From a virus (lineage: Duplodnaviria > Caudoviricetes), in IMG/VR virus record IMGVR_UViG_2935054407_000001, positions 44,968 through 108,967 of that record: DNA of 64,000 nt; one strand, given 5' to 3'. Positions within the stretch are counted from its first letter, which is position 1; each line of letters opens with the position of its first letter. This document shows positions 1 to 64,000 of the stretch, piece after piece. The position numbers were made by a program, and so were the translations under genes. Below the pieces are notes generated by a model. The model had not been told where the DNA came from. It ran no database searches and saw only the letters and a program-made list of their open reading frames with translations.

Positions 1-1418
1 ATTTGCCGGAGTACGTCGTCGGCGGGCACGGCCTCGGGGAGCGCCTGGGCCTGCTGCGCGGCCTTCTCTCCGAAGAGCTGGCCGACGAGTCCGGTACCGG
101 CCGCCGCGCGTCCGCTGGCCTTGATGGTCATGGAGAAGCCCTCGTTCTCGGCGGCCACCTTCTTCTCAATCATCTTGTCGAGCAGCTCCAGCTCACGTGA
201 CAGGTTAGGGTCTGCGTAGCCGCCTTCCTGCTGCTCAGCGGCATACATCGTGGCGACACGCTGGGCCTGGATCTCGATTCCCATCTCCCGGATTCGCTGA
301 AGCTGCTCAACCGTGCGGGCCTCCACGGGTAGCTTGTAGGCGCATGTGGAGCCGGGATCAAACTCCTGACAGCTCGGGCTCAGGAAGCAGGTGTCACAGA
401 GTCGCTGGCTCTCTCCGGATACGTTGATGAGCCCGATTTTCCGGGTGGTGAAGTTGCCGTCTTCGCCGACAACGCGCTGTTCCACCTCTTCGATCCCGAA
501 TCCGGGGGCGATTTTCGCGGCTTCACGGCGTCGGGGAGTTGCTAGCCTTTTCCGCGCTTCGGAGGGTGGGTTATCAACTGTTTCGTCGTCATTTTCCGCG
601 AAACTCCAACCACGCGATTCAGTGTCCACAGTAACTAGCTTTCTTCCGTTCAAATGGTCGATGTACTGCTGCCAGCTCCACAGCGATAGGCGTAGAAGCT
701 CGTTGGAGTCGCCGGACTCGATCAGCTCGGGATCGAAGCCGTTCTTGGTGAAGAGCTGCCGGTGGCGCTTCCTGGCCTGCTCGGCGTATTTCTTGGGGTA
801 TCTCTTCAGCGCGTTTCCGGTCCAGACGATCGTGTCGTTGTACTGGGCTGGGCTGAGCCATGAGGTGCTGGAGACCGAGTCCCACGGCAGCGCCTCCAGG
901 ACCTCGGGCTTGGTCATGGCCACGCCGTGCAGCTTGACGCCGGAGCGTGCGAGGCTGCGCAGTACCGGCATGATGTCCCGGCCGCCCACGCTCGTCTGAG
1001 GGACGCCTACACGCCCGTGTGCGTCGGCCAGCTCGCGCAGGTGCGGAAGCCCGTCTTCGGCGTGCCAGATCGGCAGGTACTTGTCTCCCGCGATTGTGGC
1101 GATGTCGGCCGGTGCTTGGGGGACGTCCCACTCGGTGACCAGGGAGACGCGGTCAAGGTTGGTCTCGACGAAGGACTGATACTTCGCGGCCAAATCCGGG
1201 AGATCGTACTTTCCGGGATTGGCTCTGACGCTGTACCCGCCGGAGTCGAGAAGGATTTCCGTGTCTTCCCCGAATTTCGTGGACAGGAGCCACGGGCGGG
1301 AGAATTTGACTCGTCTGGATAGTCCGATGAAGGAGAGCGAGACGTGGCGCACTCCCTGGCTGTGCAGGAGGATGCGCCACGATGGAATCTCGGCCCCCGC
1401 GTAGTAGAGGCGGGTCAT
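1..1418 (-). CDS. TGT/DpdA-like TIM-barrel protein fused to a Cys-cluster and helical C-terminal domain (runs off left edge; not in ORF track)
   Basis: Manual translation from ATG 1418, open to window edge: MTRLYYAGAE...ILLDSGGYS...YLPIWH...KLHGVAMT...WDSVSSTSWLS...CDTCFLSPSC-x8-C...GGYADPNLSREL. Confidence 0.75.
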   Translation of the reverse strand, partial: MTRLYYAGAEIPSWRILLHSQGVRHVSLSFIGLSRRVKFSRPWLLSTKFGEDTEILLDSGGYSVRANPGKYDLPDLAAKYQSFVETNLDRVSLVTEWDVPQAPADIATIAGDKYLPIWHAEDGLPHLRELADAHGRVGVPQTSVGGRDIMPVLRSLARSGVKLHGVAMTKPEVLEALPWDSVSSTSWLSPAQYNDTIVWTGNALKRYPKKYAEQARKRHRQLFTKNGFDPELIESGDSNELLRLSLWSWQQYIDHLNGRKLVTVDTESRGWSFAENDDETVDNPPSEARKRLATPRRREAAKIAPGFGIEEVEQRVVGEDGNFTTRKIGLINVSGESQRLCDTCFLSPSCQEFDPGSTCAYKLPVEARTVEQLQRIREMGIEIQAQRVATMYAAEQQEGGYADPNLSRELELLDKMIEKKVAAENEGFSMTIKASGRAAAGTGLVGQLFGEKAAQQAQALPEAVPADDVLRQ

Positions 1419-1433
1419 GGTGAGTGTGCCTGA

Positions 1434-3209
1434 TCAATCCGTGGCGGGCTTGGCGGCTCTGCGGGTGCGCAGCCGACTGGAGCTTTCCGCGCGGGTCTCC
1501 ACGCGCTGGCCGGGACGCATCTGCGTCTGACGGTCGCTGAGACTGCGCTTGTCCCAGGAGAAAGAGCCGTGGACGTGCTCACCTGCGCCGATGGGCTCGT
1601 GTCCCCCTACCTCGATCTTCTCCCCGACCTTCATGGCCGGGTTCACCTTGCCGGTGGCCCGGGGCAGGTTGGGGAGCTGGCGAGCCTGCATGGGGTTGCT
1701 GTGGTGGAGCTGGGACACGGGAGTTCCTCCTGTAGGAGCCGGATTCTTGGTGGGAGTGGTGGGCGTCTTCGGGGCTGACGGCGCGGGCGAGGCGGGTGTC
1801 AGGTCAAGGGACTGCTGGCCATTGCTGGCGGGAGCCTTCGGGGTCCGGGTTCGCTTCGGCTTGGGGGCCGGGATCTGCTGGGCGTTGACCGCAGCCGGTG
1901 TCGCGGGCGCGCTGATCGGGTCGGTGCGCTTCGGTGTGGTGGGCACGGCGTTCGGCGTCGCGTTCCTGGGAACGGTGGGCCTGGGCGTGCTCTGGACGGG
2001 ATCCCCCAGGCGCGAGCGCTGTCCTGCCTGGCGCTTGGGAGCTGGAGCGCTGGGAGCGGTAGCGCGGATCTGATGTGCGTTGACGTGGCCGGTGGCGCGA
2101 ATGTTGGCAGCGCTGGCGTCACCCTCGGCCCGAATTCGGGCTGCCTCGGCCGCGTGGGTCGCGATGGCGGGGGCGTTGGAGGCGGCGTCGAGCTGGCCGT
2201 GTGCAATCTTCCGCGCGGCGTCGGCTCGGCCCTGACCGACCGTGCGGGCGGCATCTGCGCTGCCCTGGGCGCGGACGCGCGAGGCTTCGGCCGCATGGCC
2301 AGCCACGTTCAGACCGCCACGGGCCTTGATCATGGCGGCGTCTACGCCGCCTTGAGCGCGAACGCGTGCGGCGGACGCTTCGTGGCCAGCGGTGGTGATT
2401 CCCGTGTGCGCAGCGGCGGCCTTGCCCCGCGCCCTGATCTGCTCTGCCTCGGCATGTCCTACTGCTCGCGTGCGTGTCGCCTGGGCGTCGTAGTCGGCGG
2501 TGGTGAGTCCGACATGGGCTGCGGACGCCTTCCCGCGCGCCTTGATCTGGTCTGCGTCGGAGATACCGGTGGCACGGATGCGGCTGGCGTCGGCGTCGGC
2601 ATTCGCGTGCAGGCGGACGTTGTCGGCCTTGACCTGACCCTGGAGCTGTGCGCCGTCGGCCGAGCCCTTGCCTCTGCCGTAGGTGGTGGAGTAGCTGACG
2701 TTGAAAGCCGTCTGGGCCTTCGCGTTACCGAGTTTCTGGGCCGCGTCGGCGTTGATGTCACCCATGGCCGCCGCGTGGCTCTGGTTGCTCTGGTGCATCG
2801 CGTCCTGGTGGGAGACGCGCTGAGCGTTGGTCTGGTCCTGGCGGCGCAGTTTGTGGCCATGGGCGAAGTTGTCGCGGCGGGACTGGGTGACCGTGGAGAT
2901 GTCGGCCTGTGCCTCGTCATCGCGGAAGGCGTTCCAACGCTCCTGCGAGCGGTACTGCGACTTGGCGGCATCGCTGGCTCGTGCGGCATCCCAGCGGATG
3001 CGCTGGATGTGCTGTTCCTTCTCGATGTCCTTTCCCACCGAGTAGTCGCGCCTGTCGTAGAAGTCCTGCTGGCGGGTGCGGCGGACGGACTCGCGGTACT
3101 TCTTCTCCCGTCTTTCCTTGAACGTCTGGAAGCCGAACTTGTTGGGGCTCTTGGCGGCGTTGGTGCCCGGCGAAGAGACCGTGGAGTAGTTGAAGGGGGA
3201 TGTGGACAC
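1434..3209 (-). CDS. Ala/Gln/Pro-rich repeat protein (591 aa), function unknown
   Basis: Long ORF with AGGAG RBS; 36-aa duplicated units with 11-residue periodicity and a Pro/Thr-rich tail. Confidence 0.8.
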   Translation of the reverse strand: MSTSPFNYSTVSSPGTNAAKSPNKFGFQTFKERREKKYRESVRRTRQQDFYDRRDYSVGKDIEKEQHIQRIRWDAARASDAAKSQYRSQERWNAFRDDEAQADISTVTQSRRDNFAHGHKLRRQDQTNAQRVSHQDAMHQSNQSHAAAMGDINADAAQKLGNAKAQTAFNVSYSTTYGRGKGSADGAQLQGQVKADNVRLHANADADASRIRATGISDADQIKARGKASAAHVGLTTADYDAQATRTRAVGHAEAEQIRARGKAAAAHTGITTAGHEASAARVRAQGGVDAAMIKARGGLNVAGHAAEASRVRAQGSADAARTVGQGRADAARKIAHGQLDAASNAPAIATHAAEAARIRAEGDASAANIRATGHVNAHQIRATAPSAPAPKRQAGQRSRLGDPVQSTPRPTVPRNATPNAVPTTPKRTDPISAPATPAAVNAQQIPAPKPKRTRTPKAPASNGQQSLDLTPASPAPSAPKTPTTPTKNPAPTGGTPVSQLHHSNPMQARQLPNLPRATGKVNPAMKVGEKIEVGGHEPIGAGEHVHGSFSWDKRSLSDRQTQMRPGQRVETRAESSSRLRTRRAAKPATD

Positions 3210-3220
3210 TTTCGGCTCTC

Positions 3221-3661
3221 CTAGGCGGCGTTCGCTTCGAGCTGGCGCGTGCGGTTCACGGTGGTTTCCAGGTCGGCCCAGGCTTTGAGTCCGGGACGGT
3301 GCCGCAGGTGGGCATAGCGGGGGTGGCTGTAGAGCAGGGTGGGCTGGCCTGCGTCGAACAGGGCGGCGCAGATCGTGGGATCGGGGTCAATGACGAGGTC
3401 GAGCGGTCCGGCGGCGCGGAGCTGGGCAACCTGGTAGAGCCGCTCGGTGTGCATCGGGTGGCCGGGGCGCGGTGTGCTGATGGAGACGTGGCCGGTGATG
3501 TGTTCCAGGCGCAGCCACTCGATGTCGGCCGGGTCGTCGGCCAGCAGGTGCACGCGGTAGCCCTCCTTCATGGCGGCATACAGCGTCCGGCCGTGGTCGC
3601 TGGGCTGACGGCTGATGGGGTCGCGGAGAATGCCCCATATGGTCATGGCGCAGGCGATCAC
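3221..3661 (-). CDS. HAD-fold protein with degenerate motif I
   Basis: MTIWGIL where DxDG(T/V)L is expected; LVIDPDP resembling motif IV; ATGA overlap with upstream gene. Confidence 0.55.
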   Translation of the reverse strand: MIACAMTIWGILRDPISRQPSDHGRTLYAAMKEGYRVHLLADDPADIEWLRLEHITGHVSISTPRPGHPMHTERLYQVAQLRAAGPLDLVIDPDPTICAALFDAGQPTLLYSHPRYAHLRHRPGLKAWADLETTVNRTRQLEANAA

Positions 3662-4608
3662 AGGCGTACTCCTGGGACGGTGCTGAGCTGGGCGCGGAGC
3701 AGCTCGTTGTGGATGTCCTCGATCGAGTGGCTGGGCCGGTCGCGGAGCTGGGAGATGGCGCGTAGCGCGTTGACGACGCCGTTGCGCTTGTGGCTCTGCC
3801 AGCGGAAGTTGGCCCAGTCGGAGTAGCCCGCTCCGTGCTCGGTGAAGGCGGATCTGCGGCCGGTGTGGATGTCCTCGTACAGGGCGGCGGCTTGGGCCTC
3901 TGCGAGGTGCATGACGGTCTGGGAGTTCGTCCAGGCCCCCGAATTCGGGGCGGCCTGCTGGGCGTCCACGGCGGCCTGGTGGAAGCGCTTGACGACCTGG
4001 GCAGCCTGCCGGGCTTCGGCCACGATGGCGCTGTGCCAGTCGGCCGGGAACAGAGAGGCCGGGTCGCTCGGGAGCTTCGGCGGCCGGACGCTCCAGGTGT
4101 CGTCAGTCAGGCAGTACGCGGCGTAGGGCCGGATGGACCTGATGTCGAGCCCAGTGTTGACGTTGACGTAGAACGTCAACTCGTATGCCTTCTGCCCGAA
4201 ACGCGTGTGAGCGGTGCGCGGCCACAGATGGTCGCGGAGCAGTGTGTTGATGTAGGTGGCGGCTTCGCTGTTTCCGAGCCCATCGAAGTTCGGGTTGTGC
4301 TTGCGGAAGGTAATCCAGTCCACGCCGAAAAGGCAGTCGAGGTCACCATTTCCGCGTGAGGCGGCCCACTGATAGGAGACGCCGGATCCGGCTATCCAGA
4401 CCTTGCTCCATGACTGCGGCCGGTGGAAGTGCTGAGTCAGAAAGCCGTACAGGGTGTTGAGGACGTGCGTCCTTACCTCGGGCCGGATTCTGTCGCCCTG
4501 GAAAAGGTTTGGATCGAGGTCGTTGCGTGGCGTCGAGAAGTAGCCGGATTCCCCTTGGGTGATTTCGATTCCGGCTGCTTGACGAAGGAACTTGTTCTGG
4601 ATGGCCAC
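3658..4608 (-). CDS. Pol-beta superfamily nucleotidyltransferase
   Basis: IAGSGVSYQW...GDLDCLFG (hGS...DxD) plus YELTFY as the likely third acidic residue. Confidence 0.8.
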   Translation of the reverse strand: MAIQNKFLRQAAGIEITQGESGYFSTPRNDLDPNLFQGDRIRPEVRTHVLNTLYGFLTQHFHRPQSWSKVWIAGSGVSYQWAASRGNGDLDCLFGVDWITFRKHNPNFDGLGNSEAATYINTLLRDHLWPRTAHTRFGQKAYELTFYVNVNTGLDIRSIRPYAAYCLTDDTWSVRPPKLPSDPASLFPADWHSAIVAEARQAAQVVKRFHQAAVDAQQAAPNSGAWTNSQTVMHLAEAQAAALYEDIHTGRRSAFTEHGAGYSDWANFRWQSHKRNGVVNALRAISQLRDRPSHSIEDIHNELLRAQLSTVPGVRL

Positions 4609-4614
4609 ATACCC

Positions 4615-4646
4615 AGATTACCTTTTTGGCCTTTTAGCTCGTTAGC
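4615..4646 (-). promoter_or_regulatory. Putative late promoter P1 (GCTAAC-N20-TAATCT), leaderless start
   Basis: Matches shared motif; GTG start 6 nt after the -10 hexamer; abuts a terminator. Confidence 0.65.
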
Positions 4647-4678
4647 GCAGAAAGCGCCGGGCGACCGGCGCTTTCTGC
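4647..4678. terminator. Intrinsic terminator hairpin
   Basis: GCAGAAAGCGCCGG / CCGGCGCTTTCTGC 14-bp inverted repeat directly after a stop codon. Confidence 0.7.
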
Positions 4679-4942
4679 TTAGAGGTCTCGTTCCTCTACA
4701 TGTCGCAGGATGACGGCTCCTTCGTTGGCCATCATCTTGATTCGGTATCGCATCTCTGGCCAGTCTCTATGTTCCGCGAATCCGTAGGCGAGGACGATAC
4801 GAATACCGCGTCCGTGGATCCCGCGCAGATTTTCCGGACCACTGACGTAGACAGCGCGCACGGCCGGGTGCTGGAGGTCACGGATCACGAAGTCAGCTAT
4901 GCGCCGCTCTCGCGCGAAAACCAAGTAGGTCGGGTTGTTCAT
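4679..4942 (-). CDS. Hypothetical protein
   Basis: ORF with ATGA overlap to upstream gene. Confidence 0.7.
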   Translation of the reverse strand: MNNPTYLVFARERRIADFVIRDLQHPAVRAVYVSGPENLRGIHGRGIRIVLAYGFAEHRDWPEMRYRIKMMANEGAVILRHVEERDL

Positions 4943-5280
4943 CGGCCCGGCATCCCGATGTCGTTCATGATCTGCTGGGTGAGTGCCTGGTCCTGGGATG
5001 CTCGGGCGGCGGCCATCATGCCGTGGTGCACCTGGGCGGCCGTCTTCTGCGCCTGGATGTCCTCGCGGGTGACTGCGCAGGCCCCTGAGATCTCATCCTG
5101 CGTCGGCTGCCGTACGACCTTGATCTTGTCGGCCAGCATGGAAGGGTCGTCGGTGGTGAGGATCATGCCATGTGGGGTCATCAGAGTGACGAAGCCCCAC
5201 ACGACCTGAAGCTCTTCCGGCGCGGCGGCCGACTGAGCGGAGGGCGGCAGGTGCAGGGAGGCGGCTCCGGAGCCGTTCAT
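4939..5280 (-). CDS. Hypothetical protein
   Basis: ORF coupled to both neighbours. Confidence 0.75.
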   Translation of the reverse strand: MNGSGAASLHLPPSAQSAAAPEELQVVWGFVTLMTPHGMILTTDDPSMLADKIKVVRQPTQDEISGACAVTREDIQAQKTAAQVHHGMMAAARASQDQALTQQIMNDIGMPGR

Positions 5281-5435
5281 CAGGCAGGGCTCCCCACGGT
5301 GGTGTTCTGGCCGTGGGCCGCCTTGAGGTCGTCCAGCTCCCGGTAGGCGTTGTCGCGGGCCGCCTGCGCGTACAGCAGGTCGTAGGTCAGATTGTCAACA
5401 ATGCGCTCGTGCTTTGATCTCCGGATGAACCACAT
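5280..5435 (-). CDS. Small hypothetical protein (51 aa, MWFIRRSKHER...)
   Basis: AGGAG RBS, ATG, TGATG coupling; below ORF-track cutoff. Confidence 0.65.
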   Translation of the reverse strand: MWFIRRSKHERIVDNLTYDLLYAQAARDNAYRELDDLKAAHGQNTTVGSPA

Positions 5436-5444
5436 GTCGTTCTC

Positions 5445-5939
5445 CTATTCGGTGTAGTCGTATGCGCCCTTGGCTGCGGTCTTGCGCTGTTCCACGATCT
5501 GGTGGTACGGGCAGAAATTGCACAGGAAGGTGTTGGGCCGGTTCCTGTGATTGAGCCCGGCTTCCTTGCGCTCGGCCTTGGTGTCGGGCAGGAGACGCTT
5601 GCGGTCGCTCATGTAGTCACCGCAGTTATGCGTACGGTTGTGCTGCTTCCAGCACTTGGCCGCGTCGAGCTGGAAAGTGTTCTTCGAGTCGTAGAAGTGA
5701 TTGCCGAGACCCTCGGCGGACCGTGCATTGATCTGCTCGATGATCTGGCGGCGGATGTTGTTGTCGCGCCAGTGCTCCTCCTTGATGTCCCGGACCAGAA
5801 GGCCGCCAGCGTGCTCGGCGCCGGACGGGAAACGGTGGCGGGAGACCAGGACATCAAGGAGGTGGTCGCCTTCAACGGGGCCTTCATAATCCGGCAGCTC
5901 TTCCATGGAGCCGCAGGTGCCGCAAAGCAGGAGTCGCAT
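5445..5939 (-). CDS. Cys/His-rich putative Zn-binding protein
   Basis: CGTC, CWKQH...C and LCNFCPYH motifs; RBS present. Confidence 0.75.
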   Translation of the reverse strand: MRLLLCGTCGSMEELPDYEGPVEGDHLLDVLVSRHRFPSGAEHAGGLLVRDIKEEHWRDNNIRRQIIEQINARSAEGLGNHFYDSKNTFQLDAAKCWKQHNRTHNCGDYMSDRKRLLPDTKAERKEAGLNHRNRPNTFLCNFCPYHQIVEQRKTAAKGAYDYTE

Positions 5940-5959
5940 AGTGGTTCGGGTGTTCCTTC

Positions 5960-6778
5960 TCAGGTGATGGGGGAGGTCCAGAAAAGAGGCCAGGTAACGG
6001 CGCCGACGAGGCCGTCTGCCTTGATGTTCTTCTCGTCTTGGAAGTCCATGACGATGGCCTTGGTCTTCGGCCCGAAAACGCCGTCCACGGCGATATTCCA
6101 GCCGCGTTCCTTGAGGCGGGCCTGGAAGAGCTTGATGCTCTTCTTGTCCACGGGTGTGGTGCCGGAGTGGGAGCCGGGCGTGGTGATGCTGATGCCGAAG
6201 TAATGGCCAGCGGGGAGCGGGAACCTCGGGGCGGTCTTGACGCTCGGCCGGTCGGCCTTTGCGGGCTCCGGCTCGATCTGGCCGGGCTCTGCATAGGTCG
6301 GGTAGCCGAAGCCGACGATGTTGCGGTAGGAGCGGTACATCTTCCGGAAGCCGTTTTGGACGTTGCCCTCGTAGGTGACGAGCAGGCCGTCAGCGGTCTT
6401 TCCGGCCACGACGCCGATGTGGTCGATGGCGCTGATGCCCTTGCTCGCGCCCCAGTCGAAAAAGGCGAAAGATCCGATGGTGGCGTGGGTGCCGAAACGA
6501 CCCTTCCTGGCGAACCACTGGGCGTGGTAGGGCGTGTAGGCGAAGCAGCCGGTCTGCCTGAGAGCTTCCTCTGCGCCGTCTGCGCCGTTCTTTCGCTTGC
6601 CCGCTTCGTGCGCAATCCAGGCGAGGCTCATATCGCACCAGGCGGCGCCGTCGAATGCGGAATCGTTGACGCGGTCGCCGTACCACTTGCCGTAGGGGGT
6701 GGTGCCGTTCTTGTCCTCGTAGGTGCCGATCTGCTCCTTGGCCACGGCCAGGAATTCACGGGAACTGATGCCGATCAA
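5960..6778 (-). CDS. Endolysin: CHAP domain plus C-terminal peptidoglycan-binding domain
   Basis: AWCDM, DHIGVV, TYEGN (CHAP); VDGVFGPKT...FQ...ADGLVGAVTW (PG_binding_1). Confidence 0.9.
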   Translation of the reverse strand: MIGISSREFLAVAKEQIGTYEDKNGTTPYGKWYGDRVNDSAFDGAAWCDMSLAWIAHEAGKRKNGADGAEEALRQTGCFAYTPYHAQWFARKGRFGTHATIGSFAFFDWGASKGISAIDHIGVVAGKTADGLLVTYEGNVQNGFRKMYRSYRNIVGFGYPTYAEPGQIEPEPAKADRPSVKTAPRFPLPAGHYFGISITTPGSHSGTTPVDKKSIKLFQARLKERGWNIAVDGVFGPKTKAIVMDFQDEKNIKADGLVGAVTWPLFWTSPIT

Positions 6779-6900
6779 TGCCGGTACTCCTCAACGAATT
6801 CGGGCAGCTCCAGCTCGTCCACGACGTGGGTGGCGGGGTCGCGGTCGTGCCCGGTGAGGCCGTTGCCGTGGCGCGGGCGGGCGGGGACGGGCTCAGGCAT
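6775..6900 (-). CDS. Small hypothetical protein (41 aa, MPEPVPARP...)
   Basis: TAGGAG RBS 5 nt before ATG; overlaps endolysin start. Confidence 0.55.
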   Translation of the reverse strand: MPEPVPARPRHGNGLTGHDRDPATHVVDELELPEFVEEYRH

Positions 6901-6916
6901 AGATGCTCCTAACGCA

Positions 6917-6934
6917 TGCCGGTGTGAAAGACGG
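6917..6934 (+). repeat. Dispersed 18-bp motif, copy 1 (18/18)
   Basis: TGCCGGTGTGAAAGACGG. Confidence 0.85.
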
Positions 6935-7090
6935 TTAGCGGACGCCAGAGGTGCGCCGGGAGACGCGGAATTCGATGGCAGTGGGGGCGGAAACGGCGCC
7001 GTCACGGTTCGGCGTGGAGTCGTATTCCGCGCCCTCACGGACGCCCTTAGCGAGACTGGCGTTCATGGATCGCGGCTGCGGATAACTCAC
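6935..7090 (-). CDS. Small hypothetical protein (51 aa, MSYPQPRSMNASLAKG...)
   Basis: GAAGGGG RBS then GTG; downstream of promoter P2. Confidence 0.65.
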   Translation of the reverse strand: MSYPQPRSMNASLAKGVREGAEYDSTPNRDGAVSAPTAIEFRVSRRTSGVR

Positions 7091-7132
7091 GTCCGACCCC
7101 TTCCATTGCTGACGATGAAACGTACAAGCAAT

Positions 7133-7164
7133 AGATTATGGGGACGGATCAGACTTTTTATAAT
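7133..7164 (-). promoter_or_regulatory. Putative late promoter P2 (ATTATA-N20-TAATCT)
   Basis: Shared motif; spacer TCCGTCCCC can pair with GGGGTCGGA over the RBS. Confidence 0.6.
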
Positions 7165-7674
7165 TCAGGTTCGCCACGACGGCATGAAGGCACGCAGGCG
7201 ATCAGCCGTGTATTGGCTCGGGGCGAACTTGTCTTCCTTCTTGCGCAACTCCAGCGGGCCGACGACCTCGGTCTTGCCGTTGTTCACGAGGTACTCATCC
7301 GGATTTCCCTGCGGAGCCCATTTCTTGCCCTGCGCCTGATGCTCCAGCGATGTCGCCATGTTGAAATCACGAGGCCAGTCGTAGTCGCCCGGATCGATCC
7401 GGATCCCCGCATGCGGGCCGGTCGGCCCAGGCCGGGAGTTGATCTTCAGCTTGACGCGGTCCAGCAACCGGTCAGACCGGCGGCTGGGCACAGTACCCAG
7501 ATAGCCGTCCGGGTACTGGGCTTCTGGCGTACGCGGGTCATCACCCGAGCGGCGCGCGTCCAGCACGTCACGCCAGCCGACGGGGAGCTGTCCCCCGCCG
7601 CCGGTCGTGAGTGCCTCGGACTGGCCCGCCCCTTGCGGGACGTACCAGCTATTGGAGTCGTACGGGCGAGCCAT
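7165..7674 (-). CDS. Hypothetical protein
   Basis: 169-aa ORF, coupled to upstream gene. Confidence 0.8.
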   Translation of the reverse strand: MARPYDSNSWYVPQGAGQSEALTTGGGGQLPVGWRDVLDARRSGDDPRTPEAQYPDGYLGTVPSRRSDRLLDRVKLKINSRPGPTGPHAGIRIDPGDYDWPRDFNMATSLEHQAQGKKWAPQGNPDEYLVNNGKTEVVGPLELRKKEDKFAPSQYTADRLRAFMPSWRT

Positions 7675-7910
7675 CAGACCCAGATCGACTTCTGATCGCC
7701 GCTCTGCGGCGGCTGCTCGGAAGCGCCGACGACACCGCCCAGGGCGCGGCCGACGCCGTTCTGTGTCGCGCCAGAGGCGAAGGACCCCACGCGGGAGGCG
7801 GCCCCATTGACAGCCGTGCGCGCGGCTGCGCCACCGGCAGCGCCAGCAGCCTCACCGGCCAGCATCGGCAGCGCTCGGGCGGCGATCGACGCGACGAGTG
7901 GCCACACCAT
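7674..7910 (-). CDS. Small Ala/Gly-rich protein
   Basis: TAATG and TGATG coupling on both sides. Confidence 0.7.
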   Translation of the reverse strand: MVWPLVASIAARALPMLAGEAAGAAGGAAARTAVNGAASRVGSFASGATQNGVGRALGGVVGASEQPPQSGDQKSIWV

Positions 7911-8230
7911 TACATGCCCTGCCCGTACTGCCGACGCGCGTAGAAGTCGCGGTTGCCGATCGCACTGCGGACGAGCCGGGTGTTGCGCAGGTTCGCCTCA
8001 GCGGCCGGGTCGTTGCCGACGACCATCTGAGCGCGCGGGGCGTAGGAGGCGCCGTGGCGCTCGTGGGTCTGACGCCTAACGCCCTCGGTCAGCGCAGCCT
8101 CGATCATGCCGCCGACACCGCCGTGCCGCCTGACCTCCGTGGTGTACGGAGACGAGGCACCCGAGACGTTGTTCACCGTCGCCGCGCTCGTGCCCATAGT
8201 CGGGAACTTGGTCGTGGTCTTGTCACCCAC
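7910..8230 (-). CDS. Hypothetical protein (MGDKTTTKF...)
   Basis: GGAGG RBS then GTG at 8230. Confidence 0.75.
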   Translation of the reverse strand: MGDKTTTKFPTMGTSAATVNNVSGASSPYTTEVRRHGGVGGMIEAALTEGVRRQTHERHGASYAPRAQMVVGNDPAAEANLRNTRLVRSAIGNRDFYARRQYGQGM

Positions 8231-8278
8231 GATTTCCTCCAAAGCGGTTATTTGAAGCCCGAGCAGCGGATCGCTTCC

Positions 8279-8310
8279 AGGCTACGATCAATCCACGAGA
8301 ATCTTGTAAA
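8279..8310 (-). promoter_or_regulatory. Putative late promoter P3 (TTTACA-N20-TAGCCT)
   Basis: Shared motif overlapping the end of the SpoVS-like gene. Confidence 0.55.
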
Positions 8311-8590
8311 CCAGAGCGCTCACCTTGCCGTCAGCCATTTCCACGGTCGTGAAACCGATGCGCGCGGCAAGGGTGATGCCACGCGAGCCGACATACGACT
8401 GAGCGATGGCGATACCCTTCGAGGTCTGGTTCACCGCACCCGCGCCAATGGCTCGCAGAGAAACCTGCTTGCCGTCGTACACCGCGTGCGCGATGGCGCT
8501 GGCCAGCTTCGCTGCGTCACTGCTGGCAGACACGCGCAGAAGAACGCTGCGATCCTCGTTCTTCTCAACACCTGCATTCTCGGAAACCAT
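8288..8590 (-). CDS. spoVS: SpoVS-family (Alba-like fold) protein
   Basis: LRVSASS...LASAIA...LRAIGAGAVNQTSKGIAIAQSYV...GFTTV matches the SpoVS signature; AAGGAG RBS before ATG 8590. Confidence 0.85.
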   Translation of the reverse strand: MVSENAGVEKNEDRSVLLRVSASSDAAKLASAIAHAVYDGKQVSLRAIGAGAVNQTSKGIAIAQSYVGSRGITLAARIGFTTVEMADGKVSALVYKILVD

Positions 8591-8633
8591 GTTTTTCTCC
8601 TTTTCGGGTTTCCCAATCTGAGCCGTCCAATTC

Positions 8634-8665
8634 AGATTAGGGAAAAGGAGAGCAATGTTTGTAAC
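8634..8665 (-). promoter_or_regulatory. Putative late promoter P4 (GTTACA-N20-TAATCT) inside an RBS-masking hairpin
   Basis: TCTCCTTTTC in the spacer pairs with GAAAAGGAGA (RBS); CCCTAATCTGA pairs with TCAGATTGGG. Confidence 0.7.
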
Positions 8666-8667
8666 GC

Positions 8668-8700
8668 GAAAAACCCCCGCCCGCATCAGCGGAACGGGGG
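8668..8700 (-). terminator. Intrinsic terminator ending the replication block
   Basis: CCCCCG...CGGGGG stem followed by TTTTT on the minus strand. Confidence 0.65.
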
Positions 8701-8736
8701 CCTCTCGGCATTTAGCGCGGACCTCGCCGCTCTCTT

Positions 8737-9288
8737 CTATCGTGCCATACGCTCTGTGTGCCGTGTTACATCGCGTATGGCCTTGCGCTCATGCAGGCGG
8801 GTGTCGGTTCCGTGCGGCTCGGAAAGATACTGAGCCATTCGCGCGAGCGCGTAGGAATCGGCCGCGTTGTCGTCAGCGCACTCGACTCCCCACCTTTCCT
8901 TGACTCCGGCGATCATCTCCTCTTTGGAAGCATTGCCGTTCCCGGTGGCGAAGAGCTTGACCTTGCTCGGCGCGATGATCGTGGGATAGCAGACAGGCTC
9001 CGGAAGGTGCCAGCGCAGGACTCGCTTCACGGCATAGGCCAGCTCCCCCATCTCCTCCCGCCGATTCTTCGACCCGCGTGACCAGCCCTCCATTGCCACA
9101 TGGACCGGATACTCCGGCAGCAACTCGATCTGCTTGCCCAGCCAGGACTCCACATCCATTAACCGGTCCACGCCCTTGCCGTACTTCACACTGGTGAACT
9201 TCACGACGCTGATGTCCGCGTAGGCGGGGTAGAGCCGGGTCAGGCCGAAGCCGCCGAAGGACTGGTCGATCCCGAGGTAGAGGGTCAC
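8737..9288 (-). CDS. ruvC: RuvC-like Holliday junction resolvase
   Basis: LGIDQS, AMEG, VKLFATGNGNASKEEM, DNAADSYAL. Confidence 0.88.
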   Translation of the reverse strand: MTLYLGIDQSFGGFGLTRLYPAYADISVVKFTSVKYGKGVDRLMDVESWLGKQIELLPEYPVHVAMEGWSRGSKNRREEMGELAYAVKRVLRWHLPEPVCYPTIIAPSKVKLFATGNGNASKEEMIAGVKERWGVECADDNAADSYALARMAQYLSEPHGTDTRLHERKAIRDVTRHTERMAR

Positions 9289-9890
9289 CAGGTCTCCACC
9301 AGCGCAGCCAGCTCGCGCACCTTGAGCGGCATATCCGCCAGTGGCGTGCTGGACAGGTCGAACAGATGGTTCTCCGTTCCCGGCATGAAGTACTCGCTGG
9401 CGTGATCGTTCACAGGCCCCACGCCGTCCCGGTGGATGCGAACCACCTTGAACCGGCCGTCCACCACGGAGACCCGGTCACGCAGGGCACATGCCTCATG
9501 GAGGAAGCGCACGTCCGAGACGACCACGCGCCCATGTCCAGGGAGCTGGTCCAAGACGATGTTCACCCAGGCCCGTTCGCCAGCGACCTTCTTGACCGCT
9601 TCTCCGGTGTCCTGGAGCAGGCGGCGAATCTCGGGGTATTCGCGCTTGGCGTCATCCCAGCCGAGGTCGGCTACGAGATCCCCGAGACGACGGGCCGCCC
9701 AGTCGATCGGGTAACCCCGCGCCTCCTCATATCCAGGTGCGTCGATGATGGGGTTGATCTCCGTCAGCATGACCTTGAGTGCGTCAGCGAAGGCGAACCG
9801 CTTGTAGCCGTGCTCGCGGACCAGGAGGTCGGCCACGGTGTCCTTGCCCACGCCGCCGTATCCGCTCAGGCCGATAATCCGCAGGCTCAC
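9285..9890 (-). CDS. Deoxynucleoside monophosphate kinase
   Basis: IIGLSGYGGVGKDT, FADALK, RRLLQ, SDVRF.HE, HASE. Confidence 0.9.
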   Translation of the reverse strand: MSLRIIGLSGYGGVGKDTVADLLVREHGYKRFAFADALKVMLTEINPIIDAPGYEEARGYPIDWAARRLGDLVADLGWDDAKREYPEIRRLLQDTGEAVKKVAGERAWVNIVLDQLPGHGRVVVSDVRFLHEACALRDRVSVVDGRFKVVRIHRDGVGPVNDHASEYFMPGTENHLFDLSSTPLADMPLKVRELAALVETW

Positions 9891-10204
9891 AGCGAGATCT
9901 CCGATTCGGGAACGTACTGGATTCCGTAGTAGCCGCTTCGCTTAACGCCTCGCCAAATCCCATAGACGTTGCCGAAAATGATGTTCCGGTGCTTGATGAG
10001 CCGGTCGAAGTCGGACCAGAACATCGGGTAGCGGAGGCCGTTCACGCCGCGCCAGTAGATCGTCATGGCCGACCGGCCACGCGTGTATCCGTCGTACTCA
10101 AGGGTTCCCTCGAACGGAGCGAGCGGACGGCGCTCCGCGACACCCCACGATGTGTCGTGGCGCATGTTGCCCTGCTCGTCGAAGGGAACGTTTTCCAGGA
10201 TCAC
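9887..10204 (-). CDS. Hypothetical protein
   Basis: GTGA-coupled ORF. Confidence 0.7.
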   Translation of the reverse strand: MILENVPFDEQGNMRHDTSWGVAERRPLAPFEGTLEYDGYTRGRSAMTIYWRGVNGLRYPMFWSDFDRLIKHRNIIFGNVYGIWRGVKRSGYYGIQYVPESEISL

Positions 10205-10881
10205 GCCGCCTCCAGCAGGTTCTTGGCACGATTCATGAGCCTGGCGGCATTGCCGTGCCAGCTCTGGTCACCGTTGGACCGCAGCCAGGTCCCGGAAGCC
10301 AGCTCTTCGAGCAGCTCGCGCAGCGGCCGGTTCTGCTCGGCCTCGTAGGCAGTGAGGAAGTCGCCGATGGTCTTGTTCCACCGGGCATCGTGAAGCGCGT
10401 GGTGGACGATGGCCGTCTGCGCGTCTTCTGCCTGCTGCGGGAGCGCCGGACGGCCGAGCCGCTTCCACTCCGTCATCAGGTCGTCTGTCTGCATGGGGAT
10501 GCCAGAAGGCAGGTCCAGCATCCGGCCGAAAATCTGGGCCAGGCCGACGTGGTCATACGCGCTGTAGTAGGCCCACAGCTCCGGGTCCGGCGTCTCGGCC
10601 ACGAAGGCGGAGATGGCCTTGCGCAGCTCGTTCCGGTACATGACCTTGGTCATGTCCGGGTGCTGGAAGTCCCAGCACTCCCAGCCGTCGGTCTCGGGCA
10701 AGCGCACCGGCAAGTGCGGAGCGACGTTCTCTCGCAGGAACGTGTGATCGACCAACGCGTGATACGGCAGCTCCGCGTTGATCGCGTACAGCTCGCGCCC
10801 GTCGTCGGCGACCATTCCGATGCTGATGAGGTCGATGGTCCGGCCGGAGTCGAAGAACTCCAGGTCGTAGTAGATCCTCAT
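10201..10881 (-). CDS. DEDDh 3'-5' exoribonuclease-like protein (RNase AS/Rv2179c-like)
   Basis: YYDLEF, LISIGMVADDGRELYA, WAYYSAYD, HHALHDARW. Confidence 0.85.
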   Translation of the reverse strand: MRIYYDLEFFDSGRTIDLISIGMVADDGRELYAINAELPYHALVDHTFLRENVAPHLPVRLPETDGWECWDFQHPDMTKVMYRNELRKAISAFVAETPDPELWAYYSAYDHVGLAQIFGRMLDLPSGIPMQTDDLMTEWKRLGRPALPQQAEDAQTAIVHHALHDARWNKTIGDFLTAYEAEQNRPLRELLEELASGTWLRSNGDQSWHGNAARLMNRAKNLLEAA

Positions 10882-11159
10882 GCGCTCGCCTCCTGCTCGG
10901 CGTCCTTCGGAAGGATGAAGCGGTCGGTGACGTCCACCCAGCCGGAAAGGCCGTAGAAGATCGCGGTACACGCCGCGTACACCTTCGTTCGGGCCAGCTC
11001 GGCGTCCGACATGCAGTTGAGGCGCTGCTGGACGTGGGCCTTGGTCGTGTAGGGCCGGTCGCGGTTGCTGCCGACCAGGAGGTAGATGGTCGCGGGCAGC
11101 TTGTCGTCTACGATGCGCGGCGCCTGGTAGAAGGGCGGCATCGGGAGGAGCTGGGACAT
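10878..11159 (-). CDS. Hypothetical protein (MSQLLPMPP...)
   Basis: AAGGA RBS; ATGA coupling downstream. Confidence 0.65.
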   Translation of the reverse strand: MSQLLPMPPFYQAPRIVDDKLPATIYLLVGSNRDRPYTTKAHVQQRLNCMSDAELARTKVYAACTAIFYGLSGWVDVTDRFILPKDAEQEASA

Positions 11160-11188
11160 GTGATTTTCCTTGTGATCTTCGACTGGTG

Positions 11189-11206
11189 CGCCTGTGTGAA
11201 AGACAG
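11189..11206 (+). repeat. Dispersed 18-bp motif, copy 2 (15/18)
   Basis: CGCCTGTGTGAAAGACAG, overlapping the base of a hairpin. Confidence 0.7.
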
Positions 11207-11238
11207 GGCCGCGCACGCGCGGCGCATGCGCGGCCCTG
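11204..11238 (-). terminator. Terminator-like hairpin
   Basis: CAGGGCCGCGCA / TGCGCGGCCCTG 12-bp stem followed by TCTTTC on the minus strand. Confidence 0.55.
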
Positions 11239-11244
11239 GTCGCG

Positions 11245-11580
11245 CTACTCCACGACGGTGAGGTTCGACAGGACGGAGATGGTCACGGTGGCAGCCTGGT
11301 AGCGCCAGTTGTTGCCCTGCGAGCGGCGCTCCGGCTTGACGGTGACCTTGGTGACGGGCTTGCTGACGAGGTTGTCGCCATCCCAGGAGTAGCCCTGGCG
11401 CGTGACGATCTTGGTGACCTCGCCCTCCACCATGCGCAGGCCGTTGCCGTACTCGGACGGGTAGAGGACCTTGCTGCCGATGGTGATGTCCTTGCCACGC
11501 CAGTCCTTGAAGACGAGCTGAATCTCCACAGTGGGCTCAGGGGCGACCTTGTGCGTGGGGGCGTCGGTGTTGAAAAACAT
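11245..11580 (-). CDS. Hypothetical beta-rich (SH3-like) protein
   Basis: AAGGAG RBS; DWRGKDITIGSKVLY pattern. Confidence 0.7.
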   Translation of the reverse strand: MFFNTDAPTHKVAPEPTVEIQLVFKDWRGKDITIGSKVLYPSEYGNGLRMVEGEVTKIVTRQGYSWDGDNLVSKPVTKVTVKPERRSQGNNWRYQAATVTISVLSNLTVVE

Positions 11581-11594
11581 TGTCAGTTCTCCTT

Positions 11595-12281
11595 TTAGAG
11601 CATGTCCGCGAAAACGGACGGGCTGGTCTCGGACAGAGCGGTGAGCGCCATTTGCGCGAACTGCTGGATTTCGGCGTCGGCGGAGGGGTCGATACGGCGG
11701 GCGATGACCTCGCGCCAGGCCCGGAAATTGCCGGTGACGACCAGCTCGACGGGCGTCATGTTCGGCAGGACGCTGCGGGCGGCTTCGCGCGCCTGCTTGC
11801 GCGGCAGCCCTTTCTTGGTCAGGTCGAAGACCAGGGAGTCATACCAGCCCTTCATCTCCTGGTAGCGGGTGAGGAGGGCGCTGGTCAGCTCCAGGTCTTC
11901 CTGGATGGCGGGCGGGATGACGGGGACGTTCTCGGGCGAGCAGTAGCGCTGGCTGATCACGGAGAAGCTCAGGTGGCGGTGGCGGGTCAGCTCAGCCAGC
12001 AGCGAGCGGGAGACGCCTTCCACGTACAGTGAGGCGGAGGAGTGCTCCAGGACCGACAGGTGGCCCTGGGAGATGATGTGGGCGATGTAGTCGGCGTTCT
12101 TCTGGGTGGCCGGGTTCTTCTTCTCCCAGCTCTGGTAACAGAGCCTTCCTGCGTACTCGATCAGCGCTTCGGTGTCCTTGGGGTAGCCGCCCTCAGGAAC
12201 AGAACTGATCCAGCCGTATCCGAGCTTGTCGTCCACGACCTCGCCTTCGAGGCGAGTGATGGCAATCAGTGTGACTTCCAA
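11595..12281 (-). CDS. thyX: Flavin-dependent thymidylate synthase
   Basis: AGRLCYQS, GHLSVLEH, ELTRHRHLSFSVISQRY, REAARSVLPN, TGNFRAW; TTG start. Confidence 0.96.
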   Translation of the reverse strand: MEVTLIAITRLEGEVVDDKLGYGWISSVPEGGYPKDTEALIEYAGRLCYQSWEKKNPATQKNADYIAHIISQGHLSVLEHSSASLYVEGVSRSLLAELTRHRHLSFSVISQRYCSPENVPVIPPAIQEDLELTSALLTRYQEMKGWYDSLVFDLTKKGLPRKQAREAARSVLPNMTPVELVVTGNFRAWREVIARRIDPSADAEIQQFAQMALTALSETSPSVFADML

Positions 12282-12293
12282 TTTGTGCTCCAG

Positions 12294-12806
12294 TTAGTTG
12301 TTCCAGCGGTGATTTCTGGCCTCGCGATCTGCTCGGCCGGTTCTTCGGGTGAGTTCGCGGGAAACGAGGAAACAGTCCCGTTCCAGGGAGTCATGAATCG
12401 TCTCTGTGAGCTTGCGGACGGCGTAGGCGGCTGTTGCGGAATTGCGGGCCTCTACGACGTCGGGGTCTTCATCGGCTTTGGCCTTTGCAGCGGAGACCGA
12501 TTTCTCGGCTTTGCCGTTGATGAGAACCCGAGCCCGGCGCACGTCCAGCTCTGCCTCTGCGTCCTTCTCATCGATCGCCGCCAATGCCAGTTGGCTCCCG
12601 GCGTAGGCGACCCATGCGTTGAGGAGGCTGAACAGCTCCATCAGCGCGCCGTCCGACAGCTCCGTCAGGTCCTTCGGCAGTCGCGGCCGGGACTCGTCGG
12701 GCTGCTCGGGCAGCTCCAGTCCGGCTCTTGCCAGCGCGAGCCGTGCCTGCCGGTTGGCCTGGCTGGTCTGCTCCGGCGGGTTCTGTGTTCGGCTGATCCG
12801 GCGCAA
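12294..12806 (-). CDS. UvsY-like recombination mediator (helical)
   Basis: Helical protein with AKAKADEDPDV...AVRKL...LERD..LVSRELTRR; GGAG RBS then TTG 12806; RecA/SSB context. Confidence 0.55.
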   Translation of the reverse strand: MRRISRTQNPPEQTSQANRQARLALARAGLELPEQPDESRPRLPKDLTELSDGALMELFSLLNAWVAYAGSQLALAAIDEKDAEAELDVRRARVLINGKAEKSVSAAKAKADEDPDVVEARNSATAAYAVRKLTETIHDSLERDCFLVSRELTRRTGRADREARNHRWNN

Positions 12807-13716
12807 CGTCGCTCCAACAGCGGGAGAAGTAGGGGCAGTCGGTGCAGGTCTTGGAATCGCGGGCGAACTCACGCGCCGGAATCATGCCGGTGTGAAAGAC
12901 GGCTTCCTTGATCGAGGTGGCCTTCTCAAGCAGCGGCTCGACGACGGCCATGTCCAGCGAGATCGCGAATTCCTTGACGGCCTGGTTGCTCTTGTACTCA
13001 TACAAAAAGGTCCCGCGCCGGACCCCCAGGCCCATGAGGCGCATCGTGATGTAGAGGTAGATCTGGAGCTGGCGGACGTGCGACGGCAGCGGCTCCTGAA
13101 GGTCGGCCCACAGGCCGTCCAGGTCGTAGAGCTTCTTCCCAGCCTCATCGCTGGCGAAATACCACTCCTTGAGCACCTCGGGCGCGTCCATGCGAAGCGT
13201 TCCCATGCCGATGGTCTTGATCTCGATCAGCCGGGCCTTCTCCAGAAGCATGCCGTCGGAGTGGCCCTCGATCAGGAATTCCTTCTCGGCCCGGATCGGC
13301 ACCTCGGCATACGTCACCGCGAAGGACCAGCAGCGCGGACACTGCTTGGGGTCAAGACGCAGGTCGGTGACATGGCCACAGTGCAGGCACTTCCACTGGC
13401 CATACAGGTCGCCGCTCAGCCTCAGCCAATTCTGCCATTTGTCATGCAGAGCGTGGCCGGTGGCGAAAATGCTCTCCATCTGGAAGTTGAAATCTGGCCG
13501 GGCAGGCATCTTGCCAGCGCGGGCATCCACGATCCGGTAGTACGTGGAGCGGGCGCACCAATCATCCTTGGCCATCTCGGAGGGGTGGATGACGTCGGCA
13601 CGCCGGTCGGTCGGCTTGAGCAGCTCGGCCGCGACGTTCTCTGAGATGTCTCCCAGGACGTCCCAGTGCGTTCCCTTGCGCCTGCTGATCTCGGCGAGAG
13701 TGCCGCTCAGCTTTAT
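12568..13716 (-). CDS. Cas4-like PD-(D/E)XK exonuclease (probable ATA start)
   Basis: IHPSEM...WCAR, GHALH, EGHSDG...IEIKT, QLQIY, CTDCPYFSRC; internal CxxC/CxxC ribbon. Confidence 0.85.
   Translation of the reverse strand: MKLSGTLAEISRRKGTHWDVLGDISENVAAELLKPTDRRADVIHPSEMAKDDWCARSTYYRIVDARAGKMPARPDFNFQMESIFATGHALHDKWQNWLRLSGDLYGQWKCLHCGHVTDLRLDPKQCPRCWSFAVTYAEVPIRAEKEFLIEGHSDGMLLEKARLIEIKTIGMGTLRMDAPEVLKEWYFASDEAGKKLYDLDGLWADLQEPLPSHVRQLQIYLYITMRLMGLGVRRGTFLYEYKSNQAVKEFAISLDMAVVEPLLEKATSIKEAVFHTGMIPAREFARDSKTCTDCPYFSRCWSDVAPDQPNTEPAGADQPGQPAGTARAGKSRTGAARAARRVPAATAEGPDGAVGRRADGAVQPPQRMGRLRREPTGIGGDR
12885..12902 (+). repeat. Dispersed 18-bp motif, copy 3 (18/18)
   Basis: CATGCCGGTGTGAAAGACGG, identical over 20 bp to copy 1; intragenic. 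Confidence 0.85.
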
Positions 13717-14102
13717 GGCTGGTCGTCTTCCTCGTCCGCTGCCGCTGCCAGAATTTCCTCTTCCGGTGCGTCCGGTTCTGTTGGCGGGTGCCATTCCCAT
13801 TCCACCTCCTTCAGGGGGATCCCGTCGGCCTTGGCCTCTTGCCGCAATTTGTGCCGGTCGTGAGGAAGCATTCCGCCCCACACGCCCGCGCTTTCGTTAT
13901 TGACACAAGCAAATCGAAGGCAGTAATCCCGGACCGGGCAAGGGCCTTCGTAGATGTCACTGCCGTTGCAGACCCCCAAAACCTCGTCGTACTGCGAGGT
14001 GTCGAACCAGGGATCTTCCTTCTCGCTCGGCCGAGCGTGCCGCACGCATCGCGCACCGCGTCCGGCCCAGTCGATCGATGGGATTCGGAGCCGCAGAACC
14101 AC
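13713..14102 (-). CDS. whiB: WhiB-family transcription factor
   Basis: W...ARC...DPWF...VC...CPVRDYCLRFA...GVWGG. Confidence 0.92.
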   Translation of the reverse strand: MVLRLRIPSIDWAGRGARCVRHARPSEKEDPWFDTSQYDEVLGVCNGSDIYEGPCPVRDYCLRFACVNNESAGVWGGMLPHDRHKLRQEAKADGIPLKEVEWEWHPPTEPDAPEEEILAAAADEEDDQP

Positions 14103-14404
14103 TACTCACCGACCAGCTCGTGCAAGTCCTCGTCGGCGATGACGTCCCACTTTCGGCCGCACATCTCGATTTGGAACATCATGGTCCGGCCGTCCAGGAG
14201 AGCGATCTTCTCCGCTTCCCTCAGCTCCTTGTCGGTGAGCCGATAGGAGGCGGCGGAGGTGGTCTTGCACTCGATGGAGAAACGCGCGGAGCGCACGTCG
14301 TTCTTTCGCACCCAGCCGTTTCCAGAACCCGAGTTTTGCGTGCCGCCCCATTTCTTGGCCGTGCTCTTCTCCTGGGACTGAGACGCCTTGTGGATTTCGC
14401 TCAT
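14102..14404 (-). CDS. Hjc-like PD-(D/E)XK resolvase/endonuclease
   Basis: QEK..AK..GG...SGSG...KNDVR...IECKTT. Confidence 0.75.
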   Translation of the reverse strand: MSEIHKASQSQEKSTAKKWGGTQNSGSGNGWVRKNDVRSARFSIECKTTSAASYRLTDKELREAEKIALLDGRTMMFQIEMCGRKWDVIADEDLHELVGE

Positions 14405-14634
14405 GCCGCGCTCCAGAGCGCCGGGAGTTCAGCGGGACGTGCGAATCCCCAGATTTTCTGGTTCCCGGACTCCGACAGCACCGTCATGCCGATGCTCTCG
14501 GGGTCCTGGCAGCCGGTGGCCTGCCGCTGGTGTGCGTCGAAGGTGCTGACGCTGGAGAAGGTCAGGTGACAGCCAGCACAGTGAGCGCGGGAAGTCCCGC
14601 TCCACTTCGCAGGACAGCCTCCACAGGTGAGCAT
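14401..14634 (-). CDS. FDxH-type small Zn-binding protein
   Basis: CGGC, HCAGCHLTFSSVSTFDAHQ, C.DP. Confidence 0.7.
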   Translation of the reverse strand: MLTCGGCPAKWSGTSRAHCAGCHLTFSSVSTFDAHQRQATGCQDPESIGMTVLSESGNQKIWGFARPAELPALWSAA

Positions 14635-14753
14635 CAGAACATCACCAGCACGAGGACGAGCAGGACGATGGCGAGCAGAGCGATGGTGCCGCCGACAGCA
14701 GCCAGGAAGAAGCGGTTCTCCTTGTCCACCTGGTCTTGACGGTGGGCGCTCAT
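14634..14753 (-). CDS. Small single-pass membrane peptide (39 aa)
   Basis: GGAGG RBS; FFLAAVGGTIALLAIVLLVLVLVMF; coupled on both sides. Confidence 0.65.
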   Translation of the reverse strand: MSAHRQDQVDKENRFFLAAVGGTIALLAIVLLVLVLVMF

Positions 14754-15025
14754 CGAGCCACCTCCGGGTGGGGGTGGCCGTAGTCACATGACACCGATCC
14801 CTCGCGGTAGCCGGTGTAGGTGATGCAGGTGACGTACCAGCCGTCCGACAGTTGGACCTGGTGCTCGCCCCAGTTCTGTGTGCCAGCCGCGTCGGTGGTG
14901 GTGCTCATCCAGCTCGTGTGGACGCGCGTCTGATTCGGCTCCGTGGTGGCAGCCTGGGGGGTCGCGCACGAGGCGAGGCCCAGGAGGGCGCCAGTGGCGG
15001 CGGCGATCAGCAGTCCGGTCTTCAC
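14750..15025 (-). CDS. Small lipoprotein
   Basis: GTG start, signal peptide ending in the lipobox LASC. Confidence 0.7.
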   Translation of the reverse strand: MKTGLLIAAATGALLGLASCATPQAATTEPNQTRVHTSWMSTTTDAAGTQNWGEHQVQLSDGWYVTCITYTGYREGSVSCDYGHPHPEVAR

Positions 15026-15117
15026 GTCCGGTCCCTCCAAAAGCACATGTAGTAGAAGGCCAGAAGGAAGACGAGGAAAGCGCTGAAGCGCAGCAAGGAG
15101 GCCAGCTCAGGATCCAT
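15022..15117 (-). CDS. Small membrane peptide (31 aa)
   Basis: MDPELASLLRFSAFLVFLLAFYYMCFWRDRT; coupled by overlaps. Confidence 0.5.
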   Translation of the reverse strand: MDPELASLLRFSAFLVFLLAFYYMCFWRDRT

Positions 15118-15145
15118 CACTTGCCCGCTTTCACGGTCGGGGCCG

Positions 15146-15586
15146 TCACGGCTGCCAGTCCAACGATGAGAGCGCGCTCCACGAGGGGTCCTCCATGATC
15201 TGGTTGAGTAGTTCGATCGCCTGGCGGCGGAAGTCTTCGGTCTTGTTCGGCTCGCCGGACGGCCACTGAAGGACTTTGAGGTAGTCCCGCATCGCGCGGG
15301 CGTTGTGCTTCCAGGCGATGTCCCGGCGAATCGCGGCTAGGAGTTGGTCGGCCTGTTCCTGGGTTCGGCAGACGGCGGCGAGGTAGCAACCGGAGCAGCC
15401 CGCTAGGTTGACCACGCCGTACAGGCCCAGCGCGGAGCGGAGCAGGAGACGGGTGTTGCCTCGGTAGAAGCCGTCTTCGACACGGAGGAGCACGTCATGT
15501 CCGAGGACGCGGATGAACTCCTCCAGGCCCCCGAATTCGTCGGCCCACTCCAGCTCGCTCACTGAACGCTTTTCCAGAGGATCCAC
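15146..15586 (-). CDS. Hypothetical protein
   Basis: 146-aa ORF with GC3-rich codons. Confidence 0.6.
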   Translation of the reverse strand: MDPLEKRSVSELEWADEFGGLEEFIRVLGHDVLLRVEDGFYRGNTRLLLRSALGLYGVVNLAGCSGCYLAAVCRTQEQADQLLAAIRRDIAWKHNARAMRDYLKVLQWPSGEPNKTEDFRRQAIELLNQIMEDPSWSALSSLDWQP

Positions 15587-15660
15587 AGGCCGAGCAGGAA
15601 GGAGATGAAGTAGAAAACGCCTACGACCGCGAAGAAGCCGACGGTGATATCCCAGATCAT
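15559..15660 (-). CDS. Small membrane peptide (33 aa)
   Basis: MIWDITVGFFAVVGVFYFISFLLGLWILWKSVQ; ATGA overlap with recA stop. Confidence 0.55.
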   Translation of the reverse strand: MIWDITVGFFAVVGVFYFISFLLGLWILWKSVQ

Positions 15661-16730
15661 GCTGATTCCAGCTCTCTCATGCGCTCGGAGTCGGGCTTGG
15701 CCGCCTCGATGAGGATTTTTGCCCGCAGTTCTTCCTGGAGATCGACCTCTTCGCGGATGCTGGCAAGAAGCTCGTCTTTGCCCTTCCACTTTCGATCGCC
15801 GTAGGTGTAGATGGCCCCGCCGCGCCGGATGACGTCGTACAGGACGGCGTACACTAGGAATTCCTTGGCGAGGTCGTAGTCCCCGACGGAGAAACCCAGA
15901 ACAGGGGCGTCACCGAAGTAGAAGTCCACGCTCGCGATCCTCTGCGGGGGCGCGGATTTGTTCTTCACGGTCTTCAGTTTGATGACCTGGCCGACGCGTA
16001 CCTTGCCCTTTCCAGGGCGGGCCTCGTCGATGAACTCGTCTCGCGTGATCTCGACCCGGCACCAAAAACTGTAGTTCTTGGCCTTGCCTCCGGGACTCGT
16101 TTTCGGCGTGCCTCGGGGGCTGTACTGGCCGATCGCATCACGCCACTGGTTGATGAAGAAGCAGGTGATGGCGCGGTCGTTTCCGTCCATGCTGCGGATC
16201 ATCGCTTCGCCGACTTTCCGGAAGAACTTCCCGGTCAGTCTCGCGCCGACCGCCATGACTGCCTCCGCCATGTCCTTTTCGGCTTCCTCAGAAGCGACCA
16301 GGGCAGGGTAGGAGTCCAGGACGATGCAGTCCACGGTGCGCGATGCGGCGAATTCCAGAATGGTCTGGTAGGCGAATTCCATAGCCTGCGTGGGGATTAC
16401 AATGACACGGTCATTGTCCACGCCCAGCTCTTCAGCGCGTTCCTTGTTGTAGTGCTCGGCGGCGATCCAGAGCGTAGTAAACGCGGGATCGAGAGCCTGG
16501 TTGGCAGCGATCGTCTTGAGGACAATCGTCGTCTTACCGTGGCTTTCCTGTCCGATGATCTCGGTCCACTTGTTGACGGGCCAGCCGCCGCCGAGCGCTA
16601 CGTCCAGGGCGAGGGACCCGCTCGTGATGTACGAGCCCGCAGCAATGTTGGAAGCCAGGGTGATGGAATTCTCCCCATGCGCCTTCCGAACCTTTGCGAT
16701 CAGAGCGAGCGCATCACTATCGAGTCCCAA
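15657..16730 (-). CDS. recA: RecA/UvsX-like recombinase
   Basis: SGSLALDVALGGG, GQESHGKTT, IVLDS, FINQWR, PGGKA..Y, KTVKNKSAPP; TTG start. Confidence 0.95.
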   Translation of the reverse strand: MGLDSDALALIAKVRKAHGENSITLASNIAAGSYITSGSLALDVALGGGWPVNKWTEIIGQESHGKTTIVLKTIAANQALDPAFTTLWIAAEHYNKERAEELGVDNDRVIVIPTQAMEFAYQTILEFAASRTVDCIVLDSYPALVASEEAEKDMAEAVMAVGARLTGKFFRKVGEAMIRSMDGNDRAITCFFINQWRDAIGQYSPRGTPKTSPGGKAKNYSFWCRVEITRDEFIDEARPGKGKVRVGQVIKLKTVKNKSAPPQRIASVDFYFGDAPVLGFSVGDYDLAKEFLVYAVLYDVIRRGGAIYTYGDRKWKGKDELLASIREEVDLQEELRAKILIEAAKPDSERMRELESA

Positions 16731-16817
16731 TTTACTTCCCCTCAGGAGGTGTACGTATCTACGCTATGAGGTCGAAGTGGGGCATCTCCACTAACCTAGT
16801 AACTGGTTAAATGGGAA

Positions 16818-16844
16818 AATCCCCGCACGGCGAGCACGGGGATT
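16818..16844 (-). terminator. Intrinsic terminator after RNR
   Basis: AATCCCCG...CGGGGATT inverted repeat with TTTT on the minus strand. Confidence 0.6.
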
Positions 16845-16863
16845 CTCAGGGAAATGGCTGTGA

Positions 16864-18990
16864 TTACCTCACATCGCACCCGTCGGCAGTGCAGGCGAAC
16901 TCCTGGCTTCCGGTGGTGCCGTCCTCGTTCTCGTAGAAGATCAGGTCGGCCCAGCGGACATCCGGCATGGCCGCGACGGCGGCTTCGTACTCCTCCTTGG
17001 TGATCTCCTGGTAGGGGGCCTGCGCGTAGGTGTGATCGCTGAAGGGGAGGAAGGCGACGCCGGACAGGTCGGCGCGGTGCGTCCAGACCCATTCGCGGAC
17101 CGTGTCCCACTCGTAGGTGAAGGAAATCAGGGAGCGCAGGTGGTCCAGGATGAGCGTGCCGCTCGTGGGGTCGTAGTCTTTGAGCAGGTCCGGATTCTCG
17201 CCGACCATCTGCATGATCGTGACCTTGTCCTCCACGGACAGCGCACTCGCGATGAGCCGCAGCGCGAGGTCTTCGGGGAAGGGGCCGGGGTCGGTGATGG
17301 TCGCGCCGCGCACGCTGACGGTGATGGACGGCTTGTGCTCGCACCAGTGCTTCTGGAACGCCAGCCACAGCTCCAGGTGCTCGATGGCGGTCATCTTGTC
17401 GCGCGTCAGCGCACCGGCCGGGGCCTTCATGGGGAAGGTGAAGACCCAGTTGCTCGGCTGCATGACGTCGCGCTCGTGCGGAATTCCGGCGTCGATCATC
17501 ATGGCGGCCAGCGGGTCCCTCTCATCAGCGCGGACGGTCCGCAGGTAGTACTCCGCGTGGTAGCCGTGGATGCCTGCCGAGACGCCTGCGGCGGAGGAGG
17601 CGGTGCCGGAGGGCTTGACGCAGGTGGCGGCGGCGGAGGCGGGGATGCCGATGCTCTCAGCCAGATTGAGGTTGACCCAGCGGACCTCCTCGCGCAGGTC
17701 CTCCAGCTCGTCCCAGGCCCAGGGGTCTCCCTGACCGGCGGCTACCAAGTTCGCGGAGTTGACGATGCCGGTCTGGGAGACGCCCAGCAGCCTCTCTTCT
17801 TCCGCGTTCAGGATCCACTCGCGCCGGACGAAGTGGAAGTCCGTCAAGGTGGCCTGCCAGGTGCCGAGAATCGCCGCGAGTCGGGCCTTGCGCAGCAGGT
17901 CGTTATGGGTGTCGGTGGCCTGGACGACGATCTCAGACAGATTGCACAGGCCGTAGGGGCGCATGACGATCTCGCTACAGGGGTTGACCCCGTACTCGAT
18001 GTCAGCGCTCCGGCGGCCCCAGCGCGAGGCGGTCCGGCGCAGGGCATCACGGTTGATCAGGCCACGCTCACCGCTGCCGCTGGCGACGAGGTTGTCCCAC
18101 TCGGCGTCGAACTGCGGGCGGGTGATGGTGTCATCGATGACCGCGCTGTTGTTGGCCAGGGCGCGATGGGGAGAGGCCACCCACCACTCCCCCGATTTCG
18201 CGGTGGCCATCTCGGAATCGTCCAGGTCCGACAGCGAGATCATCGCCGACCGGCGCACGCCGCCCACGACGACGACGGACGCCACCTTGCAGGCCAGATC
18301 GTGGACTTCGAGGCTCGTGAGTCGGCGGCCTCGCGCGGTGTGGAGCAAGTTGGCCGTGTAGGAGAAGAGCTGGCGCAGCGGCTCGGGGCCAGAGGCGCGG
18401 CCACCGAACGTCTTCAGTCGGGAACCGGCCGGGCGAATGAGCGACAGGTCACAATGGGGCACCTCACCCCTGGTCCAGACGGCCTGCAAGAAAGTGCGGA
18501 AAGCGATGGCCCAGCCTTCCTTGCTGTCGTCCACGATGATGGTGGTTCCAGGCGAGATGTTGAAATTCTTCGCGACGGGCGGGAGCTTGCTCACATACCG
18601 GTTCTCCACCGAAAATCCCACGCCGGTACCGCACATGAGGATGTAGAGGATCTCGCTGAAAGACTCCATGTCCGCGATCGGCAGGTACGCGCAGTTGTAC
18701 GCCGCCAGGTTCTCACGCTTCAGCGCCGGACCGGCCGTCATAAGGGCACGCATGCTCGGGAGGACTTCCATCTCCCGAATTGCCTCGCGAACCTCGTGGT
18801 AGTCGTCGCTCGGGACCACGTAACCGAACTTCTCCATCAGGTGCGTGGACATGAAGGTCATGTAGCGGTCCACGGTTTCCGCCCACGTCTCGCGACGGCC
18901 TTCCTCTTCCAGCCACCTCGCGTAGCGGGAAAGGACGATGTAGTTGCGGAATGGATCCTTCAGGGAGCCATCGGCGTTAAGAATGGTCAC
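16864..18990 (-). CDS. nrdJ: Class II (B12-dependent) ribonucleotide reductase with an in-frame insertion
   Basis: PSMRALMTAG, YNCAY, GGVRRSAMI, GVNPCSEI, CNLSE, TCVKPSGT, C-terminal CTADGC; no small subunit nearby. Confidence 0.93.
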   Translation of the reverse strand: MTILNADGSLKDPFRNYIVLSRYARWLEEEGRRETWAETVDRYMTFMSTHLMEKFGYVVPSDDYHEVREAIREMEVLPSMRALMTAGPALKRENLAAYNCAYLPIADMESFSEILYILMCGTGVGFSVENRYVSKLPPVAKNFNISPGTTIIVDDSKEGWAIAFRTFLQAVWTRGEVPHCDLSLIRPAGSRLKTFGGRASGPEPLRQLFSYTANLLHTARGRRLTSLEVHDLACKVASVVVVGGVRRSAMISLSDLDDSEMATAKSGEWWVASPHRALANNSAVIDDTITRPQFDAEWDNLVASGSGERGLINRDALRRTASRWGRRSADIEYGVNPCSEIVMRPYGLCNLSEIVVQATDTHNDLLRKARLAAILGTWQATLTDFHFVRREWILNAEEERLLGVSQTGIVNSANLVAAGQGDPWAWDELEDLREEVRWVNLNLAESIGIPASAAATCVKPSGTASSAAGVSAGIHGYHAEYYLRTVRADERDPLAAMMIDAGIPHERDVMQPSNWVFTFPMKAPAGALTRDKMTAIEHLELWLAFQKHWCEHKPSITVSVRGATITDPGPFPEDLALRLIASALSVEDKVTIMQMVGENPDLLKDYDPTSGTLILDHLRSLISFTYEWDTVREWVWTHRADLSGVAFLPFSDHTYAQAPYQEITKEEYEAAVAAMPDVRWADLIFYENEDGTTGSQEFACTADGCDVR

Positions 18991-19023
18991 AGAAAGCGGC
19001 TTTCTCTACGAAATTGCGGGGGG

Positions 19024-19458
19024 TTAGCGAACCGAGCCGTCGTCGCCAATGTGGGCGAAGACATTTCCGAAGCTGAAGTTGTTCGCGGTGGACACCTGCC
19101 GGGCGGACTCAACAGGCACGCTCGGATCCGTGGGGACGTGCATCCCGGAGGTGGAGTGCTCCACGGGGTAGCCGCAGGCGGTGCAGCGGGGCCGCATGGT
19201 CGGCTGACCGGGCACTGGCAGGAGGGTGTCCTTGTAGCAGGCCGGGCACATGGTGTCTGTGACCTGGGCCGATTTCGCCTGGTGGGGCTTGTACTCCGTC
19301 GGCTGCTCAGGCTGCTGCGGGACCTGGGGAGCCGGGGCGGGCTGCGGTCGCTGCGGGATGCCCTGCTGCCACCACGCCTGACCTGCGGCCGGGGCAGTCT
19401 GAGGAGCTGGGGCCTGCGGCGTAGCTTGCGCGAGGCGGCGCTTCCAGAAGTCGCTCAC
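19024..19458 (-). CDS. Pro/Gln-rich Zn-ribbon protein
   Basis: CPAC...CTACGYP. Confidence 0.75.
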   Translation of the reverse strand: MSDFWKRRLAQATPQAPAPQTAPAAGQAWWQQGIPQRPQPAPAPQVPQQPEQPTEYKPHQAKSAQVTDTMCPACYKDTLLPVPGQPTMRPRCTACGYPVEHSTSGMHVPTDPSVPVESARQVSTANNFSFGNVFAHIGDDGSVR

Positions 19459-19847
19459 TGCTTCTCCCGGACCATGGAGCGCAGGCCGGAAGCCTCGTCA
19501 GCCATCAGGTTGCCCAGGATCGCCGAGGAGCACAGGGCGATGATCTGCGAGTACGAGTGCTTGAGTGCTTCGAGCTGGTCAGGCCCCAGCATCGCCAGGT
19601 CCTCTTCGTTCAGGACCCTCCCCAGGACGAGGTCTGCGCAGATGTCTGCCATGAGTTCGATGCGCGGCGCGTACTGCTCGACGGCGTCCGCGCGAGCGTG
19701 GGAGTGGGCGTGCTCCATCTCGGCGGTGTCTGCGCTGGGCGGCGTCAGGCCCAGCTTCGTCATGCCTGCCACGGCCTCGTCGCACGGGAGCAGGTCAAAC
19801 GCGAGACGGGTGCCGTACATGGGCTTGGCGTTGACGTAGTGAGTCAT
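19455..19847 (-). CDS. Hypothetical protein
   Basis: Coupled to polA stop. Confidence 0.75.
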   Translation of the reverse strand: MTHYVNAKPMYGTRLAFDLLPCDEAVAGMTKLGLTPPSADTAEMEHAHSHARADAVEQYAPRIELMADICADLVLGRVLNEEDLAMLGPDQLEALKHSYSQIIALCSSAILGNLMADEASGLRSMVREKQ

Positions 19848-21805
19848 TATTCTTTAGCCTCCGACCAGCGGTCTACGATTTTGATGTCTGATTGCAAGGG
19901 GACGGATAGGAGAGACTGAATCCCGGCGCCGAGCATTCCTTCGCGGATTGCTTCGACAGCTTTTTCGACCAAATGGTCTGGAACTAGTGTGACCAATTCA
20001 TCGTGAACAGTGAGAATCAGCTTCGCTTCTTCGGGGAGTTCGGCGTGCGTTCGCACCATCGCGATTTTGATGATGTCTGCCGCTGATCCCTGGATGTGGC
20101 TGTTGATGATCTGCCGCTCTGCCTTGAGCCGAATCCACTTGGCGGGCGAGAGCAGGTCAGGAACCCGCCGAATTCGGCCGGTGAGGGTGCGGATGTGGCA
20201 CGGTCGGCGTGAGCGCGCCACTTCGAGAAGCTTGGCCTTGTAGGCGTAGATCTCCGGGAATCCCTGCTTGTGCAGGGCGATGATTCCCTCTGCCTCGCGG
20301 AGCGGGATTTTCGCCACTTCGGCAAGGAGGTGTTCGCCCCCGCCATATCCGATCAGGAAGTTAATTCGCTTCCCATAATCGGTGCGCTGAGTGCCGGTCA
20401 CCTGGTCGTGAGGGAGCTTGAGGATCCCGGCGGCGGTGATGGTGTGCGGGTCAATGCCTGCCTGGAAACCCTCGAAGAGAGCGCCGGGTCCGGCGAAATG
20501 CGCGAGGACGCGAAGCTCAATCTGGCTGTAGTCGGCGATGATGAGCTTGTATCCGGGAGGCGCGATGAACAGGCCCCGGATCCTCTTGCCCAGGTCGGTG
20601 TTCGGGCGGGGGATGTTCTGAAGGTTGGGCTCGGAGGAGCTGAATCTTCCGGTGACCGTGCCGTACTGCTTGAAGTTGGTGTGGATCCGGCCGGAGTGGA
20701 TCTGGCAGGGCCGGTCCTTGGCCGTCGGGTCTCCCAGGTAGCCGTAGACGTAGGTGGACAGCAGCTTGTTGGTCTCTTTGTAGGTCAGCAGCGCGTCCAC
20801 GACCGGGTTTCCCGCGTGCTTGGCCAGCTCGTCGGCGTCGGTGGTGTAGTCGAGCTGGGTGATGCGCTCTCCGGCCTGCTTCTTCTTCTTGCCGCCGCTG
20901 GTGAGCTTGTGCGGCTTGATGCCCTGGCCGCCCCGATTCTGCGGGTAGTAGAGCACCTCGGCGACCTGGCGCGCGGCGTTGAGGTTGAACGCCTTCCCGG
21001 CCGCGCGGTAGACGTCGGCCTCCTGCTGCTCGACCAGCGTTTCCAGGTGCTCGCGCAGATCGTGGAGCGCGGGAACGTCGAGCGGTGCGCCTTCCTGCCC
21101 CATGGCCAGCAGCACTTCCAGGACGTCCATCTCCAGGTGGAAGACCGGGAAGAGACGCTGCTCTGCCATCTGGGCCAGATTGCGGTTGCGCAGCCAGCGT
21201 GTGAAGCGGGTGTCGAGCAGGTTGTATCGGGCGACCTTGTCAAAAGCCGTGCTAGCGATGTGCTTGCCGGTGTGGCCCTGGTCGTAGTCGGAGCCGAATT
21301 CCTCGCGCACGCGGGGCTTCAGGCCGTTCAGGCGGTTCTCGTCGAGCAGCCAGCTCGATACCAGCGTGCAGTGAAAGGGCGGCTTCGGCAGTTCACCGCC
21401 ACGGTGCTTGGCGATGCTGATGGCATCGAAGCTGAGGTTCTGGGCGATCTTCTCGCGGTCGCTCTCGAAGAGGTCGAAGGTCTCCTCGAAGACGATCGAC
21501 GGCCGGAGCTGGGCGGGCGGCTCGTCCCAGACGGGGACACGGAAGTAGCGCACCTTGCCGTTTTTGTCGGCCCTAGGTTCCTTGGTCTCCCCGATGATCC
21601 TGCTGCCGATCGGGTGACGCATGGGGATGACGGCGTCCACGCCGGGCGCGGAAAAGGCGATCCAGGCGACGTCGTTGCGGACGGGCGTGGTCGCGTAGGG
21701 GCCGATGGTCTCGATGTCCCACGAGAAGTGGTCGTGCCGGGAGATCTCTTTGATGACGTGCCGCAGGTGCTCGACGTCGTAGACGATGTTGCTGGCGAGG
21801 CGCAT
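19847..21805 (-). CDS. polA: Family A DNA polymerase (3'-5' exo + polymerase; no 5' nuclease domain)
   Basis: WDIET; TVTGRFSSSEPNLQNIP; ADYSQIELRVLAH; K.INF...YG; TVHDEL; GGAG RBS before ATG 21805. Confidence 0.96.
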   Translation of the reverse strand: MRLASNIVYDVEHLRHVIKEISRHDHFSWDIETIGPYATTPVRNDVAWIAFSAPGVDAVIPMRHPIGSRIIGETKEPRADKNGKVRYFRVPVWDEPPAQLRPSIVFEETFDLFESDREKIAQNLSFDAISIAKHRGGELPKPPFHCTLVSSWLLDENRLNGLKPRVREEFGSDYDQGHTGKHIASTAFDKVARYNLLDTRFTRWLRNRNLAQMAEQRLFPVFHLEMDVLEVLLAMGQEGAPLDVPALHDLREHLETLVEQQEADVYRAAGKAFNLNAARQVAEVLYYPQNRGGQGIKPHKLTSGGKKKKQAGERITQLDYTTDADELAKHAGNPVVDALLTYKETNKLLSTYVYGYLGDPTAKDRPCQIHSGRIHTNFKQYGTVTGRFSSSEPNLQNIPRPNTDLGKRIRGLFIAPPGYKLIIADYSQIELRVLAHFAGPGALFEGFQAGIDPHTITAAGILKLPHDQVTGTQRTDYGKRINFLIGYGGGEHLLAEVAKIPLREAEGIIALHKQGFPEIYAYKAKLLEVARSRRPCHIRTLTGRIRRVPDLLSPAKWIRLKAERQIINSHIQGSAADIIKIAMVRTHAELPEEAKLILTVHDELVTLVPDHLVEKAVEAIREGMLGAGIQSLLSVPLQSDIKIVDRWSEAKE

Positions 21806-21910
21806 GAGGGGCTCCGAGGGTGGAACGGCCCCCACGACCGTGCTGCCCGGCTGGGGGGTTACCGGGCAGCGGGGAAAGTCGTGGGGGCCGGGTTGAGCAG
21901 GAGGGGCTGA

Positions 21911-22705
21911 CTAAGCGGCAAGCCCGTCGGCCAGCTCCTCCAGGTCCTCTACGGGGTCGATCCGGACCTGCGTCTCGGCGGTGAAGAGGTTCGCCATCAG
22001 CGCGTCGCGCTCTTCGGCGGTGAGGGGCTCGATGTCCCACTCATCCAGGTCGCGATCCTTGACCGGGGTGATGAAGTAGTCGTACTTGGTCCGGCCGCCG
22101 GTCTGCTTCTCCAGCCGCTTGATCGACCAGTACAGGTCCGGCTTGCCGTCGGGGTCCCCGAAGCGGTCGATCGGGCTGCTCTTGTCGTTCTGCGCCCAGT
22201 CGTAGATCAGGTCGGAGAGCTGCACGCCAGCGCGGAGGACGACCACCTTGGGGTCGCCGTCGCTGAAATCGACGACATTGAAGAGAACGCGCAGCGCGGG
22301 CTTCTTCTGGTCCACCTCGCACAGCGGGCAGATGTTGACTTCCTTGCCCTTGGCGTCCTTCTCCGTGCCGTGGCAGGTGTAGGACTGGCGGCCCTCACCA
22401 GCAATCCAGTGCTCGCGGTAGACGGCGAAGGGATCGGACTGAAGGAAGGCGATGATCTGGGCTTTGGTGCTGACCTTCAGCGGGTCGCCGTAGCTCTTGC
22501 CGCCCTTCTTCTTCTCCGCGTTGTATCCGCCCCAGCCGCCCGTGGCGGAGGAGGTGCTGGTGTCGCGCTTGTTCTGGCTGGGGGTGCGGGCGGGGTGTCG
22601 GCGGGCGGAGGCGGTGCGCTCGGTGGCCTCGTCGTCGGTCTCCGGCTCGGGGGTGTACTGGCTGGCGGTGGGGGTCGCGCTGCGGCGCGAAATGGTGCGG
22701 GCCAT
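21911..22705 (-). CDS. gp32-like single-stranded DNA-binding protein
   Basis: FL...PFAVYREHW, YTC...CPLC, FNVVD, acidic C-terminus. Confidence 0.75.
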   Translation of the reverse strand: MARTISRRSATPTASQYTPEPETDDEATERTASARRHPARTPSQNKRDTSTSSATGGWGGYNAEKKKGGKSYGDPLKVSTKAQIIAFLQSDPFAVYREHWIAGEGRQSYTCHGTEKDAKGKEVNICPLCEVDQKKPALRVLFNVVDFSDGDPKVVVLRAGVQLSDLIYDWAQNDKSSPIDRFGDPDGKPDLYWSIKRLEKQTGGRTKYDYFITPVKDRDLDEWDIEPLTAEERDALMANLFTAETQVRIDPVEDLEELADGLAA

Positions 22706-22725
22706 GGTTGGGGGGTGTGCCTTTC

Positions 22726-22959
22726 TCAGACTTGCTGGTCGTGGACGTGGGACTTGTTGATCGCCAGATCACGGAGCCGGATGATGTCGTCGGCCAGGAG
22801 GCGGTTAACCGACTCCTTGGCGCGGTTCTCAAGGTCTTCGAGCGTTGTGCCGGGCTCGTCGGGGAAGTCGGAGTCGTTCAGCTTGACCTGGTAGCTGATC
22901 TCTTCCCACTCGAAATTGCCCAGGTTGACGCGCGTTCCTCGGCGTACGGAAACTTCCAT
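22726..22959 (-). CDS. Hypothetical protein (VNLGNFE motif)
   Basis: Coupled ORF. Confidence 0.7.
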   Translation of the reverse strand: MEVSVRRGTRVNLGNFEWEEISYQVKLNDSDFPDEPGTTLEDLENRAKESVNRLLADDIIRLRDLAINKSHVHDQQV

Positions 22960-23390
22960 CAGGCGGCCACTTTCTGAACCAGGGCGGCCTGTGCCGCGTC
23001 GAACAGGCTTTGCACGCGGCGGGTGAAGTGTGTGCGGCTGATCTGGGCGTTGTAGCGCTCCAGAACGCCCTCTTCGCGGGCGATTCTCCGCATTCCGAGC
23101 ATCATGTCTTCGCTGTAGTAGTAGCGAATGCCGTGCTTGGAGCCGGTGGCCGTCGTGGCGACGTTGGAGTGGAACGGGCTCGCGGGGAGGGTTCCGTTGG
23201 TGCGCCAGAGGCGGATCACGCTGGGCTTGCGGTTGAGGAACTCGGCCAACGACGCGATTTCCCAGAAGCGGACTTCCCTGGTCGCGCCGCGTACGGTGAC
23301 TTCCTTGGTGATGAAGGGAAGTTCGTTGAGGCGGGCGCGGTCTTCGTCGGCCGGGAGGGCTGACCAGAGGGGACGGCCGGGATGCTCCAT
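22959..23390 (-). CDS. MerR/excisionase-like HTH DNA-binding protein
   Basis: WEIASLAEFLNRKPSVIRLWRTNGTLP...RYYS. Confidence 0.75.
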   Translation of the reverse strand: MEHPGRPLWSALPADEDRARLNELPFITKEVTVRGATREVRFWEIASLAEFLNRKPSVIRLWRTNGTLPASPFHSNVATTATGSKHGIRYYYSEDMMLGMRRIAREEGVLERYNAQISRTHFTRRVQSLFDAAQAALVQKVAA

Positions 23391-23394
23391 ATGA

Positions 23395-23853
23395 TCAGAA
23401 CCTCTTGATCGTGTACGTGGTGCTGGAGGTGAAGAGCGCCCGCAGCTCGTCGCGGGTGATCACGCCTTCCTGCTGCAAGGCGAAGAGGGCGTCTTGGTCG
23501 ATCTCCTCGTACGTCACTTTGCGGACGACGCGGTCCAAGACGCCCTTCTCCGTAGCCAGGTCGTAGACGGCTTCCTCATCCAGCGTGATGGTCTCGCTGC
23601 GCTGGCGGATGAAGCCGCTGACCTGCTTTCCCCCGATTTCAAGGGGCTCGGGGAAGCGGACCCGGCGGTGGCCCTTGGCGTCCGCCGTACCGGCCCGAGA
23701 GGCGTACGCGTCCATCAGGTCGCGCAGCGACTTTGAGCGATCCCCGAGCCGCTTGACGTCCTCATCGAGGGCGAACTTCTGCCGGGCCGCCGTCGTGACC
23801 TCTTCCAGGCTCGGCAGCGATGCTGAGCTGGTCGGGGTGCGGCGGATGGGCAC
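23395..23853 (-). CDS. Hypothetical protein
   Basis: GAGGA RBS; first gene after an AT-rich intergenic region. Confidence 0.75.
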   Translation of the reverse strand: MPIRRTPTSSASLPSLEEVTTAARQKFALDEDVKRLGDRSKSLRDLMDAYASRAGTADAKGHRRVRFPEPLEIGGKQVSGFIRQRSETITLDEEAVYDLATEKGVLDRVVRKVTYEEIDQDALFALQQEGVITRDELRALFTSSTTYTIKRF

Positions 23854-23971
23854 GGGGTCGTCCTCGCTGGGGCTCGTCGGTAGAAACTAATCTAAATGTA
23901 CCCCGATATTGAACCCGATACTGACGGTCCCCCAGTAACGATCCGGGCATCCGGAATAGTAAGTGTCAAGA

Positions 23972-25612
23972 TCATCCAGACGCACCCAGCGCGGCCCGCT
24001 CAGCGTGCCAGGTCAGCGACTCCACACGGGCCTCCACGTTGCCCCACTCGTCCGCCCCGACGCCGTCCACGATGGCCGTGGCCACCTGGTTCTTGATCTT
24101 CAGGCGGTCGTACTGCCGGACCTCAATCGTCTGCTGTACCGGCACATCCACAATGGTCACAGCCTTGTGCTTGCTGCTGGCGCGGCGGATCCGGCCGTTG
24201 ATCTGGACCCGCTGGCCAGCACTCAAGGGCGGGTCGTAGTTGATCAGGTGTGAGCCTCCTGGCAGGTCCACCCCGTACGCTCCGGCGTGGCTCATCAACA
24301 GCACCCTGATGTCGGGATCGGCGTTGAACCCGTCGGCCGCAGCCGCCTTTGCCTGGTCCGTCATCTCCCCGTGGTAGCTGACAGTTCCGATACTGGATCC
24401 GAAACTCTCCCGAAAAATCGGCTCCATGCCCCGATAGCGGGAGACGATCACCACCTTGTGCGCCGGGTCGGCGGCCAGGATGTCGCGGACCTTGCTCACG
24501 ACCAGGTCCAGCTTCGGCGAGCTGGTCAGGTTCGCCAGCGCGCCGGAGGCCACCAAGCGTGCGGCGTAGGCGGAGCCGGGCAGGTCTTTGGGTACCGTGC
24601 CACCGGCTGCGCGCCGGGCCTCGGCCTGCGTGTACTCCAGCGCGGAGGACACCACCAGTTGCGGGTGATTGAGGAGCATCTGCATCGCGCCGTAGACGGC
24701 CATCGCGCGGCCCGCTCCGGTGGACTCGTCGTAGCCGCCGTAGTAGGCGCCGATGTCGAACTCCCCCGCCACGCCGGTCTGCGCCAGCTCGGCCGCGAGG
24801 TCGCCTGCCACCTGCGCATACACCTTCTGAGCAGCGCGCGTCAGCTCCACCGGCCACGTCTCATACCGCGTCTTCGGCATATACGCGGCAACATCGGGAT
24901 CTTCGATCCGCTTGCGGATCAGGACCGGCGCGAGGATCTTGTGCAGCGTCGGCAGGTTGCGGTATCGCTGCGGGCGGCCCCAGCGGTCGCGCACGATGTA
25001 GGCCACGTCGAAGTCCTCGAAATCACCGAGGACGTCGTCATTCACCCACTCCATGATCCCGAAGATGTTCTCCGGCCGGTGCTCCACGGGAGTCGCGGTG
25101 AGCGCCAGCCGGTAGGCGGCCATGACGGTCCGCAGCTTCTTGGCGCGCTTGGAGGTGCGGCTGGACAGGACCGTGGCCTCGTCGATGATCACCATGTCGG
25201 CCAGGTGCCGGAATTTGCGGATGTCGGCCGCGACCGTCTCATATCCGGCGATGACGTACTGGGGGCGACGCTCGATCACGTCGGCGAGCTGCTTCTTGCG
25301 CTGGGCCGGGGTTCCGCCGACGACCACGCACCAGGTGTCGGTGGGGATGCGGATCTCCCTCTTGCCGATCTTCTTCGTGGTGGTCTCCACGTCGGTGTGC
25401 TCGGCAATGGCGCGTGCCCACTGGAGCCGGAGCGAGGCCGGGCAGATGATCAGCACGACCGTGCCGTTGCCGTGCTCCAGGACCTTCTCCGCCATGGCCA
25501 GGCCCGTGATCGTCTTCCCCAGGCCGGTGTCATAGGCCAGCAGCAGACCGCCCAACTCCGCAAGACGCGGGACCTCACGGGCTTGGTAGGGAAACAGGGG
25601 GGTGAGCAGCAT
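23972..25612 (-). CDS. SNF2-like SF2 helicase
   Basis: DTGLGKT, IIDEAT, LTATP, SPKL, GVDL, QINGRIRR. Confidence 0.9.
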   Translation of the reverse strand: MLLTPLFPYQAREVPRLAELGGLLLAYDTGLGKTITGLAMAEKVLEHGNGTVVLIICPASLRLQWARAIAEHTDVETTTKKIGKREIRIPTDTWCVVVGGTPAQRKKQLADVIERRPQYVIAGYETVAADIRKFRHLADMVIIDEATVLSSRTSKRAKKLRTVMAAYRLALTATPVEHRPENIFGIMEWVNDDVLGDFEDFDVAYIVRDRWGRPQRYRNLPTLHKILAPVLIRKRIEDPDVAAYMPKTRYETWPVELTRAAQKVYAQVAGDLAAELAQTGVAGEFDIGAYYGGYDESTGAGRAMAVYGAMQMLLNHPQLVVSSALEYTQAEARRAAGGTVPKDLPGSAYAARLVASGALANLTSSPKLDLVVSKVRDILAADPAHKVVIVSRYRGMEPIFRESFGSSIGTVSYHGEMTDQAKAAAADGFNADPDIRVLLMSHAGAYGVDLPGGSHLINYDPPLSAGQRVQINGRIRRASSKHKAVTIVDVPVQQTIEVRQYDRLKIKNQVATAIVDGVGADEWGNVEARVESLTWHAERAALGASG

Positions 25613-25618
25613 GGGGGG

Positions 25619-26626
25619 TTACCACCGCATCAGGGAGTAGGGCATGGCCATGGTGAGCTGGTCACTGATCTGCCATGAGGTGAGCAGGACGGTGTTGCCG
25701 TCGTCGTCCTTGTAGCCGCCCGGATCGCATCCGGCGGGCAAGCCCTGGTAGGTGACGACAGAGACGGCGACATAGCGTTTGTGCAGCTCACGGGCCACGT
25801 ACTGGGCGGCTCGCCAGCCTGCGTCGTCGTTGTCCAGCCAGATGATCACGCGTCTGAAGGCGCTCAGCAGGGCGATCTGGGGGGCGCTGACCTTCGCGCC
25901 GAATGTGGAGACGGGGTGTTCCACGCCGTGTGTCGCCAGGACGCCGCAGTCCAGCGGGGATTCGATCAGGACGGCGGTGCCGGGGGCGGCGCGGGCCACG
26001 TGGTAGCCGAAGACGGTCTCGCTCTTCTTCACGCCGTAGGGGCGATTGCGTACGTAGCCCTGGGACTTGGTCTGCCAGCCCAGGAGCTTGCCGCGCTGAT
26101 CACGGATGGGGGTGATCCACGCGGAGTGCTTGGCGTCCCACAAGATCCCGAATTTCTGGGCGGCGGCCAGGGACATGCCGCGCTTGGCCAGCTCCTCGGA
26201 GGGCGGATCGACGTACAGCGCGAGCGCCGCTTCGCTGACTTTGATGCGCTCGGGCTCGGGTTCGCGCTCTTCGTACATGCGGGCGACGGCGGCCACGGTG
26301 CCTTGGCTGCGGATCCACGCGACGGCCTGGCCGTGCTCGACACCGAGCATGTAGGCGGCCAGATCTGGGAAGCGGCCGGAGAAGCCGCAGGAGAAGCAGT
26401 TGAACTTCCCGCTGGAGGCGTTGACGGAGAAGGAAGGGTCGCGGTCTTCGTGGCCGAGGCGCTCGAAGTGCGCGGGGCAGCGGGCGGAGACTTCCCCCAG
26501 GGCCTCGCCCGTGACCTCGATCTTGAGGGCTTCCATGGCGGCGGCCACGTCTCCAGGGACGACGTCCACGAAGGCATCCCAGCCCTTCGCAATCTTGTGC
26601 CGGGGTGAAAGACGGTCAGTAGCCAT
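25619..26626 (-). CDS. DnaG-type primase (CHC2 Zn finger + TOPRIM)
   Basis: CPAH...DRDPSFSV...FNCFSCG; IESPLD; WLDNDDAG. Confidence 0.9.
   Translation of the reverse strand: MATDRLSPRHKIAKGWDAFVDVVPGDVAAAMEALKIEVTGEALGEVSARCPAHFERLGHEDRDPSFSVNASSGKFNCFSCGFSGRFPDLAAYMLGVEHGQAVAWIRSQGTVAAVARMYEEREPEPERIKVSEAALALYVDPPSEELAKRGMSLAAAQKFGILWDAKHSAWITPIRDQRGKLLGWQTKSQGYVRNRPYGVKKSETVFGYHVARAAPGTAVLIESPLDCGVLATHGVEHPVSTFGAKVSAPQIALLSAFRRVIIWLDNDDAGWRAAQYVARELHKRYVAVSVVTYQGLPAGCDPGGYKDDDGNTVLLTSWQISDQLTMAMPYSLMRW
26598..26615 (+). repeat. Dispersed 18-bp motif, copy 4 (17/18)
   Basis: TGCCGGGGTGAAAGACGG in the first codons of primase. Confidence 0.8.
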
Positions 26627-27872
26627 GGTGGCCGCCCGTGTCGCCGTCGTCGTCGCCGAAGGGGTTGTGCTCCATCTCGAAGAACTTGCCTTGCACCCAA
26701 TTGCGGTAGAACCAGAAGTCGAACGGGCTGCCGTTGCGGGCGGCCAACACCTTGATCATGGCGATGATCGGGTCCTCGGTGACCTGGACGCCGATGAGCA
26801 CGTCCGCCCACTGCTGGAAGCCGGAGGAGTAGCCGAAGCTGGCGAGGCTGACGTCTTCCCCGTGCATCTTGGACTGGAGCATCTGCGTGGAGGCCAGGAT
26901 GGGGATCTCCCGTCGCATCGCCCCGAATTTCAAGGCCGCGCAGATGTGACGCAGCGCCTTGTCGGAGCCGACGTCCTCGCCCTGGTCGTCCTGCATCATG
27001 TAGAGGCCGTCCACGACGACCATGTCCGGCTTGAGCATGTCGGCCATGGCCAGGATGCCACTCGGGCTCGTGGACGTGTCCGGGTCGGTGGCCAGCCAGA
27101 AGTTCGGGAAGAGTTCCATGCTCTTGACCGACTTCTCGACCTTGCGGAATTCCTTCAGTGCCAGCGAGCCGTCCCGCAGAGCGTTGTGAGCCACCATGGC
27201 CTGGATGGCGTCGAGCCGTTCTTCCTGCTCTTCCTGGCTCATCTCGAAGCCCACGAACAGGATCTTCTTCCCTGACATCCACGCAGCGATGGCCGAGAGA
27301 AGCAGGAAGGTGGACTTCCCGGACTTGGGACGACCTCCGAAGATGACGAGGTTCCCGCCGCGCCAGCCGCCGAGAGCTTCGTCCATCAGTGAGAAGCCCG
27401 TGGTGATGCCCTTCAACGCGCCGTCGTGGTCGCGAAGTTCCTGGTAGCGGGCGATGCGCTCTGCGCCGTTTGCGGTGACGTCTACGGCGAGCGTCGTGGG
27501 TACGTCGGCCAGTACGGTCGCCACCGTGGCGGACAGGCCCTTGAGTGCGTCCTGGGTGCGGCCCTGCTGGAGGAGCTGGGCGGCGCGCAGAACAGCGGCG
27601 TCCAAATGGAAGGCCGTGCGCCGGTCGCGGGCCTCGTCCAGGACGTAGCCGAGAGGCTCAAGCTCGCGGTCCAGGGCGTAGTTCGGGTACTCGGAGCTGA
27701 AGGCCCGCGCTGACGGCACGCTGCCGTACCGGCCGGAGTACTCCAGGATGAAATCCCAGGCCGCCAGCGCGTCGGGATCGGCGAACCAATCCCTTTTGAC
27801 GCCTGCGTCCAGGACGGCCTTGATGCCGTCGGCCGAGACGGTGTGGCTGATGATCTGCCGGTAGATGTCCAT
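26616..27872 (-). CDS. dnaB: DnaB-like replicative helicase
   Basis: GITTGF..MD..LGG, GRPKSGKS, FEMS, VVDGLYMM, STQ, QWADV, ARNG. Confidence 0.92.
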   Translation of the reverse strand: MDIYRQIISHTVSADGIKAVLDAGVKRDWFADPDALAAWDFILEYSGRYGSVPSARAFSSEYPNYALDRELEPLGYVLDEARDRRTAFHLDAAVLRAAQLLQQGRTQDALKGLSATVATVLADVPTTLAVDVTANGAERIARYQELRDHDGALKGITTGFSLMDEALGGWRGGNLVIFGGRPKSGKSTFLLLSAIAAWMSGKKILFVGFEMSQEEQEERLDAIQAMVAHNALRDGSLALKEFRKVEKSVKSMELFPNFWLATDPDTSTSPSGILAMADMLKPDMVVVDGLYMMQDDQGEDVGSDKALRHICAALKFGAMRREIPILASTQMLQSKMHGEDVSLASFGYSSGFQQWADVLIGVQVTEDPIIAMIKVLAARNGSPFDFWFYRNWVQGKFFEMEHNPFGDDDGDTGGHHGY

Positions 27873-28309
27873 CAGAATGCCCCGAGGTGCTGCTTGTTGT
27901 GGCTGGTGACGACGCGGGTCCGGCCGCCGTAGGTGAACTGCCGGGTGGAGTCGCCGTCGTAGACGGCCAGGACGTGCGGCATGTGCGCGAGCTGGCGGGC
28001 GAGCGCGTCAGGTGAGGGCGCGGCCCAGGCGGTGCGGGCTGGGTAGTTGTGCTCGTTCAGCAGCTCGCGGATCGACGCGGCGAACTCCTCGCCCCGGAAG
28101 GTGACGATCTCCACGTTGATGTCGGCGTTGAGGGTGAGCCGCCACAGAGCCGCCTCGGCCGTCGAGTCGAAGGCGCAGTCGGCGGCGGCCGGAGGCGCGC
28201 TCTTGCGGAAGAGGCGCTTGGGCGGGGCGGCCGGAGGCGTGGCGATCACGGTCTCGAAGACCACGAGAACGGTCGGCATCACCTCCGCCGACAGGTCACC
28301 GCCCTGCAT
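27872..28309 (-). CDS. Degenerate HAD-like protein (MQGGDLS...)
   Basis: VLVVFETVI strand in the motif I position, VYD near C-terminus; GAGG RBS. Confidence 0.55.
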   Translation of the reverse strand: MQGGDLSAEVMPTVLVVFETVIATPPAAPPKRLFRKSAPPAAADCAFDSTAEAALWRLTLNADINVEIVTFRGEEFAASIRELLNEHNYPARTAWAAPSPDALARQLAHMPHVLAVYDGDSTRQFTYGGRTRVVTSHNKQHLGAF

Positions 28310-28538
28310 CAGGCACCTCTTCGTACGAGATGGCTCCGACGGTGACGGTGATCGTGACCAGGTCACCGTCCTGGCTCCGCTTGACGTGGGCCTGCGCTGG
28401 GTGGAGCCGCGCGTCCATGGCCTTGTCGCGCAGATGGCTGGCCATGTTCGCGGCGATCATGTTGTGGTTGCTCTCGCTCAGCCAGACCGGAATTGTGGCT
28501 TCGGCGACGAAGAACCGGGCAGAGGGTGACTCAGACAC
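28296..28538 (-). CDS. Hypothetical protein (MSESPSARFF...)
   Basis: GTG overlapping DnaC-like stop. Confidence 0.6.
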   Translation of the reverse strand: MSESPSARFFVAEATIPVWLSESNHNMIAANMASHLRDKAMDARLHPAQAHVKRSQDGDLVTITVTVGAISYEEVPDAGR

Positions 28539-29151
28539 GGCGCATGTCCAATCCGGCGAGGTGGACGATGGTGAACGCCTGGTGCGCGAAGCTGGACATG
28601 GACGGGTCGTACATCTCGTCCCACTTCTCAAGGCTCTCGTTGGTGCTGGCAGTGGTGGGCAGCCCGTCTTCGTACCGGCCGCGCATCAGGTCCGTGATCT
28701 CCGCGCCGACGTAACCGCTCGCGGTGCGGTACTCCTTGCCGACGTCATCGATGACCAGGTTGTGCACGGTGCGCAGGCGCGCTACGCGCCGGACGATCTT
28801 CGGGCCTGCGTTGCCTGCGACCACGGCACGCATGTCGGAGAGCATGCGGCTGGCCTTGACGTACATGATCGTGTTGTCGTGTGCCCAGTGGATCTCGGCC
28901 GCCGTCATGCAGGCGAGCGTGGTCTTGCCGGTGCCGTGGTCGCCGATGAGGAGCAGGCCCTTGCCGACGCGGCTGCGGTCGGTGGAGGTCCGGCCGTAGT
29001 GCTCGGGGAAGTCGGCCGCGAAGGCGGCGGCGGCGGCGATGGCCTTCTCGGCGCTGGGGTTGTAGATCTTCCAGTCGTCGAAGCCGCGTCCTCGGCATTC
29101 GTGGGGGATCTGGGCTGTCTCCCAGCGCCAGGAGTAGTCAATCGGCAGCAT
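28531..29151 (-). CDS. DnaC/IstB-like AAA+ helicase loader
   Basis: GLLLIGDHGTGKTT, LVIDDVGKE, R.RY...LPT..STN. Confidence 0.88.
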   Translation of the reverse strand: MLPIDYSWRWETAQIPHECRGRGFDDWKIYNPSAEKAIAAAAAFAADFPEHYGRTSTDRSRVGKGLLLIGDHGTGKTTLACMTAAEIHWAHDNTIMYVKASRMLSDMRAVVAGNAGPKIVRRVARLRTVHNLVIDDVGKEYRTASGYVGAEITDLMRGRYEDGLPTTASTNESLEKWDEMYDPSMSSFAHQAFTIVHLAGLDMRRV

Positions 29152-30145
29152 GGGTGGCCTGCCTCTCTGCCTGGATTTCGGCCCAGGTCTTGGGGGTGTC
29201 GTAGAGGGCGACGTCGTCTTGGCTCAGGCCCCAGCTCTCGGCGTAGCCGTCGGCGGCGGGGTTGTGGTGCTGGTCGGTGTGCTCGGCGGCCTGGAGGCGC
29301 TCGGCCAGCGCGGCGCGGCGGGCCAGGAAGCTCACCCAGGCGACGCGGCCCTGCCAGTGCAAGCTGGGGTCGCTGGCGTAGATGTCGATCATGGAGCGGA
29401 TCTGGTCGGGCGTGACGCCTGCCTGCTTCCAGCCGTTCAGGCTCTTGGCCAGGGCCGGGAGGTTGGTGGTGCCGACCTTGGCGGCGAGGTCGTTGCTGGC
29501 GCGCATGCGGGTCTCGAAGTACTGGGCGAGGCCGAGGCCGGTGTCGGGGTTGGTGCTGCGGCCCTTGGCCGGTGCCGGATCCTGCTCGGGGAGGTCGAAG
29601 AGGCCCTGGCTTCGTGCCGGGTCGAAGTCGTCATCCTTCTGCCGGTGTGAAAGACGGTCCTTGGACCGGCTGCCCGCCGCCGCTCGCGCGGAGCGCGTGC
29701 GTGGGGTTGTAGTTCGCTTAGTACTTGGTACTACTCCGTAATTACTAAGATCCGGCTTTTCCGGATGCGGGAAACCCGGATCCGGATTTTCAGGATGCGG
29801 GGGCTGACCTGGGGAAACTTCGGGGAACTTCCCCTCGTTGTCACAGCGCATGAAGTACCGCTTGCGCACCAGGCCAGGGCGCTCAGGGTCGGGGACGTCC
29901 TCGATCCCCATGTACGCGGCGTCTACGAGGATCTTCAGCGCTGCGTAGATGGCGTCGCGCCCCTCGGTGAACTTCTTCATGAGGTCGCCGACGCGGACCA
30001 CCCAGCCGTCAGGGCGGGTCACGAGGTAGACGAGGATGCCGTAGGAGCGGGCGGAGATCATGCCCGGCTCCAGGAGGTCGTTGGAGAGGACCGTGTATCC
30101 GCCACGACGGCGCGGGATACGGATTTCGGTGGAGACGTCGGCCAC
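29138..30145 (-). CDS. Replication initiator (N-terminal wHTH, lambda-O-like layout)
   Basis: GYTVLSNDLL...SARSYGILVYLVTRPDGW...EGRDAIYAALKILVDAAY; PENP/PEKP linker; directly upstream of loader; GGAG RBS then GTG 30145. Confidence 0.8.
   Translation of the reverse strand: MADVSTEIRIPRRRGGYTVLSNDLLEPGMISARSYGILVYLVTRPDGWVVRVGDLMKKFTEGRDAIYAALKILVDAAYMGIEDVPDPERPGLVRKRYFMRCDNEGKFPEVSPGQPPHPENPDPGFPHPEKPDLSNYGVVPSTKRTTTPRTRSARAAAGSRSKDRLSHRQKDDDFDPARSQGLFDLPEQDPAPAKGRSTNPDTGLGLAQYFETRMRASNDLAAKVGTTNLPALAKSLNGWKQAGVTPDQIRSMIDIYASDPSLHWQGRVAWVSFLARRAALAERLQAAEHTDQHHNPAADGYAESWGLSQDDVALYDTPKTWAEIQAERQATHAAD
29640..29657 (+). repeat. Dispersed 18-bp motif, copy 5 (18/18)
   Basis: TGCCGGTGTGAAAGACGG inside initiator gene. 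Confidence 0.85.
29707..29833. other. Candidate replication origin inside initiator gene
   Basis: 23-bp direct repeat at 29749 and 29779 (2 mismatches) next to an AT-rich tract at 29707-29750. Confidence 0.5.
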
Positions 30146-30262
30146 GTGTAGGGCTCCAGAATTTCGGCTTGAGTATCGGCCTTGGTATCTAAATCTTAGC
30201 TTGCATGAGGCCGATTTGTCCGGTAGTGTCCGGATCGTTGGAAGCGTTCCGAGGGAGATCAA

Positions 30263-30297
30263 AAGCGGGGGTCCCATGGCTTGGGGGACCCCCGCTT
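30263..30297 (-). terminator. Intrinsic terminator
   Basis: 13-bp stem AAGCGGGGGTCCC / GGGACCCCCGCTT with TTTT. Confidence 0.75.
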
Positions 30298-30304
30298 CGT
30301 GTGT

Positions 30305-31327
30305 CTAGGCCACCAGGCCCAGCTCCCTGGCCTGGCTCTCAGGGATCTGCACCCTGTGCGCACCACCGGGCAGGCGGCCCGGCTTGACCGGCGCGTAGGT
30401 GCCGTCCTTCTTCTTGACCACGGTGACCTTGTTCTCTTCGTCACGAGACTTGCCCGGAGTGGTGTTGAACGCGACGACCTCCGCACGCTTCTCGGCCAGG
30501 AGCGCCAGCGCGTCCCGGCGCAGCAGCTCCGTTTCCACGCGCTCGCGCACCATGGCGTCCATGACCCGGTAGAGGCTTTCGGCGAAGTCGGCCATGAGGC
30601 GCGGGATGATCTTGTCGTCGAGCGCGGCCGGAGCGAACGTCTGCGCCTCGTCGGCGGCGGCCGGGACCGCGTAGTGCTCGAAGCCCGGGAGCGGGTCCTG
30701 GAGGTCCTGAGGGTTCGGGGGGTCCTGGGATACCGGGGAGGGGCTGTGAGGCTCTGAAATTTCTGCGGTGGGGGCGTTTTCGGGCATCTCCGGCTCGTCC
30801 TCCTCCCCCGATTCCTGTTCGGCGTCCGCCTGCGGCTCGTCATCCTCGTCGTCGAAGTTGATGTCGTCGATACCGGCGGAGCTGAGGGCCATGACCTTGA
30901 TGCCTAGGTCACACGCCTGGCGTGCGATCTCCTCCATGGCGTCGCCGTCGGTGCCCTCCTCCCACAGCAGCAGCAGGTACGGGTCACAGGTGCCGTTGTC
31001 GGTGCCGACGATGGCCGTGAGCAGGTCCGTCACGACGTCACCCGTCGCAGGCACCTGCTCGTCGGCGGCGGCGGCGATCTCGCGACCGCGAACGCCGGGA
31101 GTCGTGCTGACCACTGCGTGAGTCAGCTCCTCGGCAGCGATGGCCCACGCGTGGACGGCGGCGACGCCGGGAGTGGTGACGGTGCGGTCGGCCGGGAACC
31201 AGATGATCAGGTGCCCGTCGTCCTCGGGAAGGACGCTGTCCAGCCATTCGGTGACGGCCTGCTCGATCAGCTCGGCCTTCGGGTTCGCGGTTCCGAGCAC
31301 GCCAACGGCGAGAGTGGAATCAGACAA
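30305..31327 (-). CDS. Acidic hypothetical protein (alpha/beta N-domain, acidic linker, basic C-tail)
   Basis: 340-aa ORF, GAGGA RBS, TTG start. Confidence 0.8.
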   Translation of the reverse strand: MSDSTLAVGVLGTANPKAELIEQAVTEWLDSVLPEDDGHLIIWFPADRTVTTPGVAAVHAWAIAAEELTHAVVSTTPGVRGREIAAAADEQVPATGDVVTDLLTAIVGTDNGTCDPYLLLLWEEGTDGDAMEEIARQACDLGIKVMALSSAGIDDINFDDEDDEPQADAEQESGEEDEPEMPENAPTAEISEPHSPSPVSQDPPNPQDLQDPLPGFEHYAVPAAADEAQTFAPAALDDKIIPRLMADFAESLYRVMDAMVRERVETELLRRDALALLAEKRAEVVAFNTTPGKSRDEENKVTVVKKKDGTYAPVKPGRLPGGAHRVQIPESQARELGLVA

Positions 31328-31505
31328 GGGGGATCCTCAGCTCAAGAGGTCGGATTCGGCAGACCAGTTCTACCGTCTTTGCGGTGAGTTTGGAAAGTCA
31401 TACCGATATTCAACCGGAAACTGTTGAGCCCCTGGCGACGGTACCAGGGGCTCAGGGAGCGAGGGTCAGGGCAGTCACGGTGCCCTCGTCCGTCGGCATA
31501 CGCAA

Positions 31506-31560
31506 AAGAACCCCTGCTCAACTCCGTTGGCCACCGGAGTACCGTTGAGCAGGGGTTCTT
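31506..31560 (-). terminator. Strong terminator ending the virion/lysis operon
   Basis: 17-bp inverted repeat AAGAACCCCTGCTCAAC / GTTGAGCAGGGGTTCTT with T-run. Confidence 0.8.
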
Positions 31561-31606
31561 CGTTTGGTAGCGACACAAGGCTCTGCGTAGCAGGACCTAC
31601 CCTACA

Positions 31607-31882
31607 TCAAGGTCCGGACAGGCGTGCGGTGCGCCGGATCACCTGCGGCTGCTCAGTTCGCCGCGTCATCAGGCCCAGCAGCGCCACGAGGGCAGCCACG
31701 GTCCCCGCGTCGGTCACCAGCGGCCACGGGCACCACAGCAGCGCGAGCGCCACGGCGATCACGAGAACCGACTGAAGAAGGACGGGAAGCCGGGCTGCCC
31801 CAGCTTCCCGCAGCACTTCCCAGGCGACCCAGCACGTCAGCGCGACCTGCGCCAGCGTGAGAAGGTCGGCCTCAGGCGGCAA
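31607..31882 (-). CDS. Small multi-pass membrane protein (holin-associated)
   Basis: Three hydrophobic segments; overlaps holin-like gene. Confidence 0.65.
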   Translation of the reverse strand: MPPEADLLTLAQVALTCWVAWEVLREAGAARLPVLLQSVLVIAVALALLWCPWPLVTDAGTVAALVALLGLMTRRTEQPQVIRRTARLSGP

Positions 31883-32189
31883 GGTCGAACCGGTCCGTCA
31901 CGAGCTTGCTCTTGGCCCAGTCGGCAACGCCGGTCGGCGACCACAGACCGAAGTGCGTGGCGACGGCGCCGACGAAGGCCGTGAAGGCGGTGATGAGCGC
32001 GCTCTTCCAGTCGAAGGCCACGTTCGCGTTGACCGCGTCCAGGGCGGCCGAGACGAAACCGCCGGTCACCGACAGCAGCGCCAGCAGCACGGCGCGGACG
32101 CCGCCGCCCCAGCTCGCCTTGGTGACCAGGCCGACGAGGACCGGGAGGATGGTGGAAAGGACGACGGTGAGAAGCTGAACGGTATACAC
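31872..32189 (-). CDS. Putative holin
   Basis: Three TM segments, LPVLVGLVTK...HFGLWSPTGV; at end of tail genes. Confidence 0.7.
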   Translation of the reverse strand: MYTVQLLTVVLSTILPVLVGLVTKASWGGGVRAVLLALLSVTGGFVSAALDAVNANVAFDWKSALITAFTAFVGAVATHFGLWSPTGVADWAKSKLVTDRFDLAA

Positions 32190-32204
32190 GGTTTTCCCTG
32201 ACTC

Positions 32205-34427
32205 CTAATTGTCGAGGTACGGGATCTTCCCGAATTCCGGATACTCGACGATGACTCCAGTTGGCGCAGATTCGTCGAGCGCCTGCTTGAGAATGTAGCT
32301 GCGGCGCGCGAAGTCTTTGTAATAGAAGGTGCCGCCGGAAGCGTCATTGTGGCCGTAGCGGTACCACAGATCGATGTTGCCCGACTGCCATGAGAAGTAG
32401 TCTTCCGGCGCGATTCCCTCTTCGAGAAGATGGCCTGCCACCGCGAATTCCTCTTCGGAGATCTGCGGCTGGGTGATCTGCGGTTCCCACCGCATAAGAA
32501 CTCCGCCGTTCGCAGGTGTTTGGAAGACGGCGACGATGCGCTTCCAGCCTTCCCCGAGTGCTGGGGCAGCACTTCCCTCGGTGTAGGAAGCAGGCTTCGC
32601 GAGCTGGGCACCCGTGGCCGGGTTGTAGACGCGCAGGAAGAGATCGCCCATCCCGGCCGACTTGTGGACGTAGGCCGAGACGGTGTACCACGCGCCGCCA
32701 CGCAGGGTGTCGTACTGCGTGATGACCTGCCGGGAAACACCTACCGGGAACGTCACGCGCTGGGCCTGCTGGGTGTCGCTGGGAAGCGGCGATGCCACGT
32801 CCTGGGAAGTCGTCTGCGTGCCCCCGGTGAGGATGGTCAGCTTGGTCTTGGCGATGTTCAGCCGGTCCGGATACACGTAGGGGACCAGTGAGTTGGCCAT
32901 GCGATACAACGTCGGCCCATTGGCCCCGGCGATTTCCACCTGATACATGGTGAATTGTTGCCAGTTTGTGGCCGCGACGTTTTCGAATCGAATTCCGGGG
33001 ACGAGGTACGCGGCGCGGTTCCATAGGGTTCCGCTGGAGGTGGCGACGTCCTCGGGTACGACGAAATCGCAGTAGACGCGTACCCATTCGGCGCCGTTGG
33101 CTCCGGTGTTCACACCGCCGTTGCTGTTGGCGCGGATGCTCAGGAGAGGGTCGGTTTCGTTCGCCCCGAAAATCGCGAAGTCAGCGAACCCACCAACGGG
33201 AATCGCCTGCCCCAGATCCAGGCTTCCGAAGGAAGACCCGGTTCCGTGGCCTTCCGACTGCCCGGCGATGGCGGCAATCAGGCTACCGATGGAAAAGGCA
33301 GTTCCCGACCCTGCCAGTTCGGGCGGGAAGGTCAGTGCCACACTTCCCGTGGAACTTCCCGTGCCGCTCAGCGAGATCGGGTAGGTGATGTCCAGCGCCA
33401 CACTGCCGTCGGAAGCGGCGGTGCCGCTCGCGCCGACGTAGATCACCGAGTAGGCATCGAGACTTCCGCTGGAGTCGGCGCTTCCACTCGCGGCGGCCGG
33501 GCCGAACTGCCACAGGGCCAGGCGGCCGGTTGAGCTTCCCGTACCGCTACCGGCCATGCCGACCAGGACGGCTTCCATGCGCCCGGTGGAAGCAGCGGTG
33601 CCCGACAGCTCGGGAAGGAGCACGACGTAGGTACCCAGGCTGCCGGTGGAGAAGGTATCGCCGTGCGCCTGGGTGGTGGCGACACCGAGAGTGGCTGACG
33701 CATGGGGCGTCCCGGACCAGGTGTAGCCAGGGAAGCCGCCGTCTACGTAGGCCGTCTCCACAGTGCCTTGTTCGAGCTGGAGGGCGTCCACCCATGCTGA
33801 GGCGGTGCCGCCGTCCACCGCCGGGTAGTGGGTGTTGACCTCCTCGTAGTAGTCCACCCACCAGAGGGTGACCTGCTGGTAGGGGGCGCCTCTGCGCAGG
33901 TAGTTCGGCAGCGAGTTGTAGAAGCTGTACGCAGCAGAGCTACTGCTATAGCTGTTCGAGCGCGCCATGAGGGTCGTCTCGGAGTGCGCGGCCTGGTAGT
34001 ACACGTTGCCGACCGCGATCCGCACCATGAGCCGGTCGGCTCCGGCGCGCGGCGCGATGTTGCGCAGCGCCCACCGGCCGGTGGCCACCACCTGGAGCGT
34101 GGCCCGCTGCTGACGCTGGGCGGCGCTCTGGCCGGGCAGCAGATCATAGACGGTGATCGTGATCCGGTTGGCCGCCGGATCCTGCTGGGCGGCTCGGGCC
34201 ACGACGTAGCCCGACAGGGTGAAAGGACCCGAGCCGATGTCGATGGGCACGGTGGTCTCCATGCCCTTGCTCTGCTCGCTGGTGGTGGTGACCGCGATCT
34301 GGAGGCCGTTGTTGCCGACCTGCTTGTTCGCGGTGCCGCGCGACAGGCTCGCCCCGTCAGGGCTGCTCCAGGTGGCCGTGTTCGTCTCGAACGACGGGTT
34401 CGGCAGGTAGTTCGCGTAGTTCGTCAC
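32205..34427 (-). CDS. Tail fibre / receptor-binding protein with carbohydrate-binding-like modules
   Basis: NYLPNPSFE start, DALQLEQG...WSGTPHAS module, repeated SGTxSSxGxL units. Confidence 0.7.
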   Translation of the reverse strand: MTNYANYLPNPSFETNTATWSSPDGASLSRGTANKQVGNNGLQIAVTTTSEQSKGMETTVPIDIGSGPFTLSGYVVARAAQQDPAANRITITVYDLLPGQSAAQRQQRATLQVVATGRWALRNIAPRAGADRLMVRIAVGNVYYQAAHSETTLMARSNSYSSSSAAYSFYNSLPNYLRRGAPYQQVTLWWVDYYEEVNTHYPAVDGGTASAWVDALQLEQGTVETAYVDGGFPGYTWSGTPHASATLGVATTQAHGDTFSTGSLGTYVVLLPELSGTAASTGRMEAVLVGMAGSGTGSSTGRLALWQFGPAAASGSADSSGSLDAYSVIYVGASGTAASDGSVALDITYPISLSGTGSSTGSVALTFPPELAGSGTAFSIGSLIAAIAGQSEGHGTGSSFGSLDLGQAIPVGGFADFAIFGANETDPLLSIRANSNGGVNTGANGAEWVRVYCDFVVPEDVATSSGTLWNRAAYLVPGIRFENVAATNWQQFTMYQVEIAGANGPTLYRMANSLVPYVYPDRLNIAKTKLTILTGGTQTTSQDVASPLPSDTQQAQRVTFPVGVSRQVITQYDTLRGGAWYTVSAYVHKSAGMGDLFLRVYNPATGAQLAKPASYTEGSAAPALGEGWKRIVAVFQTPANGGVLMRWEPQITQPQISEEEFAVAGHLLEEGIAPEDYFSWQSGNIDLWYRYGHNDASGGTFYYKDFARRSYILKQALDESAPTGVIVEYPEFGKIPYLDN

Positions 34428-36430
34428 GGCGTCTCCACGGTCATGCCGAATCTCGTCTGTGTTTGGTTGAAGGTCGAGGTCGTCGTAGCGACCTGCACGC
34501 CGTTGCGCAGCACCGTCAGGGCCGTGCCGGTGGCCCGTACGGTCAGCCGGTCACCGTCGCTGAGCGGTGTGGAGTAGGTGACCAGGTCCGTGATCGCCGC
34601 TCCGTTGACCGTCTGGAGCTTGGTCCTGCTCGCGCGGATGTAGCTGGTCTCGCTGGCGGCGCGCAGCACGAGGGCCTGGACCTTGCCGGTGGGGGCGTTG
34701 GCCCCGAGAGTTGCGGCGACGGTGGCGTTGGCGGCCCCGTAGTCGATGAGCGCCATGGATCGGGCAGCGTCAGGGTTGCTCGGCCGGGCGACGCCGTACA
34801 GGTAGGAGTCGCGCCGGAATGCCGATGCCGTGGCGGGGGTGGTCCACGCCTTGTTGCCGTACTCCGTCGTTCGGCCGGTCAGTGGCGTTATGGCGTTGTC
34901 GGTGTAGGCGGTGAAGGTGTCCAGGACGCGCGTGTCCGTGGCCACGCCGAATTCGCGGCCGAGGAAGGCCCCGCGCTCGTCGTAGAACTCCGCGTAGACC
35001 TGGGCGGGGTTGACAGGTTTCGCGGTGGCCGTGTGCGGCTGGTGGGTGTAGGCCGACAGCGTGAGTCTCAGGCGCGTGTCGGTGCCGACGACCTGCCAGC
35101 GATCGGAGCTGGCGGGCGCGATGCCCAGACGGCCCGGTCGTACCGCCGTATACAGCCTGCCCTGGTAGGTGACCAGCGAGCCGCTCGGGTAGTCGGCGGT
35201 GGCGCTCCACGGCTGCGGCTTGGGCAGGGGAATGCCATGCGTGATCGCCGTCAGAGGCTTGACCGTCTGGCCAGCGGCCTCGGGCAGCAGGCGGGCACCG
35301 ATGTTCGCCGTCGTGGATGCCGCGTTGTTCTTGACGGTGACGGCGTTGACCGACAGGTGGCTTTCCAACGGCTTGGGAGCGCCCAGCACCAGCTCTGTGG
35401 CTACGAGCGTTTCCGCGACGGTCCCGGTGAAGGACTGGGGCGCCCAGCCGTGCTGGGATCGGCTGGTCGCGTCGTAGGCGGAGGTCGCTGCGTCCAGGAC
35501 GAGCAGGACATCCCACCACGTGTTGGCCACGCGGTCACCGGCCGCTGGCATCTGGGCGTAGCCGGTGGATCCGGCGACCTTGCAGACGTAGTCGGCCCCC
35601 TCGATGGTGACGCGGTCGCCGACCTTGTAGATGATCGTCGGGTCCCACTCGCGCGGGCGCGGGTTGAGCATCTGGGAGCGGTCGGCCGTCAACATCAGGT
35701 TCGGGGACGGGCGCAGCGCGAGGTCCCAGCCGGAGGCGGCGCGTGCCTCCGCGATCATCGCCTCCATGGTGCCGCGCCGGGCCAGCAGTGAAGCGGCATC
35801 GCGTACGAAGCTCCGCTTTCGGGCACCGGACAGGCCGGGGTAGGCGGGCAGGCCGAACTGCTGAATCAGCAGGTCGATGGCTCCGATGTGCGCGTACCCG
35901 GGATCTTGGCTTCGCCAGGCGGCGGCGTAGCTCGTGCGGACCTTGTCCAGGCCCCACCCGATCAGGGACATGTACCGGCGCAGTGTGGTGTTGGTGTCGG
36001 CTTCCAGGTCGAGCCGGTTGCCGCGCATGATCTGGTAGTGGATCGGCAGGCGTGACCACAGCCAGGCCGCGCTTTGGTGGTCGGCAACGTGCAGGCAGCT
36101 CGCGGTGGCCGCCCACATCCACTGGCCGCCGAGCTTGATAAAGGCCGAATAATAATGGAAGGTGCCCGGCAAGACGTCGCTGTCGGTGTAGGAGGTCTGG
36201 GGCGTGTCCGAGTCGAGCAGGATTTCTCCGTCGATTTCAGAGACGGGGTATCCCCAGCGGTTCTTGACCAGCCGGAAGCGTGCGAATTCTCCGGTGGGCG
36301 GATCCCACGTGACGTGAATCTTCAGGTAGTTCAGCGAGTACGCGGTGAAGGATGCCGGATTGAAGTTCGGCAAATCCGGTTCGGGGCCATAAAATCGGGT
36401 GCCGTAGTTATGGGTTAGGTAGATGGCCAA
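34424..36430 (-). CDS. Baseplate wedge / tail protein (P2 gpI-like region with CBM5/12-like repeats)
   Basis: LWSRLP..Y, LRRYMSLIGW, RRGT..AM; W....Y..G..V repeats. Confidence 0.7.
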   Translation of the reverse strand: MAIYLTHNYGTRFYGPEPDLPNFNPASFTAYSLNYLKIHVTWDPPTGEFARFRLVKNRWGYPVSEIDGEILLDSDTPQTSYTDSDVLPGTFHYYSAFIKLGGQWMWAATASCLHVADHQSAAWLWSRLPIHYQIMRGNRLDLEADTNTTLRRYMSLIGWGLDKVRTSYAAAWRSQDPGYAHIGAIDLLIQQFGLPAYPGLSGARKRSFVRDAASLLARRGTMEAMIAEARAASGWDLALRPSPNLMLTADRSQMLNPRPREWDPTIIYKVGDRVTIEGADYVCKVAGSTGYAQMPAAGDRVANTWWDVLLVLDAATSAYDATSRSQHGWAPQSFTGTVAETLVATELVLGAPKPLESHLSVNAVTVKNNAASTTANIGARLLPEAAGQTVKPLTAITHGIPLPKPQPWSATADYPSGSLVTYQGRLYTAVRPGRLGIAPASSDRWQVVGTDTRLRLTLSAYTHQPHTATAKPVNPAQVYAEFYDERGAFLGREFGVATDTRVLDTFTAYTDNAITPLTGRTTEYGNKAWTTPATASAFRRDSYLYGVARPSNPDAARSMALIDYGAANATVAATLGANAPTGKVQALVLRAASETSYIRASRTKLQTVNGAAITDLVTYSTPLSDGDRLTVRATGTALTVLRNGVQVATTTSTFNQTQTRFGMTVETP

Positions 36431-37422
36431 TGGATTCCGCTTTCTACAACGTTATCGGCTTCCTGCCAGGCGCCGCGCCAGCCGGTCATCTGGTACCACA
36501 GCTCATCCCGATATTCCATGGCTTCGTCCAGCGTGGTGAAAATCGGGTGCGGGGACATGTCGTAGAACCGGTGTGAGTTGTCGATGATCTGGATACGAGA
36601 CAGAGCAGACCCGCCGCGATTGATATCACTGCGAGGAACCGTCCGCAGTCCCTCATAGCAGCAGTAGACGGTGTAACGGCACTCGTCCGGCCTCGGCTTG
36701 GGGATGCAGACAGGTGGTTTATCGCCCGGCTTCTGGTCGGGCATTTGGTCAAAAGGGACCGACTCACCTTCTCCCGTGTGGGGGTGACAGCGGATCAGGT
36801 GAGCGCGCATGTAGCAATGGGCGTCCAGCTCGCGTGTGCTGGCGTTGAGATCGGTCCGGATTCCCATGCTGATCCGCGTTCCCTTGGCCAGCGTCTCGGT
36901 CCAGGTGATGTGCTGGTGCAAGGCGTTTCTGTTGTGAGAGCCTTCCTCCAGCACGTGGCGCACGCCGATGTCGTTGCCGTTGATCTCCAGGCGCAGCGAC
37001 CGGATCGCCTCATAGCGCTGGGTGTCAGAGTTGGTCTGCCAGTCCGCCTTGATCGTGAAGCACCACAGGCCCGATTCGTTCAGCCGGATTCCCGTGCCGG
37101 TGGACATGCCGAACGGATCCTCATCGGCGCGCAGGGTCGGCCGCTGCCAGGCATTTGTGGTGACGTCGAACTCGCGCACGCTGCCCCGGAAAAACGGCAC
37201 ATGCTCTCCACGCGCCACCGACTGAATGCGCGCGGCGACGGTGCCGTGATCAGGAGTCAATCCGCCCGGGTTGTTCGAGGCACGCTGCGGCACAATTCCG
37301 AGCGTGCGCTGAATCGCCTCAACCTCCTCCTGAACGCGGTTCATATGGTCGGCCCACACGACGTCAACGTAATTACGTTTTGTGGACCAGACCGGGATTG
37401 ACTGGGGATAGGACGCGGTCAC
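36415..37422 (-). CDS. Minor tail protein, paralog B
   Basis: ASYP...WSTKR...ADHMNRVQEEVEAIQRTLG; beta-sandwich; Cys/Pro-rich tail. Confidence 0.75.
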   Translation of the reverse strand: MTASYPQSIPVWSTKRNYVDVVWADHMNRVQEEVEAIQRTLGIVPQRASNNPGGLTPDHGTVAARIQSVARGEHVPFFRGSVREFDVTTNAWQRPTLRADEDPFGMSTGTGIRLNESGLWCFTIKADWQTNSDTQRYEAIRSLRLEINGNDIGVRHVLEEGSHNRNALHQHITWTETLAKGTRISMGIRTDLNASTRELDAHCYMRAHLIRCHPHTGEGESVPFDQMPDQKPGDKPPVCIPKPRPDECRYTVYCCYEGLRTVPRSDINRGGSALSRIQIIDNSHRFYDMSPHPIFTTLDEAMEYRDELWYQMTGWRGAWQEADNVVESGIHWPST

Positions 37423-37438
37423 AGGACCCTCTCAATGA

Positions 37439-38383
37439 TTAAGTGCTGGGGAACCCGCTGTCGGGGTCGTACGCGTACATGCCGCCTCCGACCGGAGTGG
37501 CCTCGTACATGACTCCCGGCGGCCTAGGTTCAGACGGAGCCGCGTTTCCGCAGTTGTCGTACGTGTACGAGCGGTTCATGTAGCTGCTGAAGCGCACCGT
37601 GTAGGTTTGCTTGCACTCGTCTTTCGGTGGCGGCTCATAGCTGGTGTGAATGCGGCAGCCGTCATCAGGTGGCGGAGGCGGAGGCGGCGGCGGATCCGGA
37701 TCGAAGTCTGAATTCGGAATGCCCGGCCCGCCCTTGTTGAGGCAGCGCACCAGGTAGCAGCGCAGGTAGACGTTGACCGGCGCGACGGCGCGGTTTACGT
37801 CGGCGAGAATGGCGTGCAGGGCAACGGTGATGTCCGTGCCTTCTACGAGGTTTTCCTGCCAAGTGACCGTGGTCGTCATGCTGTCTCGGTTGCCGTCGGT
37901 CTCCAGCAGCACATCGCGTAACCCGACGTCCTTCGCGTTGATCTCCAACGACAGGATGCGCGAGGTGATCTGCTGCTGGCTTTGGCTGGTGGCGTGCCAG
38001 TCGGCCTTGGCGACGATCACCCAGTAGCCGGTCTGGGGGATGCGGTAGCCGGTGCCGTGTGCGCCGTCGTGGGTGTCCTCGATCGGGTCCAGGCGCGGCC
38101 GGAAGTACTCGTTGGGGACGACCTGGGCGCCGATGTTGCTACCCCGGTAGGTGATCATGGGCTCGGCGCGGGCGGCGGCCAAGATGCGATCGGTGACCGT
38201 GCCGTAGTCCACCGTGCGGTCCGCCGGGTTGTTGGTGGCCTTGTGCGGCATCAGGCCAAGCGTGCGCTCGATCGCCGCAACTTCGTCCTGGACCTGGTTG
38301 AAGTGGGCGGCAAAAATTGGATCTTGAAAATCGCGCTTGGTGCTCCAGCCGCGCAGCGTCGCGGGATAGTTCGCAGGCATCAA
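37439..38383 (-). CDS. Minor tail protein, paralog A
   Basis: ANYP...WSTKR...AAHFNQVQDEVAAIERTLG; same architecture as neighbour. Confidence 0.75.
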   Translation of the reverse strand: MMPANYPATLRGWSTKRDFQDPIFAAHFNQVQDEVAAIERTLGLMPHKATNNPADRTVDYGTVTDRILAAARAEPMITYRGSNIGAQVVPNEYFRPRLDPIEDTHDGAHGTGYRIPQTGYWVIVAKADWHATSQSQQQITSRILSLEINAKDVGLRDVLLETDGNRDSMTTTVTWQENLVEGTDITVALHAILADVNRAVAPVNVYLRCYLVRCLNKGGPGIPNSDFDPDPPPPPPPPPDDGCRIHTSYEPPPKDECKQTYTVRFSSYMNRSYTYDNCGNAAPSEPRPPGVMYEATPVGGGMYAYDPDSGFPST

Positions 38384-39843
38384 GCCACCCCGCCGGTAGT
38401 GGCCATGGTGATGGTGCCGAGCTGGGGCAGTTCGTAGGCGGCCATGACGGCATCGGCCAGCACGGTCTGCGCCGCGTCGTGCCGGGCCAACACGGGGATC
38501 GTGATGTTGACGACGCCAGGGATCGCCGTCAGTGCGCCGTAGACCTCACCGATGGTGATCTTGGAGCCGAAGCCGTTGTCCGGGCTGTTGACCAGCGACG
38601 TGAGGGTGTTGCGGACGCTGGTCTCCACCTGGAAGCGGCGGTAGGTCGGCGCTACGGTGAGCTGCATCGGAGTCGTCACCGACCCAAAATTGATCTTGAT
38701 GATGGTCGGCCCCTGCACGTTGACCCGCACACCCGCTGCGGAGGAGGCGGTGAGCTGGGCCGTCACGGCGTTGATCAGATCCACGCTCGGGGTCGTCCGG
38801 CCGGGACCGGCGATGTAGACCACGACGGAGCTGCTCACGTTGGACACGGCGTTGGCCGCCGAGACGCCCGGCACCGTGAGTGCGATCTTGCTGTAGTCGT
38901 CCAGAGTGATGGCGCGGCCGAAAGCGGCGTAGGCCAGGGAGGCGTTGCGGCGGATCTCCTCGATGTCCTCGCGGTCCCCGCCGCCGGTCATGGCCGTGGA
39001 GATCGGCACACCTGCTGGAGTGGTGGCCAGCGTGACGCCGTCAATCCCGTCGGACATGGTCCAGATGTGGCCCGCGCCCAGGTTGCCGTTGCGCCCCTCG
39101 CCGCTGCGGAAGGTCGCGTACACGCGGGAGCCGAGCGGCGGGATCTCCCCGTTGACGCCGTCGCCGAACAAGAGGCTGACGCTGCCCTCGGGGTCAGGGC
39201 GGATCGTGAAAACCGGGTCGTGGGGTGCGCTGTAGATGAGCCGTGCGACGTAGGTCCACTCCAGGTCCGCATATGGCGCTTCGACGTGGACGCGCACACT
39301 GCCGTCGATCACTCCGCGATTGGGGATCTCGAACTTCTGTAGCTCGGTGCCGTCGCTCACCCCGAGCAGCATCTTCGTCGTGGTGCGGCCCTCGGCCACG
39401 GGTACCACCGCCGTGCCGCCAGCGGCGGGAACAGTGACTTCCTGGGTGGACTCGAAGCGCAAGACGCCGTCGATCGCTTCCAGGTAGCGGCTGCTGAAGG
39501 CCGTGCCCGCAGGCACGACGACGGCCGGGCCGTCGGCATCGGTGATCAAGGTGACGGTGCCGACGGCTGCGACGTTGGAGTGACTGACATACCCCAGCAC
39601 GTCGGCGATGGTCATGACGGCCTGCATCGTGGTGGCTGTCGGCAGGTAGGACTCCGCCAGCAGCCGGTCAATGGAGTAGTTGAGCAGGTCGGCGCTGTGG
39701 CTGAACAGCTCGGCGAGCACCACGCCGAAGTCGGCCTCCGAGCGGCTGGTCCACTCCGGAAGGATGATGTCGGCATGCCGCAGGAGATCGGTCTTGATCT
39801 CCTGGTAGTCGGCGCTGGTGTAGTCGATGGGGACGTCAGCCAC
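38380..39843 (-). CDS. Baseplate J / gp6-like wedge protein
   Basis: IDYTSADY, PEWT....DFG..L.ELF, ESYL.TA, FGDG..G.IP, GG.DRE...IR, RAITL.DY. Confidence 0.92.
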   Translation of the reverse strand: MADVPIDYTSADYQEIKTDLLRHADIILPEWTSRSEADFGVVLAELFSHSADLLNYSIDRLLAESYLPTATTMQAVMTIADVLGYVSHSNVAAVGTVTLITDADGPAVVVPAGTAFSSRYLEAIDGVLRFESTQEVTVPAAGGTAVVPVAEGRTTTKMLLGVSDGTELQKFEIPNRGVIDGSVRVHVEAPYADLEWTYVARLIYSAPHDPVFTIRPDPEGSVSLLFGDGVNGEIPPLGSRVYATFRSGEGRNGNLGAGHIWTMSDGIDGVTLATTPAGVPISTAMTGGGDREDIEEIRRNASLAYAAFGRAITLDDYSKIALTVPGVSAANAVSNVSSSVVVYIAGPGRTTPSVDLINAVTAQLTASSAAGVRVNVQGPTIIKINFGSVTTPMQLTVAPTYRRFQVETSVRNTLTSLVNSPDNGFGSKITIGEVYGALTAIPGVVNITIPVLARHDAAQTVLADAVMAAYELPQLGTITMATTGGVA

Positions 39844-40255
39844 GGAGCCTCTCCCTGATCCGGCCGCGCGAGTCGATCGACGCCGTGTGAATGGAGCGGG
39901 CCAGCCCGTCAGGGGAGTCCGGCGCGTCCGTGCGGGTGTAGCGGATGTCGATGGAGGCGATGCTCATCTGATCCGGCTTGGGGAAAGGCCGGACGTCGTT
40001 GACGATGACGCCGGGCTCCCACATGGCCATCTGGACCTTGGTCCGCTCGGTCAGCTCAGCCGCCACCAGACCGCCGCCGGGCTCAAAGAGATAGTCGAGC
40101 ACCGGCACACCGAACTGCGGCAGCATCACCCGCTCCTCGGGCTCGGTGCCGACCACGGACACGATGCGCTGCACGATCTGTTTGGCCGGATCACGGGTGA
40201 CCGCGATGCCGCCGTCAGCTCCGATCCGAAACGGCAAATCCAGGGCAACGGGCAT
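39836..40255 (-). CDS. Baseplate gp25/GPW-like protein
   Basis: LPFRI, T.P.ERVM.P.FG...YLFE, WEP. Confidence 0.9.
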   Translation of the reverse strand: MPVALDLPFRIGADGGIAVTRDPAKQIVQRIVSVVGTEPEERVMLPQFGVPVLDYLFEPGGGLVAAELTERTKVQMAMWEPGVIVNDVRPFPKPDQMSIASIDIRYTRTDAPDSPDGLARSIHTASIDSRGRIRERLRG

Positions 40256-40494
40256 CAGGACTCCCCGTACTGACCCGCCGGGCTGAAGTAGCTACCGCCT
40301 GCCGGTCTGAAAGACGCCTCCGGCTGGGGAGCGGCATCCGCCGGACGGTACAGCAGCACGAGCGTCTCCAGCTCCCGGATACGCGCCTGCGCGGTCCGCA
40401 GCCGGGCCTCGGTCACCACGGCGCGATCCTCGGCCGCGATACGCGCGGCTCGCTGAGCCTCCGCGTAGTCAGACAAATTCAGCGCGTCGTCCAC
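40255..40494 (-). CDS. Small coiled-coil protein
   Basis: ORF coupled to gp25 gene. Confidence 0.6.
   Translation of the reverse strand: MDDALNLSDYAEAQRAARIAAEDRAVVTEARLRTAQARIRELETLVLLYRPADAAPQPEASFRPAGGSYFSPAGQYGES
40300..40317 (+). repeat. Dispersed 18-bp motif, copy 6 (16/18)
   Basis: TGCCGGTCTGAAAGACGC. Confidence 0.65.
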
Positions 40495-40552
40495 GTTTTC
40501 ACCCGTTCACATCTGGAAATCCGGCTCCTACGAATCCCAGTGTATTTGGGTG

Positions 40553-41278
40553 TTATACGCCTTTTAGAATGTCAATCTCGGCCTGCATTTTTTCGACCCT
40601 TTCGGAGAGCTGGGCGACGGCTCCCCACAGAACACCGAGCATCCCCGCGAGATTCACATGCTGGTCTTGGCGAACCAGATCCGGCAGCATTTCCGCGATG
40701 GGGCCGACGCGCGTGATGACGGGATCGGCGTGTTCTGCGTTGTAGTTCCACAATTTGGCGGGCGCATCTCGGACCACCTGCTCGGGGTCGAAGTCCAGCT
40801 CTCGGATGTTCTCCTTGAGTTCCCGGCTGGAGCCGTAGACGAAATCGGCTGCGACGCAGTTGACATAACCCGCACCGTCCTTGCCCATGCAGTGCACTTC
40901 TCCGCCGGTCAGATTCACCGACGACGAACTTCCAGAGACGATCGCTGGGCTTTTCGGAGCCCGGACCTTCACCGGAGATTCCGGGTGCGTCAGCTCCAGC
41001 AGCTCTTCGTCATTGTGCAGGAACGCGAACTTCTTGACGTCATGCGGGATGAAGTACTGCGGATACCGCAGATCGCTGTGAAGGAACCGGATCCATACCT
41101 TCTCCCCGACTTTCAGTTTGGAGATCGTCATGGAACCCGGATCGGCCCACTCCGAGATGGTCTTGCCCAGCACATCAGGAACCCGTACCTTGATGCGCCG
41201 CTTCTTTTCCGGGTCCTGGGTGGAGACGACGAGCCCCCAGAAATAGCCCTCGTGAACCGGGCGCTTTTCCTCGCTCAC
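40553..41278 (-). CDS. Baseplate spike (gpV/gp5 OB fold) with C-terminal peptidase S74-like chaperone
   Basis: G.VV...DP....RIKVRVP...WA...VG..VW..F...D...P; SSRELKENI...WNY...GPIAE; GGAGG RBS then GTG 41278. Confidence 0.8.
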   Translation of the reverse strand: MSEEKRPVHEGYFWGLVVSTQDPEKKRRIKVRVPDVLGKTISEWADPGSMTISKLKVGEKVWIRFLHSDLRYPQYFIPHDVKKFAFLHNDEELLELTHPESPVKVRAPKSPAIVSGSSSSVNLTGGEVHCMGKDGAGYVNCVAADFVYGSSRELKENIRELDFDPEQVVRDAPAKLWNYNAEHADPVITRVGPIAEMLPDLVRQDQHVNLAGMLGVLWGAVAQLSERVEKMQAEIDILKGV

Positions 41279-42432
41279 AAAATCACCTCCTGCATCGTGC
41301 GTGACCGCCACTTTCCGCCCGCCATCACGGCCGAATCGTCCACCATCGGAGCGCTCTGATCGCGGTAGGTGTAGGTGTCGGGGGCGTTGCGCGCGAGCGT
41401 CACGTGCGAGGTGAAGTCGATCTTCGCCATACCGGCGCTCGGGGCGTTGACCGGAGCGCGCAGGGTGTGCGTGGCGGCTGTGATCACCCACTCACCGGCC
41501 AGCCGCTCGGCGACCGCCGCGCCCTTGAGCTTGATCGGCTGACCGGGCTGGAGGCGCGTGGAGCCCTTGAGCGTGGCCGTGGCCGACAGGTAGTCCTGGC
41601 TGGTGATCTGCGCTCCGTCCAGCGTGTAGTCCAGCTCGTCCTGGCTGTCCAGGCGCGTGTCTGGGATGACCTCCTGGCGGGCCTTGGGGTCACCCTGCGT
41701 ATTGAAGATCTCCCGGCCCGTCTTGAAATCGACACCGTAGGCCGCGTGCTCGATCTTCCGGCCGGTCGGGTCCGGCATGTCGTCGCCGACCCAAGCCCTG
41801 AAGTCGTTGATGTGGTACCACTTGTTGCCGCTTTTGTGGATCTCGAACTCGGGCGCGGTCGCCTTCCTCGCAGCAGCCCATGCGGCAGGATCAACGAAAT
41901 ACAGGGTGCCGTTCTCCACCCAGCAGCGCCGCCCGGAGGCTGCCGCGCGCTCCTGAAGAAAGGCGTAGTCGGTCTTACGGTCCTGGTAGACGTACTTGTG
42001 AACCCGCTTGGTCTTGTGCGCCACGATGGAAAGCTGATGCTTACGCGCGAGTTCCTTGGCAATCGCGCTGTCGGTCATCTCCCGCCAGTCCTTGGTCCGC
42101 GTCACCGAAAGCGCCTGGCCGCTGCCGACGAGCACATAATCCACCTGCACGTTCTGGCGCCGCATCGGAGACTCGGAGACGTAATCGGCGTGGTGGATGT
42201 AGCCGAAGAAGGTGTGCAGGTCGTCCGGCTCCCAGCCCCACCGCACCTCAACCAGGCTGTTCTCCTTATACATTTTCGGCTTGATGACGAACTGGCCGTC
42301 CATCGGATAGTGCAAGGAGATATACATCAAGGTGTGTTCAGAGACCTTCTGCTCCACCCGAACTTCCAGGGCGGGCGGTGAGACCTTCTTTCCGCTGACC
42401 TTGAAATCCAGCAAGGGCTTACGCCAGTACAT
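41275..42432 (-). CDS. Baseplate hub (gpD/VgrG-like)
   Basis: VRWGW...FFGYI, TDSAIAKELA..H.L, Q...TDYAFLQERA...G, G.WVI...TH. Confidence 0.85.
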   Translation of the reverse strand: MYWRKPLLDFKVSGKKVSPPALEVRVEQKVSEHTLMYISLHYPMDGQFVIKPKMYKENSLVEVRWGWEPDDLHTFFGYIHHADYVSESPMRRQNVQVDYVLVGSGQALSVTRTKDWREMTDSAIAKELARKHQLSIVAHKTKRVHKYVYQDRKTDYAFLQERAAASGRRCWVENGTLYFVDPAAWAAARKATAPEFEIHKSGNKWYHINDFRAWVGDDMPDPTGRKIEHAAYGVDFKTGREIFNTQGDPKARQEVIPDTRLDSQDELDYTLDGAQITSQDYLSATATLKGSTRLQPGQPIKLKGAAVAERLAGEWVITAATHTLRAPVNAPSAGMAKIDFTSHVTLARNAPDTYTYRDQSAPMVDDSAVMAGGKWRSRTMQEVIL

Positions 42433-42691
42433 TCGGCAACCTCAGCTTCATGCCAGGAGAAACGGTCATCCAGTCCAGGATCTCAGGATTAGCGTCAGCG
42501 ATCATGTACCACAATCCCGCATCCCCGTAATTGCGGAAGGCGATCAGATCGACCCGGTCCCCTTCCTTGACGATGTACTCGGTAAAACGAAAAGACCACG
42601 CCCTGTTCGGCCGAAGCTCCCGGCCTCGCACCAGTGCTCCGCGCCGCTTGGTGTAGACGCTCCGCATTCCCTCGTACCTGCTCTCGGCCAT
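42419..42691 (-). CDS. LysM/gpX-like baseplate protein
   Basis: YIVKEGDRVDLIAFRNYGDAGLWYMIADANP...G.KLRLP. Confidence 0.88.
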   Translation of the reverse strand: MAESRYEGMRSVYTKRRGALVRGRELRPNRAWSFRFTEYIVKEGDRVDLIAFRNYGDAGLWYMIADANPEILDWMTVSPGMKLRLPNVLA

Positions 42692-43407
42692 CAGTTCGGA
42701 ACCTCCCGCAGCCGCTCCAAGGCGGAGTTGTTCCCGAAGTCGTGCAGCGGATCCGGGTTGTATCCGTCAACGCTGTCACTACTGCCGGGATCGGTGAAAG
42801 AAACGGTGTCGGGAATCAGCGCCACCGACAGCTCAACCGAACATCGAGTGGGCACCATATAGGACGTCCAGTGCTGATACTGCACGGAAAACTCGGTGAT
42901 GTTTCCGAAGTACCTCAGCGAGTTCGATGATGTGCCGAAGTAGAAACGCATCGGCACGAAGACGGGCACGCCCGTCCCGGTCGTACTCAGCGTTGAAGTG
43001 CTGCCTCCGTTGTCGCGATCCGTGCTGAACGCCTGCTTGGTATTCATGCCGACCATGACCTTGAGCTGCTCGATGTCCACGCTGACACCGGCAGCCATTG
43101 CCCCCTGATTGAAGGCTTCCGCCCACCGGTCAAACAGCAAGCTGAAAGACAATGTCTGGTTGGTGACACCTCGAAAAAGACCCTGCGCGGTAGGGTCTAT
43201 ACCGGACGCCATCGCGATGTTGCCCTCGTAGCTCGGATAGTTCACATCAATCACGGACGGGTTGAACAGGAACTTGAGGCCCTGCTTGTCTTGGCCCGGC
43301 ATCGCCTTGTCCTGGACGATGTAGCCACGAGCCACAGTCATTGTCTGGCCGTCCGGCCCGTATGTTGCCTGTAGCGCCGGATCAAAATCTGGGTTGAACT
43401 GAACCAC
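42691..43407 (-). CDS. Tail tube initiator (CIS tube-like)
   Basis: FLFNP, LSFSLLFDR, G.IT...V.Y..W...MVP.R..V. Confidence 0.75.
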   Translation of the reverse strand: MVQFNPDFDPALQATYGPDGQTMTVARGYIVQDKAMPGQDKQGLKFLFNPSVIDVNYPSYEGNIAMASGIDPTAQGLFRGVTNQTLSFSLLFDRWAEAFNQGAMAAGVSVDIEQLKVMVGMNTKQAFSTDRDNGGSTSTLSTTGTGVPVFVPMRFYFGTSSNSLRYFGNITEFSVQYQHWTSYMVPTRCSVELSVALIPDTVSFTDPGSSDSVDGYNPDPLHDFGNNSALERLREVPN

Positions 43408-43409
43408 TT

Positions 43410-46400
43410 CTAGCGTCCCTTCGAGATGCGCTTGGTTCGCTGGAGGCGCTCCAATTCCGAGAAGACCTCGCTTGCCGTCTGCCGGGCGAGAGCGACATTG
43501 GCTCCGGCGCCGACGGTGAGCTGAATCGAGCCCGGCCCGAAGTTGAAGGTCAGCCCCCCACCCCCGCCGCCGCCACCGGCCACGCGGTCAGACAGGGAAT
43601 TCGGGGCCACGGCCTCCTTCAGCAGCGCATCGCGGATCCGCTCGGCCGGGCGGCGCGGCACGACCATCTCCCCCTTGTGCAGCACCGCCTGGTGGCCGTC
43701 CTCGGGGATCTCCCAGGCGCCCTGCTCATACCAGTGGCCTACCTTCCGGCCGCCGATCGGTACGGCGCGCTGCCAGAAATCCAGCGCCTTGGCCGGTGTC
43801 TTGTAGCGGCTCTTGATGTAGCCCAGGCCCCATTCGATCTGTGTGGCGGGGTTGGTGGCCCAGTCCTTACCGGCGCTGGCCATCTTGGATCCGGGGAGCG
43901 CCTGCGGGATGCCGTAGGCGTCGCTGGTCGGGTTGTCGGCCTTGTGGTTCCATCCGCTCTCGCGCTGCCACAGAGCTTCCAGGGCTCGCCACTGCTTGCC
44001 CGTCCAGCCCAGCTCGGCCGCCATCTTCTTGCCGATCTTCTTGTTGCTCTCGGCGGTGCCTGACCCCTTCGGCACGGACGGGATCTTGACGTCGCTGCCT
44101 TCTTTGACGCCCACTTTCTTGGCCTCGGTGAGCGTGGACGGATCGTCACGCGCTTCCTTGATCGCCAACTCGTTCTGCGCCTTCTCGATGTCACTGCTGC
44201 CGGTGCCGCGCGAGCCGAAGAAAGCCTTGATCGCGTCCACCTCTTCGACCGACCCCAGCGAGTTCGCGACGCCGGAGCTGGGCGAGCCGGTGCCCTGAAC
44301 GCTGGTAGAGCCGTCGCCGATGACCTCGGTACCGGACTCGCTGGGGGCCGATACCTCGTTCTTGCGCGGCCCGGCCTCCTCGCGCTGCGGCTGACCATCA
44401 CGCACGTTGGCGCTGGGGACGTCAGTGGGCGACACGCCAGCGCGCGGCCCCTTGAGCCAGCTCTTGATCTTGATCGCGCCCGCGAAAGGATTACGCGTTC
44501 GGACGACCTGAATGTTCTTTCCGGTCTGCGGCGCGTGCACGTAGGCACCCCGGTTGATCAGCATCTTCACGTGGCCACCGCCACTGGTATAGATGAGGTC
44601 TCCGGGCTGTGCCTCCTTCGCCGAGACGTTACGGCCCTTGGCATCGTTCATCTGGCTCCAGGTGTCACGCGGGATCTTGATCCGCGCCCCCTGCCAGTAG
44701 GCGTACTGCACAAGGCTGGAGCAATCGAAGCCCACAGTCTTCGCGCCGCGCCCAGTGCCCAGGGTCGGCCCCTTGACGTTGCCGCCACCCCAGGAGTACG
44801 GCACGCCCACCTTCGACAGCGCCGCATCGATGACGCCTCTCGCCACGTTCGGCGAGCTGCTCGACTCCTTCTTGGCCGAGTTCTTCGACCCCGGCTTCCC
44901 TGATCCGGCCTCCGGCGGCAAAGGCGCGGACGAGGACGCCTCCGTGGCCGTACCACCCGGCGCGAGGATCCCGCCCAGCAACGACTTCGCACCGGACAGG
45001 CCCGGGATGGAGTCCATGATCGACCCACCGATGGACAACCCGTTCTGCACCGAGGGATTGACCGTGGAGACATATCCCGTGAGGCTGACCAACCATTTTC
45101 CGAAAGGCGTTTTGAACAGGTTGTTGAACGCCTTGTTGAACGTGGTCAGATGCTCGGTGGCGGTCTTCATGCCGCCCATGAAGTTCTCGTTCGTGTTCGC
45201 GTCCTTGGCGTTGGTAACCGCCTCGGATCGCTTCAGCGTGTTGATCGTGTCGTCGGCGAGCCCGGCTTTCTTGAGCTTCTCCTGAGCGGCACTGATCTTC
45301 GCCTTGTTGCCGTCAACAGCATCGTCGAGGGTGAGATCGGTCAGTGCCTTCTTGTAGTCGTTCTGGCTCAGGCCGTGCTCGCTGACGGTGACGATGGCAT
45401 CGAGCTGGGCGCGGACATTCGACTTCATCTCCTCGTCCATGCCAGCGGTGTAATTCTCAAAGGACGCGGAAGCGAGCTGACCCGGCTTCATGGACTTCAT
45501 GAATTCCGACATCCCGATTTTCTCACCGCCCCACGGCCCATAGATGGAATCGAGATAGCCGTAGAGGTTGTCGATCGTGCCCTTGTACTTCCCGCCGCCT
45601 GCGTAGGTGTCGCCGATGCCCATCTGCACGCTGCGCCGCTGCGCCTGCGGGGAGCGCATGTACGCCTCAAGGTTGGCGGTGCTCGTCGCCGACGCGTACG
45701 GGTTGGCAGCAGCCAGGCCGGTGAAGTCCCGCCATTGCTGCTGCGCCTGCGGGGAGCCCTGGAAATTGCGGGTGCCGATCAGGTTGCCCATCATCCAGTT
45801 CGAGTTTTGGGCGTCCTGATGGTTGTAGCTCCAAAAGCTGTAGCTGCTGGTCGCGTCCTGGCCGAAGGTCTGCTGCCGGATGGCGTCCCGCCGACGGTTC
45901 GGATCCCCGCCGTAGGCGACCGCAGGCATCTGCCGGGCCGCCCTGGAGGCGTAGGCGTGCATCTCCTGCATCTTGCCGCGCTTGGAGTCGCCGTAGGCGG
46001 CGGCGAAGTCCCACGCGAAGCCCGCCAGGCTACCGATACCGGACGGCAGCCTGACTTCCTGAGCGGTCGGCCGCTGCGTCGGCGGGATGCTGGAGAAGGG
46101 ATTGCCTGGGACCGAGCTGCCGGAGCTGCCCGGGGGTACGCCGCCGTTGTTGTAGCCGCCCCCGCCGGTAGCCGCCATGCCACCACCGCCACTGCCACCG
46201 CTTCCGGCTGGCGGCATGCCGCCGTTGTTGTAGCCGCCCCCTCCCCCGCCTCCGCCGCCACCGCCGTTCGGGGGCTGACTGGAGCCGCCGCCACCGGCTG
46301 CTGCCGCACCGCCGTTGTTGTAGCTGGTGCCGTAGCTCGGCGGCTTGAATCCCGGGGCCATGACGTTGCCCAGGATGTAGCCGCTGCCTGACTGCTGCTG

Positions 46401-46649
46401 GCCGGTGGCTGCCCTGGCGGTCGGCAGATAGGAGCCCTGGCGGGCCGGGAGGTAGGACTGCTGCTGGGCCTGGGTGGTGGGGTTGTAGCTGCCCTTGCCT
46501 GTACCTGCTGCGAAGCCGAATCCGCTGCCGGTGCGCGACATCACGGCCAGGACCTTCGCGAAGGTCTGCTGAACCTCCACCAGCGTCTTGGTGTTGTCCC
46601 GCAGATTCTTGGCGAGGTCGTTAGCCTCCAGCAGGTACGTCTCAGCCAT
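43410..46649 (-). CDS. Tape measure protein with NlpC/P60 and lytic transglycosylase domains
   Basis: Position after chaperone; GVPYSWGG...FDCSSLVQYAY...GDL...GHV; LWQRESGWN...AYGIPQALPGSKM...YIKSRY. Confidence 0.88.
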   Translation of the reverse strand: MAETYLLEANDLAKNLRDNTKTLVEVQQTFAKVLAVMSRTGSGFGFAAGTGKGSYNPTTQAQQQSYLPARQGSYLPTARAATGQQQSGSGYILGNVMAPGFKPPSYGTSYNNGGAAAAGGGGSSQPPNGGGGGGGGGGGYNNGGMPPAGSGGSGGGGMAATGGGGYNNGGVPPGSSGSSVPGNPFSSIPPTQRPTAQEVRLPSGIGSLAGFAWDFAAAYGDSKRGKMQEMHAYASRAARQMPAVAYGGDPNRRRDAIRQQTFGQDATSSYSFWSYNHQDAQNSNWMMGNLIGTRNFQGSPQAQQQWRDFTGLAAANPYASATSTANLEAYMRSPQAQRRSVQMGIGDTYAGGGKYKGTIDNLYGYLDSIYGPWGGEKIGMSEFMKSMKPGQLASASFENYTAGMDEEMKSNVRAQLDAIVTVSEHGLSQNDYKKALTDLTLDDAVDGNKAKISAAQEKLKKAGLADDTINTLKRSEAVTNAKDANTNENFMGGMKTATEHLTTFNKAFNNLFKTPFGKWLVSLTGYVSTVNPSVQNGLSIGGSIMDSIPGLSGAKSLLGGILAPGGTATEASSSAPLPPEAGSGKPGSKNSAKKESSSSPNVARGVIDAALSKVGVPYSWGGGNVKGPTLGTGRGAKTVGFDCSSLVQYAYWQGARIKIPRDTWSQMNDAKGRNVSAKEAQPGDLIYTSGGGHVKMLINRGAYVHAPQTGKNIQVVRTRNPFAGAIKIKSWLKGPRAGVSPTDVPSANVRDGQPQREEAGPRKNEVSAPSESGTEVIGDGSTSVQGTGSPSSGVANSLGSVEEVDAIKAFFGSRGTGSSDIEKAQNELAIKEARDDPSTLTEAKKVGVKEGSDVKIPSVPKGSGTAESNKKIGKKMAAELGWTGKQWRALEALWQRESGWNHKADNPTSDAYGIPQALPGSKMASAGKDWATNPATQIEWGLGYIKSRYKTPAKALDFWQRAVPIGGRKVGHWYEQGAWEIPEDGHQAVLHKGEMVVPRRPAERIRDALLKEAVAPNSLSDRVAGGGGGGGGLTFNFGPGSIQLTVGAGANVALARQTASEVFSELERLQRTKRISKGR

Positions 46650-46806
46650 TGGCCCTTTGCCTCTCCAGGCGCCATCTGGCGAGCGCCACGTAATATCTGC
46701 GTTCGCGCACAGTCAGAGCACGCGCGTCACCGACGGACCACCCGTAGGTGAGAACGAGGTCGGAGTCGGTATCCACGACGCGCCGGTAATCGCTAGTTCC
46801 AGCGAA
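46642..46806 (-). CDS. Tail assembly chaperone C-terminal extension (+1 frame)
   Basis: YGWSVGDARALTVRERRYY motif typical of the chaperone second half; no good RBS/start of its own. Confidence 0.6.
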   Translation of the reverse strand, partial: FAGTSDYRRVVDTDSDLVLTYGWSVGDARALTVRERRYYVALARWRLERQRANG

Positions 46807-47650
46807 ACAGGGCAGACAGGGTGACCTGCACCTTCTGCTCATGCGCGCAGCTTGCGCACGTGATGGGCACGCCGTCCTCGTCCGGGCCGACGCGGCGCTT
46901 GCGCAGCTCCTCCAGGAGGGTGGCGCGATCCGCCAGGCCCAGATCACGCATCGCGACCTCGGCATCCATCTGGCCAGCGACCGGGCGCGTGGCGCCCGAC
47001 GGGCCGCGCAGGGAGATGACCGTGCGGGCCAGGAGCAGCGTGTCAGCCTCAGCGATCGTCAGGTTCCCCGCGCGGGCGGCGTGGACGACCGCGTTCTGAT
47101 CCACGCCCCGCGTCAGGCGCACCCTCGCGACGACGCCGCGCTTCAAGGTGACCTCGAACTCCGTGGCGCCGGGGACGGGACTCTTGGTGATGGGGATCTC
47201 ATCGAGGCCGACGGTCGCGCCGAGCTTTTGCCCGCAGCCGCCGCAGGTCAGCTCGTAATCGATGCTCTCGCCGTAGGTGGCTCGCCGGATGCCGAGCAGC
47301 AGCATGTCACGGTCGCCCACCACGAGCTGGCCGAGGAGATCGGGGGTGGCGGGCCGGTCACCGATGGCCACGGTACCGCGCTCCAGGAGAGTCGTCAGGA
47401 ACGCCTCCGGAGCAGACGAAAGCGCCGCCCGGGAGATGGCCTCCTCGTCGGCGCCGGTCAGCTCACGCACCCGAGCCAGAGTGATCACCTGGCCGTCCAG
47501 CGTCAGGCCGCACGCCAGCTCGACGACATCGTCTGTGGGTACGTCCGGCTGCGGGAGGGGGTTCATGTCCTCCAGGACGCGCTGCATGTCGGCAGCAGCC
47601 GCAAGGTCCGTGGCCGGGTTCCGATAGGTGATGTCCGAGTGCGTTTCCAA
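46793..47650 (-). CDS. Tail assembly chaperone / baseplate hub assembly protein
   Basis: VRELTGADEE, GDRD.LLL.IRR.TYG, two CxxC, ends LFRWN; between tube and tape measure. Confidence 0.8.
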   Translation of the reverse strand: METHSDITYRNPATDLAAAADMQRVLEDMNPLPQPDVPTDDVVELACGLTLDGQVITLARVRELTGADEEAISRAALSSAPEAFLTTLLERGTVAIGDRPATPDLLGQLVVGDRDMLLLGIRRATYGESIDYELTCGGCGQKLGATVGLDEIPITKSPVPGATEFEVTLKRGVVARVRLTRGVDQNAVVHAARAGNLTIAEADTLLLARTVISLRGPSGATRPVAGQMDAEVAMRDLGLADRATLLEELRKRRVGPDEDGVPITCASCAHEQKVQVTLSALFRWN

Positions 47651-47692
47651 GGCGGTAATTCTCCTTAATATGCGACGGGCTCGTCTTACATA

Positions 47693-47724
47693 ACGTTAGG
47701 AGAATTACCGCCTCAGATATTAAC
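47693..47724 (-). promoter_or_regulatory. Putative late promoter P5 (GTTAAT-N20-TAACGT) inside a 16-bp RBS-masking inverted repeat
   Basis: Perfect IR 47650-47665 / 47698-47713 covering the AGGAG RBS up to the TTG start. Confidence 0.75.
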
Positions 47725-47725
47725 G

Positions 47726-48322
47726 TCAGCCCGCAGAGGAGAACTCCTGGGCGGTTCCGGTGGCCGACTTCGGCGCGATCGTGAATCCAAACCCTTCGTG
47801 AACCAACGTCATCTGGTTGACGATGATCTGATTTGCTCCGGCGTCAAGGTCGGAAAAGCTAGCCGTCGTAGGCCACGCGTTGTAGAGCTTGAACCGGGCG
47901 CGGACATCGCCGTCGCCTTCCATGACCGGGTGGTTGAGAACCTGGATTTCCACGTCCACCCGGAAATCGTATCCCTGCGTCGCCTGCGGCGTTCCGAGCC
48001 CCATGTCACCGCCGGATGAGACGGCCATGACGGTGCGCATCCAGCGCATCATGAAGCTACCCTCGTCGCCGACGATCAGGCCCTTGGAAAGGGTCACCGG
48101 CTGGAAATCCGTCTGGCCAGGGAGCTTATGCGGCGAAGTGGAATACCCACCCTCTCGGTAGGGAATTACATCGGTATTTACGGAAAGTCCGGAGACGGAC
48201 ATGAAGCCCATCTGCGTGGGCGGCTCGATACCGGCAGTGCCATTCGCACCACCCCGCGAAAACGCCACCTTGAACTTGAAGTTCCGCAGCGGATCAGACG
48301 TCAGAAGGTGTCCAGTAGGCAT
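47726..48322 (-). CDS. Tail tube protein (T4 gp19-like)
   Basis: DPLRNFKF, GFMSVSGL, YREGG, KLPGQT, LSKG, NAWP, LVHEG. Confidence 0.93.
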   Translation of the reverse strand: MPTGHLLTSDPLRNFKFKVAFSRGGANGTAGIEPPTQMGFMSVSGLSVNTDVIPYREGGYSTSPHKLPGQTDFQPVTLSKGLIVGDEGSFMMRWMRTVMAVSSGGDMGLGTPQATQGYDFRVDVEIQVLNHPVMEGDGDVRARFKLYNAWPTTASFSDLDAGANQIIVNQMTLVHEGFGFTIAPKSATGTAQEFSSAG

Positions 48323-48340
48323 TTCTCACAGACCTCTCTC

Positions 48341-49885
48341 TTAGAAGTTCTCTTCGGTCGAGGTCTGTCCATCCCACTGACCGACCTTAATGACGATAAA
48401 TTCGGCCGGATACCGCAACGCGACACGGACATCGACATTTACACGACCCGCGTTGATGGTCTGCGGCGTGTTATTCGTGTCCGAGCAGATGGTGTTGAAA
48501 GCCTCGCTCTCGTTGCGTCCCGCGAGAATTCCCTGCCGAAGCTGAGCCAGCAGATAACGGTCCACTGTCATCTTGATGACCTGCCACAGGTCCGGGCCGT
48601 TCGGCTCGAACACGGCGAATTTCGTGATGTCGCCGAGCTGCTTTCGCAGCATGATGAGCGTGCGCCGGACGGGCACATACCGGTCGGGAAGCTCGCGCTT
48701 CAACGTCCGCGAACCCATGATGCAGATGCCATTTCCGGGCACCAGCCGGATGACATTGATGTGGTTGTCCGCGAGGTCGTCCAGTTCAGCGGGAGTGAAC
48801 TTGCACTCAGCCGCGAGAACACCATCGAGCCGCGTTTCCGTACCGGCCGGGGCCTTGGCCACATGCCGCACCGAGTCATTGCGCGCGAAACGCCCGAGAA
48901 CCGCACCACCCGGCGGCAGCAGCCTGACCGCGCCGTACATGTTCGTGGCCGGGTCATTGGCCATCAGCCACGGACCGTAGACGGCGCCGTACGACGTCGC
49001 CCGGTACGGGTCCGAGCCGAGCACCAGGCCCGTGTAACCGGCGGCGATCTGCGTGGACGTCGAGCCCTCAGTACCTCGCGGGCCGTCGATGACGACGAAC
49101 ACCTTGCCGGTGCTCTCCGCCCACTCCAGGACCGGGTTGATGATGGAGTCGCTGACGACGGCCGGGATGTTGAGGTCGATGTTGTCGTCCAGGTCACCCA
49201 GCTTCTTCGCCGCCGTGACCATGTCATACGGTGCGACGCCGTCATTTCCGGTACCCAGGGTTCCGTCCTGGGCGGGGATGACATCGTTGGTCGCGCTGTA
49301 GGTGTAGGTCTCGGTGATCTTGACGTTCGTCAACCGCAGCACGAGCGAACCAGCCCACGTGCTATTGACGATGTTCACCGCATAGCGGCTGTCGTCGGGG
49401 TTCGAGGACAGGTCTTCGAACCGCTCGACCTCTCGCCCGGAATCGCGGACGATCAGCGTGAACCGGCCAGCAGGCGCACCCGTCGGCACCACGTGCACCG
49501 ACAGCGAGTTACCGCCGATTCCCGGCGAAAGCGCCGTGACCTTCAGCGCGTCCTTCGGACCGTTGTTCGGCGCACCGGACGGCGTCGAATCCTTCAGCGT
49601 CACCGTGGCGTACGTCGCGTCAGAACGCGTCGAGCGCACGATGTAGCACTGGCCGCCACCGTTCTTGTAGAACAGGTAGACGGCGTACGGCAGATAACTG
49701 CCGGAGATGAATCCACCGAAAAGGTTCACGAACTGCGCCCACGACTTGATCTTCGTCGGAAGCGCCGGACCCTTCTCCGTGATCCCGACGAATGCCGCCA
49801 CAGCCCGCGCGTCACCATAGCCATTGGCACCGCGAGGAGACAGATCCTCCTCGATGTATACACCTGGGGTTAGGTACTCGGCCAC
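48341..49885 (-). CDS. Tail sheath protein
   Basis: YLTPGVYIEE, AAFVG.TEKGP, F..NGG, KAPAG, GSRTL, YVPVRR, FAVFEPN, PAEFIVI. Confidence 0.95.
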   Translation of the reverse strand: MAEYLTPGVYIEEDLSPRGANGYGDARAVAAFVGITEKGPALPTKIKSWAQFVNLFGGFISGSYLPYAVYLFYKNGGGQCYIVRSTRSDATYATVTLKDSTPSGAPNNGPKDALKVTALSPGIGGNSLSVHVVPTGAPAGRFTLIVRDSGREVERFEDLSSNPDDSRYAVNIVNSTWAGSLVLRLTNVKITETYTYSATNDVIPAQDGTLGTGNDGVAPYDMVTAAKKLGDLDDNIDLNIPAVVSDSIINPVLEWAESTGKVFVVIDGPRGTEGSTSTQIAAGYTGLVLGSDPYRATSYGAVYGPWLMANDPATNMYGAVRLLPPGGAVLGRFARNDSVRHVAKAPAGTETRLDGVLAAECKFTPAELDDLADNHINVIRLVPGNGICIMGSRTLKRELPDRYVPVRRTLIMLRKQLGDITKFAVFEPNGPDLWQVIKMTVDRYLLAQLRQGILAGRNESEAFNTICSDTNNTPQTINAGRVNVDVRVALRYPAEFIVIKVGQWDGQTSTEENF

Positions 49886-49896
49886 TGAACTCCTCT

Positions 49897-50532
49897 TTAG
49901 TCCTCTTCGGCTTCGTAGACGAAGTCGAAGTGCTCTGTCTCTTTGTCGTCGCGCAGGGGCCGAAGTGTCCCGGCGACTCGATCGGGGAAGGTGAGCCGTT
50001 CAATGTCCCAGGGCGTCATCTCAGAGGCGACGCGGACCAGATAGTAGGTCTCGAAAATGCGCTTGTTGTCGGCGTCCAGACGGGATGAATATGTCGGCCC
50101 CGCCTGAACGTCCATGGACACGTGCACCCCGATTTCCGGGATGTGCAGTGCGCCACCGCGATGCGGGATCCGCGCTTCCCTCCCCAGCTCGACCGTCAGG
50201 AGTGTCTGGTGCTCCTGCGCGCGAGTGAAGACCGACACCTGGTAGTCGATGTCGAAAGGGATCGGAAATCCCGCGTAGTAACCCCAGCGTGCACCGTCAG
50301 GAACCGGGTCCTTACCTTCGGGCGTGTAAGGAATGCGGACACGGCCTCGGTGCTCGCGTTCGAAAGCCTGATAGACGCCTGTCCGGGTGAGAACCAGGAT
50401 GGGGTACGTCATGTCAGCGGCTTCGGGTTCGGGCTGCGAGAAACGCACAGGAACGGGCTCCGTGAGACCAGGAAGACTGATCCCAGAAAGCCTCGTCTTT
50501 ATCGCGCGATCCTCGCGAAGCACCCACGGCAT
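49897..50532 (-). CDS. Tail terminator / completion protein
   Basis: Position before sheath; YP.L, P.PFDIDYQV. Confidence 0.65.
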   Translation of the reverse strand: MPWVLREDRAIKTRLSGISLPGLTEPVPVRFSQPEPEAADMTYPILVLTRTGVYQAFEREHRGRVRIPYTPEGKDPVPDGARWGYYAGFPIPFDIDYQVSVFTRAQEHQTLLTVELGREARIPHRGGALHIPEIGVHVSMDVQAGPTYSSRLDADNKRIFETYYLVRVASEMTPWDIERLTFPDRVAGTLRPLRDDKETEHFDFVYEAEED

Positions 50533-50617
50533 GACTGGTTACTCGCCCCAGCCAATCGCGCCCTCGTCCTCGTCCTCATCCACAATGCACACCCTTAATA
50601 GAAACGACTACACATTC

Positions 50618-50649
50618 AGAGTAAGGGCGGAAACACAAACGTTTATAAA
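50618..50649 (-). promoter_or_regulatory. Putative late promoter P6 (TTTATA-N20-TACTCT)
   Basis: Shared motif in AT-rich intergenic region; GCCCTTA can pair with TAAGGGT. Confidence 0.6.
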
Positions 50650-50659
50650 ATGGAATCCG

Positions 50660-51202
50660 TCACGGATTCTGCGGCAATTCCGGCTGGCGCTCCGTCAAGT
50701 ACCACTTCGAGAACTGCGCATCCCCTCGAAGGTCTTCGGGCTTGAGCTGAACGGCATCGATGCCCGCGACGAGATCACGCCTGCGGATCTGGCCAAGCAC
50801 GGAAATGCGGGAGACGCGGTAGACGCGGTCGTCATAGACCAGCCGGTCCCTGACGTACTGGCCATGCGTGACGTCCATGGCCGCCAGGCCCGCCAGCTCC
50901 AGGCCCGCGATCGGCACCGTCACGTGCAGGCTGTCGGTCCAGTACAGGCCGCCCGGCATGCGGTCGGGCGTGCCCTCCTCACGGATCAGGCGAATCACCG
51001 GGATCCGGATCGGGCCGTGGAAGACCCTGCCGCCGGACGCGGGCTCGTCATAGACATCGTGGTAGGCCGATTCCTGGCTGCTGTAGCGGTAGTACTCCGC
51101 CCAGTCGCCCCACACGTCCTGGTGATCCACCATCGAGTCATCAGCCAGAGCGGCTTCGTAGGTGGCGTCGAAGCGCCCGCGTTTCCTATCGAGTCGAGAC
51201 AT
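50660..51202 (-). CDS. Head closure / stopper-like protein
   Basis: Beta-rich, DRLVYDDRVYRV; TGATG-coupled ATG at 51202. Confidence 0.65.
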   Translation of the reverse strand: MSRLDRKRGRFDATYEAALADDSMVDHQDVWGDWAEYYRYSSQESAYHDVYDEPASGGRVFHGPIRIPVIRLIREEGTPDRMPGGLYWTDSLHVTVPIAGLELAGLAAMDVTHGQYVRDRLVYDDRVYRVSRISVLGQIRRRDLVAGIDAVQLKPEDLRGDAQFSKWYLTERQPELPQNP

Positions 51203-52014
51203 CAGTAACCAAAACCGCCCCACACCGGCGACGGGATGCCGGACTCGTCCTGGTCGGGGATGTCGCGGTCGGGAAGCTGGCGGATCGGCGGGCCGTACTC
51301 GTCGTACTCGCGGGCCGCGAAAACGGGGATGTAGCGGCCGGTCATGTAGGAGACGCGCCGCAGCGTGCCCTGCTCGATCCGGTACAGGCCAACGTTGAGC
51401 TGCTGACAGAGCTTCTTGTAGCGGTCGGTCAGCAGATCGATCATGCGCATGATCTGGTCGAATCGCTGGCCACGCGGCAGGTGCGTGCCCTCGGCCGTGG
51501 AGATATCGGTGTCACTGGAGGCATCGGTGAGCATCGTCCACAGCGCCTCGATCGTCGCCAGGATCGCCACGGCGTCGATCTCGACCTCAGGCAGGTTCGA
51601 CAAGGTCTTGGCCACCCGCAAGATCCGGATGAAGCCCGTGGTCTCCTCGCGGTAGCGCGTCTGGAGCGTCTGGCCGTGGCAGTGCTGGCGGGCCGCCGTC
51701 TGCACGAAGCGCGTGATCTCGGCGTCGGAGAACATCGCGTACGCCGTGCCGCTGACGAGCAGCTTGTCCCCCACCGGCACCGGCTCGGCCAGACTCAGCA
51801 GGCCGGTCCGCAGGTCGAGCATCACCAGCTCCGGATCCACCGGAGTGGACACGCCGCCGGACAGGATCCGCACGCTGACGGATGAGCCATCGATGTTGCG
51901 GACACCGGTCTCGTAGGAGTCGTGTCCGCCGTCAAAAGACTTGAGAAAGCCTGCGCCCAGGTCGCCGAGTTCAGTCCGTACCCGAGCGATGACATCAGCA
52001 GTAGTAGTGGGCAC
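51202..52014 (-). CDS. Head-tail adaptor protein
   Basis: ARVRTELGD...FSDAEI motif typical of adaptors. Confidence 0.7.
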   Translation of the reverse strand: MPTTTADVIARVRTELGDLGAGFLKSFDGGHDSYETGVRNIDGSSVSVRILSGGVSTPVDPELVMLDLRTGLLSLAEPVPVGDKLLVSGTAYAMFSDAEITRFVQTAARQHCHGQTLQTRYREETTGFIRILRVAKTLSNLPEVEIDAVAILATIEALWTMLTDASSDTDISTAEGTHLPRGQRFDQIMRMIDLLTDRYKKLCQQLNVGLYRIEQGTLRRVSYMTGRYIPVFAAREYDEYGPPIRQLPDRDIPDQDESGIPSPVWGGFGY

Positions 52015-52020
52015 GTTCCT

Positions 52021-52052
52021 ATTCTCAGCTCTGCCCGATTTTGTTTGTTAAT
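52021..52052 (-). promoter_or_regulatory. Putative late promoter P7 (ATTAAC-N20-GAGAAT), leaderless start
   Basis: GTG start 6 nt after the -10, same geometry as P1; abuts a terminator. Confidence 0.55.
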
Positions 52053-52086
52053 GACAAAAGCCCCCGAAAATCGGGGGCTTTTGTCA
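52052..52086. terminator. Bidirectional intrinsic terminator
   Basis: 16-bp perfect IR TGACAAAAGCCCCCGA / TCGGGGGCTTTTGTCA. Confidence 0.85.
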
Positions 52087-52093
52087 ATCGGTC

Positions 52094-52513
52094 TCAGGAC
52101 TCGCTGATGGAGAGCTTCGACACCGCGATCTGGAGAGCCTGGCCATTGACCGGCTGCTGCGGAGAGTCGAGCTGCCACTTGTAGAGAACCTTGCCCGTGG
52201 TACCTACCGGAACGGTAACCAGGACCGCGTGGGTAATCGGCACCGTCACATCCTGGGTGACCGGACCGAAGGTGATGATGCCGCTGTTGGAGATGATGCT
52301 CGGCCGGGCCAGCGTCGCATCCGTCCACGCAACGAGCTGCCGCGAATAGCCGGGCGTGGTCAGCTCCGGAAGTGACGTCATCTCGACGTTGTCAGCCACA
52401 TTGGCGGTCAGCAGAGCAAGGTAGGTCTGGAAGGTAGCGCTGTACTCCAGGTTCTTGCCGACGTAATAGTTGAGCTTGGTCCGCGCACCGTGCGCGGTCG
52501 GGTTACCTGGCAT
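52094..52513 (-). CDS. Virion structural protein (fibre/decoration-like)
   Basis: YLALLT, GYSRQ...W, N...ITF, ITH..L pattern; ATG at 52513. Confidence 0.65.
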   Translation of the reverse strand: MPGNPTAHGARTKLNYYVGKNLEYSATFQTYLALLTANVADNVEMTSLPELTTPGYSRQLVAWTDATLARPSIISNSGIITFGPVTQDVTVPITHAVLVTVPVGTTGKVLYKWQLDSPQQPVNGQALQIAVSKLSISES

Positions 52514-52764
52514 TACGACACCTTCCGGAACATGATGATGAAATCGGGAACCGCGAGGGCGAGGAATCGCGTGTTCCCGTCCAGGCCCGTGTGCTGGCAA
52601 ACGGCGGAGTCGTGCTCCGAATAGCCGATGCCGGGAGTGCCAGGCGGATAGATACCGAGGACCGTGACCTCAGCACCGGCCAGCAGCATTCCGGGGCCAA
52701 CGCCCCAGTCGTCAATGAGCTGCCAGGACTCGCCCTCAGCGGGGATGTCGTTGGGATCGCTCAT
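52513..52764 (-). CDS. Hypothetical protein
   Basis: Coupled ORF. Confidence 0.7.
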   Translation of the reverse strand: MSDPNDIPAEGESWQLIDDWGVGPGMLLAGAEVTVLGIYPPGTPGIGYSEHDSAVCQHTGLDGNTRFLALAVPDFIIMFRKVS

Positions 52765-53139
52765 CTAATGCCACACCAGGTTCTTCTGCTCCAGCACCAG
52801 GGCGACGTGCGACGGGACCTTGTAGACGACGCCGCGCTTGAAGTCGTAGGAGGTGCCAGCACCAACGGTCATCTGGTCGATATCCGTGTTCACCCGAATT
52901 CGCCGGAAGGACTCGCCCGTGGCAGAGCCGATCTGGATCTCACCCGCGTCCTCCGAGACCGGCTCGGCAGGCTTGGTGTAGTCCACCTCAGGCTGCTCAT
53001 CGCCCCAGGCCGGAACAGTGCCGGTGATGGTCGAGAGCTGACCAGCGCGGGCCGCCAGCTCGTCAGCGTGCTTCTCCGCGAGTTCCTCAGCGATACGCCC
53101 AGTAACGTCCTGCGGATTCTTTCTCGGACGTCCAGCCAC
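52765..53139 (-). CDS. Hypothetical virion-associated protein
   Basis: GGAG RBS; follows promoter P8. Confidence 0.8.
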   Translation of the reverse strand: MAGRPRKNPQDVTGRIAEELAEKHADELAARAGQLSTITGTVPAWGDEQPEVDYTKPAEPVSEDAGEIQIGSATGESFRRIRVNTDIDQMTVGAGTSYDFKRGVVYKVPSHVALVLEQKNLVWH

Positions 53140-53175
53140 AGTTTCTCCATACGTGATCGACGACTAGTCACATCA

Positions 53176-53207
53176 AGTTTGGAGTTCGCCCCGGAAAAAA
53201 TGTTAAT
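53176..53207 (-). promoter_or_regulatory. Putative late promoter P8 (ATTAAC-N20-CAAACT)
   Basis: Shared motif; CTCCA can pair with the TGGAG RBS. Confidence 0.55.
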
Positions 53208-53259
53208 GTCCGGTTCGGCTTCACCCGCGTTTCCCTGGTACACGATTTGAGTAATGAGA

Positions 53260-53288
53260 TTGACGTCAAGCATCAATGAGTGTACCTT
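53260..53288 (+). promoter_or_regulatory. Housekeeping sigma-type promoter TTGACG-N17-TACCTT with palindrome TTGACGTCAA; leaderless ATG at 53296
   Basis: Canonical -35/-10 spacing; ATG 7 nt after the -10. Confidence 0.65.
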
Positions 53289-53295
53289 CGTCTAC

Positions 53296-53889
53296 ATGAG
53301 GTACCCGGACGGGCACGAGTGCCCGACTTGCCACGCGATGAAGACGGAATTTCGGGGAGACGACTGCCAAGCCTGCTACCGCGCAAAGAAGCGACGCGAA
53401 GAAGGCGTGAAGGAACGGACTCCGAATCCTCCAATGAGCGCTGACGTTCTGGCCGCGAACACGCGAAGAGTTCGCGATGGTAGAGAATTCCGGGGAAAGA
53501 CCTGCCTCATCTGGACCGGCTCAGCAGACAGCAAGGGCGCCCCGCGCTACTGGGACTCCTCGGTATATGAAGAAGGGGCGCGGAACAGCGGGCACATCAA
53601 CGTCCGCCGTTGGGTCGTCGCTCAGGTTTGCGACCTGGCAGACGATGAGGTCGCCGTGGTGATGTGTGGCAACAGCTTGTGCCTCGAACGGGACCACTTG
53701 CAGCGGCTCACCAAGGCCCAGGCCGCCAACCGTCGCAACGTCAAGCGCCGCAAGGAATACGCGGCCGAAGAGATCGTCGAAGCGATCCGCGCCATCATCC
53801 CGCCGAATTACACCGAAAACGCGGGCGACATCATGAAGATCCACGAAATCCTGTGGGGCACCCCCCACCCTGACAAGGAGAACCAGTGA
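53296..53889 (+). CDS. Zn-finger plus degenerate HNH (His-Me finger) protein
   Basis: CPTC...CQAC; CLIWTG; VMCGNSLCLERDHL lacking the catalytic H and N. Confidence 0.7.
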   Translation: MRYPDGHECPTCHAMKTEFRGDDCQACYRAKKRREEGVKERTPNPPMSADVLAANTRRVRDGREFRGKTCLIWTGSADSKGAPRYWDSSVYEEGARNSGHINVRRWVVAQVCDLADDEVAVVMCGNSLCLERDHLQRLTKAQAANRRNVKRRKEYAAEEIVEAIRAIIPPNYTENAGDIMKIHEILWGTPHPDKENQ

Positions 53890-54290
53890 AGCTCTTCGTC
53901 AACAGCCAAACGTTCATGCCGCGAACGTGGTCCAAGGCCATCGGCCAGCATCACGTACACAACAGCGCGCATCTGGTGGTCATCGCAGCGCGCAAGAGTG
54001 ACGGCGGAGCCATGTTCGTCGAGCGCGGCCAGTACGCGCACTTGATGGCCGAGACGAAGCTCGTCAGCCGTAACAGACCGTTCAGCACGGACCTCAAGCT
54101 CCTCACCGAAGCCGGTGTGATCGACCTGGAGACGCCTTCCGTCTTCATCTACAACCGGGGCGTGAAGGACGATCCGGTGTTCCGCGTTGAGCCTGACGGC
54201 AAACTCGTCCTCGTTGCACACTTCCGCTACGAAGGCAAGGTGGACGGACGCGGTATGTGGATCGAACTGGTGGAGAAGGAGGATCAGTGA
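53886..54290 (+). CDS. Hypothetical protein
   Basis: AAGGAG RBS, GTGA overlap. Confidence 0.8.
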   Translation: MKLFVNSQTFMPRTWSKAIGQHHVHNSAHLVVIAARKSDGGAMFVERGQYAHLMAETKLVSRNRPFSTDLKLLTEAGVIDLETPSVFIYNRGVKDDPVFRVEPDGKLVLVAHFRYEGKVDGRGMWIELVEKEDQ

Positions 54291-54559
54291 AGCACCCTAC
54301 GGTCCACGTGAACGGCCGGGAGTACGAGGTCGTCGAAGCGAGCCAGTCCGTGAAGGACGCCACCGACGGCGCAGCCGAATGGGTCCTGCGGCCGACCGCG
54401 CGACAGCAAGCGCTGGACCGCTTGAACGCTTTCCTGGACGCCCGGCCGAAGCAGGCACGCGGCCTCCACGCCAACGCCATGGCTACCGTACGTACCGCTG
54501 CTGGGGACTTCGACCTTCTCCGGACTGACCTGGAGCTGCTCTTGGGCAGGCAGGTGTGA
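54287..54559 (+). CDS. Hypothetical protein (MKHPTVHV...)
   Basis: AGGAGG RBS, GTGA overlap. Confidence 0.75.
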   Translation: MKHPTVHVNGREYEVVEASQSVKDATDGAAEWVLRPTARQQALDRLNAFLDARPKQARGLHANAMATVRTAAGDFDLLRTDLELLLGRQV

Positions 54560-54978
54560 AGCTGCGGCTCCGCTGCGAAATTCGGGTCGATCGAGACCCA
54601 TGGATGGACTGGTGGAAGGACGGTGAGGAGGACGTGGATCTCGGCGTCGGCATGGTCCTCTCCTCGCACATCACATACCTCGCCGGATTTGCTGACACCG
54701 ATGCCGTCGTCCGCTGGAACAGCGCCAGGCCGTGGCATCATGACTTCCTCGTGGAGGTCTCCGCGAAGTCCTGGGAGAGTTGGGCGGGAATTCGGCCCGG
54801 CAAGACGCGCCGTGACGTCATCGACTACGTGACCTACAACATCCCCTACGGATTCGCGGCCCTGGAGCAGACCAAGGCTCAGGTCACCTGGAAGGGCATC
54901 ACGCCCGTGGACTACAGCACCCCTGAGAAGCGACACGAGCTGCTGTTCCGCTGGCCCACGATGAGGATGAGCGAATGA
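54556..54978 (+). CDS. Hypothetical protein
   Basis: GTGA overlap. Confidence 0.75.
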   Translation: MKLRLRCEIRVDRDPWMDWWKDGEEDVDLGVGMVLSSHITYLAGFADTDAVVRWNSARPWHHDFLVEVSAKSWESWAGIRPGKTRRDVIDYVTYNIPYGFAALEQTKAQVTWKGITPVDYSTPEKRHELLFRWPTMRMSE

Positions 54979-55184
54979 GCGAAGACCAGTGGATCCTGGA
55001 GTACACCGATCACGGCGTCTTCTGGCGGGAAGATGCTGGAGACTCTCGCAGGCAGGCCCTTGTCTACGCCGATCTTCTGATGGTTGAGCACGGCGCGTCC
55101 CTTGCCCGGCTGATCCGGCCGGACGGTGTGGTGGAGCTGGAAGACAAGGCGCTGGACGAGGCGGCTTTCAACTCCGACAAGTAG
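54975..55184 (+). CDS. Hypothetical protein
   Basis: ATGA overlap. Confidence 0.7.
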   Translation: MSEDQWILEYTDHGVFWREDAGDSRRQALVYADLLMVEHGASLARLIRPDGVVELEDKALDEAAFNSDK

Positions 55185-55232
55185 CCCTCTCCCACACGAT
55201 CAAGCACTATCCCCGAAGAGGAGCACCCCAGC

Positions 55233-55541
55233 ATGCACACCACCAAACTCCCCGAGCTTCACCCAGCCGCCGCAGCCCTCACCGCCTTCCGTGAGGTGAA
55301 CGGCGAGGGCCGCACCTACACCGTCTCGGAGGCACCCGGCGGACGGGGATCCATCGTCCGATCGCTGAACCGGGCGCGGGCCGTCGGCTATGTCAAGCCG
55401 CCTGAGCGCGATTGCTACGCGGTGCTCGATGTGCTGAACGGTGATGACGAGCCTGTGCAGGAGTTCGCCATCCCCACAGCGAGGGCGTTCCGCTGGTGGT
55501 ACCGGCACCTGCGCCTGCGAGTTGAGCGCGACGACGCTTGA
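55233..55541 (+). CDS. Hypothetical protein
   Basis: GAGGAG RBS; followed by terminator. Confidence 0.75.
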   Translation: MHTTKLPELHPAAAALTAFREVNGEGRTYTVSEAPGGRGSIVRSLNRARAVGYVKPPERDCYAVLDVLNGDDEPVQEFAIPTARAFRWWYRHLRLRVERDDA

Positions 55542-55561
55542 ACGAGTAGCCGTCACACGAG

Positions 55562-55596
55562 GAAACCCCCGCTCTCACGCCCAGAGCGGGGGTTTC
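55562..55596 (+). terminator. Terminator of plus-strand island
   Basis: 14-bp IR GAAACCCCCGCTCT / AGAGCGGGGGTTTC. Confidence 0.8.
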
Positions 55597-55619
55597 TTAA
55601 TACCCAGTGAGTGTACCCA

Positions 55620-55649
55620 AGCCCCTATCGCCGTGATACGATAGGGGCT
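55620..55649 (-). terminator. Hairpin after major capsid gene
   Basis: 11-bp IR AGCCCCTATCG / CGATAGGGGCT. Confidence 0.65.
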
Positions 55650-55662
55650 ATGAGCAGGTAAA

Positions 55663-56754
55663 TCAGTTGGTCTCGATCAGAACCACGGACTGGTCAGTGA
55701 TCAAACCCAGTCCCCAGATTGCGTACCAGGCCAGCAGGTGCTCTCGGCCGAAGTCCTGGATGCCGCCGTCGCGAAGCTCGACCGGCAGGCTGATCGCGTG
55801 GCCGAAGGCGTTGTCACCCAGAAGGACAGCCTGGTACACGGACTGACCTGTGGGAACGTCGATCGCCTTGCCGAGCGAGACGTCCTCGTACTTGCCGCCC
55901 AGCTCCGCCCGAGTGGCGCTCGTCAGCTTGCTGACCTGGGTGCTCTCGATGAAAACGACATCGTCGATACGGCCGATCTCACCGATCTGGAAGTTCCCCG
56001 GGGACGCGTACTGGGTCATGTTGATCCAGTTCGGGTCGTCCCTCAGTCGGCGGCTCTGGTGAGGATGCACGAAACAGACGTACGAGTCCCCGAGCCTGGG
56101 GGTGTTCTTCGTGCTGAGGGTCTCGACGCCGTCCTTGATCGCTGAGACCGTGAGGTGGTAGTTGCCGGTCAGGCCCATGCGCATGGAGGTCGTGCCGTTG
56201 GGCTCGCCGGTCACCTGCGTGGCGGTCGGAAGGGTGCCCAGATCGAACGGGCTCATCCGCGTCTGCGCGGCCGAGGACATGATCTTGTCGTAGCCGTAGA
56301 TGTGCGACGTTGCCTGGAGCAGGGTGTTTCTCGCGCTCTCATCCAGGTAGGTAGCCATGTTACGCCCGAGCAGACGGGACGCCGTGGCCATAACGTCGTC
56401 AAACGACGCATTCAGGAGCAATTCGGTCACGCCGATGGCATAGCCGTGCTCACTGACAGTAATTGAGAACTGGGTGGCAGTCAGCGCGGCGGTTTGCATC
56501 CGCACACCTTCAACGAGCTGACTGGCTTTGCCGAGGTTGTTATACCTGGTAAAATTGATGGACAAACCGGGCTGAACGCCCAGCTCAGTCTTCTTCACGG
56601 CGAACTGTTCGAATTTTAGCACAGGCATCGCCTGGAACAGAATCTCCTTGCTCCAGATGGTCTGGATGACCGGAGATAGCTGAGAGTTAGCACCGCCCGT
56701 GTACGCCGTCGGGTTGGCGCTGAGGTTGGGGGTACCGGTGATTGCGCTAGGCAT
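55663..56754 (-). CDS. Major capsid protein, N4-gp56 family (HK97 fold)
   Basis: WSKEILFQAMP...FEQFA, EHG.A...TE, YVCFVHP.Q..L..D, GEIG.I..V.FIE, DFGREH.LAWY; ATG at 56754. Confidence 0.92.
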   Translation of the reverse strand: MPSAITGTPNLSANPTAYTGGANSQLSPVIQTIWSKEILFQAMPVLKFEQFAVKKTELGVQPGLSINFTRYNNLGKASQLVEGVRMQTAALTATQFSITVSEHGYAIGVTELLLNASFDDVMATASRLLGRNMATYLDESARNTLLQATSHIYGYDKIMSSAAQTRMSPFDLGTLPTATQVTGEPNGTTSMRMGLTGNYHLTVSAIKDGVETLSTKNTPRLGDSYVCFVHPHQSRRLRDDPNWINMTQYASPGNFQIGEIGRIDDVVFIESTQVSKLTSATRAELGGKYEDVSLGKAIDVPTGQSVYQAVLLGDNAFGHAISLPVELRDGGIQDFGREHLLAWYAIWGLGLITDQSVVLIETN

Positions 56755-56768
56755 GAAGGACGTACTTC

Positions 56769-57521
56769 CTATCCGAAGATTCCACGGCTGGAGGAAGCCG
56801 CTCCGATGACCTGGCCACGGATCTTGGCCCACTCGGAGATCGGCATGTCGTTTAGCTCGGAGGAGGAGTACGTCTTCGTGTTCAGAGAGTTGTCCATGGG
56901 GCCATCCATCGGGGTGTATCCGGCTGCGGACACTCCCCGCTGCTCGGCGGCCAGCGCGCCCTGCGCTGCCGCCAGCTCCGACGTGATGGCGTCGGTCTTG
57001 GCGATCATCGTGGCGATGGACGCCTCAACCTCATCGGGGCTGTTGCCAGTGATCAGGTCGATGAGCTGGGGGGCGATGCGCTCCCGCTCGTCGTTGACCC
57101 TGGTCTGGATATACGCCTGGAGCTGCGCCATCTGGCGCTCCTTCTCCAGCAGGATGCGCTCGCGCTCGCGGTCGGCCTCGATCTGCTCGATTCGGGCGTT
57201 CCACTCCGCCTCGCGGGTGGCGAGGAGATCCCGTACGGACATCTCCTCCTCGCGCCGCAGGCGCTCAGCCTCGGCCCGCTGCCTCTCGGCCTCGGCCTTG
57301 GCCTCTTCCTCGGTCCTGCGCGCGGTCAGCAGCTCCTCAAGCTGGGACTGCATCGTGCGCGTCCGCTCCTCGGCGTCGGTGATTCGGCCGTAGAGCTTGT
57401 CCTTCTCCTGCTGGCGTACCCGCGCGAGGTCGTCGGCGGTGTACGTCCGGCCGGAGGGCTGGACCGGGATTTCCGGAGCGTCGATGACGCTGCCGGTCTG
57501 CTCACTGATCTGGTCGGGCAT
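56769..57521 (-). CDS. Capsid scaffolding protein
   Basis: Coiled-coil, RQQEKDKLY, LIDLITGNSPDE; between portal and capsid. Confidence 0.8.
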   Translation of the reverse strand: MPDQISEQTGSVIDAPEIPVQPSGRTYTADDLARVRQQEKDKLYGRITDAEERTRTMQSQLEELLTARRTEEEAKAEAERQRAEAERLRREEEMSVRDLLATREAEWNARIEQIEADRERERILLEKERQMAQLQAYIQTRVNDERERIAPQLIDLITGNSPDEVEASIATMIAKTDAITSELAAAQGALAAEQRGVSAAGYTPMDGPMDNSLNTKTYSSSELNDMPISEWAKIRGQVIGAASSSRGIFG

Positions 57522-57534
57522 TTAGCACGGATCC

Positions 57535-59227
57535 CTAGAGTTTATTCTCCGGATCTCGGCGTTCCGGCGTTTTCGCGCCATAAGCCTGTGTCACGAGTTC
57601 GGTCATCAATGTTTCTTCTGCACCTGCCATGACTGCCGGTTGCCCGATAGCCGTGCCAGGCGTGTTGCCCGCAGAATCCGAATTCGTAGTCCCAGTGAGC
57701 GGGGCGGCGGTTCCGTCACCTTGCGGTGACATTCCCGTCATTTGGAGAATAGCAGAAGCGATTTGCGCGGTAATAAGGTCCAGGGCGCCCGACTCCTTGA
57801 CGTCGCGCACCTGCTCCTCAAACAGTTCTTGCAGTTTCTCATCGGCGAATTCCACACCCATCGCCTTGAGGGCGCCGCGCTTGCTTTCGAGGCCCAGGCC
57901 CATCTTGAGCTGGATCTCATTGAGCTTGATGAGGTCGTCCACCGGCAAGGGCGGAGGCCATTCACAAGCCGTCTGGTAGACGAGCGGGTCGCGCGGGTCG
58001 ATGACCTCAGGCTGGCCGGGCTGAATGATGCCGTCTGTGGCCTGGTCATAGCGAAGGGTCGCGGGCTCGAACAGGAAGAGCGTGCGCAGGATCAGCTCAT
58101 TGATCCTGCGAAGTCCCTGCGTGTACTGGCGCTTTTTCGCATTGTATTTCTGCATCATCGGGAACATCTGGAGTGCCAGGGCAACACCGGACGTATTAGA
58201 AATCGGCTGAGCTTGGCCCAGAGCGTTCTCCGGCACGCCCGACATCTCATGCATGGAGCGCTTGAGCATCTCCAGAAATTGGAGCGGCCACTGGAGATCA
58301 ACGCCGTTCTCCAGGTTGAAGACCTTGGCATCCGGCGGCAGTCCGCCCCAGATTTTTCGGGCGCCCTTCTCCAGGTTGTTCACGCGGGCACCGGTAATCA
58401 CGGTAACGGGCGCCGAATGATAATTGATGATGTCGGCTATGGCCACCGCCAGCTCGTTGAACTGCTGGTTCAGGGGGACGATGTCATCCATGTCCGACAG
58501 GCCCCACGGCGATCCGGAGACCGCCACATTGGGGATGTGCACGATCGGGATGACACCCAGCGGATTCTTCCGCTCTTCGAGGAGCTGGTCATCTACCCAC
58601 TCTTGGATGGAGTCCTCTGTGATGATCTCCTGGTAGGTGAAGACCTTTCGTGTCCCGTCATTTGTGGTAGCCCAGAATTTATAACGGAGGCGGAAGCGAA
58701 TCAATCTTTCCTTGTCGTGCGGGTGCCATTCTGGGAAGCAGTGAGCCGCGTTCAGCGGCAGCACCCGCACACGCCCTGGCCGCCAATTTCCGGCCGGATC
58801 AGTGAAGTTCCGCTCGTACGCGACCTTGACGAAGCAGTCGCCCGACACAGCGCCGTTCTCGGCCATCTCGGATAGCACGGTCGGCTTGTCGTTGTCTGTC
58901 TCCCACACGCGGTTGAGAAGCGCTGGGATGATGTGCTCGTATTGCTTGGCAGACGTGAAGCTGACGCCACGAGAGAACGTGAAGTCGTTCGAGAAGCGGG
59001 TCAGCGCGCGAACGTAGTTGAACGTAAGTTGGGGCTCCCCATATTCTCTGCGGCTAGCCCAATGGAAGCCCAGGTCAATAGAAGGCCCAATTTCTTGCGT
59101 ACCTGTTGAGGCGCGGCCCGGATACTTCCCACTCCTGGTCAGACAGTTCGACCAGACCCAGTGGGGAGATAGACACAGACAGACCGCTGGCCTGCTGTGA
59201 CGGGGCATAGAAATTGAAACCGCTCAT
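57535..59227 (-). CDS. Portal protein (SPP1 gp6-like), interrupted by TGA and a +1 frame change at 59074-59077
   Basis: GGGAGG RBS + ATG 59227 gives 50 aa then TGA; the rest (LGFHW...NPLGVIPIVHIPN...GLSD...TSGVAL) continues in the +1 frame to 57535. Confidence 0.85.
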
Positions 59228-59277
59228 GGCATCACCTCCCTTCACGCAAATAGCCCGGATTGCTGATCACACAATCC

Positions 59278-59309
59278 AGGCTATTTGAGTTGATTTGGGA
59301 AGTTGTAAT
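59278..59309 (-). promoter_or_regulatory. Putative late promoter P9 (ATTACA-N20-TAGCCT) in a hairpin
   Basis: 15/16 IR 59247-59262 / 59272-59287; ACTTCCC can pair with the GGGAGGT RBS. Confidence 0.7.
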
Positions 59310-59312
59310 GCG

Positions 59313-59864
59313 TTAAGAGATACCGACCATCGGAATGCTCATCTGCGGCGTCAGATCGGAAAGGTCGAGATAGGGGGGAAGGGGAACAGTCGCCGAGTCT
59401 ACGGACGAGTACACGTCGTAGCCGGAGTGGCGCTCGTCCCAGGTGTACGGTCGCGCCACGGGCAGGATGACGTGCGGCAGCTCAGGGAGGTCAGCGAACT
59501 CCAGCATCACCCAGCCGTGCCAGTCCTGATCGCGTGCGGGCACGGACGAGGGGTACTTCAGTGCCACCCAGCCTGCGCCCGGCTCGGGAATTTCCCTCCA
59601 GAGGGAAGCCGCCACCGGGAACGCCTGCCAGTCTCCCGGCTCGTCAGGGAAGGCGTAGAAGACCGAGCGGACACGCCCTGCCGCGCCCGGCTTTCGCACA
59701 ATCGCCACCTGCGCCGAACTCACGCTCATACCGGCGGGGACGGTCATCTTGATTGCCCACGTGGTGGGGAACGGCGTGCCTGAGATGCTGGTGGTCACGG
59801 CCCAGGCCGGGACGGTCTGGCTCAGGAAGGTGTAGCCAGAGCCTCGGGGAAGATCGATGGACAA
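59313..59864 (-). CDS. Hypothetical beta-rich protein
   Basis: GAGG RBS, TTG start. Confidence 0.7.
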   Translation of the reverse strand: MSIDLPRGSGYTFLSQTVPAWAVTTSISGTPFPTTWAIKMTVPAGMSVSSAQVAIVRKPGAAGRVRSVFYAFPDEPGDWQAFPVAASLWREIPEPGAGWVALKYPSSVPARDQDWHGWVMLEFADLPELPHVILPVARPYTWDERHSGYDVYSSVDSATVPLPPYLDLSDLTPQMSIPMVGIS

Positions 59865-59888
59865 GCGGTACCTCTCTCTCTCGGTCTG

Positions 59889-60098
59889 CTAGTTGGTGCG
59901 GGCGACGGCGGCGTTGCTCCAGAACATGACCTGCTCCAGGTGCGTGATCGCCAGCGCCTTCTCACGCCCTTCGGGGAGCATCTCGTTCAGTGATCCGGCC
60001 AGATTCCGGCAGAGGCGGCGAACGGTCTCATGGGCCGTCACCGCTTCCTCGTCCGGCGGGTGGTGGCTGAACCGGTTGTCGAGATCAGCAGGGGTCAT
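59889..60098 (-). CDS. Acb2/Tad1-like helical-hairpin protein (putative signalling-nucleotide sponge)
   Basis: RFSHHPP...VR....LA.......PEGREKALAITHLEQVMFWSNAAVAR; TGATG-coupled ATG at 60098. Confidence 0.6.
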   Translation of the reverse strand: MTPADLDNRFSHHPPDEEAVTAHETVRRLCRNLAGSLNEMLPEGREKALAITHLEQVMFWSNAAVARTN

Positions 60099-60508
60099 CA
60101 GTCGTTGACCTGGGCCGGGTTGGTTCGCATGTAGTGGCCACCGGAGCGGACCACCTGCTCGAACTCGACCTCGCCGTTGTTGCCCAGGCCGCCGTGGGCG
60201 AACTCGCCCAGGTAGGTCGGGGCCTCCACCCACGAAGCCGAGCCGACGTGCGCACGCTGCTGGAGGGTCTTCTCCGGCGGCTGAACCCAGGTCGGAGCCA
60301 CGCGGTTGGGGCGGCCGGGCGCGGTGACGTATCCGTTGTTCACGCCAAGGCTGAAGTCGTTCGGGACGTCAGTGTCGCTCGCGATCCCCTCCTCGAAACG
60401 CAGGGGGCCGCGCCGAGCGGGGTTGGACGCCATCTTGCGCTCGTAGACCGGCGTAACCCGCTCGGGGATGGCCGGGTGCGGGGAGAGGGGAGAAACGTTT
60501 TCTGCCAT
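60098..60508 (-). CDS. Hypothetical late protein
   Basis: GAGGAG RBS; follows promoter P10. Confidence 0.8.
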   Translation of the reverse strand: MAENVSPLSPHPAIPERVTPVYERKMASNPARRGPLRFEEGIASDTDVPNDFSLGVNNGYVTAPGRPNRVAPTWVQPPEKTLQQRAHVGSASWVEAPTYLGEFAHGGLGNNGEVEFEQVVRSGGHYMRTNPAQVND

Positions 60509-60544
60509 TAGATGAAACTCCTCGAAAAGCGTAGCTACGTTTCC

Positions 60545-60576
60545 AGGCTAGAATCCGAGGAGTTTCATTTGTTAAC
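60545..60576 (-). promoter_or_regulatory. Putative late promoter P10 (GTTAAC-N20-TAGCCT) with a 13-bp RBS-masking IR
   Basis: ATGAAACTCCTCG in the spacer pairs perfectly with CGAGGAGTTTCAT (IR 60512-60524 / 60556-60568). Confidence 0.75.
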
Positions 60577-60579
60577 GGC

Positions 60580-62148
60580 TCAGTAGAACGGGTTGTTCGC
60601 CACTTCCATGACCGGCATCTGCGTCTCCTGCGTCAGCACACAGGCGAGCGCGAGCGAGTCGGCATAGTCGTCGAAAGCGCCGGTCTCGTTTGGGGCCTCG
60701 GCCAGCATGTTCGGTCCCTTGAACTCGACCTGAAGGTCTTCCATCTGCTGCACGAAGCGCCTGTACGTGCGCAGACGACGCGCCTTCGCGTGCGCTGGCC
60801 AGCCGATCATCCGGCGTTCAAGGAGCTGGTTGAGGTGCTTCCAGCGCTTGGACTGGTCGCCGGGCATGGATCCCATCTCCACGATATTCGCGCGGGGCAT
60901 GAGGACTTTCAGGCGCGAGGCTACGGCATCACCCACACCGCCGACATCGACACCGATGGCAAACACGTTGTAGGAACTCAAGAATTCGGTGATGCGGTAG
61001 TACTGTGCCTCCCATTCCATGCCCTCCAGGTCCAACCAATTGAGTACGCGATGTTCATACATTCCGAATTCGTCGGGCCGGTCCCAGTCCACCCAGACGA
61101 CCGTCACAATGGTCGAGTCTTGTTTTCGGGCGGGGTCGATTCCGACGACCACTGGGGTCTGGTGCCAGTACTTCACGACCTCCATGGACTTGTCGCCCAG
61201 GGAGTCCAGGACTTCGCGGGTCGTGAACATTCCCTTTTCGAGCAGCCACATCAGCCGGAAGGACAGCTTGAACTCGTCGGAGTCCTCTCCGACGCGCAGG
61301 ATCTCCTTCTTGACGTACTTGCCGTAGCGGGCGTTCGCCTTCGCCGCAGCCTTCCAGTCCGCCTCGAAGTGATTGACCCGAGAGCCGCGCCGACTGGCCA
61401 ATCTCTTGTTGAGCTGGATGGCCTTGTAAAAGACGTTTTTCTCATAGCTGGGTGTGCCTGTGAAGCACATTGTGGCGTTGGTGGAGGCACCCATCGGCGC
61501 GATGGACTTGTTGACCATTTTGTCATCCGCGCCTTGGCATTCATCGATGAGGATCAAATGGTACGTCCGGCCTTCGATGATGGCGCGCGGGTGACAAGTC
61601 TGGCGGCGTACCAGAGAGCCGCTCCGCAGGGTCACGGTACGCCCCTTGCCCTTCAGGGCGTCATTGATTTCGGGCTCGGCCATGATCTCGATAGCCCGCT
61701 CGCTCGTGAGACGGCTCACGATACGCGAGTACAGGTTGTCTGCCTGGTCGTCCACGGGTGCGAAGGCGCCGACCCAGAGCCCTTCCTTGAAGTGTCCAAG
61801 AAGGTCCGGGTAAATGCGGGCGAGAACGGGCAGCATAATCATCAGCGCAGCGACGACATTGGCCACCGTTTCGCTCTTGCCGGACTGTCTGGAAAATAGC
61901 GCAGTGATCGTGGCGCCGTCTCCGATGATGACGGACTCGATCAGCCGACGGGCGAAAGGACGCTGATACTCATACAGCGGATGGCCGCTCAGAGTATCGA
62001 CGATCACCATCATCTTGTCCACGAGCATGGACACGAATTCGGCCGAAAGCTCGTCCAGGACGACTTCCGTATCGAGCCGGGCCTGTCGTTCGGCCTCGGT
62101 CTCGTCAGTCAGTTCTTCGTCAAAGTATTCTTCGTCTACCTGTTCCAC
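60580..62148 (-). CDS. terL: Terminase large subunit
   Basis: LYEYQ, SRQSGKS, LIDECQ, FTGTP, VGIDPA...DST, GVD..GVGD, FDDYADSLALA. Confidence 0.95.
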   Translation of the reverse strand: MEQVDEEYFDEELTDETEAERQARLDTEVVLDELSAEFVSMLVDKMMVIVDTLSGHPLYEYQRPFARRLIESVIIGDGATITALFSRQSGKSETVANVVAALMIMLPVLARIYPDLLGHFKEGLWVGAFAPVDDQADNLYSRIVSRLTSERAIEIMAEPEINDALKGKGRTVTLRSGSLVRRQTCHPRAIIEGRTYHLILIDECQGADDKMVNKSIAPMGASTNATMCFTGTPSYEKNVFYKAIQLNKRLASRRGSRVNHFEADWKAAAKANARYGKYVKKEILRVGEDSDEFKLSFRLMWLLEKGMFTTREVLDSLGDKSMEVVKYWHQTPVVVGIDPARKQDSTIVTVVWVDWDRPDEFGMYEHRVLNWLDLEGMEWEAQYYRITEFLSSYNVFAIGVDVGGVGDAVASRLKVLMPRANIVEMGSMPGDQSKRWKHLNQLLERRMIGWPAHAKARRLRTYRRFVQQMEDLQVEFKGPNMLAEAPNETGAFDDYADSLALACVLTQETQMPVMEVANNPFY

Positions 62149-62192
62149 TATTCATACCCTCGAAAAACCCCCTTCGAGCGTACAAATAGAGA

Positions 62193-62216
62193 AAGCCCGG
62201 ATATAAATCCGGGCTT
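62193..62216 (-). terminator. Terminator hairpin before terL (loop may carry a late-promoter TTA element)
   Basis: 10-bp IR AAGCCCGGAT / ATCCGGGCTT followed by T-rich tract. Confidence 0.65.
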
Positions 62217-62218
62217 CG

Positions 62219-62497
62219 TTATGAGCCGTACGGCACCTTGCCTGGCGGACGTATGGGGATGCCGAGCTGGCGTAGGACGCGGATCACCTCGCTGCGCTCC
62301 ATGCCGTACATCTCCCCGAGTTTCGTGGAGGGGAGCTGGCGGACGTCGTACAGGTAGGCGATCATCCGGTTGCGCGCCTCTTGGAGGGTGACCCTCGGGC
62401 GCAGGTAGAGACACACGAGGCTGCACGAGACCGCCACGCGTTTTTCGGCGTAAGCGACAGGTGCGCCGCAGCCCTTGCAGTACAGGCGCTCGGTCAC
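62219..62497 (-). CDS. Zn-finger plus HTH protein
   Basis: CKGCG...CSLVC; LPSTKLGEMYGMERSEVIRVLRQLGIPIR; GTGA overlap. Confidence 0.7.
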   Translation of the reverse strand: MTERLYCKGCGAPVAYAEKRVAVSCSLVCLYLRPRVTLQEARNRMIAYLYDVRQLPSTKLGEMYGMERSEVIRVLRQLGIPIRPPGKVPYGS

Positions 62498-62745
62498 AGG
62501 CCGCGTCTCGTGGCGATGGTCTCCAGCGCTCCGATGACCTTGCGCAGGTCCTCCATCGCGATGACCGCGCCAGCTCCGTACGGGTCGCGCCCTGCTGGCG
62601 GCTCCGGGTTGTAGTCCACGATCTCGGTGACGGTCTCTCCGTGCGGACCGGGGATGACCTTGGTCTCGCAGACATGGAGCTGGCGTGAGCCGTAGGTGAT
62701 CGTCAGGAGCACCTTCCGATCGACCAACCCAGGGAGCTGAACCAC
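62494..62745 (-). CDS. Hypothetical protein
   Basis: AGGAGG RBS, GTG start. Confidence 0.75.
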   Translation of the reverse strand: MVQLPGLVDRKVLLTITYGSRQLHVCETKVIPGPHGETVTEIVDYNPEPPAGRDPYGAGAVIAMEDLRKVIGALETIATRRGL

Positions 62746-62789
62746 TGAGCACCTCCTATGTTGTTGGGGATGGACCGACGGTACAACAA

Positions 62790-62815
62790 AGGCCCCCGAG
62801 AGAACTCGGGGGCCT
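62790..62815 (-). terminator. Intrinsic terminator
   Basis: 11-bp IR AGGCCCCCGAG / CTCGGGGGCCT followed by TTGTT. Confidence 0.75.
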
Positions 62816-62836
62816 CAGCGTGCGGGAAGGGCTCTG

Positions 62837-63676
62837 TCAGGCGCTCTGACGCTCAAGGAGGAGCTGCCGCCACTTGGCGGGCTCCTTCTCCCACAGCGCG
62901 GTGGCTTCCCTCTTGGCGTTGATCCAGCCGCGCCTGCCGATCATCTTGTGCTCCTGCTCTAGCCACGCGCCGGTCAGGTCCGCCAGGTCGTCGTACGGAT
63001 CGGCGGTCTTCCGCTCAGCGATCTCCTTGAGGCAGATGAGGACCGTCTTGCGAGGAAGCTCCTGCCCGAAGTCGGGAAGCGGGAAGATGAACGGCGGCTT
63101 GGGAGGCTCCGGCTTCTCCTCCTCCTCGCGCTCCTCGTCCTCATTCGGAGGCGGCGGGGGAAGCGGCTCCTCCTCTTCTACCTTCTCCTGCTCCTCCTGA
63201 GCCTCCTCCTGGGCCGGAATTTCGGCCAGGGGAAGCGGCTGCTTCTTCCGGGGAGGCGTGAGGTAGGTACCCACCTTGAGCGAAGCCAGGAGCATGGCGT
63301 TGGGCACTACGGCGATGTACCAGACGAGCCACTCGGAGGGGACGTCGTAGCCGTTGTGGATTCGGCTCCAGATGACGTTGAGGCTCGCGGACACCACGGT
63401 CGCCACGATGCTCCAGCGGAAGATCAGCGTCTTGCGGTGGTGGTCGCGCACCACGTTGTAGATGATCAGGCACACGACTTCCAGCGCGATCACGGACCCC
63501 GGCAGGAAGTAAGCCTGTCCCCCGCCCCAGCCGTTCCAGCCCATGATCTTCATAGCGAGCTGGCTCTGGTCGCCGAGGGAGAGTCCGGCGGCGCAGATGG
63601 TGGAGAACATGATGCCCATGCGGATCATGTAGTAGGTGCGAAGGGTGGTCTCGTCGGTATCGTCAATGAGGGACAT
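62837..63676 (-). CDS. Four-TM membrane protein with Pro/Glu-rich tail (DUF2637/Spd-like)
   Basis: AGLS...LA...GW....AYFLP...E, SASLNV, IAVVP..LL pattern; GAGGAG RBS before ATG 63676. Confidence 0.6.
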   Translation of the reverse strand: MSLIDDTDETTLRTYYMIRMGIMFSTICAAGLSLGDQSQLAMKIMGWNGWGGGQAYFLPGSVIALEVVCLIIYNVVRDHHRKTLIFRWSIVATVVSASLNVIWSRIHNGYDVPSEWLVWYIAVVPNAMLLASLKVGTYLTPPRKKQPLPLAEIPAQEEAQEEQEKVEEEEPLPPPPPNEDEEREEEEKPEPPKPPFIFPLPDFGQELPRKTVLICLKEIAERKTADPYDDLADLTGAWLEQEHKMIGRRGWINAKREATALWEKEPAKWRQLLLERQSA

Positions 63677-64000
63677 GGGGAGGTGGCTCTCCTCGGTCCA
63701 AGAGGCCCTGGCCCGTGTGTGCGCACGGTCCAGGGCTTCGCCGTTGGTGGGATGTGTCCGATTCCACCACATCGCACCGTCGATAGCGAGCCGAAAACAC
63801 GAGTAGGCCGTTGGCACTTATGCTGGCCAACAGCCTTCTCTACCATGCTCCACCATGACCGTCGGATTCTTGACGGAAGCCCTTAACTAGCAAATGATCT
63901 AGCAACGATGATCTTGGTGGGCGATCTTCAGTTGTGTTTTCGCAGCTCAGAGGCCAAGTGCTCAGATTGCTTGGAACCACTTGCGGGGAGTCCCCCAGTC

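Follow-up and report, generated by a model that had tools for sequence, protein, structure and literature searches.

A non-canonical promoter class is conserved across related phages: what appears to be a temperate actinobacterial myophage of ~109 kb, and prophages related to it. Its element consists of nTTAnnA and, 19 nt further on, TAnnCT, in many cases with G(G/A)AA after it, and occurs on the sense strand only. The element keeps its spacing, strand and placement from phage to phage and is almost absent, outside the prophage, from the host genome of one relative; on balance, it probably constitutes a single phage-specific, activator-dependent promoter class heading the virion and lysis operons.

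A sharpened element with fixed spacing

The window (the whole stretch of DNA analysed, 64,000 nt) was compared with a close relative, the Nonomuraea prophage D8015 (70-82% identical, about 80%; host genome 12.4 Mb), and with four distant prophage relatives, G276, G211, G154 and G038, whose terL genes are 65-70% identical. An initial annotation had listed ten hexamer pairs on the minus strand, and all ten (10/10) are present at the positions given in Table 1, exactly 20 nt apart. The consensus that had been drawn from them, nYTAnn-N20-nAnnnT, proved too loose: searched as YTA-N23-ANNNT, it matched 32 times on both strands of the window versus 35.8 ± 5.5 times in shuffled sequence, and with 77 of 100 shuffles reaching 32 matches the raw IUPAC pattern has no power. 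A sharper element within the same ten strings is nevertheless real. The best-kept positions of its upstream box are T2, T3, A4 and the A directly 3' of the hexamer as originally drawn; in the -10 box, A2 is kept in 16/16 own and 23/23 distant sites and T6 in 16/16 and 22/23, and 10 of 12 sites have a purine as the 7th nucleotide after this box. Intergenic minus-strand matches in the window numbered 11 at N20 and 9 at N19, with 1-5 at each of N14-18 and N21-25.

An independent matrix, trained only on 21 sites from the four distant relatives, gave a sense-strand peak at N20 on this genome (11 hits at 12 bits), 0-5 hits at each of 12 other spacings and none for antisense N20. Eight of the ten listed sites scored 11.4-28.2 bits, values reached by a background fraction of at most 1.2e-5; the sites at 4615 and 7133 scored low, and both are conserved with their spacing kept in D8015. 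A matrix hit at 58400-58431, within the portal gene, is probably false. The earlier observation that TTGACA is missing at 17-18 nt was borne out, the best match at 16-18 nt being at most 3/6 in 14/14 sites. TTGACN-N16-19-TANNNT had no sense-strand match anywhere in the genome, and scans for sigma-70-type promoters showed neither an excess nor a hit coinciding with a promoter site.

Conservation in related prophages

A matrix built from 12 own sites and applied to the four distant prophages at 12 bits returned 23 sense N20 hits, no antisense N20 hit, and 38 hits for 14 other spacings together. The N20 hits precede orthologs of terL and the gene that follows it, the portal gene, the gene before the sheath gene, head, baseplate, holin and SpoVS-like genes, and others. 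Across 13 site pairs in D8015, the core of the upstream box was identical at 50/52 positions and that of the -10 box at 39/39, compared with 380/520 in the upstream flank and 205/247 in the spacer. The spacing was kept at 13/13 sites against a background of drifting flanks: one site has lost its upstream flank right up to TTAAC, in another the spacer indels cancel out, and the changes in -10 boxes preserve TAnnCT. Spacing is fixed to the base in six genomes.

In the 12.4-Mb Nonomuraea genome, DTTAMMA-N19-TANNCT had 5 hits, all within the prophage (control 2), and the looser TTAMMA-N19-TANNNT had 9, 7 of them within the prophage (control 8). The near-absence of the class from this genome outside the prophage fits a phage-encoded specificity factor. 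No N20 peak was obtained with the own-site matrix in phage BRock, although this phage has the same order of genes and encodes both of the candidate regulators discussed below.

Placement and individual sites

The class is limited to the virion block and the lysis or left block, with copies in the far-left block too (Table 1). Four promoter sites lie in window 1-8700 and nine in the virion block; the replication block has no copies, as had been proposed, with 0 hits in window 8701-31800, where 12 gaps of at least 35 nt are available. Several sites come directly after terminator-like hairpins, the one at 50618 among them. The position of the class, that is, which genes stand downstream, suggests that it is late.

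Table 1. Promoter sites and candidate regulator genes, with window coordinates unless marked otherwise; scores are from the independent matrix.
Feature	Position	Strand	Score (bits)	Remarks
terL promoter, ATTTAT-N20-TACGCT	62177..62208	(-)	16.1	Box in loop of terminator-like hairpin
Promoter GTTAAC-N20-TAGCCT, gene 60098-60508	60545..60576	(-)	28.2	Spacer predicted to pair with the gene's ribosome-binding site
Portal promoter, ATTACA-N20-TAGCCT	59278..59309	(-)	20.5	Portal start 59208
Promoter ATTAAC-N20-CAAACT, head genes 52094-53139	53176..53207	(-)	19.2	Ortholog site in G038
Leaderless promoter ATTAAC-N20-GAGAAT	52021..52052	(-)	11.4	GTG start 52014, 6 nt after -10 box
Promoter TTTATA-N20-TACTCT, gene 49897-50448, then tail sheath and tube genes	50618..50649	(-)	24.6	
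Promoter GTTAAT-N20-TAACGT, gene 46793-47650, then tape measure gene	47693..47724	(-)	13.3	
Additional promoter ATTCTA-N20-TACACT, gene 40255-40494 and baseplate genes	40539..40570	(-)	15.0	Absent from the initial list
Candidate promoter ATTACA-N20-TACATT, ~100 nt upstream of holin gene	32292..32323	(-)	8.4	Absent from the initial list
SpoVS-like gene (8288-8590) promoter, GTTACA-N20-TAATCT	8634..8665	(-)	22.7	After terminator-like hairpin
Promoter TTTACA-N20-TAGCCT, genes 7165-8242	8279..8310	(-)	22.1	Ortholog site in G154
Promoter ATTATA-N20-TAATCT, small genes and endolysin gene (5960-6778)	7133..7164	(-)	2.2	
Leaderless promoter GCTAAC-N20-TAATCT	4615..4646	(-)	-0.5	GTG start 4608, 6 nt after -10 box
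Two further sites outside the window	Genome 5315-5346 and 3854-3885			Absent from the initial list
WhiB-like gene, activator candidate of the initial annotation	13713..14102	(-)		Pfam Whib, E 4.9e-8; in replication block
MerR-superfamily helix-turn-helix gene, rival activator candidate	22959..23390	(-)		Profile and structure matches; in replication block

Before terL, the initial annotation had described a variant with N19; a promoter is present there, but it reads better as N20 with ATTTAT, a reading supported by ATTCAT or ATTTAT boxes at N20 in two relatives. In G276, G211 and G038 the terL ortholog has an N20 site, and such a site stands upstream of the orthologs of 60098-60508 and of 49897-50448 in 5/5 relatives each. 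Sites also precede the portal ortholog in D8015, G276 and G211 and the SpoVS-like ortholog in D8015, G211, G154 and G038. The promoter at 8279 and the SpoVS-like gene overlap at the 3' end of the latter. That at 40539 is conserved in D8015, with a site at the matching place in G211. The weakest site listed, the candidate at 32292, sits in the 3' end of the preceding gene; the identical string occurs in the D8015 prophage, and the holin gene of G211 has an N20 site upstream.

The start codon follows the -10 box by exactly 6 nt in three operons (4615, 52021 and genome 3854), and the same distance is found in their D8015 orthologs, an arrangement that resembles leaderless mRNAs. In D8015 the -10 box at 4615 becomes TAGGCT and that at 7133 becomes TAACCT, with the spacing kept at both. 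The G154 ortholog of the 4615 gene has ACTAAC-N20-CACAAT, with an ATG 6 nt after the -10 box.

Predicted pairing of spacers with ribosome-binding sites

In predicted folds, a promoter's spacer is often base-paired with the ribosome-binding site of the gene that the promoter heads. After removal of five likely false hits (own 5568 and 67983, D8015 12136, G211 8657 and 5390), the mean duplex energy of a promoter with its own leader was -20.8 kcal/mol, compared with -14.95 ± 4.0 for mismatched pairs, and 0 of 20,000 permutations reached the observed mean. The pairing is frequent and not universal, with the own leader ranking in the top 3 at 22/48 sites and lower at 26/48. Of the 11 own sites that have a leader, 8 show pairing of 9-18 nt, out of the 18 nt of ribosome-binding site and start codon, with nucleotides upstream of the predicted start, in predicted folds that rest on an assumed start point. 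At 47693, a segment of ~20 nt that runs from the spacer into the first part of the -10 box is predicted to pair with both the ribosome-binding site and the start codon, and at 59278 the -10 box lies within a predicted hairpin in which a G-C pair has become A-T by a double, compensatory change in D8015.

Discussion

The observations would be explained if TAnnCT, often with G(G/A)AA, were read as a -10 element by the primary-sigma holoenzyme of the host, with transcription starting ~7 nt after it, which in three operons would be the start codon itself. The upstream box would then lie at about -38 to -32, TTAnnA being a -35 look-alike that lacks the G and stands 19 bp from the -10 box. Since this spacing would be too long for unaided recognition, a phage-encoded factor would be needed for firing; it would be made earlier in infection, and the two conserved candidates are a WhiB-like and a MerR-like protein. 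T4 middle promoters combine a MotA box with a host sigma-70 -10 element and depend on sigma appropriation by AsiA and MotA. The class described here is similar in that it retains a host-type -10 element, has a phage-specific box at constant distance in place of the -35 hexamer, occurs only on the phage and is expected to require an earlier-made phage protein. It differs in that the box has another sequence and lies further upstream (about -30 in T4), and no AsiA or MotA homolog was found. The middle and late promoters that depend on Mor and C of phage Mu are likewise late-type, with a good -10 and a poor or badly spaced -35 element, and their switch, a small phage helix-turn-helix activator, can be likened to what is proposed here. 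The dyad bound by Mor and C covers the -35 position and sequence upstream of it; no such dyad was seen here, and there was no Mor-family hit.

Actinobacterial primary-sigma promoters are often functional with a weak or absent -35 element, so the host polymerase alone might use these sites and control might be exerted by repression instead. It would then rely on a strong -10 box and discriminator, with timing set by relief of repression and the upstream box serving as a weak -35 element or as an AT-rich target for a silencer (Lsr2) or repressor. The phage does encode an Lsr2-like protein, and the box, shifted one base to the right, matches TTGACA at 5/6 positions in three sites and at 4/6 in four, with a 19-nt spacer. 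Yet the position of the G in TTGACA is an A in 21/23 distant sites and a G in none (0/23); the spacing fixed to the base in six genomes and the near-absence from a 12.4-Mb genome outside the prophage also speak against this reading, and control without an activator is unlikely. That the element acts in RNA, with TAnnCT-GGAA displayed in a hairpin loop of long late transcripts for processing or for binding by a protein, is very improbable. Site-specific hairpins do occur beside or around the -10 box at many sites, and there is one compensatory change; but spacing that stays fixed to the base along the linear sequence while the stems vary indicates recognition on DNA, conservation is strongest at the positions of a -10 element, a start codon follows by 6 nt at three sites, several sites come directly after terminators, and no Rfam family matched in the window.

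If the promoters depend on a phage activator, as favoured here, either of the two candidates might supply it. That the WhiB-like protein binds sigma region 4, directs it to the TTA box and switches the late promoters on, as had been suggested, is possible but doubtful. Wbl-dependent promoters combine an A/T-rich element at or just upstream of -35 with a primary-sigma -10 box, and the same arrangement is seen here. Besides its Wbl domain, the protein has W12, W32-F33 and the W of GVWGG at the places of the four residues of the sigma-binding aromatic patch, and no other conserved protein here comes from a family known to work via sigma region 4. Its gene occurs at the same place in D8015 (83%), G211 (41%), G154 (45%) and G038 (42%), that is, in every relative whose fetched DNA covers the region, and its location in the replication block makes it plausible that the product is made before the virion genes are expressed. 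According to one study, Wbls contact sigma-A region 4 through this aromatic patch, three phage Wbls that were tested also bind the region, and WhiB7 has an AT-hook (PMC13013590). The phage protein, in contrast, lacks an AT-hook or basic tail and has an acidic C-terminus and unusual cysteine spacing, and its putative box, unlike WhiB7 promoters, stands without a canonical -35 hexamer. Moreover, BRock has an ortholog (37%) but no N20 promoters findable with the matrix, and no link between the protein and the TTA box was found. A literature search for a phage WhiB tied to late promoters returned nothing relevant, and no Wbl is known that reads a TTAnnA box. What phage WhiB proteins do has yet to be established, according to another source (PMC8612146). 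Activation by the MerR-superfamily protein, which would reshape the overlong 19-bp spacer between TTAnnA and TAnnCT, is quite unlikely. MerR regulators work on primary-sigma promoters whose spacers measure 19-20 bp, and their dimers bind a pseudo-palindrome within the spacer (PMC8113463). The promoters here resemble these in having a primary-sigma-type -10 box and a -35-like hexamer 19 bp apart, and the gene is conserved in all relatives covered, equally with the WhiB-like gene; unlike them, they have TTAnnA instead of TTGACA, and their spacers carry almost no common sequence and no shared pseudo-palindromic operator. Three of five orthologs match Pfam MerR_1 (best E 8.6e-8) and two of five match MerR, but the window's own copy reaches only HTH_17 (E 0.011). 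Its AlphaFold model (mean pLDDT 79.7) gives best Foldseek rows that are mostly MerR-family regulators, but these matches are weak (E 0.099 or worse), as is the best PDB profile hit (E 0.029). The protein is short, without a recognisable effector domain, and BRock has an ortholog of it too.

A second layer of control may be added to the proposed activator-dependent promoters by the non-conserved spacer, which could often supply the 5' side of a hairpin, the ribosome-binding site being on its 3' side. In the fold-back inhibition of IS10 and IS50, RNA that enters the element from outside includes a segment from before the element's own start point; this segment pairs with the ribosome-binding site and is missing from RNA made at the proper promoter. 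By analogy, RNA arriving from outside would here carry the masking segment and promoter-started RNA would not, with the differences that the predicted masking arm lies inside the promoter spacer and that it recurs at many operons of one regulon. Read-through RNA from upstream would then be translationally masked, and RNA started at the promoter itself would be open.

Location of the N20 element in the phage genome

The window, with a G+C content of ~64%, covers the right-hand end (64 kb) of one virus record of 108,967 bp, and according to PHROG and Pfam scans the genome is that of a temperate actinobacterial myophage. Two integrases, Lsr2 and several regulators are encoded in the 45 kb to the left of the window. 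Genes were called with a crude, purpose-made caller, and some start codons are approximate.

The initial annotation had proposed ten late promoters of the form nYTAnn-N20-nAnnnT (here N20 promoters: an upstream hexamer box, 20 nt, and a -10 hexamer), and all ten hexamer pairs were found where it had placed them. As a detector, the degenerate IUPAC pattern performed no better than chance, with 32 matches in the window versus 35.8 ± 5.5 in shuffled sequences. The signal lies in strand, place and spacing: the intergenic matches on the minus strand numbered 11 at N20 and 9 at N19, and between 1 and 5 at each of ten other spacings. A supposed N19 variant before terL reads better as N20 with the box ATTTAT; the close relative D8015 (a prophage introduced below) has ATTCAT in the same place, and G038, a distant prophage, carries both ATTCAT and ATTTAT boxes at N20. 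Further sites are listed in the table, together with a matrix match inside the portal gene that is probably false. A de novo motif search of 84 upstream regions returned a different element as its top motif, and recovered the N20 element, with noise, only once two stronger motifs had been masked.

The sites are unevenly distributed: window positions 1-8700 have four sites and five gaps of at least 35 nt, the virion block nine sites and 18 such gaps, and the replication block 12 gaps and no site, as had been claimed. Two more sites lie in the far-left block outside the window. The nature of the downstream genes would make this a late promoter class.

Features of the phage genome referred to in the text (window positions unless marked as genome positions)
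Feature	Position	Strand	Remark
N20 sites of the initial annotation	4615, 7133, 8279, 8634, 47693, 50618, 52021, 53176, 59278, 60545	minus	lower coordinates
Additional N20 site	40539-40570
Additional weaker candidate site	32292-32323		before holin gene
Additional N20 sites outside window	genome 5315-5346 and 3854-3885
Matrix match, probably false	58400-58431		inside portal gene
terL	60580-62148	minus
Portal	57535-59208	minus
Major capsid	55663-56754	minus
Six-gene cassette	53254-55541	plus	within virion block
Head genes, tail sheath and tube, tape measure, baseplate, then holin	holin 31872-32189	minus	order from high to low coordinates
Replication block	8737-31300		includes WhiB-like gene
WhiB-like gene	13713-14102
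MerR-like candidate	22959-23390
152-aa neighbour of MerR-like candidate	23395-23853
Lysis/left block			SpoVS-like gene, endolysin, queuine tRNA-ribosyltransferase-like gene
SpoVS-like gene	8288-8590	minus
Queuine tRNA-ribosyltransferase-like gene	3-1418	minus
DpdA-family gene	genome 36952-37692	plus
GTCTTTCACACCGG copies in window	~6932, 11204, 12900, 26613, 29655, 40315	minus
Inverted repeat	genome 7222-7253		divergent gap adjoining integrase gene

Recurrence and conservation in related prophages

Among deposited phages, a megablast search with 36 kb of the window gave nothing useful and no close phage. The capsid protein shares 65% identity with its counterpart in Streptomyces phage BRock and related phages. 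Searching with terL led to D8015, a collinear prophage of Nonomuraea sp. SYSU D8015 with a nucleotide identity of 70-82% to this genome, and, among 401 genomes of the Nonomuraea host's order, to four further, distant prophages whose terL is 65-70% identical.

A two-block matrix built from 12 of the phage's own sites was run over the four distant prophages at all spacings from N13 to N27 with a threshold of 12 bits. The sense strand yielded 4, 9, 5 and 5 matches at N20 (23 altogether), the other 14 spacings summed to 38, and the antisense strand gave none at N20. In the reverse direction, a matrix trained on 21 distant sites only and run on this genome at 12 bits peaked at N20 with 11 matches, with 0-5 elsewhere; the same matrix scored eight of the ten originally proposed sites at 11.4-28.2 bits, with 4615 and 7133 scoring low. 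Five related genomes show the N20 peak. N20 sites precede the orthologs of the gene after terL and of the pre-sheath gene in five of five relatives each, and further sites stand upstream of orthologs of terL, portal, head genes, baseplate genes, the holin, the SpoVS-like gene, and the genes at 7910-8242 and 3658-4608. The consensus of the distant relatives is aTTA(c/a)(a/c)A, 19 nt, TAnnCT, then G(G/A)AA, in which the A directly after the originally described hexamer is as conserved as the TTA.

Comparing 13 orthologous site pairs between this phage and D8015 gave a footprint of the same element. The core of the box (T2, T3, A4, A7) was identical at 50/52 positions and that of the -10 hexamer (T1, A2, T6) at 39/39, with 380/520 identical positions in the upstream flank, 205/247 in the spacer and 58/78 in the discriminator. 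The distance between the boxes was the same in all 13 pairs, and in one of them the D8015 spacer contains mutually cancelling indels; one upstream flank has a deletion ending exactly at TTAAC, and changes such as TAATCT to TAGGCT or TAACCT, and GCTAAC to GTTAAC, keep the pattern.

In the 12.4-Mb host genome of D8015, a strict form of the motif had five matches, all of them in the prophage (reversed control: 2), and a looser form nine, of which seven were in the prophage (reversed control: 8). This near-absence outside the prophage argues for a phage-specific element. The motif was not found described in the literature on phage WhiB, late promoters or actinophage intergenic motifs.

Promoter class and candidate activators

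That the N20 element represents a promoter class is well supported by the comparison across genomes, and several features point the same way. A2 and T6 are the best-kept positions of the -10 hexamer (A2 in 16/16 own and 23/23 distant sites, T6 in 16/16 and 22/23), which is the pattern of a TANNNT box read by a primary sigma factor of the sigma-70/HrdB type. A purine occupies the 7th position past the -10 box at 10 of 12 sites, several sites come directly after terminator-like hairpins, and an Rfam scan of the window gave no family match. At 4615, 52021 and genome 3854 the annotated start codon lies exactly 6 nt past the -10 box, with the orthologs arranged alike, including the one in the distant prophage G154; judged by this spacing, the three are arranged as in leaderless mRNAs, a common type of transcript in Actinobacteria. 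The purines and these start codons lend indirect support to a predicted transcription start 6-8 nt past the -10 box.

The upstream half of the element departs from the canonical promoter. None of 14 sites has TTGACA 16-18 nt before the -10 box, the best match at this distance being three of six bases or fewer, which agrees with the earlier claim that TTGACA is missing at 17-18 nt. Scans for canonical promoters showed no excess and no hits on N20 sites, and TTGACN-N16-19-TANNNT was found zero times on the genome's sense strand. Nor is the element an extended -10 promoter with TG one base before the hexamer: no TGn occurs in 12 own sites, and in the distant sites C predominates at the two positions before the -10 hexamer (12/23 and 15/23). 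In having a phage-specific box that replaces the -35 and keeps a fixed distance to a host-type -10, the arrangement resembles the T4 middle promoters, which work by sigma appropriation; for the activator and co-activator binding sigma region 4 that also mark this class, the WhiB-like and MerR-like genes would be the candidates. Searched in six frames for a phage-encoded sigma factor, the whole genome gave no Sigma70_r2 at E ≤ 1, with 11 of 14 control genomes positive, although very divergent sigma factors could escape such a search.

The WhiB-like protein, originally put forward as the activator, is one of at least two candidates for this role. All relatives covered have it, as does BRock, and it keeps the residues of the aromatic patch through which, according to PMC13013590, Wbl proteins bind region 4 of sigma-A. 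Its acidic C-terminus and the lack of an AT-hook count against it; in the WhiB7-type pair of promoter and regulator the Wbl partner has an AT-hook, and the phage Wbl is without an RGRP-like hook. The literature search found no phage WhiB driving late promoters, and PMC8612146 states that experiments are needed to establish what phage WhiB proteins do. The second conserved candidate is the MerR-like protein, three of whose five orthologs match Pfam MerR_1 (best E 8.6e-8) and whose structural model (pLDDT 79.7) has weak best matches, mostly to MerR-family regulators. MerR regulators work at promoters with 19-20-bp spacers and bind a palindrome within the spacer (PMC8113463). When the box is read as TTAnnA, the N20 geometry becomes that of MerR-type promoters, with 19 bp to the -10 at all sites; the N20 spacers, however, share no pseudo-palindromic operator, and their columns hold almost no information except at the first two and last two positions.

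Other proteins were set aside. The contigs of the distant prophages lack counterparts of the LuxR-type and small two-HTH proteins encoded in the left arm, and the conserved 152-aa neighbour of the MerR-like protein (model pLDDT 82) gave no informative match. BRock, which has its gene order in common with this phage and a G+C content of 52%, was likewise rejected as a comparator: the own-site matrix found no N20 peak, and the 52 canonical TTGACN-N16-19-TANNNT promoters on its sense strand include none within the virion block. BRock is therefore no arbiter between the candidate regulators.

Predicted hairpins over spacer and leader

In many cases the spacer and -10 box show complementarity to the leader of their own gene. 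The mean energy was -20.8 kcal/mol for matched duplexes versus -14.95 ± 4.0 for mismatched ones; 0 of 20,000 permutations reached the matched mean, and 22 of 48 sites ranked in the top three after five likely false sites had been removed beforehand. At 8 of the 11 own leader-bearing sites, nucleotides upstream of the predicted start pair with 9-18 nt of the 18-nt stretch made up by ribosome-binding site and start codon. In D8015 the hairpin at 59278 carries a double change from G-C to A-T, and that of the portal gene ranks first in all four genomes with the site, their sequences being unrelated.

IS10 and IS50 have their translation masked on read-through RNA, and they serve as the model for the role predicted here: on read-through RNA the spacer arm would mask the ribosome-binding site and no translation would follow. 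It is conceivable, if rather unlikely, that the phage Wbl, alone or with the MerR-like protein, is a sigma appropriator that redirects the host primary sigma, through its region 4, to a TTAnnA box lying 2-3 bp further upstream than the usual -35. In this reading the same promoters would carry ribosome-binding-site masks, with late genes translated only from own-promoter transcripts.

Further motifs and genes

The top motif of the de novo search among upstream regions was GTCTTTCACACCGG, an asymmetric 14-nt sequence with 20 genome copies at ≤2 mismatches, including 13 outside the window at genome 12.9-36.1 kb. The 17 best copies (≤1 mismatch) all point in the direction of the local genes, some of them within coding sequence. 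The 80%-identical relative has a single match at ≤2 mismatches; at 12 aligned orthologous places it carries a different common version, GTCT(A/C)(C/T)C(A/T)AACCGGGA, in 11, the twelfth being deleted, and the encoded amino acids change along with the version. Such a concerted change points to a phage-specific DNA-binding partner, and the copies may be stoperators or phage-specific promoters. A conserved ACACACAGAAAGGCGG, 5-8 nt ahead of the start codons of ~18 small plus-strand genes (genome 26.9-39 kb), resembles an extended ribosome-binding sequence or one associated with the start. The inverted repeat ATGTTGCA-N16-TGCAACAT, for which the motif search suggested more putative copies, may be an operator.

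The cassette consists of six small genes without assigned function on the strand opposite to the surrounding virion block. It is headed by a promoter-like site (~53260), one of only two canonical TTGACN-N16-19-TANNNT sites genome-wide, and looks like a set of genes expressed from the prophage by host polymerase. The SpoVS-like gene (Pfam SpoVS, E 1.2e-18), before which one of the strongest N20 promoters stands, is present in every relative covered, BRock included. The small gene behind promoter 7133 probably starts 27 nt upstream of the called start (window 7066-7093, minus strand), with GTG here and ATG in D8015. The queuine tRNA-ribosyltransferase-like and DpdA-family genes, of kinds linked to 7-deazaguanine modification of DNA, suggest such modification of the phage DNA.

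Implications

The N20 set is clean, conserved and phage-specific, with 12 to 15 promoters per genome, and a related prophage in a sequenced bacterium together with two conserved candidate regulators allows direct tests. If they depend on a phage factor, N20 promoters could be used as orthogonal expression parts in high-GC actinomycetes, and if the Wbl is the factor, they would be the first case of a phage WhiB with a defined DNA motif and regulon. If the masks are real, they would explain how a prophage silences lethal late genes against stray read-through transcription.
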